Under the pieces are notes generated by a model that saw only the letters and a program-made list of their open reading frames with translations, searched no databases and was not told where the DNA came from. From Ramazzottius varieornatus (lineage: Eukaryota; Animalia; Tardigrada), in NCBI GenBank assembly GCA_001949185.1, contig BDGG01000003.1:4318411-4382410 (forward strand): a stretch of 64,000 bases of DNA, written 5' to 3'. Position 1 is the first letter of the stretch; each line of letters starts with the position of its first letter. Made by a program: the position numbers and the translations under genes. Of this stretch, positions 1-64,000 are shown piece by piece.

Positions 1-976
1 CCACCACTACGCGGTTGTCGTCGAAGTGCACCATGGAACGAAATAGTTTGACGGGATGCGACACTACCAGGAGGTTGTGAGAGTCCACGAGGGAGCTGCA
101 GTTAGCAGCAGAGACCACATCGTGTGGGAAGATGGGTAGACATGGACTGGCGAAGGGGAAGTAGTCGCCGGAAGTGGCGCGATCTGTCGCGAACTGAAAG
201 AGCTCGTACAGCACTGCTTGGTGGCCGTTGTCCTCCCATATCTTCTTGGCTTGTACTTCGACGCTTTGAGCCTGCGAAGATGGACACCAGTCAACATGTC
301 GACCTCGGGCATAGCCTAGGGAGAAATTGTCCAAAACGACCGAAGACTTCCGGGTCATTTCCGGTGCAGTTTGCAGCGCCGACCGTGAATGTCTGTTAAG
401 CGACATGTACTTACGATTCTGCGAGGCAGCCAGCAGGCTGAGACGCACACGTTAGCCGGCTGCTTCAGGGGATATTCGTCCGGCAAGGAGAACTTGAGGC
501 GAATCGGAGGTAGGTGATGTACCGCAGCGTGATTAGCAGGGAGAGACTTGTCCAGTGGTTCCTCGCCATTCTGCAAAATACAAGCCGCACATCACACTTT
601 CCACAGCATCTAGGAAGCACCATGAGCCAAACTTAACAGCAGAAGGTTACGAAGAAGATGCACCAGTGCTGTTCTATGGAAGATAACAGCAGATAGCGAT
701 CAGCTGTTCCTCCATATACTATACGCTTCGTGAAGCTTGGCTAATGTACGAACGTACCTTCTGAGAGCTATCTCGACGCATGCTCTCTTGCAAAGCGTCA
801 AGCTCCGTGAGCGATTCGATGATGACTATCTCCACGCCTTCCTCGAGGACGATGTAGATTTCGATGATTCCCGAGTTATGGTCCGTTTTCTGGAATTCTT
901 GGATGTCCAGCAGGGATTCGAGCACCACCATCTCTTCGTCGCGCAGTTCCGCACTGCGGTCGATATCCGTCGCCAT
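1..976 (-). CDS. RNF14: RNF14/ARA54-like RBR E3 ubiquitin ligase, 5' exons (RWD domain); gene runs off the left edge
   Basis: Spliced reading: MATDIDRSAELRDEEMVVLESLL..., VHHLPPIRLKFSLPDEYP...VSACWL (RWD), then KKIWEDNGHQAVLYELFQF...LFRSMVHFDDNR. This matches the RWD N-terminus of RNF14. The RING-IBR-RING region lies outside the window. Confidence 0.75.
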
Positions 977-1892
977 CTCGCTCAAGTGAAGTCCAGCAGC
1001 GGAGACGGAGGATGGTCCTAGACACGGTCCACTCCGGAATACGGATGGGGAGTCAAGACTCCAGAAACTCAACAGCTGCAAGCCTGCGAATGCGAACCTT
1101 TGGCGCTCGTCATTCAAGACTTTGCGATACAAGAGTTGGCTATTATTAATTGGTCGCAGTTCGACCCCAACGTAGACATTAGCTGTTCGGCTTTGGTCTT
1201 CGAGATCGACTGTTCGGACTCTGAAGGAAGACATCCTGCAGTAAGGTACGGTCGGTACCTGCACCTGTTGTCCGTTATTGCCCCTCTACGGATCCTCACT
1301 ATCACTGAAAGCGGGAAGCACACTGAACATTCAGGGAGACGTCGAACATCGCAGCTGGAAACCAGTAAGTACAGTAGGTGCCTGTTAGTGTATGATTAAT
1401 GCTATTGTCTTGTTCGTCCAGTTTTCGTACTTTCGACAGTTTCCGATTTTATGTTCTTGGTCTGCGTGCTCATGAACGAGCCCGCTATGCTTTTCCCGCG
1501 TTTCGCAATGCGAAAACACTTGTGTTTCGGTCAGCGGAACTTGCAGTACGCGTACGTAGTCAGACAGAAAGCCCGTGTCCGTCATTTTAGAAGTTCTTTT
1601 ACTGCACTTATACGCTATGTAAGAGACTGTAAATATTCGCTGCGTCTGCGCGGTACGTCATCGTACAAGTGAAGTACAGGCCCCGGTCCGGTTTCACGGA
1701 TTTCGCAACCCCCTACGGGGGTGCATCGTCACGTACGTGTACGTACTGCGCGGACGCAGCGAATATTTACAGTAATGAAATCCACAGGCCCATTAGGCCT
1801 TCGAAACCAAAAGTGTCCATGCCGGTTCGTGATTGTGCGGAATTCAAAAGAATTCTAGAGGACGATTGTACTGGAGATCAGTAAAAATGCTT

Positions 1893-4800
1893 TCAAAGGC
1901 GTTTGGAACTCAAAGATTTTGGAGGACCCTTTGACTGCGACTGTGCGTAGTCCTCCGACACAATATCTCCCAGTGGAGTCAACGGTATTGCCTCTCGTTT
2001 GTCCACCAGAAAACCGTTGGACGAATGACTCCTTTTGCGAGGCCGTTGTTTCGAAGACTCTGCGGAAGTTCGTCGTGATGCCGAGAACAGCACACTGATA
2101 TGACTGAGCAGCGACATCCGGTCAAAGTCGGTATGAAGACTGAGGTGCATCTTTCGCTGGGAGTGTCTCCTTTCAAGGTGCCCATTCCCCGGGTCCGTCG
2201 TTTCCCGCTCGCCTTTCCGCCTACCTGTGTGCGCCGGTCTGAAAAGCGGCGATGTGCGCCGACGAAACGAGTCCTTTAACGCTGTTCGATACGTACTCGA
2301 CATCAGAACGTAGACGTAAAAGTTCCCCGAGTAGTTCGCCAGAGCCAACGTTGTTGAAAGAGGTTCCCAGATATTCTGAGCTTCTATGATGTGGTAACAG
2401 TATGGCGCGTTGGAGAAATGGTCGAGAGTGTTCAGGATAACGTTTGGTCCTTGAGTGAGGAAGTACAGAAGGACGCAAGCCAGCAGCATCCGACAAGGTT
2501 TCTTCCGGATGGGCTTCACCGAAGACGGACTGCTAACTTCCGGTGTACCACTGGCTTTCTCCGCGGTTCTGCCGTGTTCTTTCCGCAGCGACCTACTGAT
2601 TTTTAATTGTGCTTTGAGGTACGTGAAGAGATAGGCGTTGGAGGCGAAGAGGATGATCGTGACAATTATCGGGAAAGCGATCTTTAGGACGAAAAGATCG
2701 ATAATAATTATGATGCATCATTATGATAGTGAAAATAAACCGCGGATGAAAGCCCTTAAAAATTGTAAGTGCGTCAGCCTGCAAAGATCGATGTGCTACT
2801 TACATTCAGCTTCTGTTGATGGCGAATCCAGGAAGCGATCCCTACACAAAGGAAGGGCGAATTGGACAATCACACGCTTTTAGCGCTCATTATTGGATGT
2901 CAAAGATGGAGTGAAAAATTGGTCAGTCTTCAGGCATCAACAGCTACAATATCGGATTGGCGAAATAAATAATAGGTTCTGGGAGAAAATGTTACGTACA
3001 TTCGGGCTGGACGTAGTTATCAACATGTTTGTCCCCCTCCCAGGAGTCGTAGTACCACACAAGTATTCCGCTATCCATGAGGGCCGACAGGAAGAAAAAA
3101 AGGGTAATCAGGAGAAGAGTGCTCTTCCAGTGCGCCCTCAACTGGTGCCGCCATGTCCGGAACCTGAAGGTTGCAAGTCTCTCCAGGGAGAACGCCATTA
3201 AAATCCTGTATACATTCAAAAGTCAAAATAGCGCGGTACTGCCAGAAACCGCAGTTTGTTGGATCTATTGAAAAAATGGGAGCACCCGAGGCCTATACAC
3301 ATGGGGCCTACACCCGGGGCCTACACCCGGGGCCTATATCACTGATTGTTTGATTGTGGCACATTGCTACGCTTGATTGGCCAGGAATTTTTGATTGAGG
3401 GTAGTGAAGTTTTTTATCCGCGCCACGCAGTGTTTACTGGCCTGTCACGTGACTGCGCGAAGCCATAGAGGTAGTACAGTAGTGGCCTAACGAAATCACG
3501 TAACAGAAGTCCAGTCCGACAACTAGTAAAAAAGGTATGGAAGGAAGAAAATTGGGGCCCAGTATTTTACTGCTTCGTAGGCTTCACGCATGACGTCATC
3601 CGACACGCGAAGCATCTCCACTGGGTTGAACTTGACGCCTACGATGACGCCTACAATAACGAATATGTGAGTTCTGTGATACCGCACAAGGAAGGTGGAA
3701 CTAAGCAATGTAAAATACCGCAGAGGTGGAAATAATTGAAAATTTATTTCTCTAAATCTAGTCATGTCATTTCGTGACAGCTGGTACACGCGGCTGGCCT
3801 AATTATTGGCCAGGACAAAATTTCTGGCCGGACGGGCTGGCGGCAGTTTAACGCAGGGATTGTTATGTCGTCGCAGAAACTAGCCCTGTGACGTCAGCAA
3901 GTAAAATTTCGCAGTACACTATGCGGAATACAGTCGTTCCGGATTTCGTTCCTTATTTCGTACTTCTTTTCTCATCTTGAGCAAGGTTAGCCTGGAATAT
4001 ACCGGAAGGTCTCAAGAGCAAGAGACAGCAAAAGTATACGGAGGATAGCCTGATGGCTTCAGTTGGTCCGTGCGGTCGCAGTTCAAGCCTTGATAAGGTG
4101 GTGGATTGCCTAAGTAAAGGCCGTCAGAGCTGCATTTGCCCAACACCATAACCAAGCATATAGAAGGAATCAGATCTACGATGAGAAGATTTCTGCAAAA
4201 CGTTTGGTTGTTCGTGACTTCGTGTAGGTAAAGCGGTATTGTGTGGTGAAAGCCAGTTCTCTTTCAGCCGCAAGCGAATACAGCTGGCGGAACCGCTGAT
4301 TCGGAAATCAGTGGCCAGAAATTTTGTCCAGGCCAATGATTAGGCCAGCCGCGTGTACCATTTGAAAGCCCTAGTTTTTCTCTACAACTCTTCGTCAACA
4401 CAAATGTGATTCGGAATTATGGCGGAAAATCCGTTTTCATTTGACAAGACCCATATATCATTCTTACACGTCGCTCATATGGCCAAACGTATAATGCAGC
4501 CAGGTAAACGCCCCGAAGGATCCCACCAACGAACTCTCCTTCGCCAGATCCAGCCCTAGGAGGTCCGGGTACCGATTCAAATAAAGCACGAGGACAGACC
4601 ACCTGGATAACCAGTAAGAATATTCATGAGAGATTCAAAAAGCAAGCTTTACGAATGGGACGCCGGCAAATGACTTGGACAGTGGCGCACACTCAGTCGA
4701 TAACGAGGAAAACGTGCGCCATGTTAGATCACGATCATGTTCAATTCAGATGCTGACGTCTCAAATCTTATTTATCTTCCTTGGTCTTTCCAAAAGGAAC

Positions 4801-5109
4801 ATGTAGACTATGCAGAGGAGGAAGGTGGACTTACATGACCATCATGTCGGAAATGGCAAGAGCCAGGAGAAAGACCTGCTTGGCACCGGTGCGGCAATAC
4901 CGGCACAGTACGATAATATTTAGAATATTTCCCAGAGTACATAAACAGATTAATACAGGAATAAAAACAACGGGAACAAGTTGCGCCACTTCGGAGGCAA
5001 ATTTGTCATTGTGGGAATGATTGTAGACTCGGTTGCAGTCATCTTCCAGGATAATCCATTCTTTGAGGTTCGGTCCAGCTAGTCCGCCAAACGTAACGCC
5101 ACGACTCAT
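1893..5109 (-). CDS. Class A (rhodopsin-like) GPCR, FMRFamide/sex-peptide/myosuppressin receptor-like; about 5 exons
   Basis: Exons at about 5109-4833, 4602-4468, 3201-2998, 2841-2803 and 2682-1893. TM1 GNILNIIVL, TM2 LALAISD, TM3 FSLERL (DRY-equivalent), TM6 YFLTQGP, TM7 NYSGNFYVY. Confidence 0.85.
3285..3340. repeat. Short tandem repeat (~14-bp unit GGGGCCTACACCC, about 4 copies) in a GPCR intron
   Basis: gaggcctatacacatggggcctacacccggggcctacacccggggcctatatc. Confidence 0.7.
3782..4360. mobile_element. Non-autonomous TIR element (MITE), ~580 bp, in a GPCR intron
   Basis: ~48-bp terminal inverted repeats: TGGTACACGCGGCTGGCCTAATTATTGGCCAGGACAAAATTTCTGGCC (3782-3829) versus GGCCAGAAATTTTGTCCAGGCCAATGATTAGGCCAGCCGCGTGTACCA (4313-4360). 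No coding capacity seen. A related solo TIR lies at about 6227-6275. Confidence 0.75.
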
Positions 5110-6871
5110 CCCGAAGAAGAAAAAAACGCAGAATGAAAATCGTAATGGACTAGTGAAAGCATAACGTGTGCATAACGAGCTGGCATCGAAAAGCTCAGCG
5201 CATGGGAGTTTCGACCAAGTTCACGTCAAGCGGCATCATTAATCTATAAGGTCCCTTCACAGATGCGTCTCTTGCGCTGTTTTCCAGCTCGCACGGCTCT
5301 GAACAGGGCATAGAGACCGCAGGATCAGACCCGATTTGACTATCAGCGGCTGCAGCAAACTTAGAAGATATCAAAAGCCGGATGGATTACAAGTGTGCTA
5401 CAGGAACGACGCTCCCGTTGCCGGCCGGAGTAAAAGGAGACAGAAGAGTTCCCGGTAGGAATGTAGACCGTAGTAATGACTGGGAAGTCCTCTTAACTGT
5501 GCGATCTGGTATTCCCAAAGCTCCGCCCTACGAGAACCAAGTCTGCGATAGTATGAGAATTGAGAAGAAGACTGACGTCAGCGAAAGCGAGTGGCTTTAG
5601 GGTACGCGGGGCGATGGGATCCGGGAGGCTTTAAATCATTCATGAAAATGAGACTCCGGCTGTTCAAGCGCGATCAAACCTTAGACAGAGGACATGGGCT
5701 CGAGAAGCTAAGCTCGCAATCGAATTTACAAATGGAAAAAGCAGTCGACTGGGAGGTTGATTTCACGAACCCGGCGAACTCAACTAAAGCACGTGGACAA
5801 CTCTGATTCAGCAGCTCGTGAATCATTCGACAGATTTCGATTTTTTAATGATCCCGTTGGCCTCGTGATGTATCCATCAACACAGAACAAACTCGACAGT
5901 TTTAACTTGCCGGGAAGATCTTGACGTAGCTGGTGGCCTGGAAGACATTTGTGTCAAGTTTGAGACGCGCGACTTGATTTAGTTTCTAGTCAATGGAGCA
6001 AAGCAGTGACAGCACTTACCCAGGCTTACTCGTGAGCTTTCGTTGGCAGACCCATCGACAACATGAGCCGATCGCCTTCCGTAACTCTCCCGTAGTTGGT
6101 GGTTCATCCTTGCTTTGGAGATAAGGTGAAGCCGACAGCTGATCCTGGTGACAGTAAATATAGACCGCCGATATTTCTGAGGCAGAATGTGAAAAGTGGA
6201 GCTCTTAAACTTAATGCCGTATTTCAGTACACGCACCTGGCATAATTATCAGCTGGGACAAAATTTTTGGCCACTGGCCGAAAGCGGCATCTCCCCTGGG
6301 GGCTAGCCGAGGGTGGATGCGTTCTGTGACTTCTGTCCTGAATGCTGCCGTTAACCCAGGGAGTACGGCACGGATTAGAGGCCATGGCCCATCTCTCAAC
6401 AGGTGCCAGTCGTGTCGCTGTTACGTGCAGTGCAAATCCCCTGGACCAAGGGAGAAGGGTGCTGATTTATCGCATGTTGCACCTAAAACACACGTCACTG
6501 CAGCGATTGCCTTCATAAACCAGGACGAACAACTTCTGGTTTCAAAAAGTTGCTCTTCCCTCGGAAATCTACAGCGGAAAGAGACAAGATCCTCATCATC
6601 AGGGAGAAGGAGAGTCTGTGGGTATCTGTCGGTCCCGCCATTACGCATAGCCCGAAACATTCACGGCTAGTCCGAAGATCTGCAACGTCAAAACAACAGC
6701 GCGTAAGTGCTGACCGGTGGCCAGTCGTCGCTGTTGGTAGATATAAATGATCTTGTCTCCTCCCGTGTTGATTATAGTCTTGATTCAACTGTGAAAGTAT
6801 TGACCTGTTGGAAGCATTGATAACTTAGAACTCGGAAGCGAGGTCCGTGATCGTCCGTCGGCGTCGACACC

Positions 6872-9800
6872 ATGGACAGCCAGAACAGTCCTGAACCCCA
6901 GGGTCACGGAAGATGGGATACGGTATCGCTGCCACTACTGCGGAAACGAGGCCTTCAAATGCAAATTCAGGTATTCTTCTCATCTTTCTCATTGTTTTCC
7001 ATTGCGTGAGTGATGGAGAACCATTAGATAAATGTTTTTTAATTATCCTTCAGCGAGCCACGCAAAGCGACGTCGTCGGGGTAGTTCCCTCAACGATCCA
7101 CGATCCTGCCACTCCGTCGTCCGTCTCCCATTCCCGAATCAGCTTCGAGCAGTTCCGATACACTGGGAGCAAAGCGAACAATGTCCAGAATGGCTCAGCT
7201 GATAGCGGGGATCGTCGAGCGAGCTCAGCAGCCAGCTCCAGTTACTTCTCCGCCAACAGTCGTCGGCAGCACGAAGTCCAGTCAAGCAGGATGGAAGCCC
7301 CGCGTTTCTCGGAAGTCACGTCCGAGGGACGTGGACTGGCTCACGTCGTTATAGGTATGTCTATAGGTTCCAATCACCTTCAGTAATGATGGTAATTTGG
7401 ATGACAGCAAGCGTGTTATCGATGCTGGAAAAACAGACGGGACTTTTCTTTATTTTAGCACTTGCGGAAGGACGAGGTAACGCTCACGGGGAGGTCGGCC
7501 TTTCTGTCATCGATCTCCGGACTTCGGTGGTATCTTTGGGACAGTATGCTGATTCTGCGAGTTACATGAAGACCATCTGCAAGTTAAACGCCCTCGAACC
7601 CTCTGTAGTAAGAAGACTCTCCAAAGAAGCTCCTGAATGAGAAATTTTACTATGACTTATACACTAATACACGGATCGAAAACCTAACTATGATTTCGTT
7701 TTCAGTTGATTATTCCGGAAACGATGACAGCTCCGCAGAACCTGCAGCCTCTTTACACTATACTGCGCGAGTTCCACTATCAAGGCGGTCCTTCCATCGT
7801 CACGGTGCAGCGAAGGCTCTACAGCGAAGCTGCCGGGATGGACCTTGTGAAGAAGCTGAACTTGAGCTTTGACGGAAAGCTGGAAATGGAGCTAACTTCC
7901 AAGTAATTTTAGCTTCCGTCTTCCCCCACGTACTACAGCAAAGCTGTGAGAGCCGTTGTGACAGCTATCGTGAGTTATGGTTTTCCTCTCGCAGGTACTA
8001 CTGTCTAGCTTCTCTTGCTGCCCTGATAACTTACGTCGAATCCGAGCGAAAGCTGATCCTGATGCCTCAGACTCTGCGAATAGAATACATGCAGATGGAA
8101 GACACCTGTTTGATCGGTATGTAGTCCCTTTCCTTCGAGACGGAAGTTGAATTCGTCCACGTTCTTTTCATTTGCAGATGTTTCGACATCGAAGAGCCTG
8201 GAGCTGATCAGTAACGCCACGCACCAACAGTTGGCAAACAAGTGTCTGCTTGGCGTTCTGGACCATACCAAGACGTATGCCGGAGGCCGCCTGCTTCGAG
8301 CTAACTTACTGCAACCCTTCACGAAGCTCCTCACCATCCAAATGCGCCTTGAGTGCATCCAAGAGATGGTTCGAACCGAAGATTTGTACTTTGGGCTGCA
8401 GCAGCTCCTCAGCCGGTTTACCGATGTCGAAAAAGCCATCGCGTTTCTCGTCCAGGTAAGCCGACTTATGAAAATCTTCCACAAAGACTGGAAGCTCAGC
8501 AAACAAACTCGATAAGACCATTTTCCCAAGTGGCGCGCACTTTTGCATTGATATTAGCAGGAATCGTGCGCCACTTTGAAAAGTGTTCTGGTTTGCCGAG
8601 CTCTTAATTATCGCACTAATTTTATTGAACGCTGATACTTCGTTTAGACGCCGACGAAAGAGTCAGCGAAGGTTTCCGAAAGCTACATCGGCTCCATAAT
8701 CCACTTGAAGCATATTCTGAGCCTGGTGGAGCCACTGCGGGACCTGCTGACCGGAAGTCACAGTGAGCTACTGCGCGGTTTTCAGCAAATGTTGAACGAC
8801 GGTCGGTTTGACGACATGCGCAACATTATCGAGGTCCTCGTCCATCCGGAAGCGAAATTCGAGAAAGGTTCTCTGCGTATGAAAACCCAGAAATGCTACG
8901 CAGTCAGAGTAAGATACGCCACAACTATACAGTGTACCACACTTGACACAAATATGGTTTTGCCTGACCTTCTTTTCTTGTAGCCGAAGATCAACGGTTG
9001 TTTGGATGTTGCGCGTCTGTTGTACGCTGAGTCAGTAGACGATATTTCAGGTTATAAAACCGAGTTTGACCAAAACCTTGCACCGAGCAAACGAACTTGA
9101 CCAGAATATTTTCCCAAGTGGTGTACGATTTCAGCTAAGAATGCTGAGAAAGTGCGCCACTGGGGAAACCATCTGGTCAAGTTTGTGCTTGCCGAGCTCC
9201 CCTGTGTTGTTTATGTCCTTTTCAGCTTTGGTGGTCAAGCTACAGGAACAGCACAACCTTCCTCTCCAAACCGGGTACGACGTGACACGAGGCTTCCACC
9301 TCCAGTTATTCACTGGAGGAAAGAGCCCCATCGATGTCAAAACCTTGCCCAAGGACTTCATCCACATAACCAAGACCAAGAACACGATCTACTGTACCAC
9401 GAAAGAGCTCGTTAACTTGAACGGTGATTTTCGAACCTTATCGGCGGTTGTTTTTGACTACAATCTCTCGCATGATGTTTCTATCCTTCGATTTTAGGAC
9501 GAAGCCTGGAATGCATTCGGGAAGTCTTCGTTCTAAGCCACGAGTAAGATTTGTTTCTCCGCTCCGCAACCGTGAAGCACTTTGTGGTGCAAGTCTGTTT
9601 CTCGCAGAATGCTGAAACGGGCCTGCGACTCGTTGAGACCGCTGATTGGGTGTCTTTACGAACTGGCTGAGTGTGTCGCCACTGTCGATGTGCTGGTCTC
9701 GCTGACCACGGCCTGTTCTCTTGGAGATTACAGTACGATTGGTTCCTTCACTTCCGCCTGCATTGCAGTATCGAACTCTTGTGACAGATTTCTCCCCTTA

Positions 9801-11553
9801 GCACGTCCCACCTTTCACGAAGTTCTCGTCTTGGAGCGCAGCCGCCATCCTATTTTGGAGCGGCTACTTCCTGAACCGCCCATTCCCAATAACGCTGTAA
9901 GATAATTCTGTTGTCCGTATAATTGATAGGCGACCGCGCCATCAAACTTTTCTTGAAGATAGATTTACTCAGTCTGTTTTCGTAGTACGCTGATGAAGGC
10001 TGCAACTTTACCGTGATCACGGGGCCGAATATGGTAAGTAAGGTTTCAAAACTTATTTCTTACTTCCGGCCCACCTTTTTCCGAGTGTGATGATACGAAT
10101 TGCAATAGGCAGGAAAGACGACATACATGAAGCAGATCGCCCTCCTGCAGATCATGGCACAAATCGGCTCGTTCGTGCCGGCCGAGTTCGCCTGCTTCCA
10201 AGTGTACGACAAGATTCTCTCCCGATTCGGATCGGGAGATGACATTCAGTCCAACGCGTCCACGTTCATGATGGAGGTAAGAGTCATACCATTTGACCTT
10301 ATTCGTTTAGCACCTTGCTCAACCAAATTCCTTCTTTTTGTCTTATATGCGACTGTATTTCTGCAGATGAGAGACATGCAATACATCAGCCAACATGCCG
10401 ATCGCGGTACGCTTGTCCTGATCGACGAACTTGGCCGAGGTTTGTCTTTCCACCTTCTGTCAACTTGTCATTTAATATAGGAGGTAAACGTTCTTGTTTC
10501 AGGAACAAGCCCGGAAGAAGGTCTCGGTATCTGCTGGGCACTCTGCGAGGAGCTTTTACTGACTAAAGCCACGACTTTCTTCGTCACGCACTTCGAAGAA
10601 ATCTGCGACTTGCAGCACCTGTACATGGGCATCCACAAGTAAGTCCTCCTCAGTCCTTACGACATCTGAATTGTCGAGACAACCGTACGTGGTTCCCCAG
10701 CGTCCATTTCCGAACGATAACGAAGAAGTCGGACGAGAACGTCGTCGAAGTACTGCAGCACACTCACGAGTTGGTCGACGGGTCAAGCCTGGATGTCCGC
10801 TACGGCTTGGCCACAGCGCAAAGCACTTCGCTACCTAAAGAAATCATCGCGGACGCTGCTCACATTCTGACCAAGATTCGGGCAATGCGTTTTGTAAGTA
10901 GAAAGCTTTCAACTTCCATAATTGGCAGCCCGACAAACACAGTCGACTACGTCGTTTCTCCAAGTGGCGCACGCTCTCTGGAGTTTTGGCTGGACGGATG
11001 CGCCACCTCGGGAAATGACGTTGTCGGCTTTGTTTGTCGAGCTCCCCATTATCGTCGAAAATTGTCGAATGCGAATAGTTGGAAAAAATATTCGACTAGG
11101 CGTCTCATCCGGTACAGTGTACTGTATTATGTTATTAATTTGTAGACGATGGGAGAGGACGAGCAAGAGTTTCAGCGTCAGCAGATCAACTGTCGATACG
11201 CCAGCCGGATAGTCCAGCTGGGTTACAACAAGAACCTGAGCTACAACGACATCGAGGATATGCTTGTGCGTATTCGAGCAGACTTTCTCGAGGAGATGGT
11301 AACGCTTCAGCCAGAAAAACGTCCATCACAAGGTGAGGGTGGGCAGGAGAACGTAGAAAAGATTCCGGAAACGCCAGAAAGTCTCTCGCAAAGCCTGGCA
11401 ACGCAGATGATCATTTCGCAAGACAAACCACCGAAGAAGCAGTCAGAAAAGACTGGAGTCAAACGGGCATTGAGCGAACATCTGCTGGAGGAGGGCCACC
11501 TGGCTAGACATTCGAAGCGAGCGTACCCGGAAATACCAAAATCTATCATTTAG
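6872..11553 (+). CDS. MSH4: MutS homolog 4 (meiotic crossover factor), multi-exon
   Basis: ALAEGRGNAHGEVGLSVIDL (MSH4-type domain II), SLELISN...LLGVLDHTKTYAGGRLLRANLLQP, RHPILE, Walker A ITGPNM/AGKTTYMKQIALLQIMAQIGSFVPA, NASTFMME, LVLIDELGRGTS, FVTHF. There is no mismatch-binding domain I, as expected for MSH4. Confidence 0.93.
9081..9199. repeat. Representative full-length copy of the palindromic element (MSH4 intron)
   Basis: caccgagcaaacgaacttgaccagaatattttcccaagtggtgta-N27-tgcgccactggggaaaccatctggtcaagtttgtgcttgccgagctc. Confidence 0.9.
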
Positions 11554-12559
11554 AATTCTTCAATCTCTTGTTATTTTTCCACTATCTCGTAGTGTACAAT
11601 GGAGATTTCTTCTTTTAGTTATGTTTGTTTGTTCTCAGTATAACCGACCCGTTTAATCGGTGATTTCTTGGTCTTCTTTTTGTTTGCTTGCCGATGAATA
11701 TTAACTGTTTCGTCGGCAAGCAACACCTTTGTGTGATGAAGTTCTTCCTGCCTTCATCGTAGAACGGACTCTGATTTAAATATCTTGGTTCTTTCTTCAG
11801 GAGACTCCAAATGCTACGATGAGAAACTTCTGAGTAAAATAGTTACCACGTCAACACGGGAAAGAAAGCGAGTCCACTAACGGGTTTCTCACAGAGAAAT
11901 TCGTCTGAAAACAGAAACAACAGGACTCTGTGCACGCTTCCGACTAATTTAAAAAGCAGCGCGAGCTGTTACAGAGGAAGTACGCGTACAGAAGCATAGA
12001 TGCTTAGATCGTCTTCGGCAACTTCCTTGTCGGAATCAACAGGCAACATCCCTATGGCTTTCCTGAAGCTCATCTGCCGAGTGGGAGTTGGATTATCCAG
12101 CCAGTCAATAGCCTGTCCAAACTTGAAAGCTACGTTCCGACTCAAAGCTGGTATTATGGTTCCGTAAAATTAACCTGAAAGATAGACACGTCATACTCAT
12201 TTGCCGCTACATCAACGAAATTACTTGTGGAATTTTTGGTATCAAAAGTAATAAAACGTCAGTTCGGATTTACGATAAAAAATAAATCGCCACGTTACGT
12301 ACTGTAGTTCGTACCAACTAAAGCGCCATCTTTACGCTAGTCAAGAATAATATTCATGTTTTTTCTACGGGGTGGAGTCCGTTCGGGGGACCCAAATACC
12401 TTCATATTCTCCCCGCTCCAGAGAGCCGTGTTTGTTCAAGTCTTCGGTCACACGTTTTTCCGTCCAAAAGAAATAAGGCTTGTTTGGATATTTCTTCCTC
12501 CGTTCCTGTTTTGTCAGGGGGGGGGGCGACTAGTCACCGGTGCATACTGCCGGTAAATT

Positions 12560-12944
12560 GAATGGAAAGCATTGCTCTGCAAGAAATGGATCAGGTCAAA
12601 CTTGTCATTTATATAGCATAAATGAAATATGTACATGTTCCGGCAAGCTTATACCCATTAGCTTCTAATAAAATGTCGTTGGATGTTAGCCTTCGGTCTT
12701 CTTTTGGGCGCATGCACCAGTTAACTTGATCCACATAGAGGAGCTGGCCATTTTCATATCCACCTGCGACTGAAAAGCCATAGTAGTCAACCCATCCTTC
12801 TTCCCCGCAAGGTCTTCGTTTGCAGAGCATCTTCCATCGTACACGCAGCAATATACAATATTCTTTATGATGAGATGGATGTCTTTCGCGAATTAATCGA
12901 AAGTTTTGGAGATCATTTTTGACAGGCATCTGTTCCTTGCACAT
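12560..12944 (-). pseudogene. Possible PDZ-domain (MAGI PDZ0-like) exon or gene relic
   Basis: The ORF contains YGFSVAGGYENGQLLYVDQV...NDILLEANGYKLAG, resembling a PDZ GLGF loop and the GD.ILEVNG motif. An FDLIHFLQ-like continuation is out of frame, and I could not build a complete gene model. Confidence 0.4.
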
Positions 12945-13489
12945 AACTGCACACAGCCATGCACATGGATATCGTTAATCTTGAGTTACGGTTAGACTGG
13001 AAGGACGATGTTGCTACTGCATGCTCGACAACACACGATAAATTGACCGTACTAGCACGTGCTAAGTTAAAGAAGAATTACATATCGTACATACCAAACA
13101 AGCAGAACTTCTATAAATAGCTTCCTTAGCCACTCCAAAGCCACTCGTGACTCAGCAGTATGGAACCTTCAATGTCTTGAGGGCGCGAGGATACTAAAAT
13201 TTATCCATTTAATGGATTCTATCAATACAAGCATGATTTCACAACCTACACAGTTTGATACAGTAGAAACTTCCTCCATTTGTTAAAGATTTTCATCAGT
13301 AAAGACCTACTTGTAGTAGCATTACAGTACCGAAAAAAGTTTCAACAAGGAAGTCATCTAGATTCTTGAAGTCTTGATTCAACAGTAAGGTCGAGAACAA
13401 CGCTGCGCTAGGCCTCGGCTCTTTCAGCTGTCTCTACAGGTTAACCTTCTCACGTTGCGCCATTTTTGATTTTAATTATCATGAACTCA

Positions 13490-13580
13490 GAGCGATTTTC
13501 GAGGACCGTTAGACTGCGACTGTGTGTAGTCCTCCGGCACGATATCTTCCAGGGGATGACATCAGATATGCCTTAGAGTT
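13490..13580 (-). pseudogene. Duplicated fragment of the GPCR C-terminal coding end
   Basis: 13501-13555 aligns to 1921-1977. The minus strand translates PLEDIVPEDYTQSQSNGPRKS versus PLGDIVSEDYAQSQSKGPPKS in the GPCR. Confidence 0.75.
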
Positions 13581-13766
13581 CTCCCGTTGCTGTACCCCAT
13601 TCCCAAACCGAAATCTCGAGCGGTCTTCACCTTGCACCGGTAAAACCGATGTATAGTACAATACCAGCGTAACAACGAACTGAGATACGTAACAGCAACC
13701 TTCTAGACGTCGAATGTCGCTACCAGTAGCAGGAGAGAAAAGAAAGTTCGATGGTTTTGAGGACCC

Positions 13767-16700
13767 TCATGTCCGGCTAGGCGTCTGAAGCAGACCGGTC
13801 TTGCTTTGAGTAAGCGACGCCCTGCGAACCTTCTCAGCCATCAGTCTCTCAACCGCCCGATCTTCCGTTGCCGCTTCCTGTGCGGTCTGTGGCGCCTGAC
13901 CCACGCGTTTCTTTCTCTTCTTCCGACCATTCGCAAGGTCCTGCGGCGTCAACTTGGTGAAAGTGTCTGCAGGAGGTGGATACCCTCTCAGTATAATCGG
14001 CGCACCGTCCGGATACCTCATGGTATTCGGCGGAAACTCCATGTGTGTGATGTCCGCGATCTCCAGTTCGAGTTCCAAAAACTCGCTGACTTTGGTACAC
14101 GTCATGAGAATGGAGTAGGCTTTCTCTAATAACGCCGCTTTCTGATTGTCGAACCTCCTTCGAGCGATCTCTACTGGGTCGTCGGCCTTCGCAGCTAGTC
14201 GTCGCTCAGCTTCCAGTTCTTCGTCTGTCTTGACGTGTTCCGTTTCAACCTGCGCTTCTTCCCTCGGTTTCAGATCGTCCTCGGTCATATACGGAGTTCT
14301 TCTGCGTGGACGTGGTAGATATGGCGCTTCGTTGTCTACCTTCTTCCGTAAAACCTCGTACTTGAACCCACGATCAACAATCATTCGGCGAAGCTTTCGG
14401 GGAGGATGTGCTGGTTCGGGTGGTGGCACTTCTTCATCGTCATCTGGGTTCTCTTTTGAGCGAACACCGGCTCCGACCAGGGACTCGTGCCGCTCTCTTT
14501 CTGGCGCACCAGGCGCTCCGGCTTCTGTCGCATCGGCGACCTCCGGCTCACCCGGCGCACCTTCGACCGGGTCAGCGGGAATCGACTCTTTGGGAGGTAC
14601 TGATCCAGCGGACAGTCTGTCTTGCGAACCATTTTCCTCAACGTCCGAAGTCTGGAAATAACACAGACACTGCATGGAATCCGAGCAAGCGAAGTCGACA
14701 AGCTCGCTTTTTCAAGTGGCGCACGTTTCCAGCTCATAACACCGGAAAGGTGCGCCACATGGGGAAATATCGAACTTGATAGATCGTTTTTCCAACTGGC
14801 GCATACTCTCAGCTTTTGACACCAAAAACTGCGCGACACTGGGGGAAAACAATCTTCGGCTGGCTTAGTTTCTCCCAACTTCTAACGTATCGAACAACCT
14901 TCGAGGATGACAGTAAACGTTTACCTTTGGTTTTTTCTTCTCTGGTTGTTTCTTCTCTTTAGTCGGTGCGAACAGGCCCTGGTGCTTTGCTTCATGCACG
15001 GGTGCCACTTTTGTTGCTTCAGCTTTCCGCAAGTCTTCCTGGAGCTCTGCAGACTTTCTGCGGCGTTTGTCCCAGTCGGCGGTATCTTCGTGGGCAGTGG
15101 TCTCGAAGACTTCGAGCAGACAGGCAGGGACTGGCCGACTGCCCGGTGAATCCGGCAGTGGTAGTATAGCCGGATGTTCGCGGCGTTTAACGATGGCCTG
15201 CTTGATCAGTGCGCGGTTCTTGTCCCATTGGTCTTCATTGCTGTCTGGATCGTAGTAAAGGTTGTCGTTGGCCTCTTTTTCTTCTTTCTTGTCCACCAGC
15301 GATACTTCCGACGCTTTAGCAATCTTCTTCATCCTGTTTTCGTATTCTTCGGCTTGTGCGATAATTGCTTTGATGTGCTTCGGATGTCGGAAGGTATCTA
15401 GAAGAACAGAAACAATGCACAGAGTAAACGGAGAATATTTGAAGTTCAGCAAACCAAAACGAAAAGATCATTTTCTCTAGTGGCGCATGCTTCTGACTAA
15501 TTAGACTGATATCGTGCGCTACTTGGGAAATCGATCTTGCTTGTTTGCCTGATTTCCTTGTGACATCGTATGTTATGTTATGGTACCTCACATGACTCAA
15601 TGACAAATTTACAACAGTTTCTTACTTTCGGGTGGCGCATAGTCTTTGAGACTGCTCAGCACAGTTCTATCCAGCTTCTTCATGAACGCCAAGTCATCGC
15701 ATTTCTTCGTCCGAATAGCGGCAATAGCTCCATGTTCCGCTGACCGATACCCGCATATCTCTCTCCAAGGTCTCCTCCTCGCTATGATGTGATTACTTCT
15801 CGACAGTCTTCCTGGCTGACGAACCCAGCATATATCCATCGGTTTCTCCTGCAGCTTGCACAAGGTCTGCGACAAGGCCCACTTGTACCGCGAGTTCTTC
15901 AGGCCGCCTTCTTTCGCTGGCGGTATCACTGACGTAATCTTCTTTTCTCGCATCCATTTACCGTATTCCAGCAGCCAGTCTGTCAGCTCATCGTACCGCC
16001 TAATCTGTTTGTTCTTCATCAGCGAGCAGATCACTTCGAACTTGTCGATTCGACTGCGAAGGTACTTCAAAGCTCGGTCAATCTTTCCCGTGTTATTTTC
16101 ACGACCTTGACGCGGGAGGAAATGCTCCTACAAGATAGAGAAAATGTATTCCGCACCAAAAGACAACAAAGTCCAGCAATAACAACTGGTGTGTGGGCGG
16201 ATGAACTGAACTAGATCGTTTTCATAAGTGGCGCACACTTCTCGCCAAAAACAATGAGAATATGCGCCACTTGAAAAACATAGACGAATTCGATTTAATC
16301 TGCTTTCCCAGTGGCGCACGGCTTCCGGCCAATGACATCGGAATTGTGGGCCACCTGAGACAAGGATTTGGTTCAAGTATTTTGCGAGCTCCCAAGTTTT
16401 ACCTGTTTGATGAGATGCTTTTCGATCTGCATTTTATTATCCCAGTATATCCCCAAGACCTTATGCGCCGTCTTCAGTTGCATGATCGAAGTCTTTTTCA
16501 CCCTCCGCTGTACATAATCCGGTGGTTCAGGTTTAGTGACATGGAACATGTTGATCTCGTCCTGAACTCCAGTAAGATACGGTTCCAGCGGATACAGCTC
16601 GTCATAGTGCTTATACGTATCGTTAAAGATTTTCTGCGCACGTTCCTGGCCTTGCACCAACCGATAAAAGACGCGCATGTTCCCGCCGTAAAACATGGGC

Positions 16701-17293
16701 ACTTCACCACCGGTCAGATCGTACATCAAGGCAATCGTTCTGTAATAGCCATCCTCAAACGGTATCTTATGCGGATACTTCAAGTTGATCCCTTGAGTAT
16801 AACACATCAACGCGCTCTCGAAATCGCACATGCGGAAGTAGGCGTCGGCTTTGAGTAACAACGCACCGTAGTCTTTGGGGTTGGCTTGGAGGATCGTTTC
16901 CGCCTTGGCCAGTGTCTTGTCATGCTCGTTGAACTGACTGTGATAGTGGCCTTGCTGAATCAGCAAATTCCGGTTATTTGGATCGTAATGAGCGATAGAG
17001 TCGTAATAATACTTGGTTTTCTCATGACGGTTCTTGCAGCGCTTCAGCGCCTCAGCAATGTCCAGTGCTCGATCGATAAAGTATAAAGGAACGCGCTTGA
17101 CGCCCACCGGTCCGAAGACGCGAGGATAGCCAGTTTTCCGGTGTAGGCGAGAAAGTGGGTAAGTGACTTCTTTCGATTCCTTGACATGCTCAATTTCGGT
17201 CGGTGGAGGAAGCTTTAATGTATCTGATTCGGGGTATAGCTTTTCGGCATTGGGCGGCTTCGGTGGACGAACCTTCTTCGGTACGGGGAGCAT
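13767..17293 (-). CDS. TPR protein, ODAD4/TTC25 (outer dynein arm docking complex)-like, with a long charged C-terminus; about 4 exons
   Basis: Exons at about 17293-16403, 16127-15613, 15398-14923 and 14651-13767. The TPR segment LAKAETILQANPKDYGALLLKADAYFRMCDFESALMCYTQG resembles the TTC25 N-terminal TPR. Joining of the exons is inferred from GT-AG sites. Confidence 0.6.
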
Positions 17294-17668
17294 TTAATAC
17301 TGCAATTTCCAGAAATACCACAAAATAACCCTCAGCTCATTACAATTTTTATCTCATCGACTGTTTTAGTATCACATAAGGGATGAAACTAAACATCAGC
17401 CAGCTGCGAGAAAAACTCTAAATATTCGAAAAACAACAACAAAGGTAATTTGTTGCTACACAGAACGGAAAAAGGCGAAAGAAGGTCAATGAAAATTCCG
17501 AATGAAAACTAAACAGAAAGTTTGAAGGTTTTCCGAGTGGCGCACACCTTTGGCTGTTATCAACGGAAACGTGCGCCACTTGAAGTATCGAGCTGGTTCA
17601 GTTCATTCACCCACGTTCATTCTAGTCATCGGCAAGGAACTTATGTAACATATTTCGAGGGGGAAACT

Positions 17669-20654
17669 TTAAGAAGAGTTCGACCAATCGTCGCCACTGG
17701 CGCTTCGTCGTTTCGCGTAGATCCAGTCTCTTCTTTCGATGTCGACATACGCGAAGATGGCCAGCACCACGATCAACGCGAACGACCCGACAGCGAACGC
17801 CAGACCGGACCACCAGGTCGCCGTGTAGTGGAACAGTCCCACGAAGATGATTGAGCCGAGTAGCGGCGCGATGGACTGGATGACGGAAATCAAGGCCATG
17901 GCTCGCCCCAGCTCATTCTTACCCACGAGCTCACCAAGGACCGAGCGAACACACACCATACACAGGAGACGCATGTGGCCGAAGCCCGCACTGGCGTAGA
18001 TGTGCCAGCCTTCCGTCGCCACGGAGTAACCGATGTAACCGATAATAGCGGAAGTATAGGCTACCATCTAGAACAGAACAACGTCTGTCTACTTGAACAC
18101 TGTCATTGACTCTCTTCCAGTACACAAAGGGCATATGCTAAAACCTGGGCCTGGACTGGATCGCTAGATCCCTGGATCTGGATTCCGGACCTGGATTTTG
18201 TCTGGATTTGTACTCTGTATCCGGACTAGTTATCCGTAGGACGCCAAAAAGTAGCAGAGAAAACAGGTATCAGACCGTGGCGAATGAATTGAACATGGTC
18301 GTTTTCCTAAGTGGCGAACACGTTCGGCCGGCTACAACGGAAAGGTTTCGTTTCGAGAACCTGTTTAGTTTCGAGAACCGCTAGGAACTCGGCTGCCAGC
18401 AGTATAGGATGCACTGACAAGTGAGCGAAACTTGATTTGGTAACAGCACGTTATTCGCCGGACCAGACTCCATTTTTGTCATCAAGCTGCCTAAGGTCTG
18501 ATCTCCAGTAGAGTTTCCTGAATTGCCATCATTCACAGTACTACCATATGGCTCGTGCGGTATCCTTACAAGGCTGCAAAGAGATGTGGACGTCGGCAAG
18601 AGAATTGAACATTTTCGGTATCTGCACTGGCGCACTTTTCCGTTGTGTTCGGCCGAGCGTGTGCGCCACTTGGGAAAACGACCATGTTCAAGTCATTCGC
18701 CAAGGTCTGATATCTGTTTTCTCTGTTGCCTTTAGGCGTCCTACGGACAACTAGTCCGGAAATCCAGACAAAATCCAGGTCCAGAATCCAGATTCAGGGA
18801 TCCAGCGATCCAGTCCAGGCCTATGTTTTAGCATAGACCTACAGAAAGTGCTCTTACCGCAATCGAAGTTTCCGTCATTCTGAAACAGCGACGAAGGAAC
18901 GCAACTGTGAAGACGACCGAGACAGAGCCGACGAGACCCAGAAGGCCTTGGAAGAAACTATACTGTTGTAAGGTCCAGCGGAAGGGCTCAAATTCCAAGA
19001 AGAGCTGCGTCACAGCGGACTTTCCTGGAAGAAGGGAAAACTGCAAGTACATTTTGTTTCACTTCTGTTCAGATGTCTTAAGACGAAGACTAGCAGATAT
19101 TATTTCAATGGGGAGGTCGGCAAATGAATCGTACGAGATTGTTATATCAAGTGGCGCATCTGTCCATTATTATTAACTGAGATCGTGCGCCACATGAGAC
19201 GTCGATCTTGGACGTTTCGTTTGCCGGCCTCCCAGATACATTTTCGAGATACTAGGTGGACAACTATTTCGAGAAAGATGTTCGTACCGCTGTAAGCGAT
19301 GTTGGAAATGAACGAAGCTAGTAAAATCAAGCACACATGGAGTCTAGTTTCCCCGGTCCGTTCTTTATTCAGCAAGTCGAAGCTTTCCCGTAAATGTCGG
19401 AGAGAGAACAGGTCGCTGCAGCCGTCAGAGCCGTATTTTGGTGGAGGTCGTAAATCATGGATGGCCACGATACCATACAAAAAGCAAGCCAAATACAGGC
19501 CACCAGCTACCATGAACGGGTATAGTATCGCCTTCTCGAACAAGTAACCTCCAAGGAAGGAGCCACCGTTCATAGCGATGACCAACAGTCCTTCGATAAT
19601 GGCGTTGTTGATGGCACGGTTAGACGAGTCGGTGAAGTCCCCGATGTAGCTGAAGACGGCCATCATGATGATGAAACGACCTCCTAGGAGGGAGGACAGA
19701 ACAGGGGAAACGAGAAGGTAGGACGGAGGAACGGGACGGATTACACAAAAGGCCGCCCATGCTGCTGCGGCAGCCAGACCGAAGAACGGAACGAGAAGGA
19801 GCCGCTTTCGCCCAAAATGGTCGCTCCAAGAACCTAAACGATCACAGAAAAGGTGAAGGGCAAGTTCGACGTGGACGAACACGTACACAAACAAATTTAA
19901 CAAGATTGTTTTAGTAAGTGTCGCAAGTTTGTAGTGTTTTTGGCCGACGGTGCGCGCCGCTTTGGAAACTCCATAAGATCGTTTCCTCAAGTGGCGCACT
20001 TCTGCAGTGTTTCTGGCTAAAAGCGTGCGCCACGCATAAATCTTGTCAAGTTTATCTCAAAAATCTCAAAGAATTCTCACATGGAAATTATTTGAGGTGT
20101 TTTGCAACCAATATGTGTAGTTTCTTTATATAGTTTTAACGAGATGTAGGAAAATATGTGGTAGGAATTCGGAGTAAATTTATAAAAGGTCACGTACCTA
20201 AAAACAACGATAAGATAATGGCCGGTATGGATTCCAGCAGGACACTGTACAGCTGATAGGCCGACGTTGTCTTGCGAACTGCGTCCATCTCATTGTGGTT
20301 GTACTTGTTGACAAGATGAGCGCATACCTCCGACGAAAAGTTGTGGTGAAGTTCACAAACCTTCAACACAAGAAAACGTTACCACAACGTTCCCCAACCG
20401 GAAATCAGAAACCAACAAAATGTTCTGAATTGTGGTACCTTGTACTTTAAGAGTTCGACGTAAGATGGGCCATAAATTCCGAAAGCCAGGCCGAACATTA
20501 GGACGACAGGTGCGGCTCGAATAGCTCCATAGTACGGAGAAGTCTTCTCTGAAACTCCGCTCAAGCTTCTGACCAAAGGACTGTTCTCATCGGAGCTGGT
20601 GTAAGGGCTCCGGGTCTTGGTAACCTTCGTACTCCGATATACTTCCGTCGGCAT
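17669..20654 (-). CDS. MFS transporter, SLC46 (proton-coupled folate transporter-like) family
   Basis: MFS motif A GSWSDHFGRKRLL, MAVFSYIGD, LFSLRHLRESF, RSVLGELVGKNELGRAMALISVIQSIAPLLGS; multiple hydrophobic helices over about 5 exons. Confidence 0.88.
18134..18835. mobile_element. Foldback/MITE element (~700 bp) with ~200-bp inverted arms in an SLC46 intron; each arm contains a palindrome-family unit
   Basis: Ends TATGCTAAAAC...GTTTTAGCATA. Arms 18134-~18344 and ~18635-18835 are reverse complements and include GGATCTGGA/TCCAGATTC sub-repeats. Confidence 0.85.
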
Positions 20655-21241
20655 TTTCGACGTTTTAAATCACTGAAAAGATGCGAATGAACGACCCTCA
20701 GAATGAAAACCAAGAAAAGTAGGCGAACGATTGATCGAGATGGAAATACAGAGGATGGAGTGCGACAAACTTCACATCCTGGTTGAAGTTAGGACTGTGC
20801 ACGTAAATCGAAGAGTCCCGTCCTGATTGAAACCTCATTGGCGCACTTAATGGTCTCACTTCCTTGTTCAGCCACCCATCAATATCGGTTTCGACTATGG
20901 AAACCCCTGTAGTAAGTGCTCGTTATCGAAACCAGGAGAGAGATTACAGGCACGAGATGCGATACCTCCGATACGCTATCGTAACCTCGTACTTGAAAGT
21001 GGGCTATTTTTCCGGTACGAGTACTAGTAAATTTACTTCCAAAGATATTCATGATAACAAAATATTTCAACAGAAATCCGAAGTCTCTTCGCGGATAAAA
21101 ATAATCATTCTTTTCTGAAAAATATGTTTTAAGTTTGAAAGCTATAAAAATGCGTGTTAAAAAAACCATTTAGAATGCAAAAATCATGTTTTTTGGTTTT
21201 TTTCCGTAAAAAATCCGTTTTCAGTTCTCTTGGGATTTTGG

Positions 21242-23529
21242 TTACCAGTTTCTGGTCCGAGCGGGAGCGGCGGAAAACGTTATCCTGACATCAGCGTGGA
21301 AATCTGGATCGCGTTCGCATTCACCTTCCTCCTTCTCGGTTGAGTCTTCCTGAACAGGACAGTTCGGTTGCGGGACGTACAGGACGTGACCAACCTTTGA
21401 AGAGACGTCATCAAGACGAAAGCCACTAAGGCGCTTCCGGTTCTCCTCGCCGCCAAGGTTCTTGCACATGTTCTCCAGCACGTCACACTTCCTCTTCAGC
21501 CGCTTGATCGTTTCATCTTTTTGTGTGGTGTCTACCTGATCGTTCGACAAGCTAGGTTCTCTCTCCCCTGAAACCGCGTCCTCCACTTGCTGTTCTGAAA
21601 CAGAAAGCATCCTCAATCGTAAATTTTAAAGGGGTGAGGATACTGTCACCCAGTAAAACCCACAAAGGTTATTAGCACTCACTAAAATTATGGTCGTACC
21701 CCACTTTAGTTATCGTCATGCAGCCATTGGATTTGATTCTTCGCGAGGTTGGCGCACACCCAGAAAAGGCACGCCAACTATTTTTTATTGATTTCAGTCC
21801 AAAGTTTTTTGAAGAGTGGAAGTAGAAGTTAGGTCAGCAGATGCAAGTTCGAGTCTTCCGCCAGGTGGTAGGAATTGGTCAAAATATAGAATTACAGAGA
21901 AACGCAGTATGAACATGTGAACCGTTCCTAAATCAGTGTCGGCGCGGGTGGTGAAAAAGATCTCTAAAGTGCAACAGCCCGTGGTACCCGAAGTTTTTTT
22001 CTGTGGTCAAGTCGCGTAGTAAATACCATGCGGTGTTTGATGGACCAGACTCGAACCCGCTCATCCCACGCATTATGACTCGAAGAACCTTCGGATTCTC
22101 CGACAAGTCTCGTTTTTCCGGGTCGAACAGGTCCGCGGTACGTATTTCAGTGTCGACTGGGATAACTCTCACACCTACGGGCGCGAGGTCACCGGAACCT
22201 TCTTGTTTGTTGCCCGCGCGGTTTGACCGTGTGCCGCTAGAGAAGAATAACCTCCTTAAAGTATCACACAAAAACACTTACTGCACCCAGTGCTGCTAGA
22301 GAAATCGTCTTTTGTGAGAAGTACAGTATCACAGAAATTCGCACACTACGGGAGGACCATTATCAAAACAGTTTTCGATGTCCTATTCTCGAGAAGCAAC
22401 AAGTCAGCAATACCTTTAGAAATCTGGGGTGGCAATAAGCTTACTAGGTGTGTGTACTCTGGATTAATTCTTGATTTCAGCGAGTGACAATAACTATAGT
22501 GGGTTTTACTGGGTGACGATAACCATTTCCTTCTGAAAATACCCATCTTTCAATTACCTGCAAACACAAACCTAGGTACCTAGCACAAGGCGCAAGTATG
22601 CAGGTGCCCGTCAGAACGGTACTTCCGGTTCACCAGCTTTTCTAGACTAACCTGCATTTACGATATTTTCCCGATCGACATGCTTCTCTTGTGTCGCGTC
22701 CGAACGCACGGAACTTGGTACGACTCCTGTCCGATCATAGGTGCTAAAGCTCTGGTGAGGAATTTCGTCCATTGGTTCGACAGTCTCGGCTCTACTGGCA
22801 TACGTTCCCTGGACGACCTCGTCCTCTTCCTCCTCGCTCTGATCTCTCCAGACACTTTCTTCCACGACCGTATCAGGCTCCACTATCACTTCGTCTTCGC
22901 CACGTTCTTCATTTTTCTCGATGCAGTCTTCCCGTTCTTCAAGTCGCAACCGGTCAACTGACGGATAAGGAAATCCCAGCGAAACGTAACGATCCCCTGC
23001 AAGAGAAAGAACATGTTCAACATGGGCAGATCAAGCATTCGGATCTGCATCACCGAAATCCTTACCTGGGCTGCACGTCCATTGGGAAAGGCCATTAGAT
23101 CGCATCAACTGGTTCCATTCATTCTCAAACCATTCTCGGGAATTCATTTCAAGGATAAGCTTGACCATAGTTCCGGAAAACAGGAAGAAGCGATCAGATC
23201 AGAATGAAATTCGAATTCCGAAACCAAAGAATCGAATTAGGCAATCAAGGGAAAATCAACAACAAACCAATCAACCGTCAAAAGGAAAACCGCTTTTCTG
23301 TCCACTCTGCAGGCGGCGCTGCTCACACGAAAGCTGGCGTCGGAAGTGGTTTCTCGCGATCGTCAAGCCTTTTGAGGGCTTCCAGAACCAGGATGCTGGA
23401 GGAGTGAGACTCCCGGGAAGCTAGTTCGTTCTCTAGCACCGATCTGACCACTCCGTAAAACAGTCTTGAGACTACATCCGCCAGTAGCTTTAACGGGTAC
23501 GTGAAAATGCTTGATAGCCACCCGAACAT
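21242..23529 (-). CDS. Uncharacterized multi-exon protein (hydrophobic/amphipathic N-terminus, acidic middle, short coiled coil)
   Basis: Consecutive minus-strand ORFs (23529-23323, 22949-22647, 22277-21933, 21616-21242) bounded by GT-AG sites. No family recognised. Confidence 0.5.
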
Positions 23530-24171
23530 ACCAGATCCTCAGAAACTCCTACCAACCGCAAGAAACGGACGGAAACACCTACGAATGTAATGATATGCCT
23601 AAGAAAGCTTATGAGATCGATGCTGACATCTATTAACATACTGTTACCTAATGAGCGAGGCATTAATTATAATTCGCGACAGCCATGGTAATTGAAACAG
23701 ATCTTTTTGCAGTGGTTGCGGAATAGCTTATCCGCGTGCGTAATACAGTACGGCAATCGTTAGTTTGGTCGATGTCGTTGCCGAGGGCGCTCATCTGTCG
23801 ACCATGTCTCAAGGAAGCATACCATTCCCCGGACATGCTGACAAACGCCATCGGAACACGGACTACGTAATTCTGTATGCTTTTAAGAGACTACCGGATG
23901 GAGCTTGTTGATTTCCATTCAATACAACGACCCGGCGAAGGAGCCCATAAAGCAGACGATCATGAATTTATATCGAACAGAAACAGATGAAATGTTCATA
24001 ACGAACATCGAAATAAGGCAAACTAGCTGAGCTTGAACCGTATTATGATGTAATTACGGTAATCAGTACCAAAAAAACGGAAATCACAGGCATAAAAATC
24101 TGAAGAAACAAAGTCATGTGCCGGCTGCCCAGACAGATCAAGCTGGGATTACAAAACACATTTTCCGCACT

Positions 24172-27011
24172 TTACTGCTCATGAGAAAAAGAATGTTCCA
24201 TCATTCTTGGTCTTTCCTGGGGGATAGATTTGAGTTCCGGATCAAGACGCACGAGCTCTTTAGCCTGTCGAATGAGGTTTTCGAAGAACTCTTTCTTGTC
24301 GACATGCTCCTTCGCGCCCTAAGACAACAACATACCGTCTGACTAAGCATTCTTGTACGAAAACCCAAAGGGACGTACCTTTTCGAACCACCAGATGGCA
24401 TCGCCGACTCGTCTTCGGAACACCAAGAACTCTCCATAGATCCAACAGACGTCAGAGTTGTGCGGGTTGATGTCTGCAGCTCTCTTGAAATGGTGCTCGG
24501 CTTTGTCCGCTTCACCCGCCGAAAAGTACAACTTGCCCAGGTTGACATGCGCAACCAGGAAGTAGGGGTCGCGCTCCACGGCTTCCAGAGTCACCGCAAT
24601 GGCGTTCTTGATGTCTGCTCGAGAGGCGTAGTTTTCCCCAAGACGGTTGGTGATTTCCGTGTTTGTGGGATACTTCTCGTGAAGCTCTGTCCAAATCTTG
24701 AAGGCTTTCTCGAGCTTAGTTTTCGAGTCGAGGATCTTGCTATCCTCGATCGCATTATCTACAACAATAGTTCCTTTAATTTATACCAAATTGGATCTCG
24801 GCAAACCAACTTACCTGGGTTGTTTCCCCAAGTGGCGCACTCTTTCAGGCTAGTAGTCTGAAAGCGCGCGCCACTTGGAAACATAATTTTTTTCAGAATT
24901 ATTTGCCTCGGTCTAGAAAAGTCCTTTTTGTACTAGGATATTCAAGAACACTTCTCTCGGAAGTTAGAGCTTACTTTCATAAGTGAGGTTCTCCATGTGG
25001 AGAGCTCCGATGTTCTTCTGGATGCCGATTGCGATGGTGTCGCCGAGATTTATGGTTCCATGATACCACGATTCAGGCTGCAAAAATACAATGGACACGT
25101 TTTACGATGTACCATAACGTAATTGAGGTCATCGAATTTTCATTTGCGAATGACTTGCCAAGTAGACTATATCGCCAGGTCCTTGCATGCATTCCATGGG
25201 CATTTCTTTCTTCGAGAGCTCGGGGTAGATTCGATGGAACCACTCCATGGTGTTGAGCCCTGGCCAAACTCCGCCGGGTGGCGTGTGTGTCGGTGGGTAG
25301 ATGAACCAGCGTTTCCATCCAAAGACCACCCCGTTCCATGCATCGGCATGCTTGTGGAAGGATACGCCGGACATCGACGCACCCAGGAAGAAAATGTTCT
25401 CGTCGTGCACGGGCTAAGAAGAAAAACAATGTTGATGTGAGAAAGAGACAGTATTCGTACATTACACACAGACAACAATCTCGACAAGATCGTATATCCA
25501 AATGGCGTACGGTCACAGCCAGTACTGCTGGAAGAGTGCGCCAAGTAAGGAAAACAATCTGGTGAAGCTAGTTTACCGAGCTCACCCGTATGAAAATGCA
25601 TCTCTTTTCGAACTAGTAGTTTTCTTACGTGGATAGCGAGGTAAGGTGGCGGGTGCATGCTTCTCGGAAGTTCCGACTGGTTGTAGAATGTGCGGTCAAA
25701 CATGTAACTGCAAAGCAGAGATAGTTATGTTCCTATTGCTTTATAACACCTCCTTCGAAATGCATAGAACCTCTTTGAAGTTCTCGATTCACCACGGAAC
25801 TTCGCAGTTAAGCAATAAACACAGATGTAAGTTTTGGCTTCGACTTACAAAGGTTCGCGGTGCTCGTCTCGTTGTTCCATGATGCTCATGATGTAGTCCT
25901 CGAAGCTGCTTTTGTAGTGACCATTTCCGCCGTGACGGACAATGTCCACACCTTTTCCGGAACCGACTTCCCATTTTCCATAGGTCCTACAAAAGAAAAA
26001 GCACGGTTGCGCATTGTTTTCGATTTATGAAATGACTGTTACTTTCGCGCTGCAAACTCGGTAACAGTCCCTCAGGGCTTCATTGCATAACAGCAACGTG
26101 CTTCGAACCTTCAACGTATTTTTGTTCACAAAGGCATTTGAACTTGTTTGTTTACAAAGGCGTTAAGAAAGCGCAGCAATTACGGACCCAACCCGGATGT
26201 ACATTACCATGGGAAAAATCCAAAGGAACATGAAGGGACTTACTTGAGCAGATAAGGTAATGTCCAAAGCTCGGCTTTCGTCCAGTCATCTGCTCCATTG
26301 GGAAAATGGATCAGCAGTGGTTTCTTGAATCGGTACTCTTTCTCGAAATATTCTGGTGTTAGGTTCTCAGCGGAAATTTCATCGAGATCACAGCCTTTGA
26401 TGCCATGAGAGTCCCAGTCCGCCTTGCTGGCTGTTCTCCATCCACCATTCTCGTTCGAGATATCTTCCGCTCTTCTCACTGGCACAATCTTTTTCGAAGG
26501 AACGTGTCTTGAGTAGGGCGTTACAAGAGGAGGTATATTGCCGTAGGCCTTGGCGTGACCAGGTGCATACGGACCCTGTAACGCAAAAGAAGAAACATCG
26601 AGCGTCGGCCAATGAATGACATATGATCGAGATCTCACTAGCGCACATTTTCATTGTCATAAGCTGAACGCACGCGCCACTTCAGATGACGATCTTGAGC
26701 ATATTGCTAATGACAATGGGATGCGGAAGTACAATCAACAATCAAACGAGATTTACATGATTTGGAACAGGTGGTTTGTACGCCTTATTCGGTCCTCTCC
26801 GATATTCCGGAGCAGCTTTCAGGTCCCTGGACTGCAGACCGTAGTAAACCGCAGCGGAAACAGCTAAAGTGGCGAAGAGGAATTGCCAGCTGGAAACACT
26901 TGACAGGGAGGATTCGTAGAAGGGCTTTGAGTTGGAGCTGTTCAGGACGGTGTCCACGTTCCTCTTGACATCGTTCACCGCCGGTGTTCTGTCCTTCTTG
27001 GAGGAGCCCAT
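24172..27011 (-). CDS. Membrane-anchored JmjC/cupin-8 (JMJD8-like) oxygenase-domain protein with C-terminal TPR repeats
   Basis: N-terminal TM WQFLFATLAVSAAVYYG; CDLDEISAENLTPEYFEKEYRFKKPLLI; FFLGASMSGVSFHKHADAWNGVVFGWKRWFIYPP; ECMQGPGDIVY/LPESWYHGTINL; TPRs AVERDPYFLVAHVNLGKLY...AEHHFKRAADINPHN. Confidence 0.8.
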
Positions 27012-27881
27012 TTCCGGTTCCAGGAGCGGAGGCTTGGTCGCAATCTACAACAAGAAAAAGTTTTTGCTAGTATTTCACCAGTAAAGGTTTAGCGTTTCTG
27101 CTTGGGGAAATTCGACTGACCACTTTCAGTGACTTGCCGCTTCAAGTGACTGATCAACAGTAACAGCTGGTTCTGCTTCTGTGGAAAGTCTTCTCAGCTT
27201 CTGCTTCATTCGTTCGGCTCACAGATATGACCGTATGTACAGCCGGTTCTGCAAATCGCGTTTCTCGATACAGCGAGCACGTTAGAAGGTCAGTGACTGG
27301 ATAGAATGACTGCGTTCTCGACTCGATTGTTACGCAAGGCTAATCGAGCTCCTTCACCTGCACACCATAAAGACTTCTCAAATTAGTGTCTTGAATGTTT
27401 ACGCACTGAAAAATGAGTCCGCCGCAGCGTCAAAAACTCAGCATGACGGGTCTTCAGAATATCTGCGCAGGAAACCGCGAGTGAAATGGCTGAAACAACA
27501 TTCAGGACGCCGGCAATGACTTGGACAAGATCGTTTTCCAAAGTGGCGCACACCGCCTGCTGATAAAAATAATGCCGTGGTTGCGAATGTGGAACCTAGG
27601 CAATCAAATTTGAAGTGGCGCACGTTTTCAACCCGTGCGCCACTTGAGATAACGATCATCTGCGGTTCTTCTTGACGGCCTCCCATTTCGACTCGATGAA
27701 GACACAGTTTTCGAGATCTTAAGAAACGTTAATTTACAAGTAACATGGGAAAACAGCTAGTCAGTTGTACATGAAGGCGAGATCAATGAAATCAACATTC
27801 GGTTTTCATGAAAGCTGAAGGATAAAAACAAGCAAAAGGTTTAATCTGGAGGACGCAAAACGAAAATGCATACCGAAGTGA

Positions 27882-29824
27882 TCATTCAGCATCGGGATGG
27901 TCAAGGTCGATCGCCATTATTTCCGAACTGATCTTGCTCAGCTGCTCTTGGTACTGCTTGTTCGTCGCTGCTAGTTCGTCCATCTTCGTCTTCAGCTGGA
28001 GTAATTCTTGGTGATGCTGAGACTGAAGTTCTTGCTGGCGAACCTTCACTTTCGCCAGGTACTTATCGGCTTCTTTTAGTCTCTTCTTATAGCCTTCCAT
28101 CTCATCAGCTACTGCGTCGAGCTTACTCTCCACCGCCTTCCTTTCCTGTTGCTTCTTCTGTTCAAACTCTTGTTGAAATTCATCCATCTTCTCATAAGCT
28201 CGATCTTTTTCTTTAACCAACTTCTCCATATCTTTCTGGTACTTCCCAGTCCGCCACGTCTTTTCTTCGAGCTCGGACTTTACGTCCCTCAGTTCCCTCA
28301 CGAGTCCAGCCCGCGCAGCTTCAGTAGCTTCCAACTCCTGCTTCAGTTCACGTTCTCGAAGTGCCTGTTTCGAGTCAGTTCCGTTGGTCAACTGCGCAGA
28401 GGAAATCTGTCTTATTTCTTCGTTCTTTTCTGCCAAAATTCGGTTCATTTCCTGGTCTTTTTCGTTTAGTTTACTATTTAACTTCTCAATTTCGTTCTCT
28501 TTATTCCTGTTTCTCGAAAGTTCAGACTCCAAATCCATGATCTTCCGAAGAAGTGCTCGTTCGGTAGATGGTTGTATTTCCCGGGCGCTCTTCTGCTCAT
28601 TCAACAGTTCTTCGTTCTCTTTCTGGAGTCTCGTTACCCGCTGCAATGCTTGTGCGAGCTTGGCATTGACTATCTGACTCTGGGCTGCTTCCTTCTGACG
28701 ACCACTTCTCGCTTCGTCGGACCGACTTGCGAGTTCTTCCAGGTCCCGCTGGAGCGCGACGATCTGGACATCTTTTGCATGGAGGGACTGCTCCATCTTG
28801 GCGATCTTGGAGGTAAAGTCCTGTTCTTGGTTCGCTTTGATAAAGTCCAGTTCTTTATATGCTTCCATTACCTTCTTCAGGTGGACGATCAACGTCTCGT
28901 TCACTTCTTGTAGTTTCTGCATGTTCTCCATTAGTCGAGCATTACCTAAGAAAACAAACACAGCATGAAAGCTCTGCGCCTCTTCTATACGTATGTTAAT
29001 ACTGATTCGCCGTAATCGTTGACTTGATAGTAATATAATTATAACGAACCGCTAACACTGGACTTGCTATCTGGGCGTTTTCTTTCCACGCTATGATCTT
29101 CCTGTTTTCTTCCCGGAAACGCTCGAGCTCCAATAGTCCGAACGGAACTTTTCGCACTGGGCGGTCTTGACCGAAAGGATTCGCTTTCCTCGGTAACATC
29201 GGAAAGTGCGCCGGTTGTCGCCGACTGTGCCGAAGAGATACGACTACCACGAACCAATGGACGAGTATAACCGTTAGACACACTCGAATTCTTTCTTGTA
29301 AAGTTATCCAGACGACCAACGGAGGTCTCCCCTCTAGAAGTATTCTCCACATGGTCAAACCTATCCAAACCCAGCTGCGAACTAAGTTGTTCGACCTGCG
29401 TGGCTAACGTCTGCGCACTCTTCCGGAATCCGTTAATCACCGGCGTGTTCACAACCGACGATTTGGACGGGATATGCCTTCGACCATCGATCGCTCGACT
29501 GTCGCTCGGTGATGATCCACTCCGTGGTCGACTGACAGCGATGGACTTCCTTATGTGAAGTGTTTGCGGCAACTCTGTTCGGACTCCTTCCAGAACAAAT
29601 TCCGAACTAACTGCTGTTCTTGAGGTTGGGTCACCGGTCGATCCGCTGTACTCTCCGCGGATACGATTCGCTCTGTCTTCTGTACAGACAGAAAGGATAT
29701 CAACTTACGACAATGACGACACATCCTGATAGGTACCTTTGTACTTTACATATGCCCGGATCATCTCCAGAGACGAAGCATCCTGGACGTGGTGGCTGAG
29801 AGATCCAGAGCCTGGCTTCGCCAT
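27882..29824 (-). CDS. Uncharacterized coiled-coil protein with a Ser/Arg-rich N-terminus
   Basis: A 359-aa E/K/Q-rich heptad ORF (27882-28961) is preceded by a low-complexity exon (~29045-29680). The start codon is uncertain. Confidence 0.7.
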
Positions 29825-30246
29825 CTTCGATCGCTCCGTCGACGGCACTCCGCTTACAGCAGCGAGGGGCAGATCAGACGAACAAGCGCTGGAAATGGCC
29901 AGAATGGTTCTTGGACGCTTTCTAGAGTCTGGAAGAACTTCCGGACGACTGCATAAACGGAAGACCGGACTAACGGAGAACGATTTTCACTCCCGGTCCG
30001 TCAATTTTATGGAGCGTCAATATGCAGATTGCGTAAAGACGTCATGTAACAGCAGGCAGTGTGGCTCAATATCGCAATGTCTATGTTGCCGAAATGTTCC
30101 GGTTTCTAGCACTGGCAAAAATACGATAAAATTCGATACGATATTTTCACCTGTGTGATTGTGTCCTTGTACGAAGCCGAGAGGCGAAATCCGGAGTACA
30201 GTCCTGTTGCGGTACCACCAGAGAGTTCGACTGGACGGTCGGCAGG

Positions 30247-33200
30247 ATGTTAGGACAGTACGAACCGTTCATCTACTTCGACAAGTTCTCCATCATCTCT
30301 AACAGCAACGTGATTCCCTCCTTGGCGGACTTTGGAGTTAGCAGAAAGCTGATACAGAAATGCGCCAATGGAACCGACCCTACGCGTAATCTGTGGTTTA
30401 CTAGCATATTTGACTGCTTACAGATACCTTACCTTCTTGTATGTTGCAGTTCCGTCCGTCTCGAAGCTGATCGATTTGACTCTTCGCCAAAACTTGGACA
30501 ACCCTCAAGAAGTGTACCAGCGTCTTCCAAGATGCTCCCGCGTTGACGTGGACGAACGGTTGTTCCTGACGACAAGGCGAGTGCGAGCAGCCAAGACGGT
30601 GACGCTGATGTTAGCCAGCGCGATCAAGTGGGATTTGGAAAAGCTAGAGAGCGAGATGGCCATCACCATGCAGTTCTGCCTCGTCCAAGACTTCATGAAC
30701 AAGACCTTCTCCACCACGAAATACTGCAGCTCTGTCTCCGATCCACAAAACATCAGCGAGCGTTTTCTCTCCAGTTTCACTTACGAAATACTGAATAACC
30801 TCCAAGACGAGTGCGTCTTTGGGTTGTCCGTCTACGCTAGGTGGATACTCCGCGCTCATATTCAGCGAAAGCTCCCGAAGAAATCCACGAAAGGACCTCC
30901 AATACATAACATTGGAAGTGTGACAGACCCTGACGTGCTGCAGGGACTTGACCAGCAGCAACATGGGTCGTCTCTCATTTGGGCGCTTTTCAGGCAGATC
31001 AGTCGGGATAAAGTGGCGCAGACAGCGATAACACTGCTGAATGACATCGAGAAGTTGGACCGTAAAGAAATGATGGTGCCGACAGCCGACTGCTTTGTCA
31101 TCACTTCAAACGAAACAGTCTCGCCGAATGAACATAGAAACACGTGGGAGGTTGTCGAAGATGATTGGTCGAAGGGAGTCATTGTGGACTTTCTGGAATA
31201 TCGGACCCAGGTTGGTTAAACTCGACTTTCGGTTGCGCGTATGGAACCTGAGCAGACAAATCTGACGTGGCGCGCGTTTTCAGTCTATAGCGCTGGACAC
31301 TTGGCATACGAACAAACTCGACCATGTGACGCACGCTTTTAGCTAATAACACCGGAAATGTGCGCCACTTGGGAAACAATTCTTGTCGAGTTTCTTTGCC
31401 GAGCTCCGACATTTTGTTGATGTATGTTTCAATACTTCACCTTTTTCTGTTTCAGATTTTGTGTGACGTAGCAGGTTACTTTCTCTTCGAAGGGAAGATC
31501 GCCGAAGCTGCCGACTATCTTCAGCGCGCCACGGTGTTACTCTCACAAAAGCCAGTTAGTTCTTTCCAGTACTGTAATCTGACCGTGGACGTGATCGACA
31601 AGATGTGCCGTGTAGTCAATGTTCCTTCGCCCTTTCCCCCAGTTTCTTCTTCCCTTACGTTCGTGCCCGATTTGACGCCTTCGATGAAGTCCAAGCACAT
31701 CGAAGCCCTGTTGGAAGATCTACCTTCCGGAAAAATCTCCTCCACAGCTAGGTACACTCTCGAGAACGAAATTCAGTCCTCTTCTGACTCGAGCGAAAGA
31801 ACCTTCCTAACCAAGGTTCGCTTCTGCAATCTTTTACGAGATTACGTCGCTGGTACTTCGTGTCCGTCTTTCATGGAACTAAGGAAGTTGCTGAACGAAG
31901 CAACCAGTGCCGAACTGGAATGGCTGAGAGGGATCCTAAATGGGTACAGAATCAGTAAAGAGCTGAAATTGACCGTCTGTGCGAAGCTGAAGTTCCTCGC
32001 AGACAGAGACTTGGTTTCGAACATTGCCAAGACAAAACTAGCAGACACTATAAATTTCACTCCGCCTCATAATAGTTCACAGACGCAGGAAGAACCAACT
32101 GATGTGGAAATGACAGACGTGAAAGACATTAAGGAAGAAATTACACCAGCAGATAAAAACAGAGTTTTGGCCGCGCTGAATTCCGCAGTCTCATTCAGAC
32201 AGATTCATACAGCAGTCGAAGCTATTCCGAATATTTCTCCAACTGTGACACTGAAAGAAATGGAGTCGGAATATCTCAAGAATATCCCCCCAACTTTAGA
32301 GAGTTCGTACAACAAAGCTCTATGGAATCAGACAATGACGGACCTCGTTATAGTCTCCTTCGCGAAAGCGGCGAAGTTTGCTGAAAGTTTCCATTTCCGC
32401 GCAGCGCGGCAGATTTTGAAAGATATTCGCGCCCAGTGGCAGACCTTCCCGAAGTTGGACGCCAAGATCGAGAAGAAGTTGGAGAAGAACTGGAAGTGGC
32501 AGTCGTTGTATGCTGACTTGTGGGAAAGCCAACACCATCTCTCGTTGAGATCCTGTACGAAAGAAATGAAGGCGGAAGCCAATCGACGAGCCATGGTCTG
32601 CTCGAAAGCGCTGATGTTCAAAGCGCCCGACGACGAACCAGTTCCGTCTTATGTTTTGGATTTGGCGGTTTTGATCCTGTTCAACCTGGAGGAGTGGGAT
32701 TACATTAACGAACCCACCTTCGCATCCAACTTCGTAAGCTGAGGTCGAATCGGATGACAAAATCTCTGAACTGATAATACTACTTTGCAGAAGTAAAAAT
32801 TGCTTGTGTTCAATAAGCTTGGGAAAAATTATAAATCGAAGATGAAACTTCAACAAACAAACTTGACCAGATCGGCTTTCCAAGTGGCGTACGCGTTCAA
32901 CCAAGAACAGTGAGAATGTGCGCGACTTGAGGAAAACAATCTGCACAGTTCGTTTGCCACACTTCCAAACATGCTCAAGATTAGTTTTTTGTGGATCTAG
33001 ATTAATTACAGAATTTCAAAGATAGATTCGGTAGTCACTTTTCATAATTTCAGGATCAGCGGAAGAAGATCGGTACGCTTCCGCTCGTTTTCCCCCTGTT
33101 GAAACAGCTCATCCAGGCTTGCAGAGAGTTCACATCCCAGCGCGAGGACCTGATCTCCATGTCGAAAGGCGAAAGACCTCGTCAGCCAAAGCTGAACTAC

Positions 33201-34240
33201 CAACACTGCCTGAAACTATGGAACATGATAGCGTCGGTGTTGTCGAAAGCAGATCCTCTCCCGCCATCGAAGAAACCCGGAAGCTCGACCTCCATCTTCT
33301 CCGTGGATGGGAAAGCCTTCTGGTCTGTCATGAGGCTGATTCAACATCGGAACGTGCTTTACTTGGTTCTGAGCTGTGTATGTCGCATGTGGTCTCTGAC
33401 CAACAAAGGCCCGACCACGTTGGCGATGTCGGCAGATCCGCTCTGGCCGAGCACACTTCCTTTGCAGTCACCAGTTAGCGCGGGTGATATAAAAGAGGCT
33501 GTCGAATCTGTGATGGAGATTTCGTATGCAGCTGGCGTAGACGATCCGGAAGCTTCCGTTGTGAAAGGTAAAAGACACACCACACTCTGAAAACTTGAAA
33601 TTGCAAGCTGAATTGGAGCTCAGCTTCCTTTGTTATTGACTGGAAGCGTGCGTCACTTGGAAAAGCGATCTTGCCGAGTTTGTTTGCCGGGCTTTCAAAT
33701 GGTAGAAATGTTAGGCGTGAGGATTCGAAAGTTTTCGAAAAGTTTTCGGTGTGTTTAGGTAACTTCTACTTCGCCAGTGGAAGGTACGAAGAAGCCATGA
33801 AGATGTTTCTCCTCAGTGTCGTGCCCGACAGTCTTCCGGGTTTCATCCATCCTCCCACGGGTCCTTCGCTGAGCCAAGCAGTACTCAGAAAGATGGCAAG
33901 TACGTTGGAAGCCATGAAGTGCTTCACCTATCTGGCTGTTCTGTGCCAGATGATGCAACCTGTAGATTATGAAACGGCATTCCGAGCTGTCAGCGAGAAG
34001 GTGACATACGATTCTGCGGATGCTGCCTATCAGTTCATCTGGGATCCCTTGATCCTCGAACACACAGCCTATGTTATGCAGAAAGCGGGGTTTTTGGAGA
34101 AGCGACAGGTCGTGTTGGATGTGTTACAAGATCCTTTACTGACGGGAGCGAACCCACCTGCAGTTGGCGAAAGAATAGCGGCCGAACGATCTGCAGAGTT
34201 CTTTGAAGTTTTGTTCACTCAATATGTACTGGGAAACTGA
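30247..34240 (+). CDS. INTS8: Integrator complex subunit 8
   Basis: LMLASAIKWDLEKLE, VYARWILRAHIQ, LCDVAGYFLFEGK, and C-terminal CFTYLAVLCQMMQPVDYETAFRAV...YQFIWDPLILEH match conserved INTS8 blocks. Confidence 0.88.
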
Positions 34241-35626
34241 CACTGTGATCGTCTTTCTTCTCACTCTATCATTTTTGTAGAGTCCCTCTGCCTCTTGCTG
34301 GCAGTTTACTTATCCAGATGCACTGTCCGAAAATGAATTATTGCGAAGTTCGACGATCACGAGGAACTTGAGAGTTGAGGTCTCACTTTGTGACAGCTTT
34401 CGTAACATTCATACAAAGATGAGTCGCACACTGTTTTGAGTGTTTTCTAAACAATTAAAGGTTACCGCCGATAGAGACGGCTTGAGAAGGAACTTCAGCT
34501 TCCGAGTGCTACACCACCGAAGGTGGCACTGTTTCGCTTCCTGCTGGTTTCTCCTCTCGGCCGACGCGGTTACGGTCACCCAACACAGTGGCAGCTGTTA
34601 TCAGCTCGCTGTTCGTTCATCTCGTTCGCCCAAGGAAGTAAACAAAGCGTGGCCGATCGATAACCGGATGTAACTGGGTCGGGTTTTCGGTTCTGTGTCG
34701 CCACATCTTTGCACAGACTTTCAGGCTTTCTCGCACCAGGTGTTCTGCAAACCTCGAAGATCTCGATATCATGTGCCTGGTTCGGGCCAAGTCCTATATC
34801 TTAGGAATTTGATGTCAATCTTCGCTGTCGTTCTTGATCCTTTGGAAGAATGTTGGCGGAAGACAACCCGAGCCGAACCATCCGGACGCTTGCACCTAAC
34901 CAAGCTTGCAAGTGAACCGAATGAACAATTGGCGAGCAGTGTCGGGCTGGAGTGCCCGAAATGGATCATAAACGGCTTGCTGGTGCAGGTTTGACTCACC
35001 ATTGCACGTGCCAGAATTTGGCAAACCGTTTGTTCTTACTTTTATGCACTCTTGCCCTTCCGCGCAGCATGGCTGGTTTAACCGTTTTAGGGCTGCACCG
35101 TGCAATTGAATGCGCAACCGTGATGTCACTCATGTCGGTGGTTGCCTTGGGCTTGATTTTTCTCGCGCGTACCGATCTATTCTTCGTCGTTTGGCTTCGT
35201 GGAAGAACCCTCTGGATCATGCAGATTCCGTAGTGCGGCTCCAAGAACCAAGGAAAATCTGCAGGACCAGCGGTTTGGCGGGCGGATGTGCGTTTGCTCT
35301 GTTGTACGTCATTACAGCTGATTCCCGATCTCACCTTACCAACCAAGACACTTTGAACGATCCGTTTGTGCAGAATACCGCTTTGGTAAGTCAACCTAAC
35401 TTCATGCTTGCTTCTGTATGGGTTTTAGAACCCAAAAGTGTCGTAGAAGTACGAGGAGCCTCGTTTTCGGGTTTACAGCCCGTTTGTTCTTGTTGATGAC
35501 GTTGATGCAATATTCGAAATAACTAGAGTGGGTCTCATGGCCAATCAAGTAATCAATCCAGCTTTGCCCGCTTTGCTTCTTTGTGTTTTGTTTGATTGGT
35601 TTAGCTTCACAGATTACCAACACAGA

Positions 35627-38600
35627 ATGATGGGTCCGCTGGAGGCTGAACCGTCCACTCCTACGAGGGAACTTCGCAAGAGGAAACTGCCTTCTTCCGA
35701 AGTCAAGTCTGCTCCACCAGGGAAGGTAATAAAACTCTCTGCAGGAGATTCGGCAATACTTTTGAAGGAAAAAGAGCGGCTGATCAAGCGTCGTGAAAGC
35801 AACCAAAAGTCCCGAGCAAAGAAACTGGCCTCTGCAAAGATCGCATCGTCTTCCCTCATACCGACTGGGACAAAGACTCCCAAGTTTAGCTTGGACAAAG
35901 GTTCGTCCAAGAAGTTTGAGCTGAAGAAGAAACCCAAGGAGGAAGACGCACAGAACCTCATTTCCGTTAACTTCATTCCCGTCGAAGAAGCTGTCACGAA
36001 TGGGACTACGCCTGGAAAGCTGACCAAACCGACGTTCATCGTCCAAATGGTAACTGGAAACTCAGCGAACGCGTCGACATCGGGACCTACAGCTCATGCT
36101 GTCTTTCCCTTCAACGGGGGTACTTCGTCAGGTCCCACCAAGTGCATTTTCCGATTGACGCCACCAGTTGTAACCAAAGCTACGCAGGATGTCAGAGTGA
36201 CCAAACCAAAGTCGTTCACGCTCAACCGGCTTACTCCCAATGCCAATGGCGAGAAAGTAATCTTCATGCCACCAATTACAGTATGCCCTACTTTGTCCGG
36301 AACGTTTTCAGTTCCCTATTCCGACAGTGGTTCTTTTCTGATAGCCAGCGGTCCATGATGCTTTACCGGACGTTCCCTCACCGTCGAACAACGGTAACCT
36401 AGCCACCACTACCAGCTCGAGCAAACCGTCAATTTCTCAGAAGCTGAAGACGCTGAAACCCCAGGCGGTGGTTATGGCACCAAACTGGACGGAAATTCCT
36501 CGGAAAACAACCGGCTCAACATCGGTAAGTCAAAATGACGCTAAAATACGACGTTGCTGTAAGGAATCGTTAAGTGTCATGTGCTGACTTGTCTGCGTTT
36601 CAGCCGGTAGTCGTCGTGAAGCAGAAGAAGTCTCGAAATGGAACTGCAGCGGCGGAGGTTGGTTCCAGTGTAGTCATGCCGGGGAGCGGAAGTTCTTCGA
36701 AACTGATAGTACTGCCCAGCCCGGAAGTTATCCCGCTAGTTACGATGTGAGAACCGTCCTATTCAGATTAAACTTTGTCGTTTTTCACACGTCGAAAGTT
36801 CAGCGTTGAATATTTATTCCTTACAGGGCTCCGACTGACACGGAATGGACGGACATAGTTCGCGCTTACGAAGCTGCTGGTTTGAATGCTCGATGTTCCA
36901 AAGAGAAAGAAAAGAAGATTATCAAAGATCTCGAGAACTGTCGGCTGGTTAGTTTGATGAGTTTCGTGATTTTTCAGCATGGACTTCGATCAATCTTTTT
37001 TGTACCTTTTTAGACGTGTGAGGACCAACAAGTGTTGTGGAAGGCGTTACCCAGTACAGTTCCGCTGGAAGTTCATGGCCTTCTTCCAGCAAAGATCGGA
37101 GATCTACTAAGCATCGGGCGGTTTATAGAAATACTTCAGTACTTGAACAGAAATACGCGCGCAAAAAGAAGAGCCATGAATCTGGGTAAGAAATATTAAA
37201 TGAGACATGGACAATAAGCTCAACAAAATCGTTTCTTCAAGTGGCGCAGGCTTTCAACCAGTAACGATGAAATCATGCGTCACTTGGGGGAACGATTTTG
37301 TCGAATTTGCTTGCCGAACTACCGAGTGCGGTATCGGTATTGGTCCTGCAATTCTGTAAAAAATATTCCATGTCTAAATCATTTCCCGCTTTAGATTTTA
37401 TCGTGTCGGCTGTAAGCAGTTCGGCGTTGGGCGACACGGGAGCCTACCTGTGCTTGCTGTACTGGCTGGTGTGGGCCTTCGATGAGCGGAAAGTGATTGG
37501 CCAAGGACTGAAGGTAATTTTCCATCTTGCCTAAACTACGAACGAACCTGATTCGATGGTCAACGCGATTAATTATTGCTCTCCTTGAAGATTCGGCAAG
37601 AACTCGGTGTAAGCATTCAGTCCATCGAAACCGATCACCTGCTGTCAGGCGAATCATTGCGGCAGTATCTTTTGACGTTGTGTGAATACAAGGCACCAGG
37701 ACCATTGGGCAACGTAAGTTTACCGTTCGTCGACGGGGTTCAATTTTGGCACCAGTTCTAACGACGATTAATCGTTTTGTAGCATTTCGAGCTGCTGCAG
37801 AAGCTTAAATACGTGGACTTGAGTGAGCTGACCGTAACGGAAAGAGTCGACGTTTTCACGTTTGCACACGGTTTGATCCTGAGGCACACGGATTTCTTCC
37901 AGTTTTGCATGAACAGACTGGATTGTGAGCATACTTCCGCAGTGTAAGTACTTAGAATAATACAGTAGTATAAGTTCGGTGAAAGCTCGGATCGGTATTT
38001 TCCCGAGCACATCATTATCTTTTGTTTTCAGTCACAGGCGGAAGTGCAGTCAAGAAGCATACTCCCAAGGTTTGGCCAAGCTAAAAGGTACGAAAACGTT
38101 GTCATTTCTTACTGGCAGTGGCGAATGACAACACTAAATGTATCTTGCAGGAGTAGAAGATCGCCTGCGTGTCTTTGAGGATGGAACAAAGACTAGCCGC
38201 AACGAAGACCGAGAAAAGTCGAAAATTCTCGGTGAGTTGCTTTCGTCGGCTTTTCATCGCTCCACGTGTTTGTGTAAACCTCCCATTGCTGTCATCGATC
38301 TGTCAATCTAAATATCGGTAATACTATCTGTTATAGAGGAGCAAAGAAACCTCACTAAAGATCTCGAGAGGTACAGACAGGATCGCAAGGACGCCGAAGA
38401 GGAAGCGCAGGTAGTTTAGCACAGCTGATTTCAAAATTCGCCGAAGCCTGTCAGAGTATGAAATTTTTCTGTTAGGAGCTGCTGAAGGTTATGAATATGG
38501 CCTGCCACTCTGACTGTCTGGGCTACGATCGTTCATTCAATCGCTACTGGTACTTTCCCGAGCTCTCCGACAACGTCTTCGTCGAAGCCGGTTGGTCTTC

Positions 38601-39525
38601 CTCCATGCAGTCTACCGTCGCGTCCTCCCCAGAGAAACCTTCGCCGAAGCTCCTCGGTAACTTTGTCTTGGCTACGCGTCCCGGTGAGCTGTGCTACCTG
38701 CACGACAACGGTAAGCACGGCAGATGTGATGGCAAGACGGCACCTCCGACCAACACTGACAACCGCTGGTCCAGTTACAAGCCCGAACAGTTCCAAGAAC
38801 TGTACGACTGTCTGAACCCTCTCGGCATGCGAGAGAGTCCGTTGAGGTTCAAACTGAAGGCACTCATAACACAACAATCATCCTTAGCCGATCGGCCAGT
38901 CAGACCTGCGCCGATCATCGCACACTCAGTATTAGACAGCTTAGGCGAATTGTTTGAGAAGATCACCATCGACTTGATCGAGAATCAGTTCTTGTCTAAA
39001 GCTCTGCCGGAAGGCTGGAATGACAAGTTTAATAGTAACAGTCTTCCGGAGATCAAAGAGTCCATGGTCAATGTCGTACAGTTGATACTTCCGGCGTTGG
39101 TCAAGTTTAGAGAGCCGTCGCTGGAAACGACCGAGTTGCTCTTCCTTGAGTCATGGACGAACGCCGTGACGGAAACGAATAACGTCTCGAGATTGTACTT
39201 TCTTTGTAAAGTCTTGGATATGTCCGTGCTGTGGCAGAGGGGGCTGCACAAAGAGAATTGTAGAGTTTGTGGGAAGAACAAGCGGAATAGAATGAAGAGG
39301 TGTGTTCAGTGCGCGTACATCTTCCACAACGAAGAGTGTATGGCGTTCACCAGCAGTCGCTGTCTGACGTGTTGTGGACTTGGCCAATCCTCCGTTGTCC
39401 AAGAAGGGTCATCGGCTGTTTCCTTACCGTTTGCGGATAAAAGAACTGCCACACCGTCCACGATATCCATAGACGAAAGAGAAACAGTTCAGCCAGTTTT
39501 TATTTCTGAGCAAATTGCTGAGTGA
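35627..39525 (+). CDS. Divergent ACF1/BAZ1-like chromatin-remodeller subunit, copy A (DDT, WHIM1, WSD, PHD-like; no bromodomain seen)
   Basis: DDT-like LLPAKIGDLLSIGRFIEIL; WHIM1 LSELTVTERVDVF; LGYDRSFNRYWYF; LNPLGMRESPL; SRLYFLCKVLDMSVLW followed by CxxC..CxxC..H..C..CxxC. About 11 exons; the 5' end is uncertain. Confidence 0.75.
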
Positions 39526-40010
39526 AAGTTACGATTGGTAGTTTTCTTCTGTTTGCTTTGAACTTTGAAACATCTTTATGTGTATTCCCTATCCGATCTC
39601 GTGGACTTTTTCTTCTGTTCTTTGCATGTTCGTCCGACCTCAGCGTACTTCAGGATTATGAGTTTTAATCCCATGGGATACCAAAATTTCTGCATAATTG
39701 GGACGTCGGTAAATGAGATCAGCCAGATCATTTTCCTAAGCGGCGCAGACTACCCGCTAGTAACAATAGGAATTTGCGTCACTTGAGATGACGATCGGGT
39801 TCAGTTTGAGTTTCTTTGCCCACGTTGCAATTACGATACTCGAATATGAAACAGACTTTCGACATCCAAAATAAAAGAATTGGACAGTAAAATGTAACAG
39901 GCGGTTGGAGCGATCAACGAAATACGAAGTGATCAAATAGAGAATGGCGGAACCGAAATGGATTACACTACTTCGATATTGTGACTAGACGAACAGTAAG
40001 AAAAAAATAG

Positions 40011-41484
<1,474 letters not shown>

Positions 41485-42283
41485 AGCTTACAAATCACGA
41501 AGATCTGGAGGAGGCTGCGTAATTATCAGAAAAATCTTCCGATCCCTACATCCGATAACCCTGTAATAAAGATTGCTTGGAAATGGGCATCAATCCATAA
41601 TCAAATGGACCATTCATCAGTAAACAATCAAGCACAATGGTCACGTACGTATGTCATAGACGTCATTGTCATAGTGTGTTATGTCATATCTGTATCACCG
41701 AGCAGCTGGCGTCGATTGATTGTTGCTCTTGATTGGCACCATGAACAGAACCAGATCAAAATCTTTGTTCGAACATTGGCGGCCTTCGTAACAACTAGAA
41801 CTTTGGGAGCAGCAGACTAGCCGCCATTTCTCTCATCTTTCTTTTTGCAGATCGGAAGCTGTCAACCTGTTACAATCCGCAGAGATCTAACGCTTTCGAT
41901 TTGAAGCATCAATGCAGAACTTCCAAGGAGGATTGTTATAACCCAACATAGCGGCCCACCTGCATCCGGAGCTTACAGTGAAAACACCCCACAAGACCCT
42001 GTCTTCGATTGATCCGTGTGTACTTCTGTAGCCTCCACAATCGAAGCCCAGCAACGATTCAGGGCTGCGAAGAAGGCTCAAGCTTTATCATTGGATCCAT
42101 CTACAGCGACTCACTGATTTCAGAGGTGAGGAATTGCTCGTTTAGTTGCCTCAAACATACTAAGCGAATTTTCGTTTTCTGCTTTGGTTGTTTCATATTG
42201 TTGTTTCCGCAATTTATAGTTGGGAAGGAGTGATCGTGATGCCATTATCCAGCCGTGCTGAAACGTATTCTCCAGCGATCGTG

Positions 42284-45200
42284 ATGGTACCCGTGCAGAA
42301 GAGCACAACCAAGTCCTTCAAGCAGACCACTTTGAATTTCGGATTGTCACCCAGATCCGCCATCACCGAAACCATGCCTTCCACATCGACACCGAAGCCA
42401 TCCAAGTCGGCTAAGGCAGCCAAGAAGTCTCGCAAAGACGACTGGTCTGCCGACAAGTCGATGAAGCAGTCCAGGTTGTCTTTCACCGCATCGGAGTCAG
42501 GCCGGGATTCGGGCTTCGAGAGTAACTTACCATCGGGTAACGTTAGTGAACATAGCCTTGAGATTGGCGTTCCAGCTTCGAATACCAAATCGAGCAAATC
42601 AACGAAATCAGCCGAAACCGTAGAAATAGATTTGTCAGGCAGTAGCACCAAGTTGAAACAGTCCAAGAAGAATGAATCGTCCAACAGAACTCCTTCGAAA
42701 ATAGATTCGTCAACCGAAACGGAAAAGGGCATTCTGAAAGATAAACATGTCGCTATTCCTCTGGCTACAGCGTGAGTACTTTCGTCCACAATACACTGGA
42801 ATACTCATAATTGCATTGACCGGCTCGTAGAAAACGAAATTGGCCAAATCATTTCTCCAACTGGCGCATGTTTTCAGCTTATAACATTGGAAACATGCGC
42901 CACTTAAGAAACCCTCTTGTCAAAATCGGAACATTCGGCAGAAGGTTTTGAGAGACTTATTGAATTGTTTCGTGTTTTTATATCCATAGTCTGCCCAAGG
43001 ATTCAGACTGCGCTGATATGGCGTACGCGTTCCGTCGTGCCAAGCTGGAAGCAGTGGTCTCCGTCAAGAAGGAGAAGGCTATCTTGAGGCATCTTCGTAC
43101 TGGTCGCGAAGTGAGTGTGGAAATTTTGAATTTCTTAGAAGTTATTCGTTTGTTCTTATTTATGTTTCTAATTTTGCTCTTCTAGACGTACGAGGATTCA
43201 GAAATCGTGTGGCCTGACCTTCCTTCACCAGCTTCCGTGAAGACGCATGAAGCTCTGGCACATTCCTCTGGGGATTTGATCGCCTTCGGCCACTTCCTGG
43301 AGCTCTTGCAGAACTCGGACGAAAGGCAGCGTCTCAAGAAATGCCGATACGATTTGCGTAAGAAAAGTTGTCATTACTTTATGTACTACAATATCTTGAC
43401 TTGTCGATACATATCGTACTTTTATTTCTGTTGTGTACCTTTCAGAATATTTGCAAGAAGCGATAACCATGGAAAATGGCGGAACATCTGGAGACACTTA
43501 CTGCTCCATTCTTTTCTTACTGGCCGAAACCTTCAGAGAAATGAGTCCAGATTACAAGGTACAGGAAGTTGCTAGCTCGATTAGAAATATGGTCAGTAGG
43601 AAAAGGACAGTACTGATTACTGAAGTGACTTTTGATGGTTTATAACATCGCAAGCATGTTTTAGTTTGCGGCCATATTCCCAGTTCGTTTCGACGAACTT
43701 TCTCCGGACCACCTGCTGGCATGCGAGTCTCTCCGACAGCAGCTGTCCGAGTTTATGCGTGCGGCAAAGTTTGACTTCGCACCAGACTTTGCCGCGTTGA
43801 TCGAGAAACTTACCACGACCGACGTCAGAGACCTTTCTGTGACGGAAAGACTGACGTTACTTCTGAAGAGTCAGGACCTTCTCATCCGCGGCACCAAGTT
43901 TTACTCCACGTATCACCAAAAACTCTCCGATGAAAAAGACAAGATACGGTATAAATAAGATCGTTTTCCGAAGTGGCGCGCCCTGTCCGCCACCACCACC
44001 TAAAGCGTGCGCCACTTTGAAAAGTTTTGTTAGGGTTGTTTGGCGAGCCACTGAACCTTTCACCGTTCCTTTTCGTTTTATGTTTTGGTAAACTAATTCA
44101 TGTTTGTTACCTCAGGCAAACGATCAAGTTTTTGACGGACACCTTGGCCGAACTGACTTCCGGTATTGCTGCTGAAGACGACAAGTACACGGCACTGATG
44201 GACAGGTCGAATAGTGCACCGATGTCTAGATTCACTTCGAAAGAGATCAGTGACACCGAAAGTAAGTTGGAAACCGTTTTAGTTTTCTTCGTCATCAGAA
44301 AAACTATCGTTGACTATCGTTTGCTTTTGTAGAGACACTAACGAAACTTCGGAAGCAGTACGACGAAGCCCTCATCGAGCAGAAATTCGCCCATCTGAAA
44401 CTCTCCGTAAGCCTTTATGATATTTTCTTCCCCGATTAACCGTTTAAGAACCTGTCAAAGAATTTCATTCGTTTCTCTTTTGTTCGTCTTCCAGACGTTA
44501 CAGAGTCTTCTGACGGAAGCTACACACGCCGAGCATCTCGGTTACGATCGCCACCACAATCGTTACTGGTTCTTCCCAGAGCTCAGCCAGGGTATCTTCG
44601 TCGAGTCAGGGTGGTACGTGCCTCTTTCTAGCAGCAGAGATACCTCCACCACCACGGAACCTCTACCCGTAGTCTGCAACTTCGTTCTCACTGGGAGCGC
44701 ATCGGGTAGCGACCCGACTTACTCTGCACTATACCGTCTTTCCGAGGATGGTGAGTACCGTTTGTGCAGCCAAGACAGCAGCGTACCGCCTTCTGGCCCG
44801 AACCAGTGGTTCTTGTACAGTCCTGAGCAGTTGGAACAGCTGTGTGAGGCGATGATTCCCTTTGGTGTACGTGAGAAGAAGCTGAGGAAAGAGCTGAAGA
44901 AGGTACAAGAGTCGGTGCAGTCTGTGGAGAGAAGAGCGGAGCCGACTGTCCTGCAGAACCATCTCGAAGCGCTGACGAACTATGTGAAGAGTGTGGTTGA
45001 TCAGCTGGTCAAGGGACAATGCATTCCCACAGAGACAGAAATCAGCTGGGAAGTGACCGAAGAGGAGACGGATATTGATCGGTTGAAGAGAAATATCATC
45101 TGGATTTACGAGTATGTTCCGTTTTGCTTTTCTCGATAGTTTTTTTGGCGAATTTGCAGAGTTGGTGCCTTCGTGCGCGTATCTACATACAAAACGAAAT

Positions 45201-45976
45201 GCGTGTAAAAGGGAGTTCGGGTATGCAGGTGCTCGATAGCGTACGTTCCGAGTATTGGTTTGCTTTTTTGCAGATGCATACTCCCTTATCGCAGCAAAAC
45301 CGTAAAATTGAGTGTACAGGTGGCTGGAGCTTACGAATATCTTTTTCTACTGTGTACTTTTTAATACTTTTTACTGTTTGGTGTGGTATAGTATATGCTG
45401 TGAAGTTGTTTAACCTGTTTTATTTGCAGCTCGATCTTTCCTGGGTTTCTTCACACGGACCTTCGACCGGAAATCACCACTGGCGAAACTCTCTGGAGGG
45501 AAAGCGTCTCCTCCACCAGCAACATTTCCCGCTTGTACTACCTCTTCGTCGTCCTCGATCGCTCGATCAAATGGGAGTTCCGGATAACCGAACATTCAAC
45601 ATGTGACGCCTGCAGTAGGAAGACCCACCGTGTGCGGCTCCGTCGGTGCAACGAATGCCGCAAGGTTTACCACGCTAAAGACTGCGCCTGGTTCGTCAGT
45701 GGTCAATGCCACTTCTGCCGAGATGCCTCGCTGGGCGTACCCATTGAAGGACTGATGAATGTGGCAGATGGCGTCGAACCACCCTCGCCATCTGGCCATT
45801 CCAGTGTGGGGAGTGCTCGAGAGAATGTGGAGCTGATAGATGGTACAGTTCGGACGGCGCGGGCCAAGCGAGCTGACAAACGGGCGGGAAGGTCGGAGAG
45901 CTTGGAGACCATCGAAAGTGTTAACCTACCAACTAGTGTCTATTTTTTACGAAATAGAAAACGCCCTTGTGCTTGA
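42284..45976 (+). CDS. Divergent ACF1/BAZ1-like chromatin-remodeller subunit, copy B
   Basis: DDT-like SSGDLIAFGHFLELL; WHIM1 DLSVTERLTLL; LGYDRHHNRYWFF; MIPFGVREKKLR; SRLYYLFVVLDRSIKW followed by the PHD-like CDAC..CNEC..H..C..CHFC. May start further upstream (~41900). Confidence 0.75.
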
Positions 45977-46282
45977 ATGTTTTAGCTGCATGATAGTAGA
46001 ATCTGACCAATGAATCTGCATACGCCATGATATTTACTGTGTTGTCTCGTAGTGGGTCGGCTTTTGGTTCTAATTTGCAGTCGAATACGTAACTGTCATT
46101 TTTTGAAAGCGCCCGTTTCTTCCCCTCGTTTCATTGTGAATCCGTGTTACCCTCTATCGTGGTTGTACCAGATGCCTCGTTTGTAGTCATTACTCGTTGT
46201 AAGTGACTCGTAATTTTATTTGTTGTGCTTGCTCCAAGTATGTAATATAAATGTATGTATATATATAGTATGTGATAAAAAA

Positions 46283-46500
46283 AAAGATTTTTTTGCGCAT
46301 TGTTGAACTACCTTTGATAATTTAATATACATATATATGTTATGTTATATATATATATAACATAACAAAACATATATATATATATATATATATGTTTTGT
46401 TATATATATATATATATATATTAAATTATCAAAGGTTAAACTATATATATATGTGTTAAATTATCAAAGGTAATTCAACAGTGCGCAAAAATAATTTTTC
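46283..46500. repeat. AT-rich palindrome with a (TA)n core between two convergent genes
   Basis: ttttgcgcattgttgaactacctttgataatttaa ... (TA)n ... ttaaattatcaaaggtaattcaacagtgcgcaaaa. Confidence 0.85.
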
Positions 46501-46564
46501 TTTTCAACTTTAGCCAGGTACAAAACGTATGCAGCTTGAAATCGAAGGAATGACTTGGATTGAG

Positions 46565-48579
46565 CTAGGACGAGGAGAGTGGTAGCCACTGTAGTCTGTC
46601 ACGACGGACTTCAGACGGGTTGAACCGCCACATGTTGAGGCATAGCTGCTCAGGCTTCTTCCACAGCTTCCTATAGTCAGGCTGTGCTTCGAAACTCCAG
46701 TGTGGACAGAATCTCTTCCACAAATAGCCACGACTTCCCGGTGGACTAACTTCCATGACGTCGATCACAGCCGGCATAAACAGGTAAACCTTCAAAACAG
46801 CGGTAGAATAACCCTACTGTCATGTAATGTAACGTCATATATTACCTATGTATGACATGTCTGTGTAATTACCGTTCTTTCACGCGTTTTCCGTTCAAGG
46901 AGCTCTGCCACGTGTTCGTGCTTGACATGGTCGCTCATTCCAATGTTGACGAACCGCTCGCTCTCGTGTCTTGGCAGGAGAAGGGGAAATTGTGGAACGA
47001 TGTACGTCTGGTAGTAAGCCACATGCACTTCCGGTTGGGTCGTCAGCGTACGCTGGGCTGTTGAAAGACTGGGAATCACGCCGCCTTGGTGGACAAAACC
47101 AAAGAAGAAACCAGCTATGAGGTTAAACGCTATCCAGATTGCTTTCAACGGTGAACAGTTCCACACGATGTCCGCCAGGAGAATGAACATCGGGATCATT
47201 AAAGGCAGGAGGAAACGAGGCTCCTGATGTGGTATCATCGAGATCAGGAATAAAGGAACTAATATGATTAAAAAGAAAATGTAAGACTTTTCTTCGCGTA
47301 GCTTCTGCCGTAGAGAGGGAAAAAGAAGCGCGAAGAGCATGGGACCGAAGAGCTGTGGCATGCTGACGGTGAGATGGAAGTATCTTGGATGCAGACCGTG
47401 CACTTCGTTGTTCTTCGGGTTGATGTTGTACAGGAAGAATTGGTAGGGAGTGACGACAAATCTACCGAAGTAGAGACTGTCCACGGCGATGAACACAGCG
47501 CATGTTAAAAGTCCGGCAGTAACGCCACGAACTACATTTTTCACCTGAAAAACAACATTCGGAAGGATTACAAAGAGCGGAAATAAGATGAGGCGTGGTC
47601 ACACAATGTCGAAAAGTTTTCCTTATGGCGCACTCTTCCAGTTTACAACACCGTAGACGTACGCCACTTGGGAAAACTATCAAACTGGACGAGATTGTTG
47701 CCCCAAGTGGCGCACGTCTCCGGGCATATTGACCAACCGCTTGCGCCACTTACGACAGCAATCTTGCCGATTTTGTTTGGCGAGCTCACGAAAAGAGACT
47801 TTCTGAGCCACTACAACCTCAGGTACGCTACAAATAATTTCAGTGGTTTCATGGTAGTTGAATTCACGAAAAAAGTTACTTGGTAGCGAGCGAGAACGAG
47901 AAGCCACGGAATGGTTCCGAAAGCCAAGAATGTCGGTCGGTTGAATATTCCCGCAGCGCTGACAATGCCAATCCACTTCGCCGCAGACCTCTGCGACATT
48001 TGGCCATAGAGCGTAGACCTGCATACCAAGTACAGGAGCCAGGCAAACAGGAAAGTCTCGACCGAGTTACTAAACGTTCTCGACAAGAAGATGAATTCCA
48101 GGTAAGACGTCCGGAAGCACAAATCCAGCGCCCGGCTTCTTTGTCGACTTTTGGCCTTCACGCTTATCTCAGGTAAAAACCACCACAGTAGAACCCGCAG
48201 GAAGAAGAGGATGATTCTTGAAATAACAAGCATGAAGTACGAAGGGACAGAGACGCGCAGGTAACGAGAAACGAGAAGCGTGAAGTCAAATGGAATGCCC
48301 GTCGTCAGGTAAGGGATAGTAATGGTCCGCAGGGAGTTGACTGGATCGAACTCCCATGCTCGGTAATGTGTCACGTTGAAGATATCGCCTGTGCAACAAC
48401 GTTCCATCAGTAATACCCATGTGCAGGAGGCAAAGGATTTACGTACCGGCCATAATCTCGGGGTTTTGAAAGAATTCATCCGGATGGATGTAGCCAGTCT
48501 GGAACAGCGCGGCGATCTCCAGAGTTATCCAGAAGCAGCCTTGAAGGAACAGATTGCGCGTAATGGGTATGTTCACCAT
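46565..48579 (-). CDS. PIGZ: GPI mannosyltransferase 4 (PIG-Z/Smp3)
   Basis: [73 protein letters not shown]. Confidence 0.92.
47590..47786. repeat. Tandem pair of palindromic elements (82-bp offset) in a PIGZ intron
   Basis: Cores at 47625 and 47707, both with 27-bp spacers; the right end reads ...atcttgccgattttgtttggcgagct. Confidence 0.9.
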
Positions 48580-49288
48580 TGTGGTAGCTACTTATCATCT
48601 GAAACCGAGACAAGAAGGTGCTCGCCGGAAGTCGAGGCCGAAGCTGTGAGGAAAAGGAAGAAAACTTGTGAAGTTGAGAAAGAAATTCCGATTTGTAGAA
48701 TCCAATGTCTAAAACCAAAACACGATAATGTTATGTTATCATCGTCATGTCATGTCATGTCAGGGTATACGGTTTGTTGCCGCCTGTATTATCACAAAAG
48801 CAGTCACCACTGGTCACTCTTACGACCTGACGACCGCAATCTAAACCGGATCTCCATCGTGATTCTGTTTTATAGAAGCCTAGAAGGATTCTACCGTTTT
48901 TACCATTTCAGGTTCTAGTAATGTACGATGGAGCGGATGACTGCATAGCCATGCCAGAGTTCCAGAGTGTTGACTTGGCTTTTGTGCAATCTGTAACTGC
49001 AAACTGGCTCGAGCCTGATAATCTCTGCATTCTCAAATTCCTGGCCTTGTTTCGTCATATGTCACAAGGGATATCAGTAGCGTGTGTGATCAGAGAAGCT
49101 ACCTGTCCATTGACAATAAATCACAGAACAAGGTAATGGAGTTCTAATCTCGTCATACCTGCAAGTCCACGTGTTTCGCATCCCCACACCTTTATTTACA
49201 TGCCGTCAAAGCGCTATTATCGGCTGTCCGTATTCGTGAGAAGCTGCAGTTTTCAAGTTCTGCGACGATCGCCATGCCTGCTGTCCAG

Positions 49289-50989
49289 ATGAATTTTCTA
49301 CCAGTCATCATTCTATTAGTATCGTTTCTGTGTGGAACTTTGCAGCTGGACAACTTATCAAACACAGGTAAGCGTAGTACTACTTGTACCGGTGTTGGAA
49401 CACCAACGACGAACCCACATAGGACGTAGGAAAATGATTCCATCCAGATCGTTATCTCAAGTGGCGCATGTTTACGTGCTGCTGGCCGAGGGTATGCGCC
49501 AGTTGAGAAAACGATCTGACCGAAATCATTCGCCGACGTCCGATATAATATTATCATTGTACTTGCTTATAATTATAGCATCCATTTTTCAGTCGTGCTG
49601 GATGATATGTGCAGAAGCGCCAACCGCACCATCGTACTTCCTTGTCAAGCATCTTCGAACAGAAGATCCGGTTCCTTGATCTTCGACGAATATCCCTTGT
49701 CTGACTGTGATATCCTGGTCAAGGTGGTTCCTACCATGGAAAAGTGCAAAGCGGAAATCGATGACGGGGTTCAGTACGGAATTCACTTCAATATCCGGTA
49801 CAAGTTATCAGAAGACTTAGAAACAAGCAACCTTCATGATGTGAAGCTCGTGCAACCTAATTTGTCACTCTCCTTGTTATAATTAGGGACTTGTCGCTGC
49901 AGTACGACGACCTCTTTGAGGTCTTCGAATTCCCCAGAACCAACGTCGAGGATATCAGCTCTCTGCAAAGATTCAAAGTCAAGTCCCTCAGCGGACTGGA
50001 CGACATTAGCGCCTGCCGGACGGAACCATCCTCTTGTGCCCAACTGATATCCGCCTATGGATCCAGTCCGACACTGATACTCCATTTCCAGCGTGGAATC
50101 TTTCAAGCGAGGAACCCGGCTAGACCGTTTCGGATAGACTACACAGTTCTCACTCGTACGTGTCAACCTTTCACATTTGGGACGTCGGCAAATGACCTGA
50201 ACACACTCGTTATCCCAAGTTGCGCACGCTTCCATCATTAATGGCTGAAATTATGCGCCACTTGGAAAGACGAGCATGTTCAGATCATCTGTTGACGTTC
50301 TGCTTAATTCATGTCCGTTCTCTCATTTCTGGCGTTCACGCATCGGTGCTTTCACAGGATATCGTTCAGGTGGACATGGTGAAGTTTTCTGCAGTGCGCT
50401 ACAAGGTTACTTAAGGACAGATTTGATGTGCAGTAGAGAAGACCGGATATATTGTCCTTCCTCCTATGAGAAGGCTCTTGGGCTAAATCCCGCCGAGAAG
50501 AAGAATCAAGGGTTTCCGGCTCATGACCAATGCAGGAGCCGTAAGAATATCACTCTAACATTCACGAAGTCGAAGTTGTACAGCAAGTCGGTTGTTGTAG
50601 GGATACTGACGGCGGAAATTATTCTGGTTGGGTTTGCTTCCCTGCTTACCCTCACATTTGTCCTCTTCTGTGTCCTGTTCTGCTGCAAACGTTGGAATGC
50701 CCGACATGAGAAGATGGACGTTCGTTCTTTACCATCATACAGAACAGCGACGCGACCGTCACGGTTGGCCACCATATCAGAGGAAGTGCAGGGCCGTGGT
50801 GAGGACGGACAGTTGGACCACGCCTTCGATGACAACCTTCCGCATTACGAAGAACTCTTCCCACCTGTTAGAGCCACTGATGGTCGACGTCCCATCACGA
50901 GCATCGAGAATGAGGGTTCCATCTGCATGGAGTCATCGACCGCTTCAGCAAGAAACCAAGTCCGACATATGAGTTCCTATGGGATATAG
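49289..50989 (+). CDS. Type I membrane protein (signal peptide, Cys-containing CUB-like ectodomain, TM helix, cytoplasmic PY-like motifs)
   Basis: Signal peptide MNFLPVIILLVSFLCG; TM VVVGILTAEIILVGFASLLTLTFVLFCVLFCC; tail motifs LPSY and LPHYEELFPP. The domain identity is tentative. Confidence 0.65.
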
Positions 50990-51349
50990 TGATGTTGTCT
51001 CCAAAAAAAAACAACTTCAAGTTCTGACGCATAATTCTGCGTACATCTCGTTGGCCAAGAATTGCTCCATATTTTTACCTTTCAACACAGACCAAATTTT
51101 TATATTTGTCTCTTTGCATCGTTGCTTTCAACAGTTTGCGCATGGTAAAACAAACCAGAGTTCGGCAACTGTCTTGTATCTCACTTTCTTTCTACTGCAC
51201 GGTTGCAACTATCACAGACAAGAATAAAACGATTTGTTTGCTGCCAGCATTTCTCTATCAAAATGATAAACTGATTGCATAAAGGCCTACGTGCTTTGGC
51301 TTTCAGCAAGGAAATCAAACTATTTGTACAGCGCTTCGTGAACCTAAAG

Positions 51350-53233
51350 TTATCCGTACTTCGTCAGTTCTGGCCACTGGTCCACCGTAAGTTTCGTGCC
51401 TTGGCCATCGAAAACCCTACGAGATACCGCATGAAATGAGAACTCGGAAAACAAACTCGAAAAGCTTATTTTCACAAGTGGCGCATATCTTCAATGTTGT
51501 TGGTTGAGAGTGTGCGCCACTTGTAAAATGATCTTGTCGAGCACGTTTGCCTAGGTCCGAGAAAATAGAGAGAGAGATACTGTAAAAGGAATTTTACAAC
51601 AGAAAACAATTTGCGTACCTTTCAAGCCATGTGGACAGTCCGTCTAACGAGACCTCGCTATTCCGCGAATCCGCTGAAGTCTGCAGAAAGCCCACGTTCT
51701 GACTTTGACGACGTTTCCGGTTGGTGAGATTCTGACTTTCCACGTCCGAATCGCCGCTGTCCGAGCTGTCAGAGAACCCATAGTAGTTCTCTTTCTTATT
51801 CAACCTCCTTGTCGCTTTTGAGTGAAACAGGAAGAAGCATCTTTTGAAGTTGTTCAGGACCAAAACTGTACCCAGGCACGGCTTCTTCTTAATGTCGACC
51901 GAAGGCCCAACCAGACCGGCTTCTCGAAGAAGGTGTAGATACCAGTGAAAGTATTTGTCGAGATCCACATAGGCAAACGCCAACGTTCGCGAGCTGGAAA
52001 AGCAAAATACAAAGTAGCCAACTGAATTCTCTCAAGTTTCGTTGTTCATTGTGAATTTGAAATTGTTAGCTCGGTAAACAAGCTAGACTAGATTGCTTTC
52101 CCAAGTGGCGCACTTCTCCAGTAGTTTAGACTGAAAGCGTGCGCCACTTACAAATCCGACCAGATCGTTTTCCCAAGTGGCGCACGTTTTCAGTGTTATT
52201 GTCTGTACGCATGTGCTACTTAAGAGAACGATATCGTTGACCTTATTCGCCTGCTTCCAATTTACATACTTTCTGTAAGGGTGAATAGTGTCGGCAAACT
52301 GGTCCACTAATCCCTTTGAGCTTCCGTCCACCAGCAGCAGCACCGTTCTACACCCCGGTTTCTGCAGCTTCAACAGACCATAGTAAGTCTGCAGTGACAT
52401 TTCGTGGATTAGCTTATCTGTCGGTAGGGTCCTGTGGCTGGGGGAAAACGCTGCCTGTGAAGAACGCGGATCTTTCTTGCCCTCATCCGCATCGAAGAAT
52501 CGGACGAGTGCTCCGACACCCGTGATGGCCCCTACTGTCAGTAACGTCAACACCCAGGACGTTAGTCCATCGAACGACAAGACTTTGTTCCATATGCGTC
52601 GGCTCAGGGGCTCCTGTGGTTCTCTCCGCCTCGCCCGGAAAAAGTCTTGGCTGAAGTGTGCGAAGGGATCGCCTTGGAATTGGTAACGGCTGCCGTCGGA
52701 GGACTGGTAGAAGTAGACGGTTTCACCGTCACTCGAGAAAGGATGTCGTTGCTGTTGTCGCTGTGAGGTGTTTTCTCCATACTGATCGTAGTTCTTCCTT
52801 CGCTTCGGATCAGACAGTATCTGCGAAGGAAAGAATTAATACACAAAATGGGAATTCGGTACGTGAGCCATTCTTCGACCAAGATAAGTACTTGGTAAGC
52901 ATCAGCTATCTCCACGAAGCGGGCCTGAGCTTCTTTCTTTGTGCTCCGATCCGGATGCCTGAAAAGAAACGTTCGATGTGATGATACGGAACACAAACGA
53001 GCGATTATATACGGTAAGTATTATTGATGAAAATCCATTGAAGACTCATAAAGTAATCATTTGTGTCGGAAGTCGCACCATTCTCGCGCGAGCTTCTTGT
53101 AAGCTCGCTTGATCTCTCGCTGATCCGCATTCCGAGATAGTCCGAGTACTTCGTAAGGACTTCGGGCGGCTACGAGTGCGAACAAAGCAATGTGCAGAAA
53201 AACAACCAGCAGTGTTCCAGTCAGCAGACGCAT
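51350..53233 (-). CDS. DnaJ protein, DNAJC16-like (signal peptide, J domain, TM, cytosolic C-terminal domain)
   Basis: SPYEVLGLSRNADQREIKRAYKKLAREW/HPD...FVEIADAYQ/ILSDPKRRKNYDQYG. The C-terminal blocks EMSLQTYYGLLKLQKPGCRTVLLLVD, GTVLVLN and LDGLSTWLER/VFDG...WPEL are typical of DNAJC16. Confidence 0.8.
52068..52256. repeat. Tandem pair of palindromic elements (72-bp offset) in a DnaJ intron
   Basis: agctcggtaaacaagctagactagattgctttcccaagtggcgca-N27-tgcgccac... followed by a second core at 52177. Confidence 0.9.
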
Positions 53234-53596
53234 CTTCTGGCTGGTGGACCTTTTGAAGCGTATACAGGGCGCGTCGCTTTCCTCGTTCGAGGTTCTTGCT
53301 GCTCGAAATTCCGTCCTGCACCGAACGGAATCTGTAAGCTTCGAGAATTGAGAAGCAAAGAAAGGGAGCCTAGAAGACACATCCAGGTCGAAAGTCGAAA
53401 CAATGGAATAGGGATTAGGGACAGCGGTGGACGGGTGATTTATTCAGCCTAATATCGAAATCACGGCACTTTCACCTACGACCCGTCAAGAAACGGTATA
53501 ACGGGCAATCTTATCATCAGTGCGCGAATTCTACCTCTATTGAACAAGAGACCTGGTGTTCGAACGACATTCGGAACGATATTTTTCATTTAAAAG

Positions 53597-54416
53597 TAGA
53601 GCTGTTAATGGTGTGAATCATATGGTTTGATTTGGTTTAGATGGTGGTTTGCATGCCAAACCGGATAAATGAAAATGGTTTCTCCCGCAAACCACCAAAA
53701 GTGGTCTGGTCTATACTTCAAACCATACCATTTAAACCAGACCATTTAGACCAGACCACATAAACCACCGATTTGAACCGGTTTACGAACAGCTTTTCGA
53801 TCACCAGTACATAGTAAATTCTGACACAGTTTTCTTCAGTTGACTAATCAACGAAAATAACCACCGAGGACATAAGAAGTTGAGCGACCGTTGCTGGTTT
53901 CTCTACAAACAGACGCAAACAGGCAAAACTGGCGCGTGCTCGAAATAAAAACGCACCACGGCAAGCTATCCGGTAGTGCAATCATTTTTCCACCAGCAGT
54001 GTTGTCCAACACTGCCGGAACTGCGATTTTTACCTGACGGAAGGCGTAGTTCTGATGTCGCACAGCTTACGGCCCTGTACTCACCCAGTTAAAGCTGTCC
54101 ATCACGTGGCACTCAGAACGATGTGGCTGCACACGGTGGCAGTGGGGGGAAAACGATTGGCACTGTCAGACGGTCAGTTTTGGCCCGACTTCCAGCACAG
54201 AATCTGCAGATTTCGTGGGAAATTTCCCTCTACCCCAAACTATATTAAACCACATAAACTAGTGGTTCATATGGTTTGGCGTGAGATCGAAACCGGTTTG
54301 AGTGATTTGGTTTGAAATGCCATATCGTTTGAGGTGGTTCGGTTTGGAGGTCGAACCACGAACCACATAAACCATATTAAACACTAAGTGGTTTGGTCTG
54401 GTTTTTAACAGCTCTA
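53597..54416. mobile_element. hAT-like non-autonomous element with subterminal AAACCA/TGGTTT arrays
   Basis: TIR TAGAGCTGTTAA ... TTAACAGCTCTA. The flanking 8-mers tttaaaag and tttgaaaa match at 6/8 positions (possible decayed TSD). Dense AAACC(A/G) and TGGTTT repeats lie near both ends. Confidence 0.7.
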
Positions 54417-54855
54417 TTTGAAAAATATTGATCGACTGAGTGCCGTTCCAAAGTTGAGCTGCGCTTGAGGTTGGGAAGCAGTTCTGTGTTTCGGATAATT
54501 CATTGAATAAATCACCCGTCCACCGCTGATTAGGGGAAGCCCTTCCGGTTGGGCTCATACAATTAACTTTTTCGTAGAAAACGAACAATCAACTACTCGG
54601 ATCAATCTAGTCGATGTCGCCGCAAGATTTATTGCAAACTCAACCTTGTTGTTGTCTTCGTTTATCGTTTTTGTAAGGAGTTCCGTACCGTATGTAGAGA
54701 GGTTGATACTTGCGTGGTTTAGTTTACTGTTTTGAATCAGCACAGCAATTCGACTCCGCCCACCAGCTACACTAAACACGCAGAGGTTGCGACCCGTTAT
54801 GCCAGGCTCGGATTAGCGTAGTGCAACTTACGTACGGACAACGGCAGTCGCGAAC

Positions 54856-55172
54856 CAGCAGTTGAAGAGGCAGTTAAAGCTCTGTACACAAAGCTACAGT
54901 TAAAGTCAGACTGTGTGAAGTCGAACTACTAAAAGGCCGCGGAAACAAAGCTACAGTTGAAAGCTACGGTTCATAGCGAATAAAGAAAATAGTCAACGCT
55001 GCAGTTGAACCTACAGTCGTATAGATGAGCAGCTCTTACAGAGCCACAGTTAACGGTACCATAAACTGTAGCTCAGCGCGCACGTCCAGTAAACATACAT
55101 CGACGGTAGGTTTAACTGTAGTTTTAATCACAGACTGGAGTATCTTGGAAACTGCAGTTTCAGCTGTGGTTT
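54856..55172. repeat. Array of CTACAGTT motifs followed by inverted AACTGTAG motifs (probable MITE relic)
   Basis: agctacagtt, gctacagttg, gctgcagttg, cctacagtc, ccacagtt, then aactgtagct, aactgtagtt, aactgcagtt. Confidence 0.6.
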
Positions 55173-55366
55173 TCTAGTCACCTATGGTTCTGTGTTTCAT
55201 GCACGAGTTGTCTACTATGACCGGGTCGATAGAACGATCGTGAAAACAAGCAGAAAGAAATTTTCCAGTGAGACTGGGACTGTGAGGTAGAATTTCGAAA
55301 CTTTCCAGTTGGAGAAATTCAAAGGATGCCGTAAAGTAGACGACAAGTAAAGTTTACGGATTGAAG

Positions 55367-56655
55367 TATCAGGTGATAAGGTATGACTTGTCGGCTCACA
55401 CCAGTCTCACATTGAAAAATCCATATCTCTCTTTTAGCGCGATCGTTTCGTCTCGTTTTTTTTGTGTCGATGCTAGTGTTCGTCTACTATCTTTCGCTGC
55501 TTTGTTCATGTTAGTTTGTTGCTTCTGCCCTCTCTGTGGAGTTATTGGCGCGCCCATGGACAAGAGCAAGTTACGGACTATTTTCGAGTATGAATTTCGT
55601 CGCGGCACCAGCGCAGCACAAACAGCCCGGAATATCAAAAACGTGTCTGGTGAAGACGCCACTAACGAACGTACGGTGGAATGATGGTATGCTCGTTTTC
55701 GTTCGGGAGATTTCAGTCTCGGAGATCACCTTCACGGAAGGCCAAAACTGAAAGTGAACAACGACGAGCTGAGAAAGCTGGTGGAGTCCGATCCTTCCCA
55801 AACGTCTGCCGCATTATCTCAACACTTCAACGTATCACTCGTGACTATCGATTTGCACCTTCGTTAGATCGGTAAGGTGAAAAAGTTGGAAAAGTGGGTG
55901 CCTCATGAACTTAGCGCACTCCAGAAAAGGCATCGTGTGAACGTGTGTCTTTCTCTCCTCAACCGTTCCAGAAATGAACCTTTCCTGCATCGAATTGTTA
56001 CGTGTGATGAGAAGTGGATTCTTTACAACAACCGGAAGCGGAAGAAGGTAATTTTGAGCCCAGGTGAAGTCCCGAAAACTATTCCAAAGCCTGAGCTTCA
56101 CCAACGCAAGATCATGGTTACTGTTTGGTGGACATTGGAAGGGATAGTGCACTATGACTTTCTTCCTCCTAGCAAAACAATAGTAGCAGACTACTACTCT
56201 CTGGAACTGGAGGAAATGATGAAGAAGCTGACCGTCAAGCAATCAAAGTTGGTCAATCGTGACAAGCCCTTTCTGTTACACGACAACGCAAAAGCTCACT
56301 CCGCGAAAAAGACTTCTGCCAAATTACGCGCCCTCGGTCTGGAAACTCTTCCTCATCCACCATACAGTTCTGACTTAGCTCCAACAGATTATCACTTCTT
56401 TTTGAAATTTGATAACTTTTTGAGAGGAAGAAAATTTAATTCCGAAGAAGCTGTGAAAAGTGCCTTCGAGAACTTCGCCGGTTCTCTTTCTCTCGTGTTC
56501 TTCCGTAAAGGCCTATCTTGTCTACCAGAAAAATGGCAAAAGTGTGTCGATAGTAATGGTGAATACTTCGATTGAAAAGGATTAGATTCAAACTGGGGAA
56601 AGTTGTAATAAAATTTTATGTTGGTGGCCGACAAGTCATACCTTATCACCTGATA
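55367..56655 (+). mobile_element. Full-length mariner (Tc1/mariner, D,D34D) DNA transposon
   Basis: Perfect 29-bp inverted ends including the TA target site: TATCAGGTGATAAGGTATGACTTGTCGGC (55367-55395 and 56627-56655). Length is 1289 bp. Confidence 0.96.
55556..56575 (+). pseudogene. Mariner transposase with two in-frame stop codons
   Basis: MDKSKLRTIFEYEFRRG... then TGA at 55682 and TAG at 55865 in the same frame. Motifs WVPHEL, TCDEKW, HDNA-(34 aa)-D, YSSDLAPTDY. Confidence 0.92.
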
Positions 56656-57107
56656 GCATCATGGCTGGTACATAGTAGTCAATGCCCACGGTGGAACATG
56701 ACTAGGCTAACATGAGTGGGCTGTACGCGCTAAGCACCGATCAGGAATTTGCATAGCATAGTGGGTTCAGTGCGTTCAGGTCCGCCTCCATCGCCTGGTC
56801 TGATTGGCTGACCACTGTGCTAATCCGACTTACTAAACTAAACAAGGCGAGTATCAGCCTCTGGAGTGTTAACGTCCGAACTTCCCAAGTTCTCGTCCTC
56901 TAAACTTTGTAGGATTCGTGTACAGGCTTGGTACAGCTTCTGTTGCAGGTACTGGCGGGCCTTTTTCCAGAGCACACCAGACTTCAGCCTACAGGAATCA
57001 TCGCAACCTGCGCCTCGCCCTTCGAAGCAGAGACCTACTCATCCCAGAGCTACCCATCCTATCCTCTTCATTTCCGGTGGGTGCTCTAGGTGAAATCGAT
57101 ACCAACC

Positions 57108-59053
57108 ATGGAAGAAGCAGAGACTGGATCGAGCAGTCCGGCCGCCGAGGAACAACCCACATCTTCCCACAATGGATCACTAGGCATACCGCAAAAGTCC
57201 TGTAGAATCTGCGGAGACACGGCGCTCAACATGAACTTCGGAGCTGTGTCGTGCGAGTCTTGTAAGGCGTTCTTTCGCAGGAACGCAGTGAAAGCTAAGG
57301 TACTATCTCACCCATCCCGTAACATTTCGACGGTAACGATGGTTTTGGCCGTTGGAAAACCAACATCCGATCTCGCCCCGATGTCAACGGATTTCGGGAC
57401 GGGGCAAATGGCTTGAATCAGATTGTTATCTCGAATGGCGCATATTTTCATTCTATAAGCTAAAAGTGTGCGCCACTTGGGAATGGGGTTGATTCATCTA
57501 GTGTACTATTTTGCAGCAGCTTTTGTGTCCCTTCGAGAATGCCTGCAACATCGACATTGAGTCCCGCCGTTGGTGTCAACACTGCCGGATGAAGAAGTGC
57601 ATCGACATGGGTATGAAGAAGGAGCTAATCCAGAAAGGCAAGAGGCCCATCGGCGACTGCGACGCGGACATGTCCTCCGTCAACGGCGAACCTTCCTCAC
57701 CGCCCCCTGAAACCTCCTCTGCACCTTCTTCTCAGTCGTCCGTATCTCCAAGGCCCCCTTCGAAAAAGATCAAGATCAAGACGGAATCTTCGTCCATCAC
57801 TTCAAGGACAACCACAGCGGTGGTCCCTGCTGAGACGCTACAAGTGATGCTGGGCAGCACTTCAGGGCTGTCAGTATCCTCACCTTCCCCTTCTGCTGAA
57901 TCCTTTTCTTCCGTCAATTCCAATGGCGACGCTGCGCTTCTCGATGGCTGTGACTTGGAAGTTCTGTGTTCTTTCGAGAAGGAGAAAGTCGTCGAGCTCA
58001 TTCGTGCGAACGAAGTACATTGTAGAATTACAGTCCTCGTGAACGGTCGTTAGAAGTCGGTTTTCAGGTGTTATTTTTTCGTAGGAAATGATTGAATCGA
58101 ATCCTTCAGAAGACACCGTTGCAGGTATGTCCAAGCGTATTTGGGACGTGAGCAAATGAACTGTTCCAGATCCTTTTCAAAGTGGCGCGTATTGTAGTTT
58201 TTATTGGCTGGAAGCCTGCGCGACTTGGACAAACGATCTGGCTCAGCTCGTTTACCCACGTTCCATTTCTTTTCTCCGTGAAAGGTTTTGGTGCTGTAAT
58301 GTTCCGTTTTACAGTGCGGCGTCAGGAGAACGTTCGGCTCGTTGATGTTATCAACAGTAAGCTATGCTCCGACCTTCAGATTAATCTGTCAGTCCGATCT
58401 GTGACCGAATCAACCGTTACAGACTTAACTTGCCACTCATTTTTCCTCATTTTCCAGTGACGGATATCGCCATAAGGCGACTCATTAAAATGTGCAAGCG
58501 TATTTCCGGCTTCAAGAGTCTCATCCAAGAGGATCAGATCTCCCTCCTCAAAGGCGCCTGCTTCGAGATGATGATTCTCCGGGCAGTCACCCACTACAAC
58601 CTCGAGAAGGACTGCTGGCGAGGTCCACTCGAAACCATGATCAAGGTAGACGTCCTCAAAGAAGCACGAGGTAACTGTTACGAAGAAATTAAGGCTTTCA
58701 TACACTCCTTCGCTCCCGAGTTGCGCAAAGACGAACGGTTGCTTCTCATACTCGGCGCCATCACACTGTTCCACCCTGGTAGACCGACGCTAGAAATGCG
58801 TGGTCAGGTTGCGGCACAGCAATCGCTGTATTACTTCATTCTTCATAGTTATATTAGAGCCAAGTATGGCAAAGGGGGACTTGGGACGACAGAGCAGTTG
58901 TACATGCAGATGACGGCGAAGGTGGACTTGCTGCACTTGTTGAATGATAGACATATCAGCATGTTCATGGAAGTCAACCCGAAGGATGTAGAGCCGTTGC
59001 TGATCGAGATATTCGACCTGAAAATGGCCGTGGCGAATACGCAGAAACTGTAA
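57108..59053 (+). CDS. HR96: Nuclear hormone receptor HR96 / NR1J family
   Basis: C4 zinc fingers CRICGD..NFGAVSCESCKAFFRRNA (P-box ESCKA, typical of NR1J). LBD DIAIRRLIKMCKRISGFKSLIQEDQISLLKG; AF-2 PLLIEIFDL. Confidence 0.9.
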
Positions 59054-60759
59054 AACGTTCCTGATTTCTATACTCTTACCAACCGTTGTTCTCAAATTAA
59101 CACTTTCCAAACCAGTGATTCTTCTTTGTATGACAAAAGACTTGTTCTGACTAGCTGAAATTTCCTGACGTTATGAGAGAGCATTCGCTCGATTTTTGCT
59201 GATAGCAGGATTTTCATGGTTCTGGTTTGTTTTTCCGCTGTTTTCACCAGCACAATGTTCAGAGAACCTCTTATCATAAAAAAGTTTCGGATATGGTCCA
59301 CTACTGCTTTAGTGATGACGTGGGAAATGGTTCGACGAGGACACTTCGTGGTGTGTCAGTCTTGGGAAAGGGACCCAGTGGGTTCTTGCAGGCTGTAAGC
59401 AGTGTATTGGTCGTTCACAACTCTGTACCGCATCATAGTCCTGGAAGAGATCTTGCATGGTTAGCAGGAACGATTTAATAAATCATATTGGAGATAAACG
59501 TACAAAATCATTCTGTCAAGTGGCGCACTTTTCCATTGTTGTTGGGGTAAGTATGCGCCACATTCTCTAGCGACTTGTACGTTTAATTTGCCGGCCTTTC
59601 AGGTAGGGTTACACGATAGGGTTCGACAGCAAAAACGAATAATTCTTACCGCCTGTATTTTTCTCGAGCCTCTAAGGCGGCTTTCTGCTTCCGGACGACG
59701 CAACAAATGATACAAATTCCAGTTATGCAAAACAGAGCCACAGCCGAAGTGCATCCTATTATGACCGCAACTTCACCGGAAATGAAAGAGTTGTCCATCC
59801 CTTAGTTTCGGAGTTAACTCGATAAGGCATTTCACGCAGCATCTGGCCATAAATCACGGCGTGGATCCAGGCGTTCTAAATTTTCAAGCCTGAAATAACA
59901 AAGAGCGAACTTCCGGCCAGCGCGAAAACTATCCGCGAAGTTCTGTACCGCTCGACGAACGGTTCAAGAACCCGAAGCACCTCACTCGAGATTGAACGAC
60001 TCAATCGGCCGTAAGGAATGACATCAGAAAGTCCTATTGGACAGTCTAGACACTTTTGGAAGTGTAAGTGAAAACATACCATTGTGGTCGGAAATTTCGC
60101 TGACGAGCTCGCAGTATGAAGCCATACAGACCTTCTGTGACTGTCAGCCGAACAAGTGATCGTAACCCGGCCAATTTTCTAAGACGTAAGCAAACGTCTG
60201 CCGTAAGTAGGCGGTAAATTAAGAACCACTGCCGAGACTTTGTTTGTTTGTCAGTAGTTCGTCAGGGATTAGATCGATACAAGAGACTCCATTATGTCTG
60301 AAGCCTTCCTTGTTTTTCGCGATTCAGCAGGTGCGGTAACGGTTCTACTGCGCGAAGTGATGACGCAGAATACTCGGAGGTTAAGTGTTAATAATGGTCG
60401 CGCAGTAAAACTTTGTCCGTGTTTTGATATGATGATGATTACACTTTCTCATGGTACCGGTATCATCAAGCGCTTCCTGCTCCGTAACCGGCGTAACGAT
60501 AGCGTGACAGGCCGAAACTGTCTGCACCTGACATAGGTCCTGTGTCACTCCCGCCGTCGCTCGGGAATAACTCGGTCTCATCAGATGATACTCTAAACCT
60601 CAAATTCTTATTTGTCGAATTTGATTAGGCTATCGGAATGAATCCTCTGGGGTCACAGTCATATTGATTGCCAACATCCAGACGGACACTCTGCCCTGAC
60701 GGACCGACACGGTACACACTGTATGCAACAAGGAAATCCTCGATCTTTTCATCCACCTT

Positions 60760-60895
60760 CATACATCGAACCGCATCAAGCACAAGGGTCGCTGTATGCA
60801 GGTAGATGGAGAAAGGTTTGAATCTTTCATTCGCCTGCGTACATCGACACGCCCCACACAAATGGGTCGCTGTATGCAGGTTGGTGAAAAGTGGC
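60760..60895. repeat. Imperfect ~78-bp direct repeat (2 copies)
   Basis: acatcga...gggtcgctgtatgcaggt occurs at about 60786 and 60864. Confidence 0.55.
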
Positions 60896-63800
60896 CAGTT
60901 TGTTTGAATGATCGTCCCGAATTGGGCTGTCACATGTTTCAGTTTTCAGCGGGAGCGTCAGTCGCAAGAAGAAGTGAGTGGCCAGAGTCGTCGCAGGGAT
61001 CAGACTGGTGGGATCAATCGGGGCGAGATCTGGGAGAAGTTCTAATCCTGTTAATACAGCACAAGTTAATCCCTTGATAGAAAGTGTCGTAACAAATAAA
61101 CTTTACTTAAAGCAAACAAGTACTCTGTCGCTATATTGAATAGCCTCCATAGAAAGGCGAAGAGCCTAAATCAATAACCATCAAGTCTATCGCACACTAT
61201 CAAACTTGCAGTCACCATATGTGGCGGGAAGTAGTCATCAAAACACTACCCCATGTTTTCCATCCCATACATGCCACACTTCCTCATACATTTTTAATTT
61301 AGTAGCTCGACGGAACAGAACCAACCAAGCCCGTCGTCAATTTTCGTCGCTTCGGGAAACATTGCCGTACCTAAATATCAAAATACACCACTTTTGAAAT
61401 TCGACGTGAAATTTACGAGCGAAATCACCAGAAAAATTGCGACGTCGGCACATTCACTGAACGTGGTCTTTTTATCAAGTGGCGCATACTTTCGGCCAAT
61501 AATAATGCAAAAGTGCGAAACTTCAGACAACCATCATGCTCAATTCGTTGCCAATTAATTTTTATACGTCCAGTTAATTTCGAAAGGCCAAGAATAAGCT
61601 CGAAACTCGAGCTTATTCGTGGATTCATTCGAGAGAGTTTCGGAAATGGATCAAGGAACATACGGCGAATGTCAATACAGGGGAATCGTGCACGCAAAGC
61701 TGCTCGCGACCGTAGCCGTAAAACCAGCATCCGGCTGGATTCCCGGCGTATTTGGTCTGTGATACTTGGATGTCCCGGTGGTATAAGTACAGGTGTAACG
61801 CGATCGCTTTCCTGGTCGTTTATTACCGAATTGCCCCATTTTACACAGCAATTTCATGGATATGGGATACATGGTTCCTTTATGGACGTGTTGTCTCGAA
61901 TCACGATGCCACGCCCTTTGGAAGGATTCCTTGAGCAAGCCTTACCGAAGGTTTCTCTACCGCAGCCGTATATTGTGGATACGGAAAAAGAATATTTCTA
62001 AATATGTTGTGGTATTTTTCATTTCGTTAATTAATTAATTTAACTGCATTTGAGCAAAGGACATAACGGTGGTTACGCACAGCGCAACGCGCCCAAATGA
62101 AATAATTTATACGGCATGACATATGGGCGGCACGCGCGTACGGTACCAGATTGACATGTCCGAGGAGCGGAATCGGTTAGAGACAGGAAGCTGCAAGGAT
62201 ATACTTAACGTCCTTAACGTCCATGATCCCGGTAATATCTTTTGCCCCCATTTCCCTACGATCTAGCTGGGCACGGCATATCCATGCGGGTCCGTATCGA
62301 TATCAGTTGTCAAATTTCACTTTGACACTGCGGTACCGAATTTAGTACCATTCGTTCATCCTGGAAAGATCGTTCTTTTTATTCGAATTAAATACAATAC
62401 CTGACGTATTGCAACCCACGGTGGCAGGGAAATCATTATTGTAATGTGACAAGTCCACGAAACGAAACAGCTGGACATCCAGAGCCTACCTTCTGGCCAT
62501 CGATTGAAGCTTGGTTTGTGGCAACATCATCAGTTCGATTCTGTCGTCCGAGTCCATCTGAAACCAGAGCAGAATACAGGTGAGTCCGCGAGATCAATTT
62601 TGGTTTGTAGAATTTCAGCAGTACATAGGGATGACAACGAGGAGGCGACGACATAGATGTGTATGGTGTGTGCTGATGGTGACCTTGTCATAAAGAGCCG
62701 AGCATTCTGACTGTGAAAACTGATTGTCGAGCTGACGAGCTTCCTCATCTTCAAGGAAGACGTTTCTTATCGTAACTGACAGCACCTGGAGTCAGTTCCA
62801 TATCAAAAAGCTGGGCGGGCACCGTCAATCATTGCTCCTGTTACGTATCCCTTCATTACGGCGAAAAGGTTGTCATGAATTTATAATGGCCCAGTATCAC
62901 GTCATCCCCCTTACTGCAACAAAGACCACAGACGAGACTGGATACTGGTCAACAAATAGTCGTGCGAAAGACAGAAGTATTCCTGGCGAAATCAAAGGGA
63001 GTGAATTTTAGGCTTTTAGCTAGAGAATACTTATTTAAGAAGATTGAAAGCCTTCTTGAAAATGCGATTTCTTATTGACAGAACTTTCATCGACAGTGAT
63101 ATTAGGTAGTTCGCGATCATCAGAGACTCATGGAAAGTCCATGTGACCTTTGAAAGTCTGATGGATGAAGTCCCACATATCAATATTCGGTGTGCATCAA
63201 CACCATGTTACAGGAAGCTTTAGAATGCTCATTGCGTTTTGATCCACCAAGCAGGAAGTCATTTCGATGTATAATTATGACCTACTGTCGTGCTTTTGCT
63301 GTCAAATTAGATGGACGCGGCGCTTTGGAATAAAGTGGATACGAGAAAGAGGAGACGGATGAGGAAAGCTATGGGTCCCTGTTCCGTGATACACCGCAAT
63401 GATGGGATCATTGCCGTGTATCGGGAAAATAAACCCACCTCCCACCGCTCGCAGTTTGCTCTGCATCCCCACTATACGGGACGTCAGCAAAGGATTGCAC
63501 ACAGATCGAATACCCAAAGTGGCGCATGTTCGAATTACTAATGGCTGAGACGGTGCGCCACTTGGAAAGACAAACCGGGTGAATTCGTAACTCGTTTGCC
63601 TACGTCCCATTAGTACTATCAATCTCATTGTAGCGCTTCATTGTGTAAACAAGCTGTAGCGTTAAATGAGCAATAAATCTGAATAGCTCACAAACAATGG
63701 CTTAATTAAGTGTCAGAAATTGGATCTTTGTCCGACATGTACTGTTTCAATGCAAATGCCGGTTTCACAGATCGGCCCCGTGTTTATTATCGTTCGGGAT

Positions 63801-64000
63801 CAAGTCACTCTTCCTTCCCCTTCAGCCCCCCTTCAATCTTTGGGATAACAGTCGGCGTGTTGTTTAACTTTAGTAGATTTAGAGCAATCGACGGCACCAT
63901 TGACACTGTACAAGAAGTGTCAAAGATCCTGTCATCCTATCGGCGGCAATTGCCACATTGAGCTTCCTTATCATGAGTTCTATTGCAATTTATTGTGATA

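Follow-up and report, generated by a model that had tools for sequence, protein, structure and literature searches.

A Sola1-type palindromic MITE family of Ramazzottius varieornatus with an inverted motif pair that decays more slowly than its surroundings

Introduction

A stretch of 64,000 nucleotides of the Ramazzottius varieornatus genome (assembly GCA_001949185.1, contig BDGG01000003.1, positions 4,318,411 to 4,382,410 of the forward strand; hereafter, the window) is densely populated by short palindromes, each with a similar word in both arms and a nearly constant gap between the two words. These palindromes could be the relics of an ordinary mobile element, or else the word pair might have been kept after the copies were inserted, as in the original prediction, made from the sequence, of a selected bipartite cis-element derived from a transposon. 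Here, we report that the inverted motif pair and its gap show about threefold slower decay than other parts of the element, which suggests that something still reads the pair.

Methods

Units in the window were collected with an iterated nhmmer profile, and their arms were joined by core pairing. Genome-wide statistics are pattern counts combined with rows inspected by eye, and the sequence samples comprise 200 kb plus five 3-kb loci. For measurements of core decay, 49 copies were picked solely by the pattern GGCAAA-N95-TTTGCC, that is, without reference to the core.

Palindromes of the window

The profile recovered 41 units in the window, 38 two-armed and 3 one-armed, which matches exactly an earlier hand count (41 units, 38 two-armed, 29 with a 27-bp spacer) and bears out the density of about one copy per 1.6 kb given there. 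Spacers of the two-armed units measure 27 bp in 29 cases, 26 bp in four, 28 bp in two, and 29, 25, and 13 bp in one each; the exact pattern GTGGCGCA-N(20-34)-TGCGCCAC occurs 12 times in the window vs 0 times in 100 shuffles. The units are palindromes, as had been proposed, but not of about 117 bp, the actual length being 123–125 bp plus a 4-bp target duplication. Some units stand singly, and others form tandem dimers or trimers. The same core is shared by two arm types at least, GGGAGCTC... and GGGACGTC..., and by many library subfamilies. All units are listed below in window coordinates, without strand, as located by nhmmer (scores in bits).

4666..4752, unit 1, spacer 25 bp, 38 bits
8499..8593, unit 2, spacer 29 bp, 62 bits
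9087..9186, unit 3, spacer 27 bp, 73 bits
10934..11036, unit 4, spacer 27 bp, target duplication AATT/CATT
14685..14859, units 5-6, tandem dimer, spacers 27 and 26 bp, within intron 14652-14924
15449..15548, unit 7, spacer 27 bp, within intron 15398-15625
16197..16385, units 8-9, tandem dimer, spacers 27 and 28 bp, within intron 16127-16401
17527..17608, unit 10, spacer 27 bp, in the last exon or 3'UTR of a minus-strand MFS gene
18280..18345, unit 11, one-armed, within intron 18068-18857
18596..18700, unit 12, spacer 27 bp, within intron 18068-18857
19120..19224, unit 13, spacer 27 bp, within intron 19024-19286
19888..20056, units 14-15, tandem dimer, spacers 27 and 27 bp, past an exon end at 19838
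24801..24906, unit 16, spacer 27 bp
25474..25576, unit 17, spacer 27 bp
26609..26706, unit 18, spacer 27 bp
27515..27573, unit 19, one-armed
27609..27668, unit 20, spacer 13 bp, internal deletion
31260..31302, unit 21, one-armed fragment
31310..31399, unit 22, spacer 27 bp
32854..32957, unit 23, spacer 27 bp
33624..33687, unit 24, spacer 28 bp, left core decayed
37213..37314, unit 25, spacer 27 bp, top score, 77 bits
39709..39808, unit 26, spacer 27 bp, GGGACGTC-type arms
40546..40634, unit 27, spacer 27 bp
42832..42928, unit 28, spacer 27 bp
43952..44042, unit 29, spacer 27 bp
47601..47779, units 30-31, tandem dimer, spacers 27 and 27 bp, period 82
49432..49533, unit 32, spacer 26 bp, target duplication ACAT/ATAT
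50188..50291, unit 33, spacer 27 bp, GGGACGTC-type arms
51448..51550, unit 34, spacer 27 bp
52074..52250, units 35-36, tandem dimer, spacers 27 and 27 bp
57404..57484, unit 37, spacer 26 bp
58152..58255, unit 38, spacer 27 bp, perfect target duplication ATTT
59496..59591, unit 39, spacer 26 bp
61448..61549, unit 40, spacer 27 bp
63487..63588, unit 41, spacer 27 bp

All the palindromes derive from a single non-autonomous DNA transposon (MITE) of the Sola1 type, which is ancient and no longer mobile. Their arms are inverted across the whole unit (the terminal inverted repeat, or TIR, of the library entry is 56 bp); they are small, non-coding, and numerous (about 13,000 units in the genome); and perfect 4-bp direct repeats surround GGGA...TCCC in 8 of 47 unselected copies and in all five copies picked for perfect ends. 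Flanking position -4 is A and position -1 is T, each in 32 of 42 arms, a bias that ends abruptly at -5. The family thus has the 4-bp A-W-W-T target duplication that is the hallmark of Sola1 (PMC3845634, citing Bao et al. 2009).

The earlier view that this was no described repeat family was wrong. Entries ramVar1-0, -6, -7, and -23 of a curated R. varieornatus repeat library (Peona et al. 2024, Mob DNA, PMC11071193, supplementary file 3) are the same palindrome, as judged from the termini, core, and spacer stem of the library strings, and share with the window units the 27-bp spacer, a length of 113–125 bp, the 4-bp target duplication, and the 56-bp TIR; ramVar1-7 is labeled DNA/Sola, with a length of 123 bp. 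For these entries, the publication provides just a consensus and a class label, and its text contains no discussion of the palindrome family, of residence in introns, or of slow decay of core and spacing. The Hypsibius exemplaris part of the same library includes zero entries carrying the core word, and a full-text literature search for the core strings returned unrelated primers and constructs only.

Copy number and residence in introns

Genome-wide, the exact pattern AAGTGGCGCA-N27-TGCGCCACTT occurs 1,109 times vs 0 for the reversed control, and the exact core 10-mer occurs 9,740 times vs 114 for its control. Evenly spaced 10-kb samples from contigs 1-3 contain 53 units in 200 kb, or 1 per 3.8 kb, so that unit density in the window is about 2.4 times that of the sample. 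The units mostly lie within short introns: between window positions 14001 and 20000, 10 of 11 units are intronic, in introns of 228–790 nt that they fill over much of their length, and one further unit sits in a 3' exon. The terminus of the dimer of units 8-9 is located 9 nt away from a splice donor. Contigs of high depth include core-bearing copies.

Slow decay of the core and its spacing

Each arm contains a 9–10-bp word, AGTGGCGCA, with about 8% of sites off consensus, compared with a divergence of about 20–29% in all remaining parts, target duplications included. The position-specific conservation claimed at the outset persists after detection bias is removed. In the 49 core-blind copies, 60 of 784 sites of the core 8-mer GTGGCGCA (7.7%) and 91 of 980 sites of the 10-mer (9.3%) are off consensus; an arm-only HMM retrieved 92 arms, 90 of which adjoin a core with at most 3 mismatches, with a core divergence of 8.7% in the top 38 arms; and, in counts conditioned on one exact core, an exact partner 10-mer is present in 29% of cases and an exact arm 6-mer in just 17%. 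Left-right mismatch amounts to 0.39 in the distal arm, 0.30 in the proximal arm, 0.13 in the core 8-mer, and 0.47 in the inner stem, and only 2 exact 29-mer arms exist genome-wide vs 1,109 exact 20-nt core pairs. At the edges of the core, column identity drops from 0.92–0.99 to 0.5–0.7 over a step of one or two bases. Counted copy by copy, core mismatches fit one binomial with a per-site rate of 9% (mismatch-free share 0.14 observed, 0.14 expected), with a variance close to binomial and no excess of wholly intact or wholly decayed cores, which argues against two classes of copies, one kept and one abandoned.

This pattern is not accounted for by base composition because conservation is lowest at G/C positions outside the core (identity of G/C consensus columns 0.62 in the arms vs 0.92 in the core). 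The earlier argument from retention of a CpG is moot and was discarded because the observed/expected CpG ratio in the genome sample is 1.01. An apparent second conserved block at GGCAAA is an alignment artefact, at 85–90% in the HMM alignment vs about 0.20–0.22 divergence per site in counts. As for the proposed likeness to CTCF, whose full core motif is about 15 bp, the 3' half fits at 8 of 9 positions and the 5' half does not fit, in a comparison made by eye. The loop, with a word, CCAATAAC, that resembles a known insulator-protein site, is the least conserved part of the element (identity 0.35–0.55).

The core-to-core gap is exactly 27 bp in 1,109 of 1,398 pairs (79%), and the GGCAAA-to-core gap is exactly 24 bp in 937 of 1,676 (56%). 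Per base pair, the length-change rate is 0.0086 in the spacer vs 0.024 in the arm, so the fixed 27-bp geometry of the original prediction translates into a 2.8-fold greater stability of spacer length.

Dating decay against insertion

Target duplications are made at insertion and hence decay only afterwards. In a tally by eye of 49 listed copies, which hinges on correct element ends, the duplications are identical at 109 of 188 sites (58%, n = 47 copies), equivalent to about 0.2 substitutions per site, and the two middle positions agree in 54 of 94 comparisons (n = 47 copies), with about 31% expected by chance. In these 47 copies, the left and right core 8-mers are about 85% identical; decay is slower in the core than in the target duplications. 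Arms and duplications are equally decayed, which argues that the copies were near-identical at insertion, and the ramVar1 subfamily consensus sequences are perfect or near-perfect palindromes, so that left-right mismatches postdate each master copy. Thus, as in a selected site, substitution in the core (7.7–9.3%) is slower than at neutral sites of the same age (about 0.2 per site in duplications, 0.17–0.23 in arms, and 0.29 in the inner stem), and the spacing of half-sites is constrained (79% vs 56%).

The duplication tally is fitted equally well by 30% intact plus 70% unrelated flanks as by uniform decay. A scripted test on 23 local elements yielded 48% identity vs 40% for shuffled pairs; many of these elements have dimer linkers or ends that are hard to place, and the result is too noisy to stand by itself. 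The five copies picked for perfect ends are identical at 10 of 10 middle duplication sites, and three perfect-end copies without arm indels show about 30% arm mismatch, leaving some room for divergence predating insertion. After masking of the palindrome family, no other abundant repeat was left in 280 kb as an age-matched control.

Discussion

The slow decay of the motif pair most likely reflects weak post-insertion constraint on a putative paired protein-binding site, perhaps an old transposase site. The best explanation as a whole, which we hold tentatively and at slightly less than even confidence, is an old burst of a Sola1-type MITE followed by selection on the motif pair, a candidate protein-bound element. 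The family would have amplified in this burst as near-identical copies, essentially every one of which would since have been under weak purifying selection for the motif pair and its spacing. Speculatively, the word may have been the subterminal binding site of the Sola1 transposase, and a transposase derivative or host factor may still bind two inverted half-sites at a fixed distance, the outcome being a genome lattice of about 25,000 putative half-sites. Of the selected bipartite element first proposed, the position-specific conservation, stable spacing, and transposon origin all fit; binding by a protein is putative.

Alternatively, this could be an ordinary decaying MITE under no post-insertion constraint, with the core kept as a transposase-binding site in transposing lineages while arms and spacer drifted, in which case the neutral benchmarks overstate decay since insertion. 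The occurrence of one core in at least two arm types and many library subfamilies fits this account, as do the mixture model of the duplication tally and the perfect-end copies, with perfect duplications and, in the three free of arm indels, about 30% arm mismatch. We nevertheless consider it unlikely: the (near-)perfect subfamily consensus palindromes place the left-right mismatches after the master copies, duplications in copies not selected on them are 58–65% identical and so decayed like the arms, core mismatches form a single binomial, young copies are almost absent, and the lower rate of length change in the spacer would be left unexplained.

Constraint might instead act on RNA, with the G+C-rich core pair of intronic units clamping a hairpin in the pre-mRNA; such a hairpin could reduce the effective length of the intron or attract an RNA-binding protein, or the pair could supply a double-stranded RNA pathway. 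The extent to which units fill introns, the presentation of identical words in either orientation to transcription, and the core-bearing copies on high-depth contigs are compatible with such a role. It appears quite improbable, however, given that the 9-bp inner stem by the loop has lost complementarity and the arms are 30–39% mismatched, so that the whole helix is not maintained; that 0 of 60 core 8-mer changes are compensated on the partner arm, the sequence being conserved and not pairing alone; and that a hairpin clamp has no obvious need for a fixed loop length. Because the slowdown looks uniform across copies, it could also stem from a non-selective process, such as locally reduced mutation or the homogenisation of short tracts at the core; repair triggered by a nuclease or transposase that has retained recognition of the word would be an example. 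This we regard as very improbable: in other parts of the element, decay at G/C positions is faster rather than slower, homogenisation tracts would have to end sharply at both edges of the word, the stability of spacer length would go unexplained, and we know of no mutation-lowering or homogenising mechanism of that kind in eukaryotic MITEs.

As an element, the MITE is ordinary and has been catalogued before. If post-insertion constraint on the motif pair is real, about 2–3% of a compact animal genome would consist of a transposon family with a motif pair kept in essentially every copy, among the largest sets of selected transposon-derived sites in any animal, and the word with its spacing would provide bait for a candidate DNA-binding protein in a model organism of extreme stress tolerance. 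Target duplications, as a simple internal clock separating pre- from post-insertion decay, could serve other MITE families.

SINE-borne CTCF sites are known in mammals. Together with MITE-borne E2F sites in plants (PMC5950925), they offer a parallel, in that a short protein-binding word was spread to thousands of places and at least part of the copies was kept; in the tardigrade family, by contrast, the putative sites are inverted pairs 27 bp apart, and the slowdown affects nearly all copies rather than a subset. Bacterial REP/BIME sequences are numerous short palindromes kept in sequence and recognised by a domesticated transposase (RAYT) and host DNA-binding proteins. They are prokaryotic, about 35 bp long, intergenic, and linked to another transposase class, and the likeness is an analogy only, for how a transposase-derived reader could maintain a family. 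By this analogy, the roughly 13,000 palindromes may have been co-opted together after the ancient burst, their half-sites being read by a transposase-derived or insulator-like protein and forming a mostly intronic lattice that would shape chromatin or co-transcriptional processing, as a eukaryotic counterpart of REP/RAYT; this extended scenario is somewhat doubtful. P elements possess a 10-bp subterminal transposase-binding word that lies inward of the cleavage terminus, at about 40–50 bp from each end, an arrangement similar to that described here, but membership of the family among P elements is excluded because their duplications are 8 bp, compared with 4-bp A-W-W-T.

Insect Sola1 MITEs (Sola1_NA of Bombyx and Rhodnius, PMC3845634) differ from the tardigrade family in being 250–700 bp long, in having tens to hundreds of copies, and in not being whole-length palindromes, and no protected motif pair is reported for them there. 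They share the 4-bp A-W-W-T duplication and GG(G)AC termini with it, and their inverted repeats, compared by eye (Table 1 of PMC3845634), contain the word AAGTGG, a further likeness.

Abundance and family identity

A search of the window for GTGGCGCA-N(20-34)-TGCGCCAC gave 12 matches, against 0 in 100 shuffles, and when one mismatch per octamer is permitted, 31 pairs are found, 23 of them with a 27-bp gap. An nhmmer profile was built from the one-mismatch pairs and iterated to convergence, yielding 41 units in the window that core pairing resolved into 38 two-armed and 3 one-armed units. The spacers of the two-armed units measure 27 bp in 29 cases, 26 bp in four, 28 bp in two, and 29, 25, and 13 bp in one each. 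These counts are exactly those made by hand in the original prediction (41 copies, 38 two-armed, 29 at 27 bp), which is thus confirmed as an observation.

The assembly searched comprises 55.8 Mb in 200 contigs, with the window at 4,318,411-4,382,410 of contig 3. Genome-wide, two exact cores (20 nt in all) separated by 27 bp were detected 1,109 times (0 in the reversed control) and the exact 10-mer AAGTGGCGCA 9,740 times (114 in the control). Sampling 10 kb at each of 20 evenly spaced points on contigs 1-3 recovered 53 units, or 1 per 3.8 kb. Both routes, the 10-mer count and the sampling, put the family at roughly 13,000-14,500 units, about 3% of the genome, and the unit density in the window is about 2.4 times the sampled average. 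Exact 29-mer arms were found only twice in the whole genome, and the family is essentially devoid of young copies.

The element is a catalogued MITE family. The original prediction did not recognise it as belonging to a described family, but the curated repeat library that Peona et al. published in 2024 (PMC11071193, supplementary file 3) already includes, for Ramazzottius varieornatus, ramVar1-7, a DNA/Sola element of 123 bp with a 4-bp target site duplication (TSD) and a 56-bp TIR, along with ramVar1-23, ramVar1-0, and ramVar1-6, the last with GGGACGT-type arms. The core and spacer are present in all four consensuses, and the core string occurs at least 57-58 times in that file; it is absent from the Hypsibius entries preceding the Ramazzottius block of the library, and the family is not discussed in the main text of the paper.

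Structure of the unit

The units are 123-125 bp long and palindromic over almost their whole length. Read inwards, each half begins with a terminus (GGGAGCTC or GGGACGTC) and continues with GGCAAA, an arm segment of 24 bp, and AAGTGGCGCA, followed by the central 27-bp spacer and the mirror image; the spacer consensus comprises a 9-bp stem and a 9-nt loop, and the core is common to at least two arm types. The flanks of 42 arms carry A at -4 in 32 cases and T at -1 in 32, with mainly A or T at -3 and -2 and no bias from -5 outward. Many copies are bordered by perfect 4-bp direct repeats (ATTT, AATT, ACAT, AAGT), and the A-W-W-T target preference seen in this family has been described as the hallmark of Sola1 transposons (PMC3845634). 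The insect Sola1 MITEs of that study likewise start with GGAC and carry the word AAGTGG within the inverted repeat (PMC3845634), a likeness noted by eye that offers a lead to the possibility that the core began as a transposase-binding site.

The loop consensus contains CCAATAAC, including a CCAAT box (for example, at window 14733-14741 and in many genome-wide copies); this region is the least conserved part of the unit and is found in both orientations. One well-preserved unit on contig 3 (C3:1532035-1532167) has perfect GGGAGCTC ends and zero TSD match (GCTC vs TAGT), and its left flank duplicates part of the terminus, which suggests insertion beside the end of another copy or inter-copy recombination.

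About 40% of the units are in tandem dimers or trimers, with periods mostly of 80-84 bp and a minor group of 65-76 bp. A single terminus pair borders each array, and the linker is itself a small hairpin formed from two inner arm segments; because the junction is shared, the multi-unit versions appear to have been amplified as units.

Tandem arrays in the window and in one sampled genome locus (L009)
Window 14685-14859, tandem array
Window 16197-16385, tandem array
Window 19888-20056, tandem array
Window 47601-47779, tandem array
Window 52074-52250, tandem array
L009 3308-3610, tandem array

Four copies of a single old unit, almost identical to one another and with the core already mutated to GTGTCGCGCA, resemble a MITE copy of older date that travelled within a younger and larger repeat or a segmental duplication. 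Sets of this type are a potential clock independent of transposition.

Copies with the mutated core (contig:position)
C3:207505-207611, within sampled locus L015
C3:1258565
C7:2115323
C13:1106431

Conservation of the core and of the spacing

A 38-column HMM of the outer arm, with the core excluded, produced 92 matches, and a recognisable core adjoins 90 of these; in the best 38 of the 92, the core 10-mer diverges from the consensus by 8.7%. Among 49 genome-wide copies picked only by GGCAAA-N95-TTTGCC and tallied by eye, the 10-mers differ from the consensus at 91 of 980 sites (9.3%) and the 8-mer GTGGCGCA at 60 of 784 (7.7%). When one core is exact, so is the partner 10-mer in 29% of cases, compared with 17% for the adjacent-arm 6-mer GGCAAA, which translates to about 0.09 changes per site in the core vs 0.20-0.22 in the arm 6-mer. 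Because all three approaches agree, the conservation of the core is not a detection artefact, and the position-specific conservation originally proposed persists in copies found without the core.

The edges of the conserved block are sharp, with identity falling from 0.92-0.99 to 0.5-0.7 within 1-2 bases. The CpG observed/expected ratio is 1.01, so that retention of the core CpG, pointed out in the original prediction, is unremarkable in itself. Arm columns with a G/C consensus have an identity of 0.62 vs 0.75 for A/T, and those with a G/C consensus in the core reach 0.92; base composition runs against the conservation pattern and does not explain it.

Of 1,398 pairs in which both cores are exact, 1,109 (79%) have a gap of precisely 27 bp, and of 1,676 arms with exact GGCAAA and core, 937 (56%) retain the 24-bp arm interval. 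Length changes per bp are thus 2.8-fold fewer in the spacer than in the arm (0.0086 vs 0.024), in agreement with the fixed geometry first noticed in the window. The spacer is also the most substituted part of the unit (column identity 0.35-0.8), and given that its length is stable yet its substitutions are the highest, the length rather than the sequence of the spacer appears to be held.

Timing of the decay

Constraint could have acted only along transposing lineages, with the neutral benchmarks inflated, and a core common to diverging subfamilies could be what such lineages needed. The library consensuses are perfect or near-perfect palindromes, so left-right arm mismatches postdate each master copy; in 36 monomers, the mismatch is lowest in the core 8-mer (0.13) and higher in the proximal arm (0.30), distal arm (0.39), and inner stem (0.47). 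TSDs are identical when made and therefore record only the time since insertion. In 47 copies taken without TSD selection and tallied by eye, TSD identity is 109/188 sites (58%) overall and 54/94 at the two unconstrained middle positions (about 31% by chance), and 8 copies have a perfect TSD; the left-right identity of the core 8-mer in these copies is about 85%. Restricting the tally to the 13 copies whose ends are clearest gives a TSD identity of 34/52 (65%). With misplaced ends conceded for one third of the copies, TSD divergence is about 0.2 changes per site, equal to arm divergence and 2.5-3 times that of the core, although 30% intact TSDs plus 70% unrelated flanks fits the TSD distribution equally well. 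In five copies picked for perfect ends, 10 of 10 middle TSD sites match, and the three perfect-end copies without arm indels have about 30% arm mismatch; a local scripted TSD sample was small and noisy. The number of core mismatches per copy follows one binomial distribution (zero-mismatch share 0.14 observed, 0.14 expected; variance approximately binomial), which led us to reject a mixture of perfectly kept and abandoned copies. The palindromic consensuses, TSD decay, and binomial core mismatches together argue that most of the decay followed insertion, and hence against constraint confined to transposing lineages.

Genomic and transcript context

Contigs from four RNA-like runs, aligned to window 14001-20000, delineate five minus-strand introns with GT..AG ends.

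Introns supported by RNA-like contigs
14652-14924, minus strand, intron
15398-15625, minus strand, intron
16127-16401, minus strand, intron
18068-18857, minus strand, intron
19024-19286, minus strand, intron

Eight units lie within these introns, occupying much of the short ones, two are located beyond the exon end at 19838, and the unit at 17527-17608 is in the last exon of an MFS-transporter gene; 10 of the 11 units in this interval were counted as intronic, including the two past 19838. Genes of a given strand contain loops in both orientations, and there is accordingly no sign of a strand-specific role in these genes.

The introns of 228-275 nt are largely MITE sequence, and in one minus-strand intron a dimer terminus is 9 nt from the splice donor (window 16385-16402). 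Numerous contigs derived from other parts of the transcriptome, with depths of 480-717 in some cases, align to window 14725-14803 and 18661-18683, matching only 18-21 nt around the cores before diverging, which implies that core-bearing copies are within some abundant transcripts.

Interpretation

The best-supported reading is an old MITE burst with neutral decay everywhere except in a constrained word pair and its spacing. Copies left by a Sola1-type burst would no longer be mobile, and their arms, TSDs, and spacer sequence would decay neutrally, with weak, uniform constraint on AGTGGCGCA, a 9-10-bp word on each arm, and on the inter-word distance. The sharp block edges and the constant gap resemble the trace that a sequence-specific protein would leave on putative paired half-sites, and such a protein may derive from the transposase for which the word was once a site. 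The core resembles the CTCF motif over just one half of the motif. A role at the RNA level, with the units acting as intronic hairpin clamps, is weakened by the decay of the inner stem and by the lack of compensatory changes; a further alternative to a constrained word pair is a cold spot of non-selective origin or homogenisation over short tracts. The key inference of the original prediction, conservation by position together with a fixed geometry, stands up to the bias-free tests and the post-insertion clock, in one genome and partly from hand tallies. Protein binding is what the sequence pattern suggests.

Additional observations in the window

Contigs from two 2022 studies under the same organism label differ from the reference by about 1-1.5% in exons of window 14001-20000 (for example, 10 differences in 17336-18067), and those from the 2016-2017 runs are identical to it; the public data seem to include a second strain or cryptic species. 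Two plus-strand ORFs, at 38491-39525 and 44417-45139, 6 kb apart, contain a WSD (Williams-Beuren DDT) motif (E-values 6e-15 and 9e-18) and probably represent tandem paralogues encoding a chromatin-remodeller subunit.
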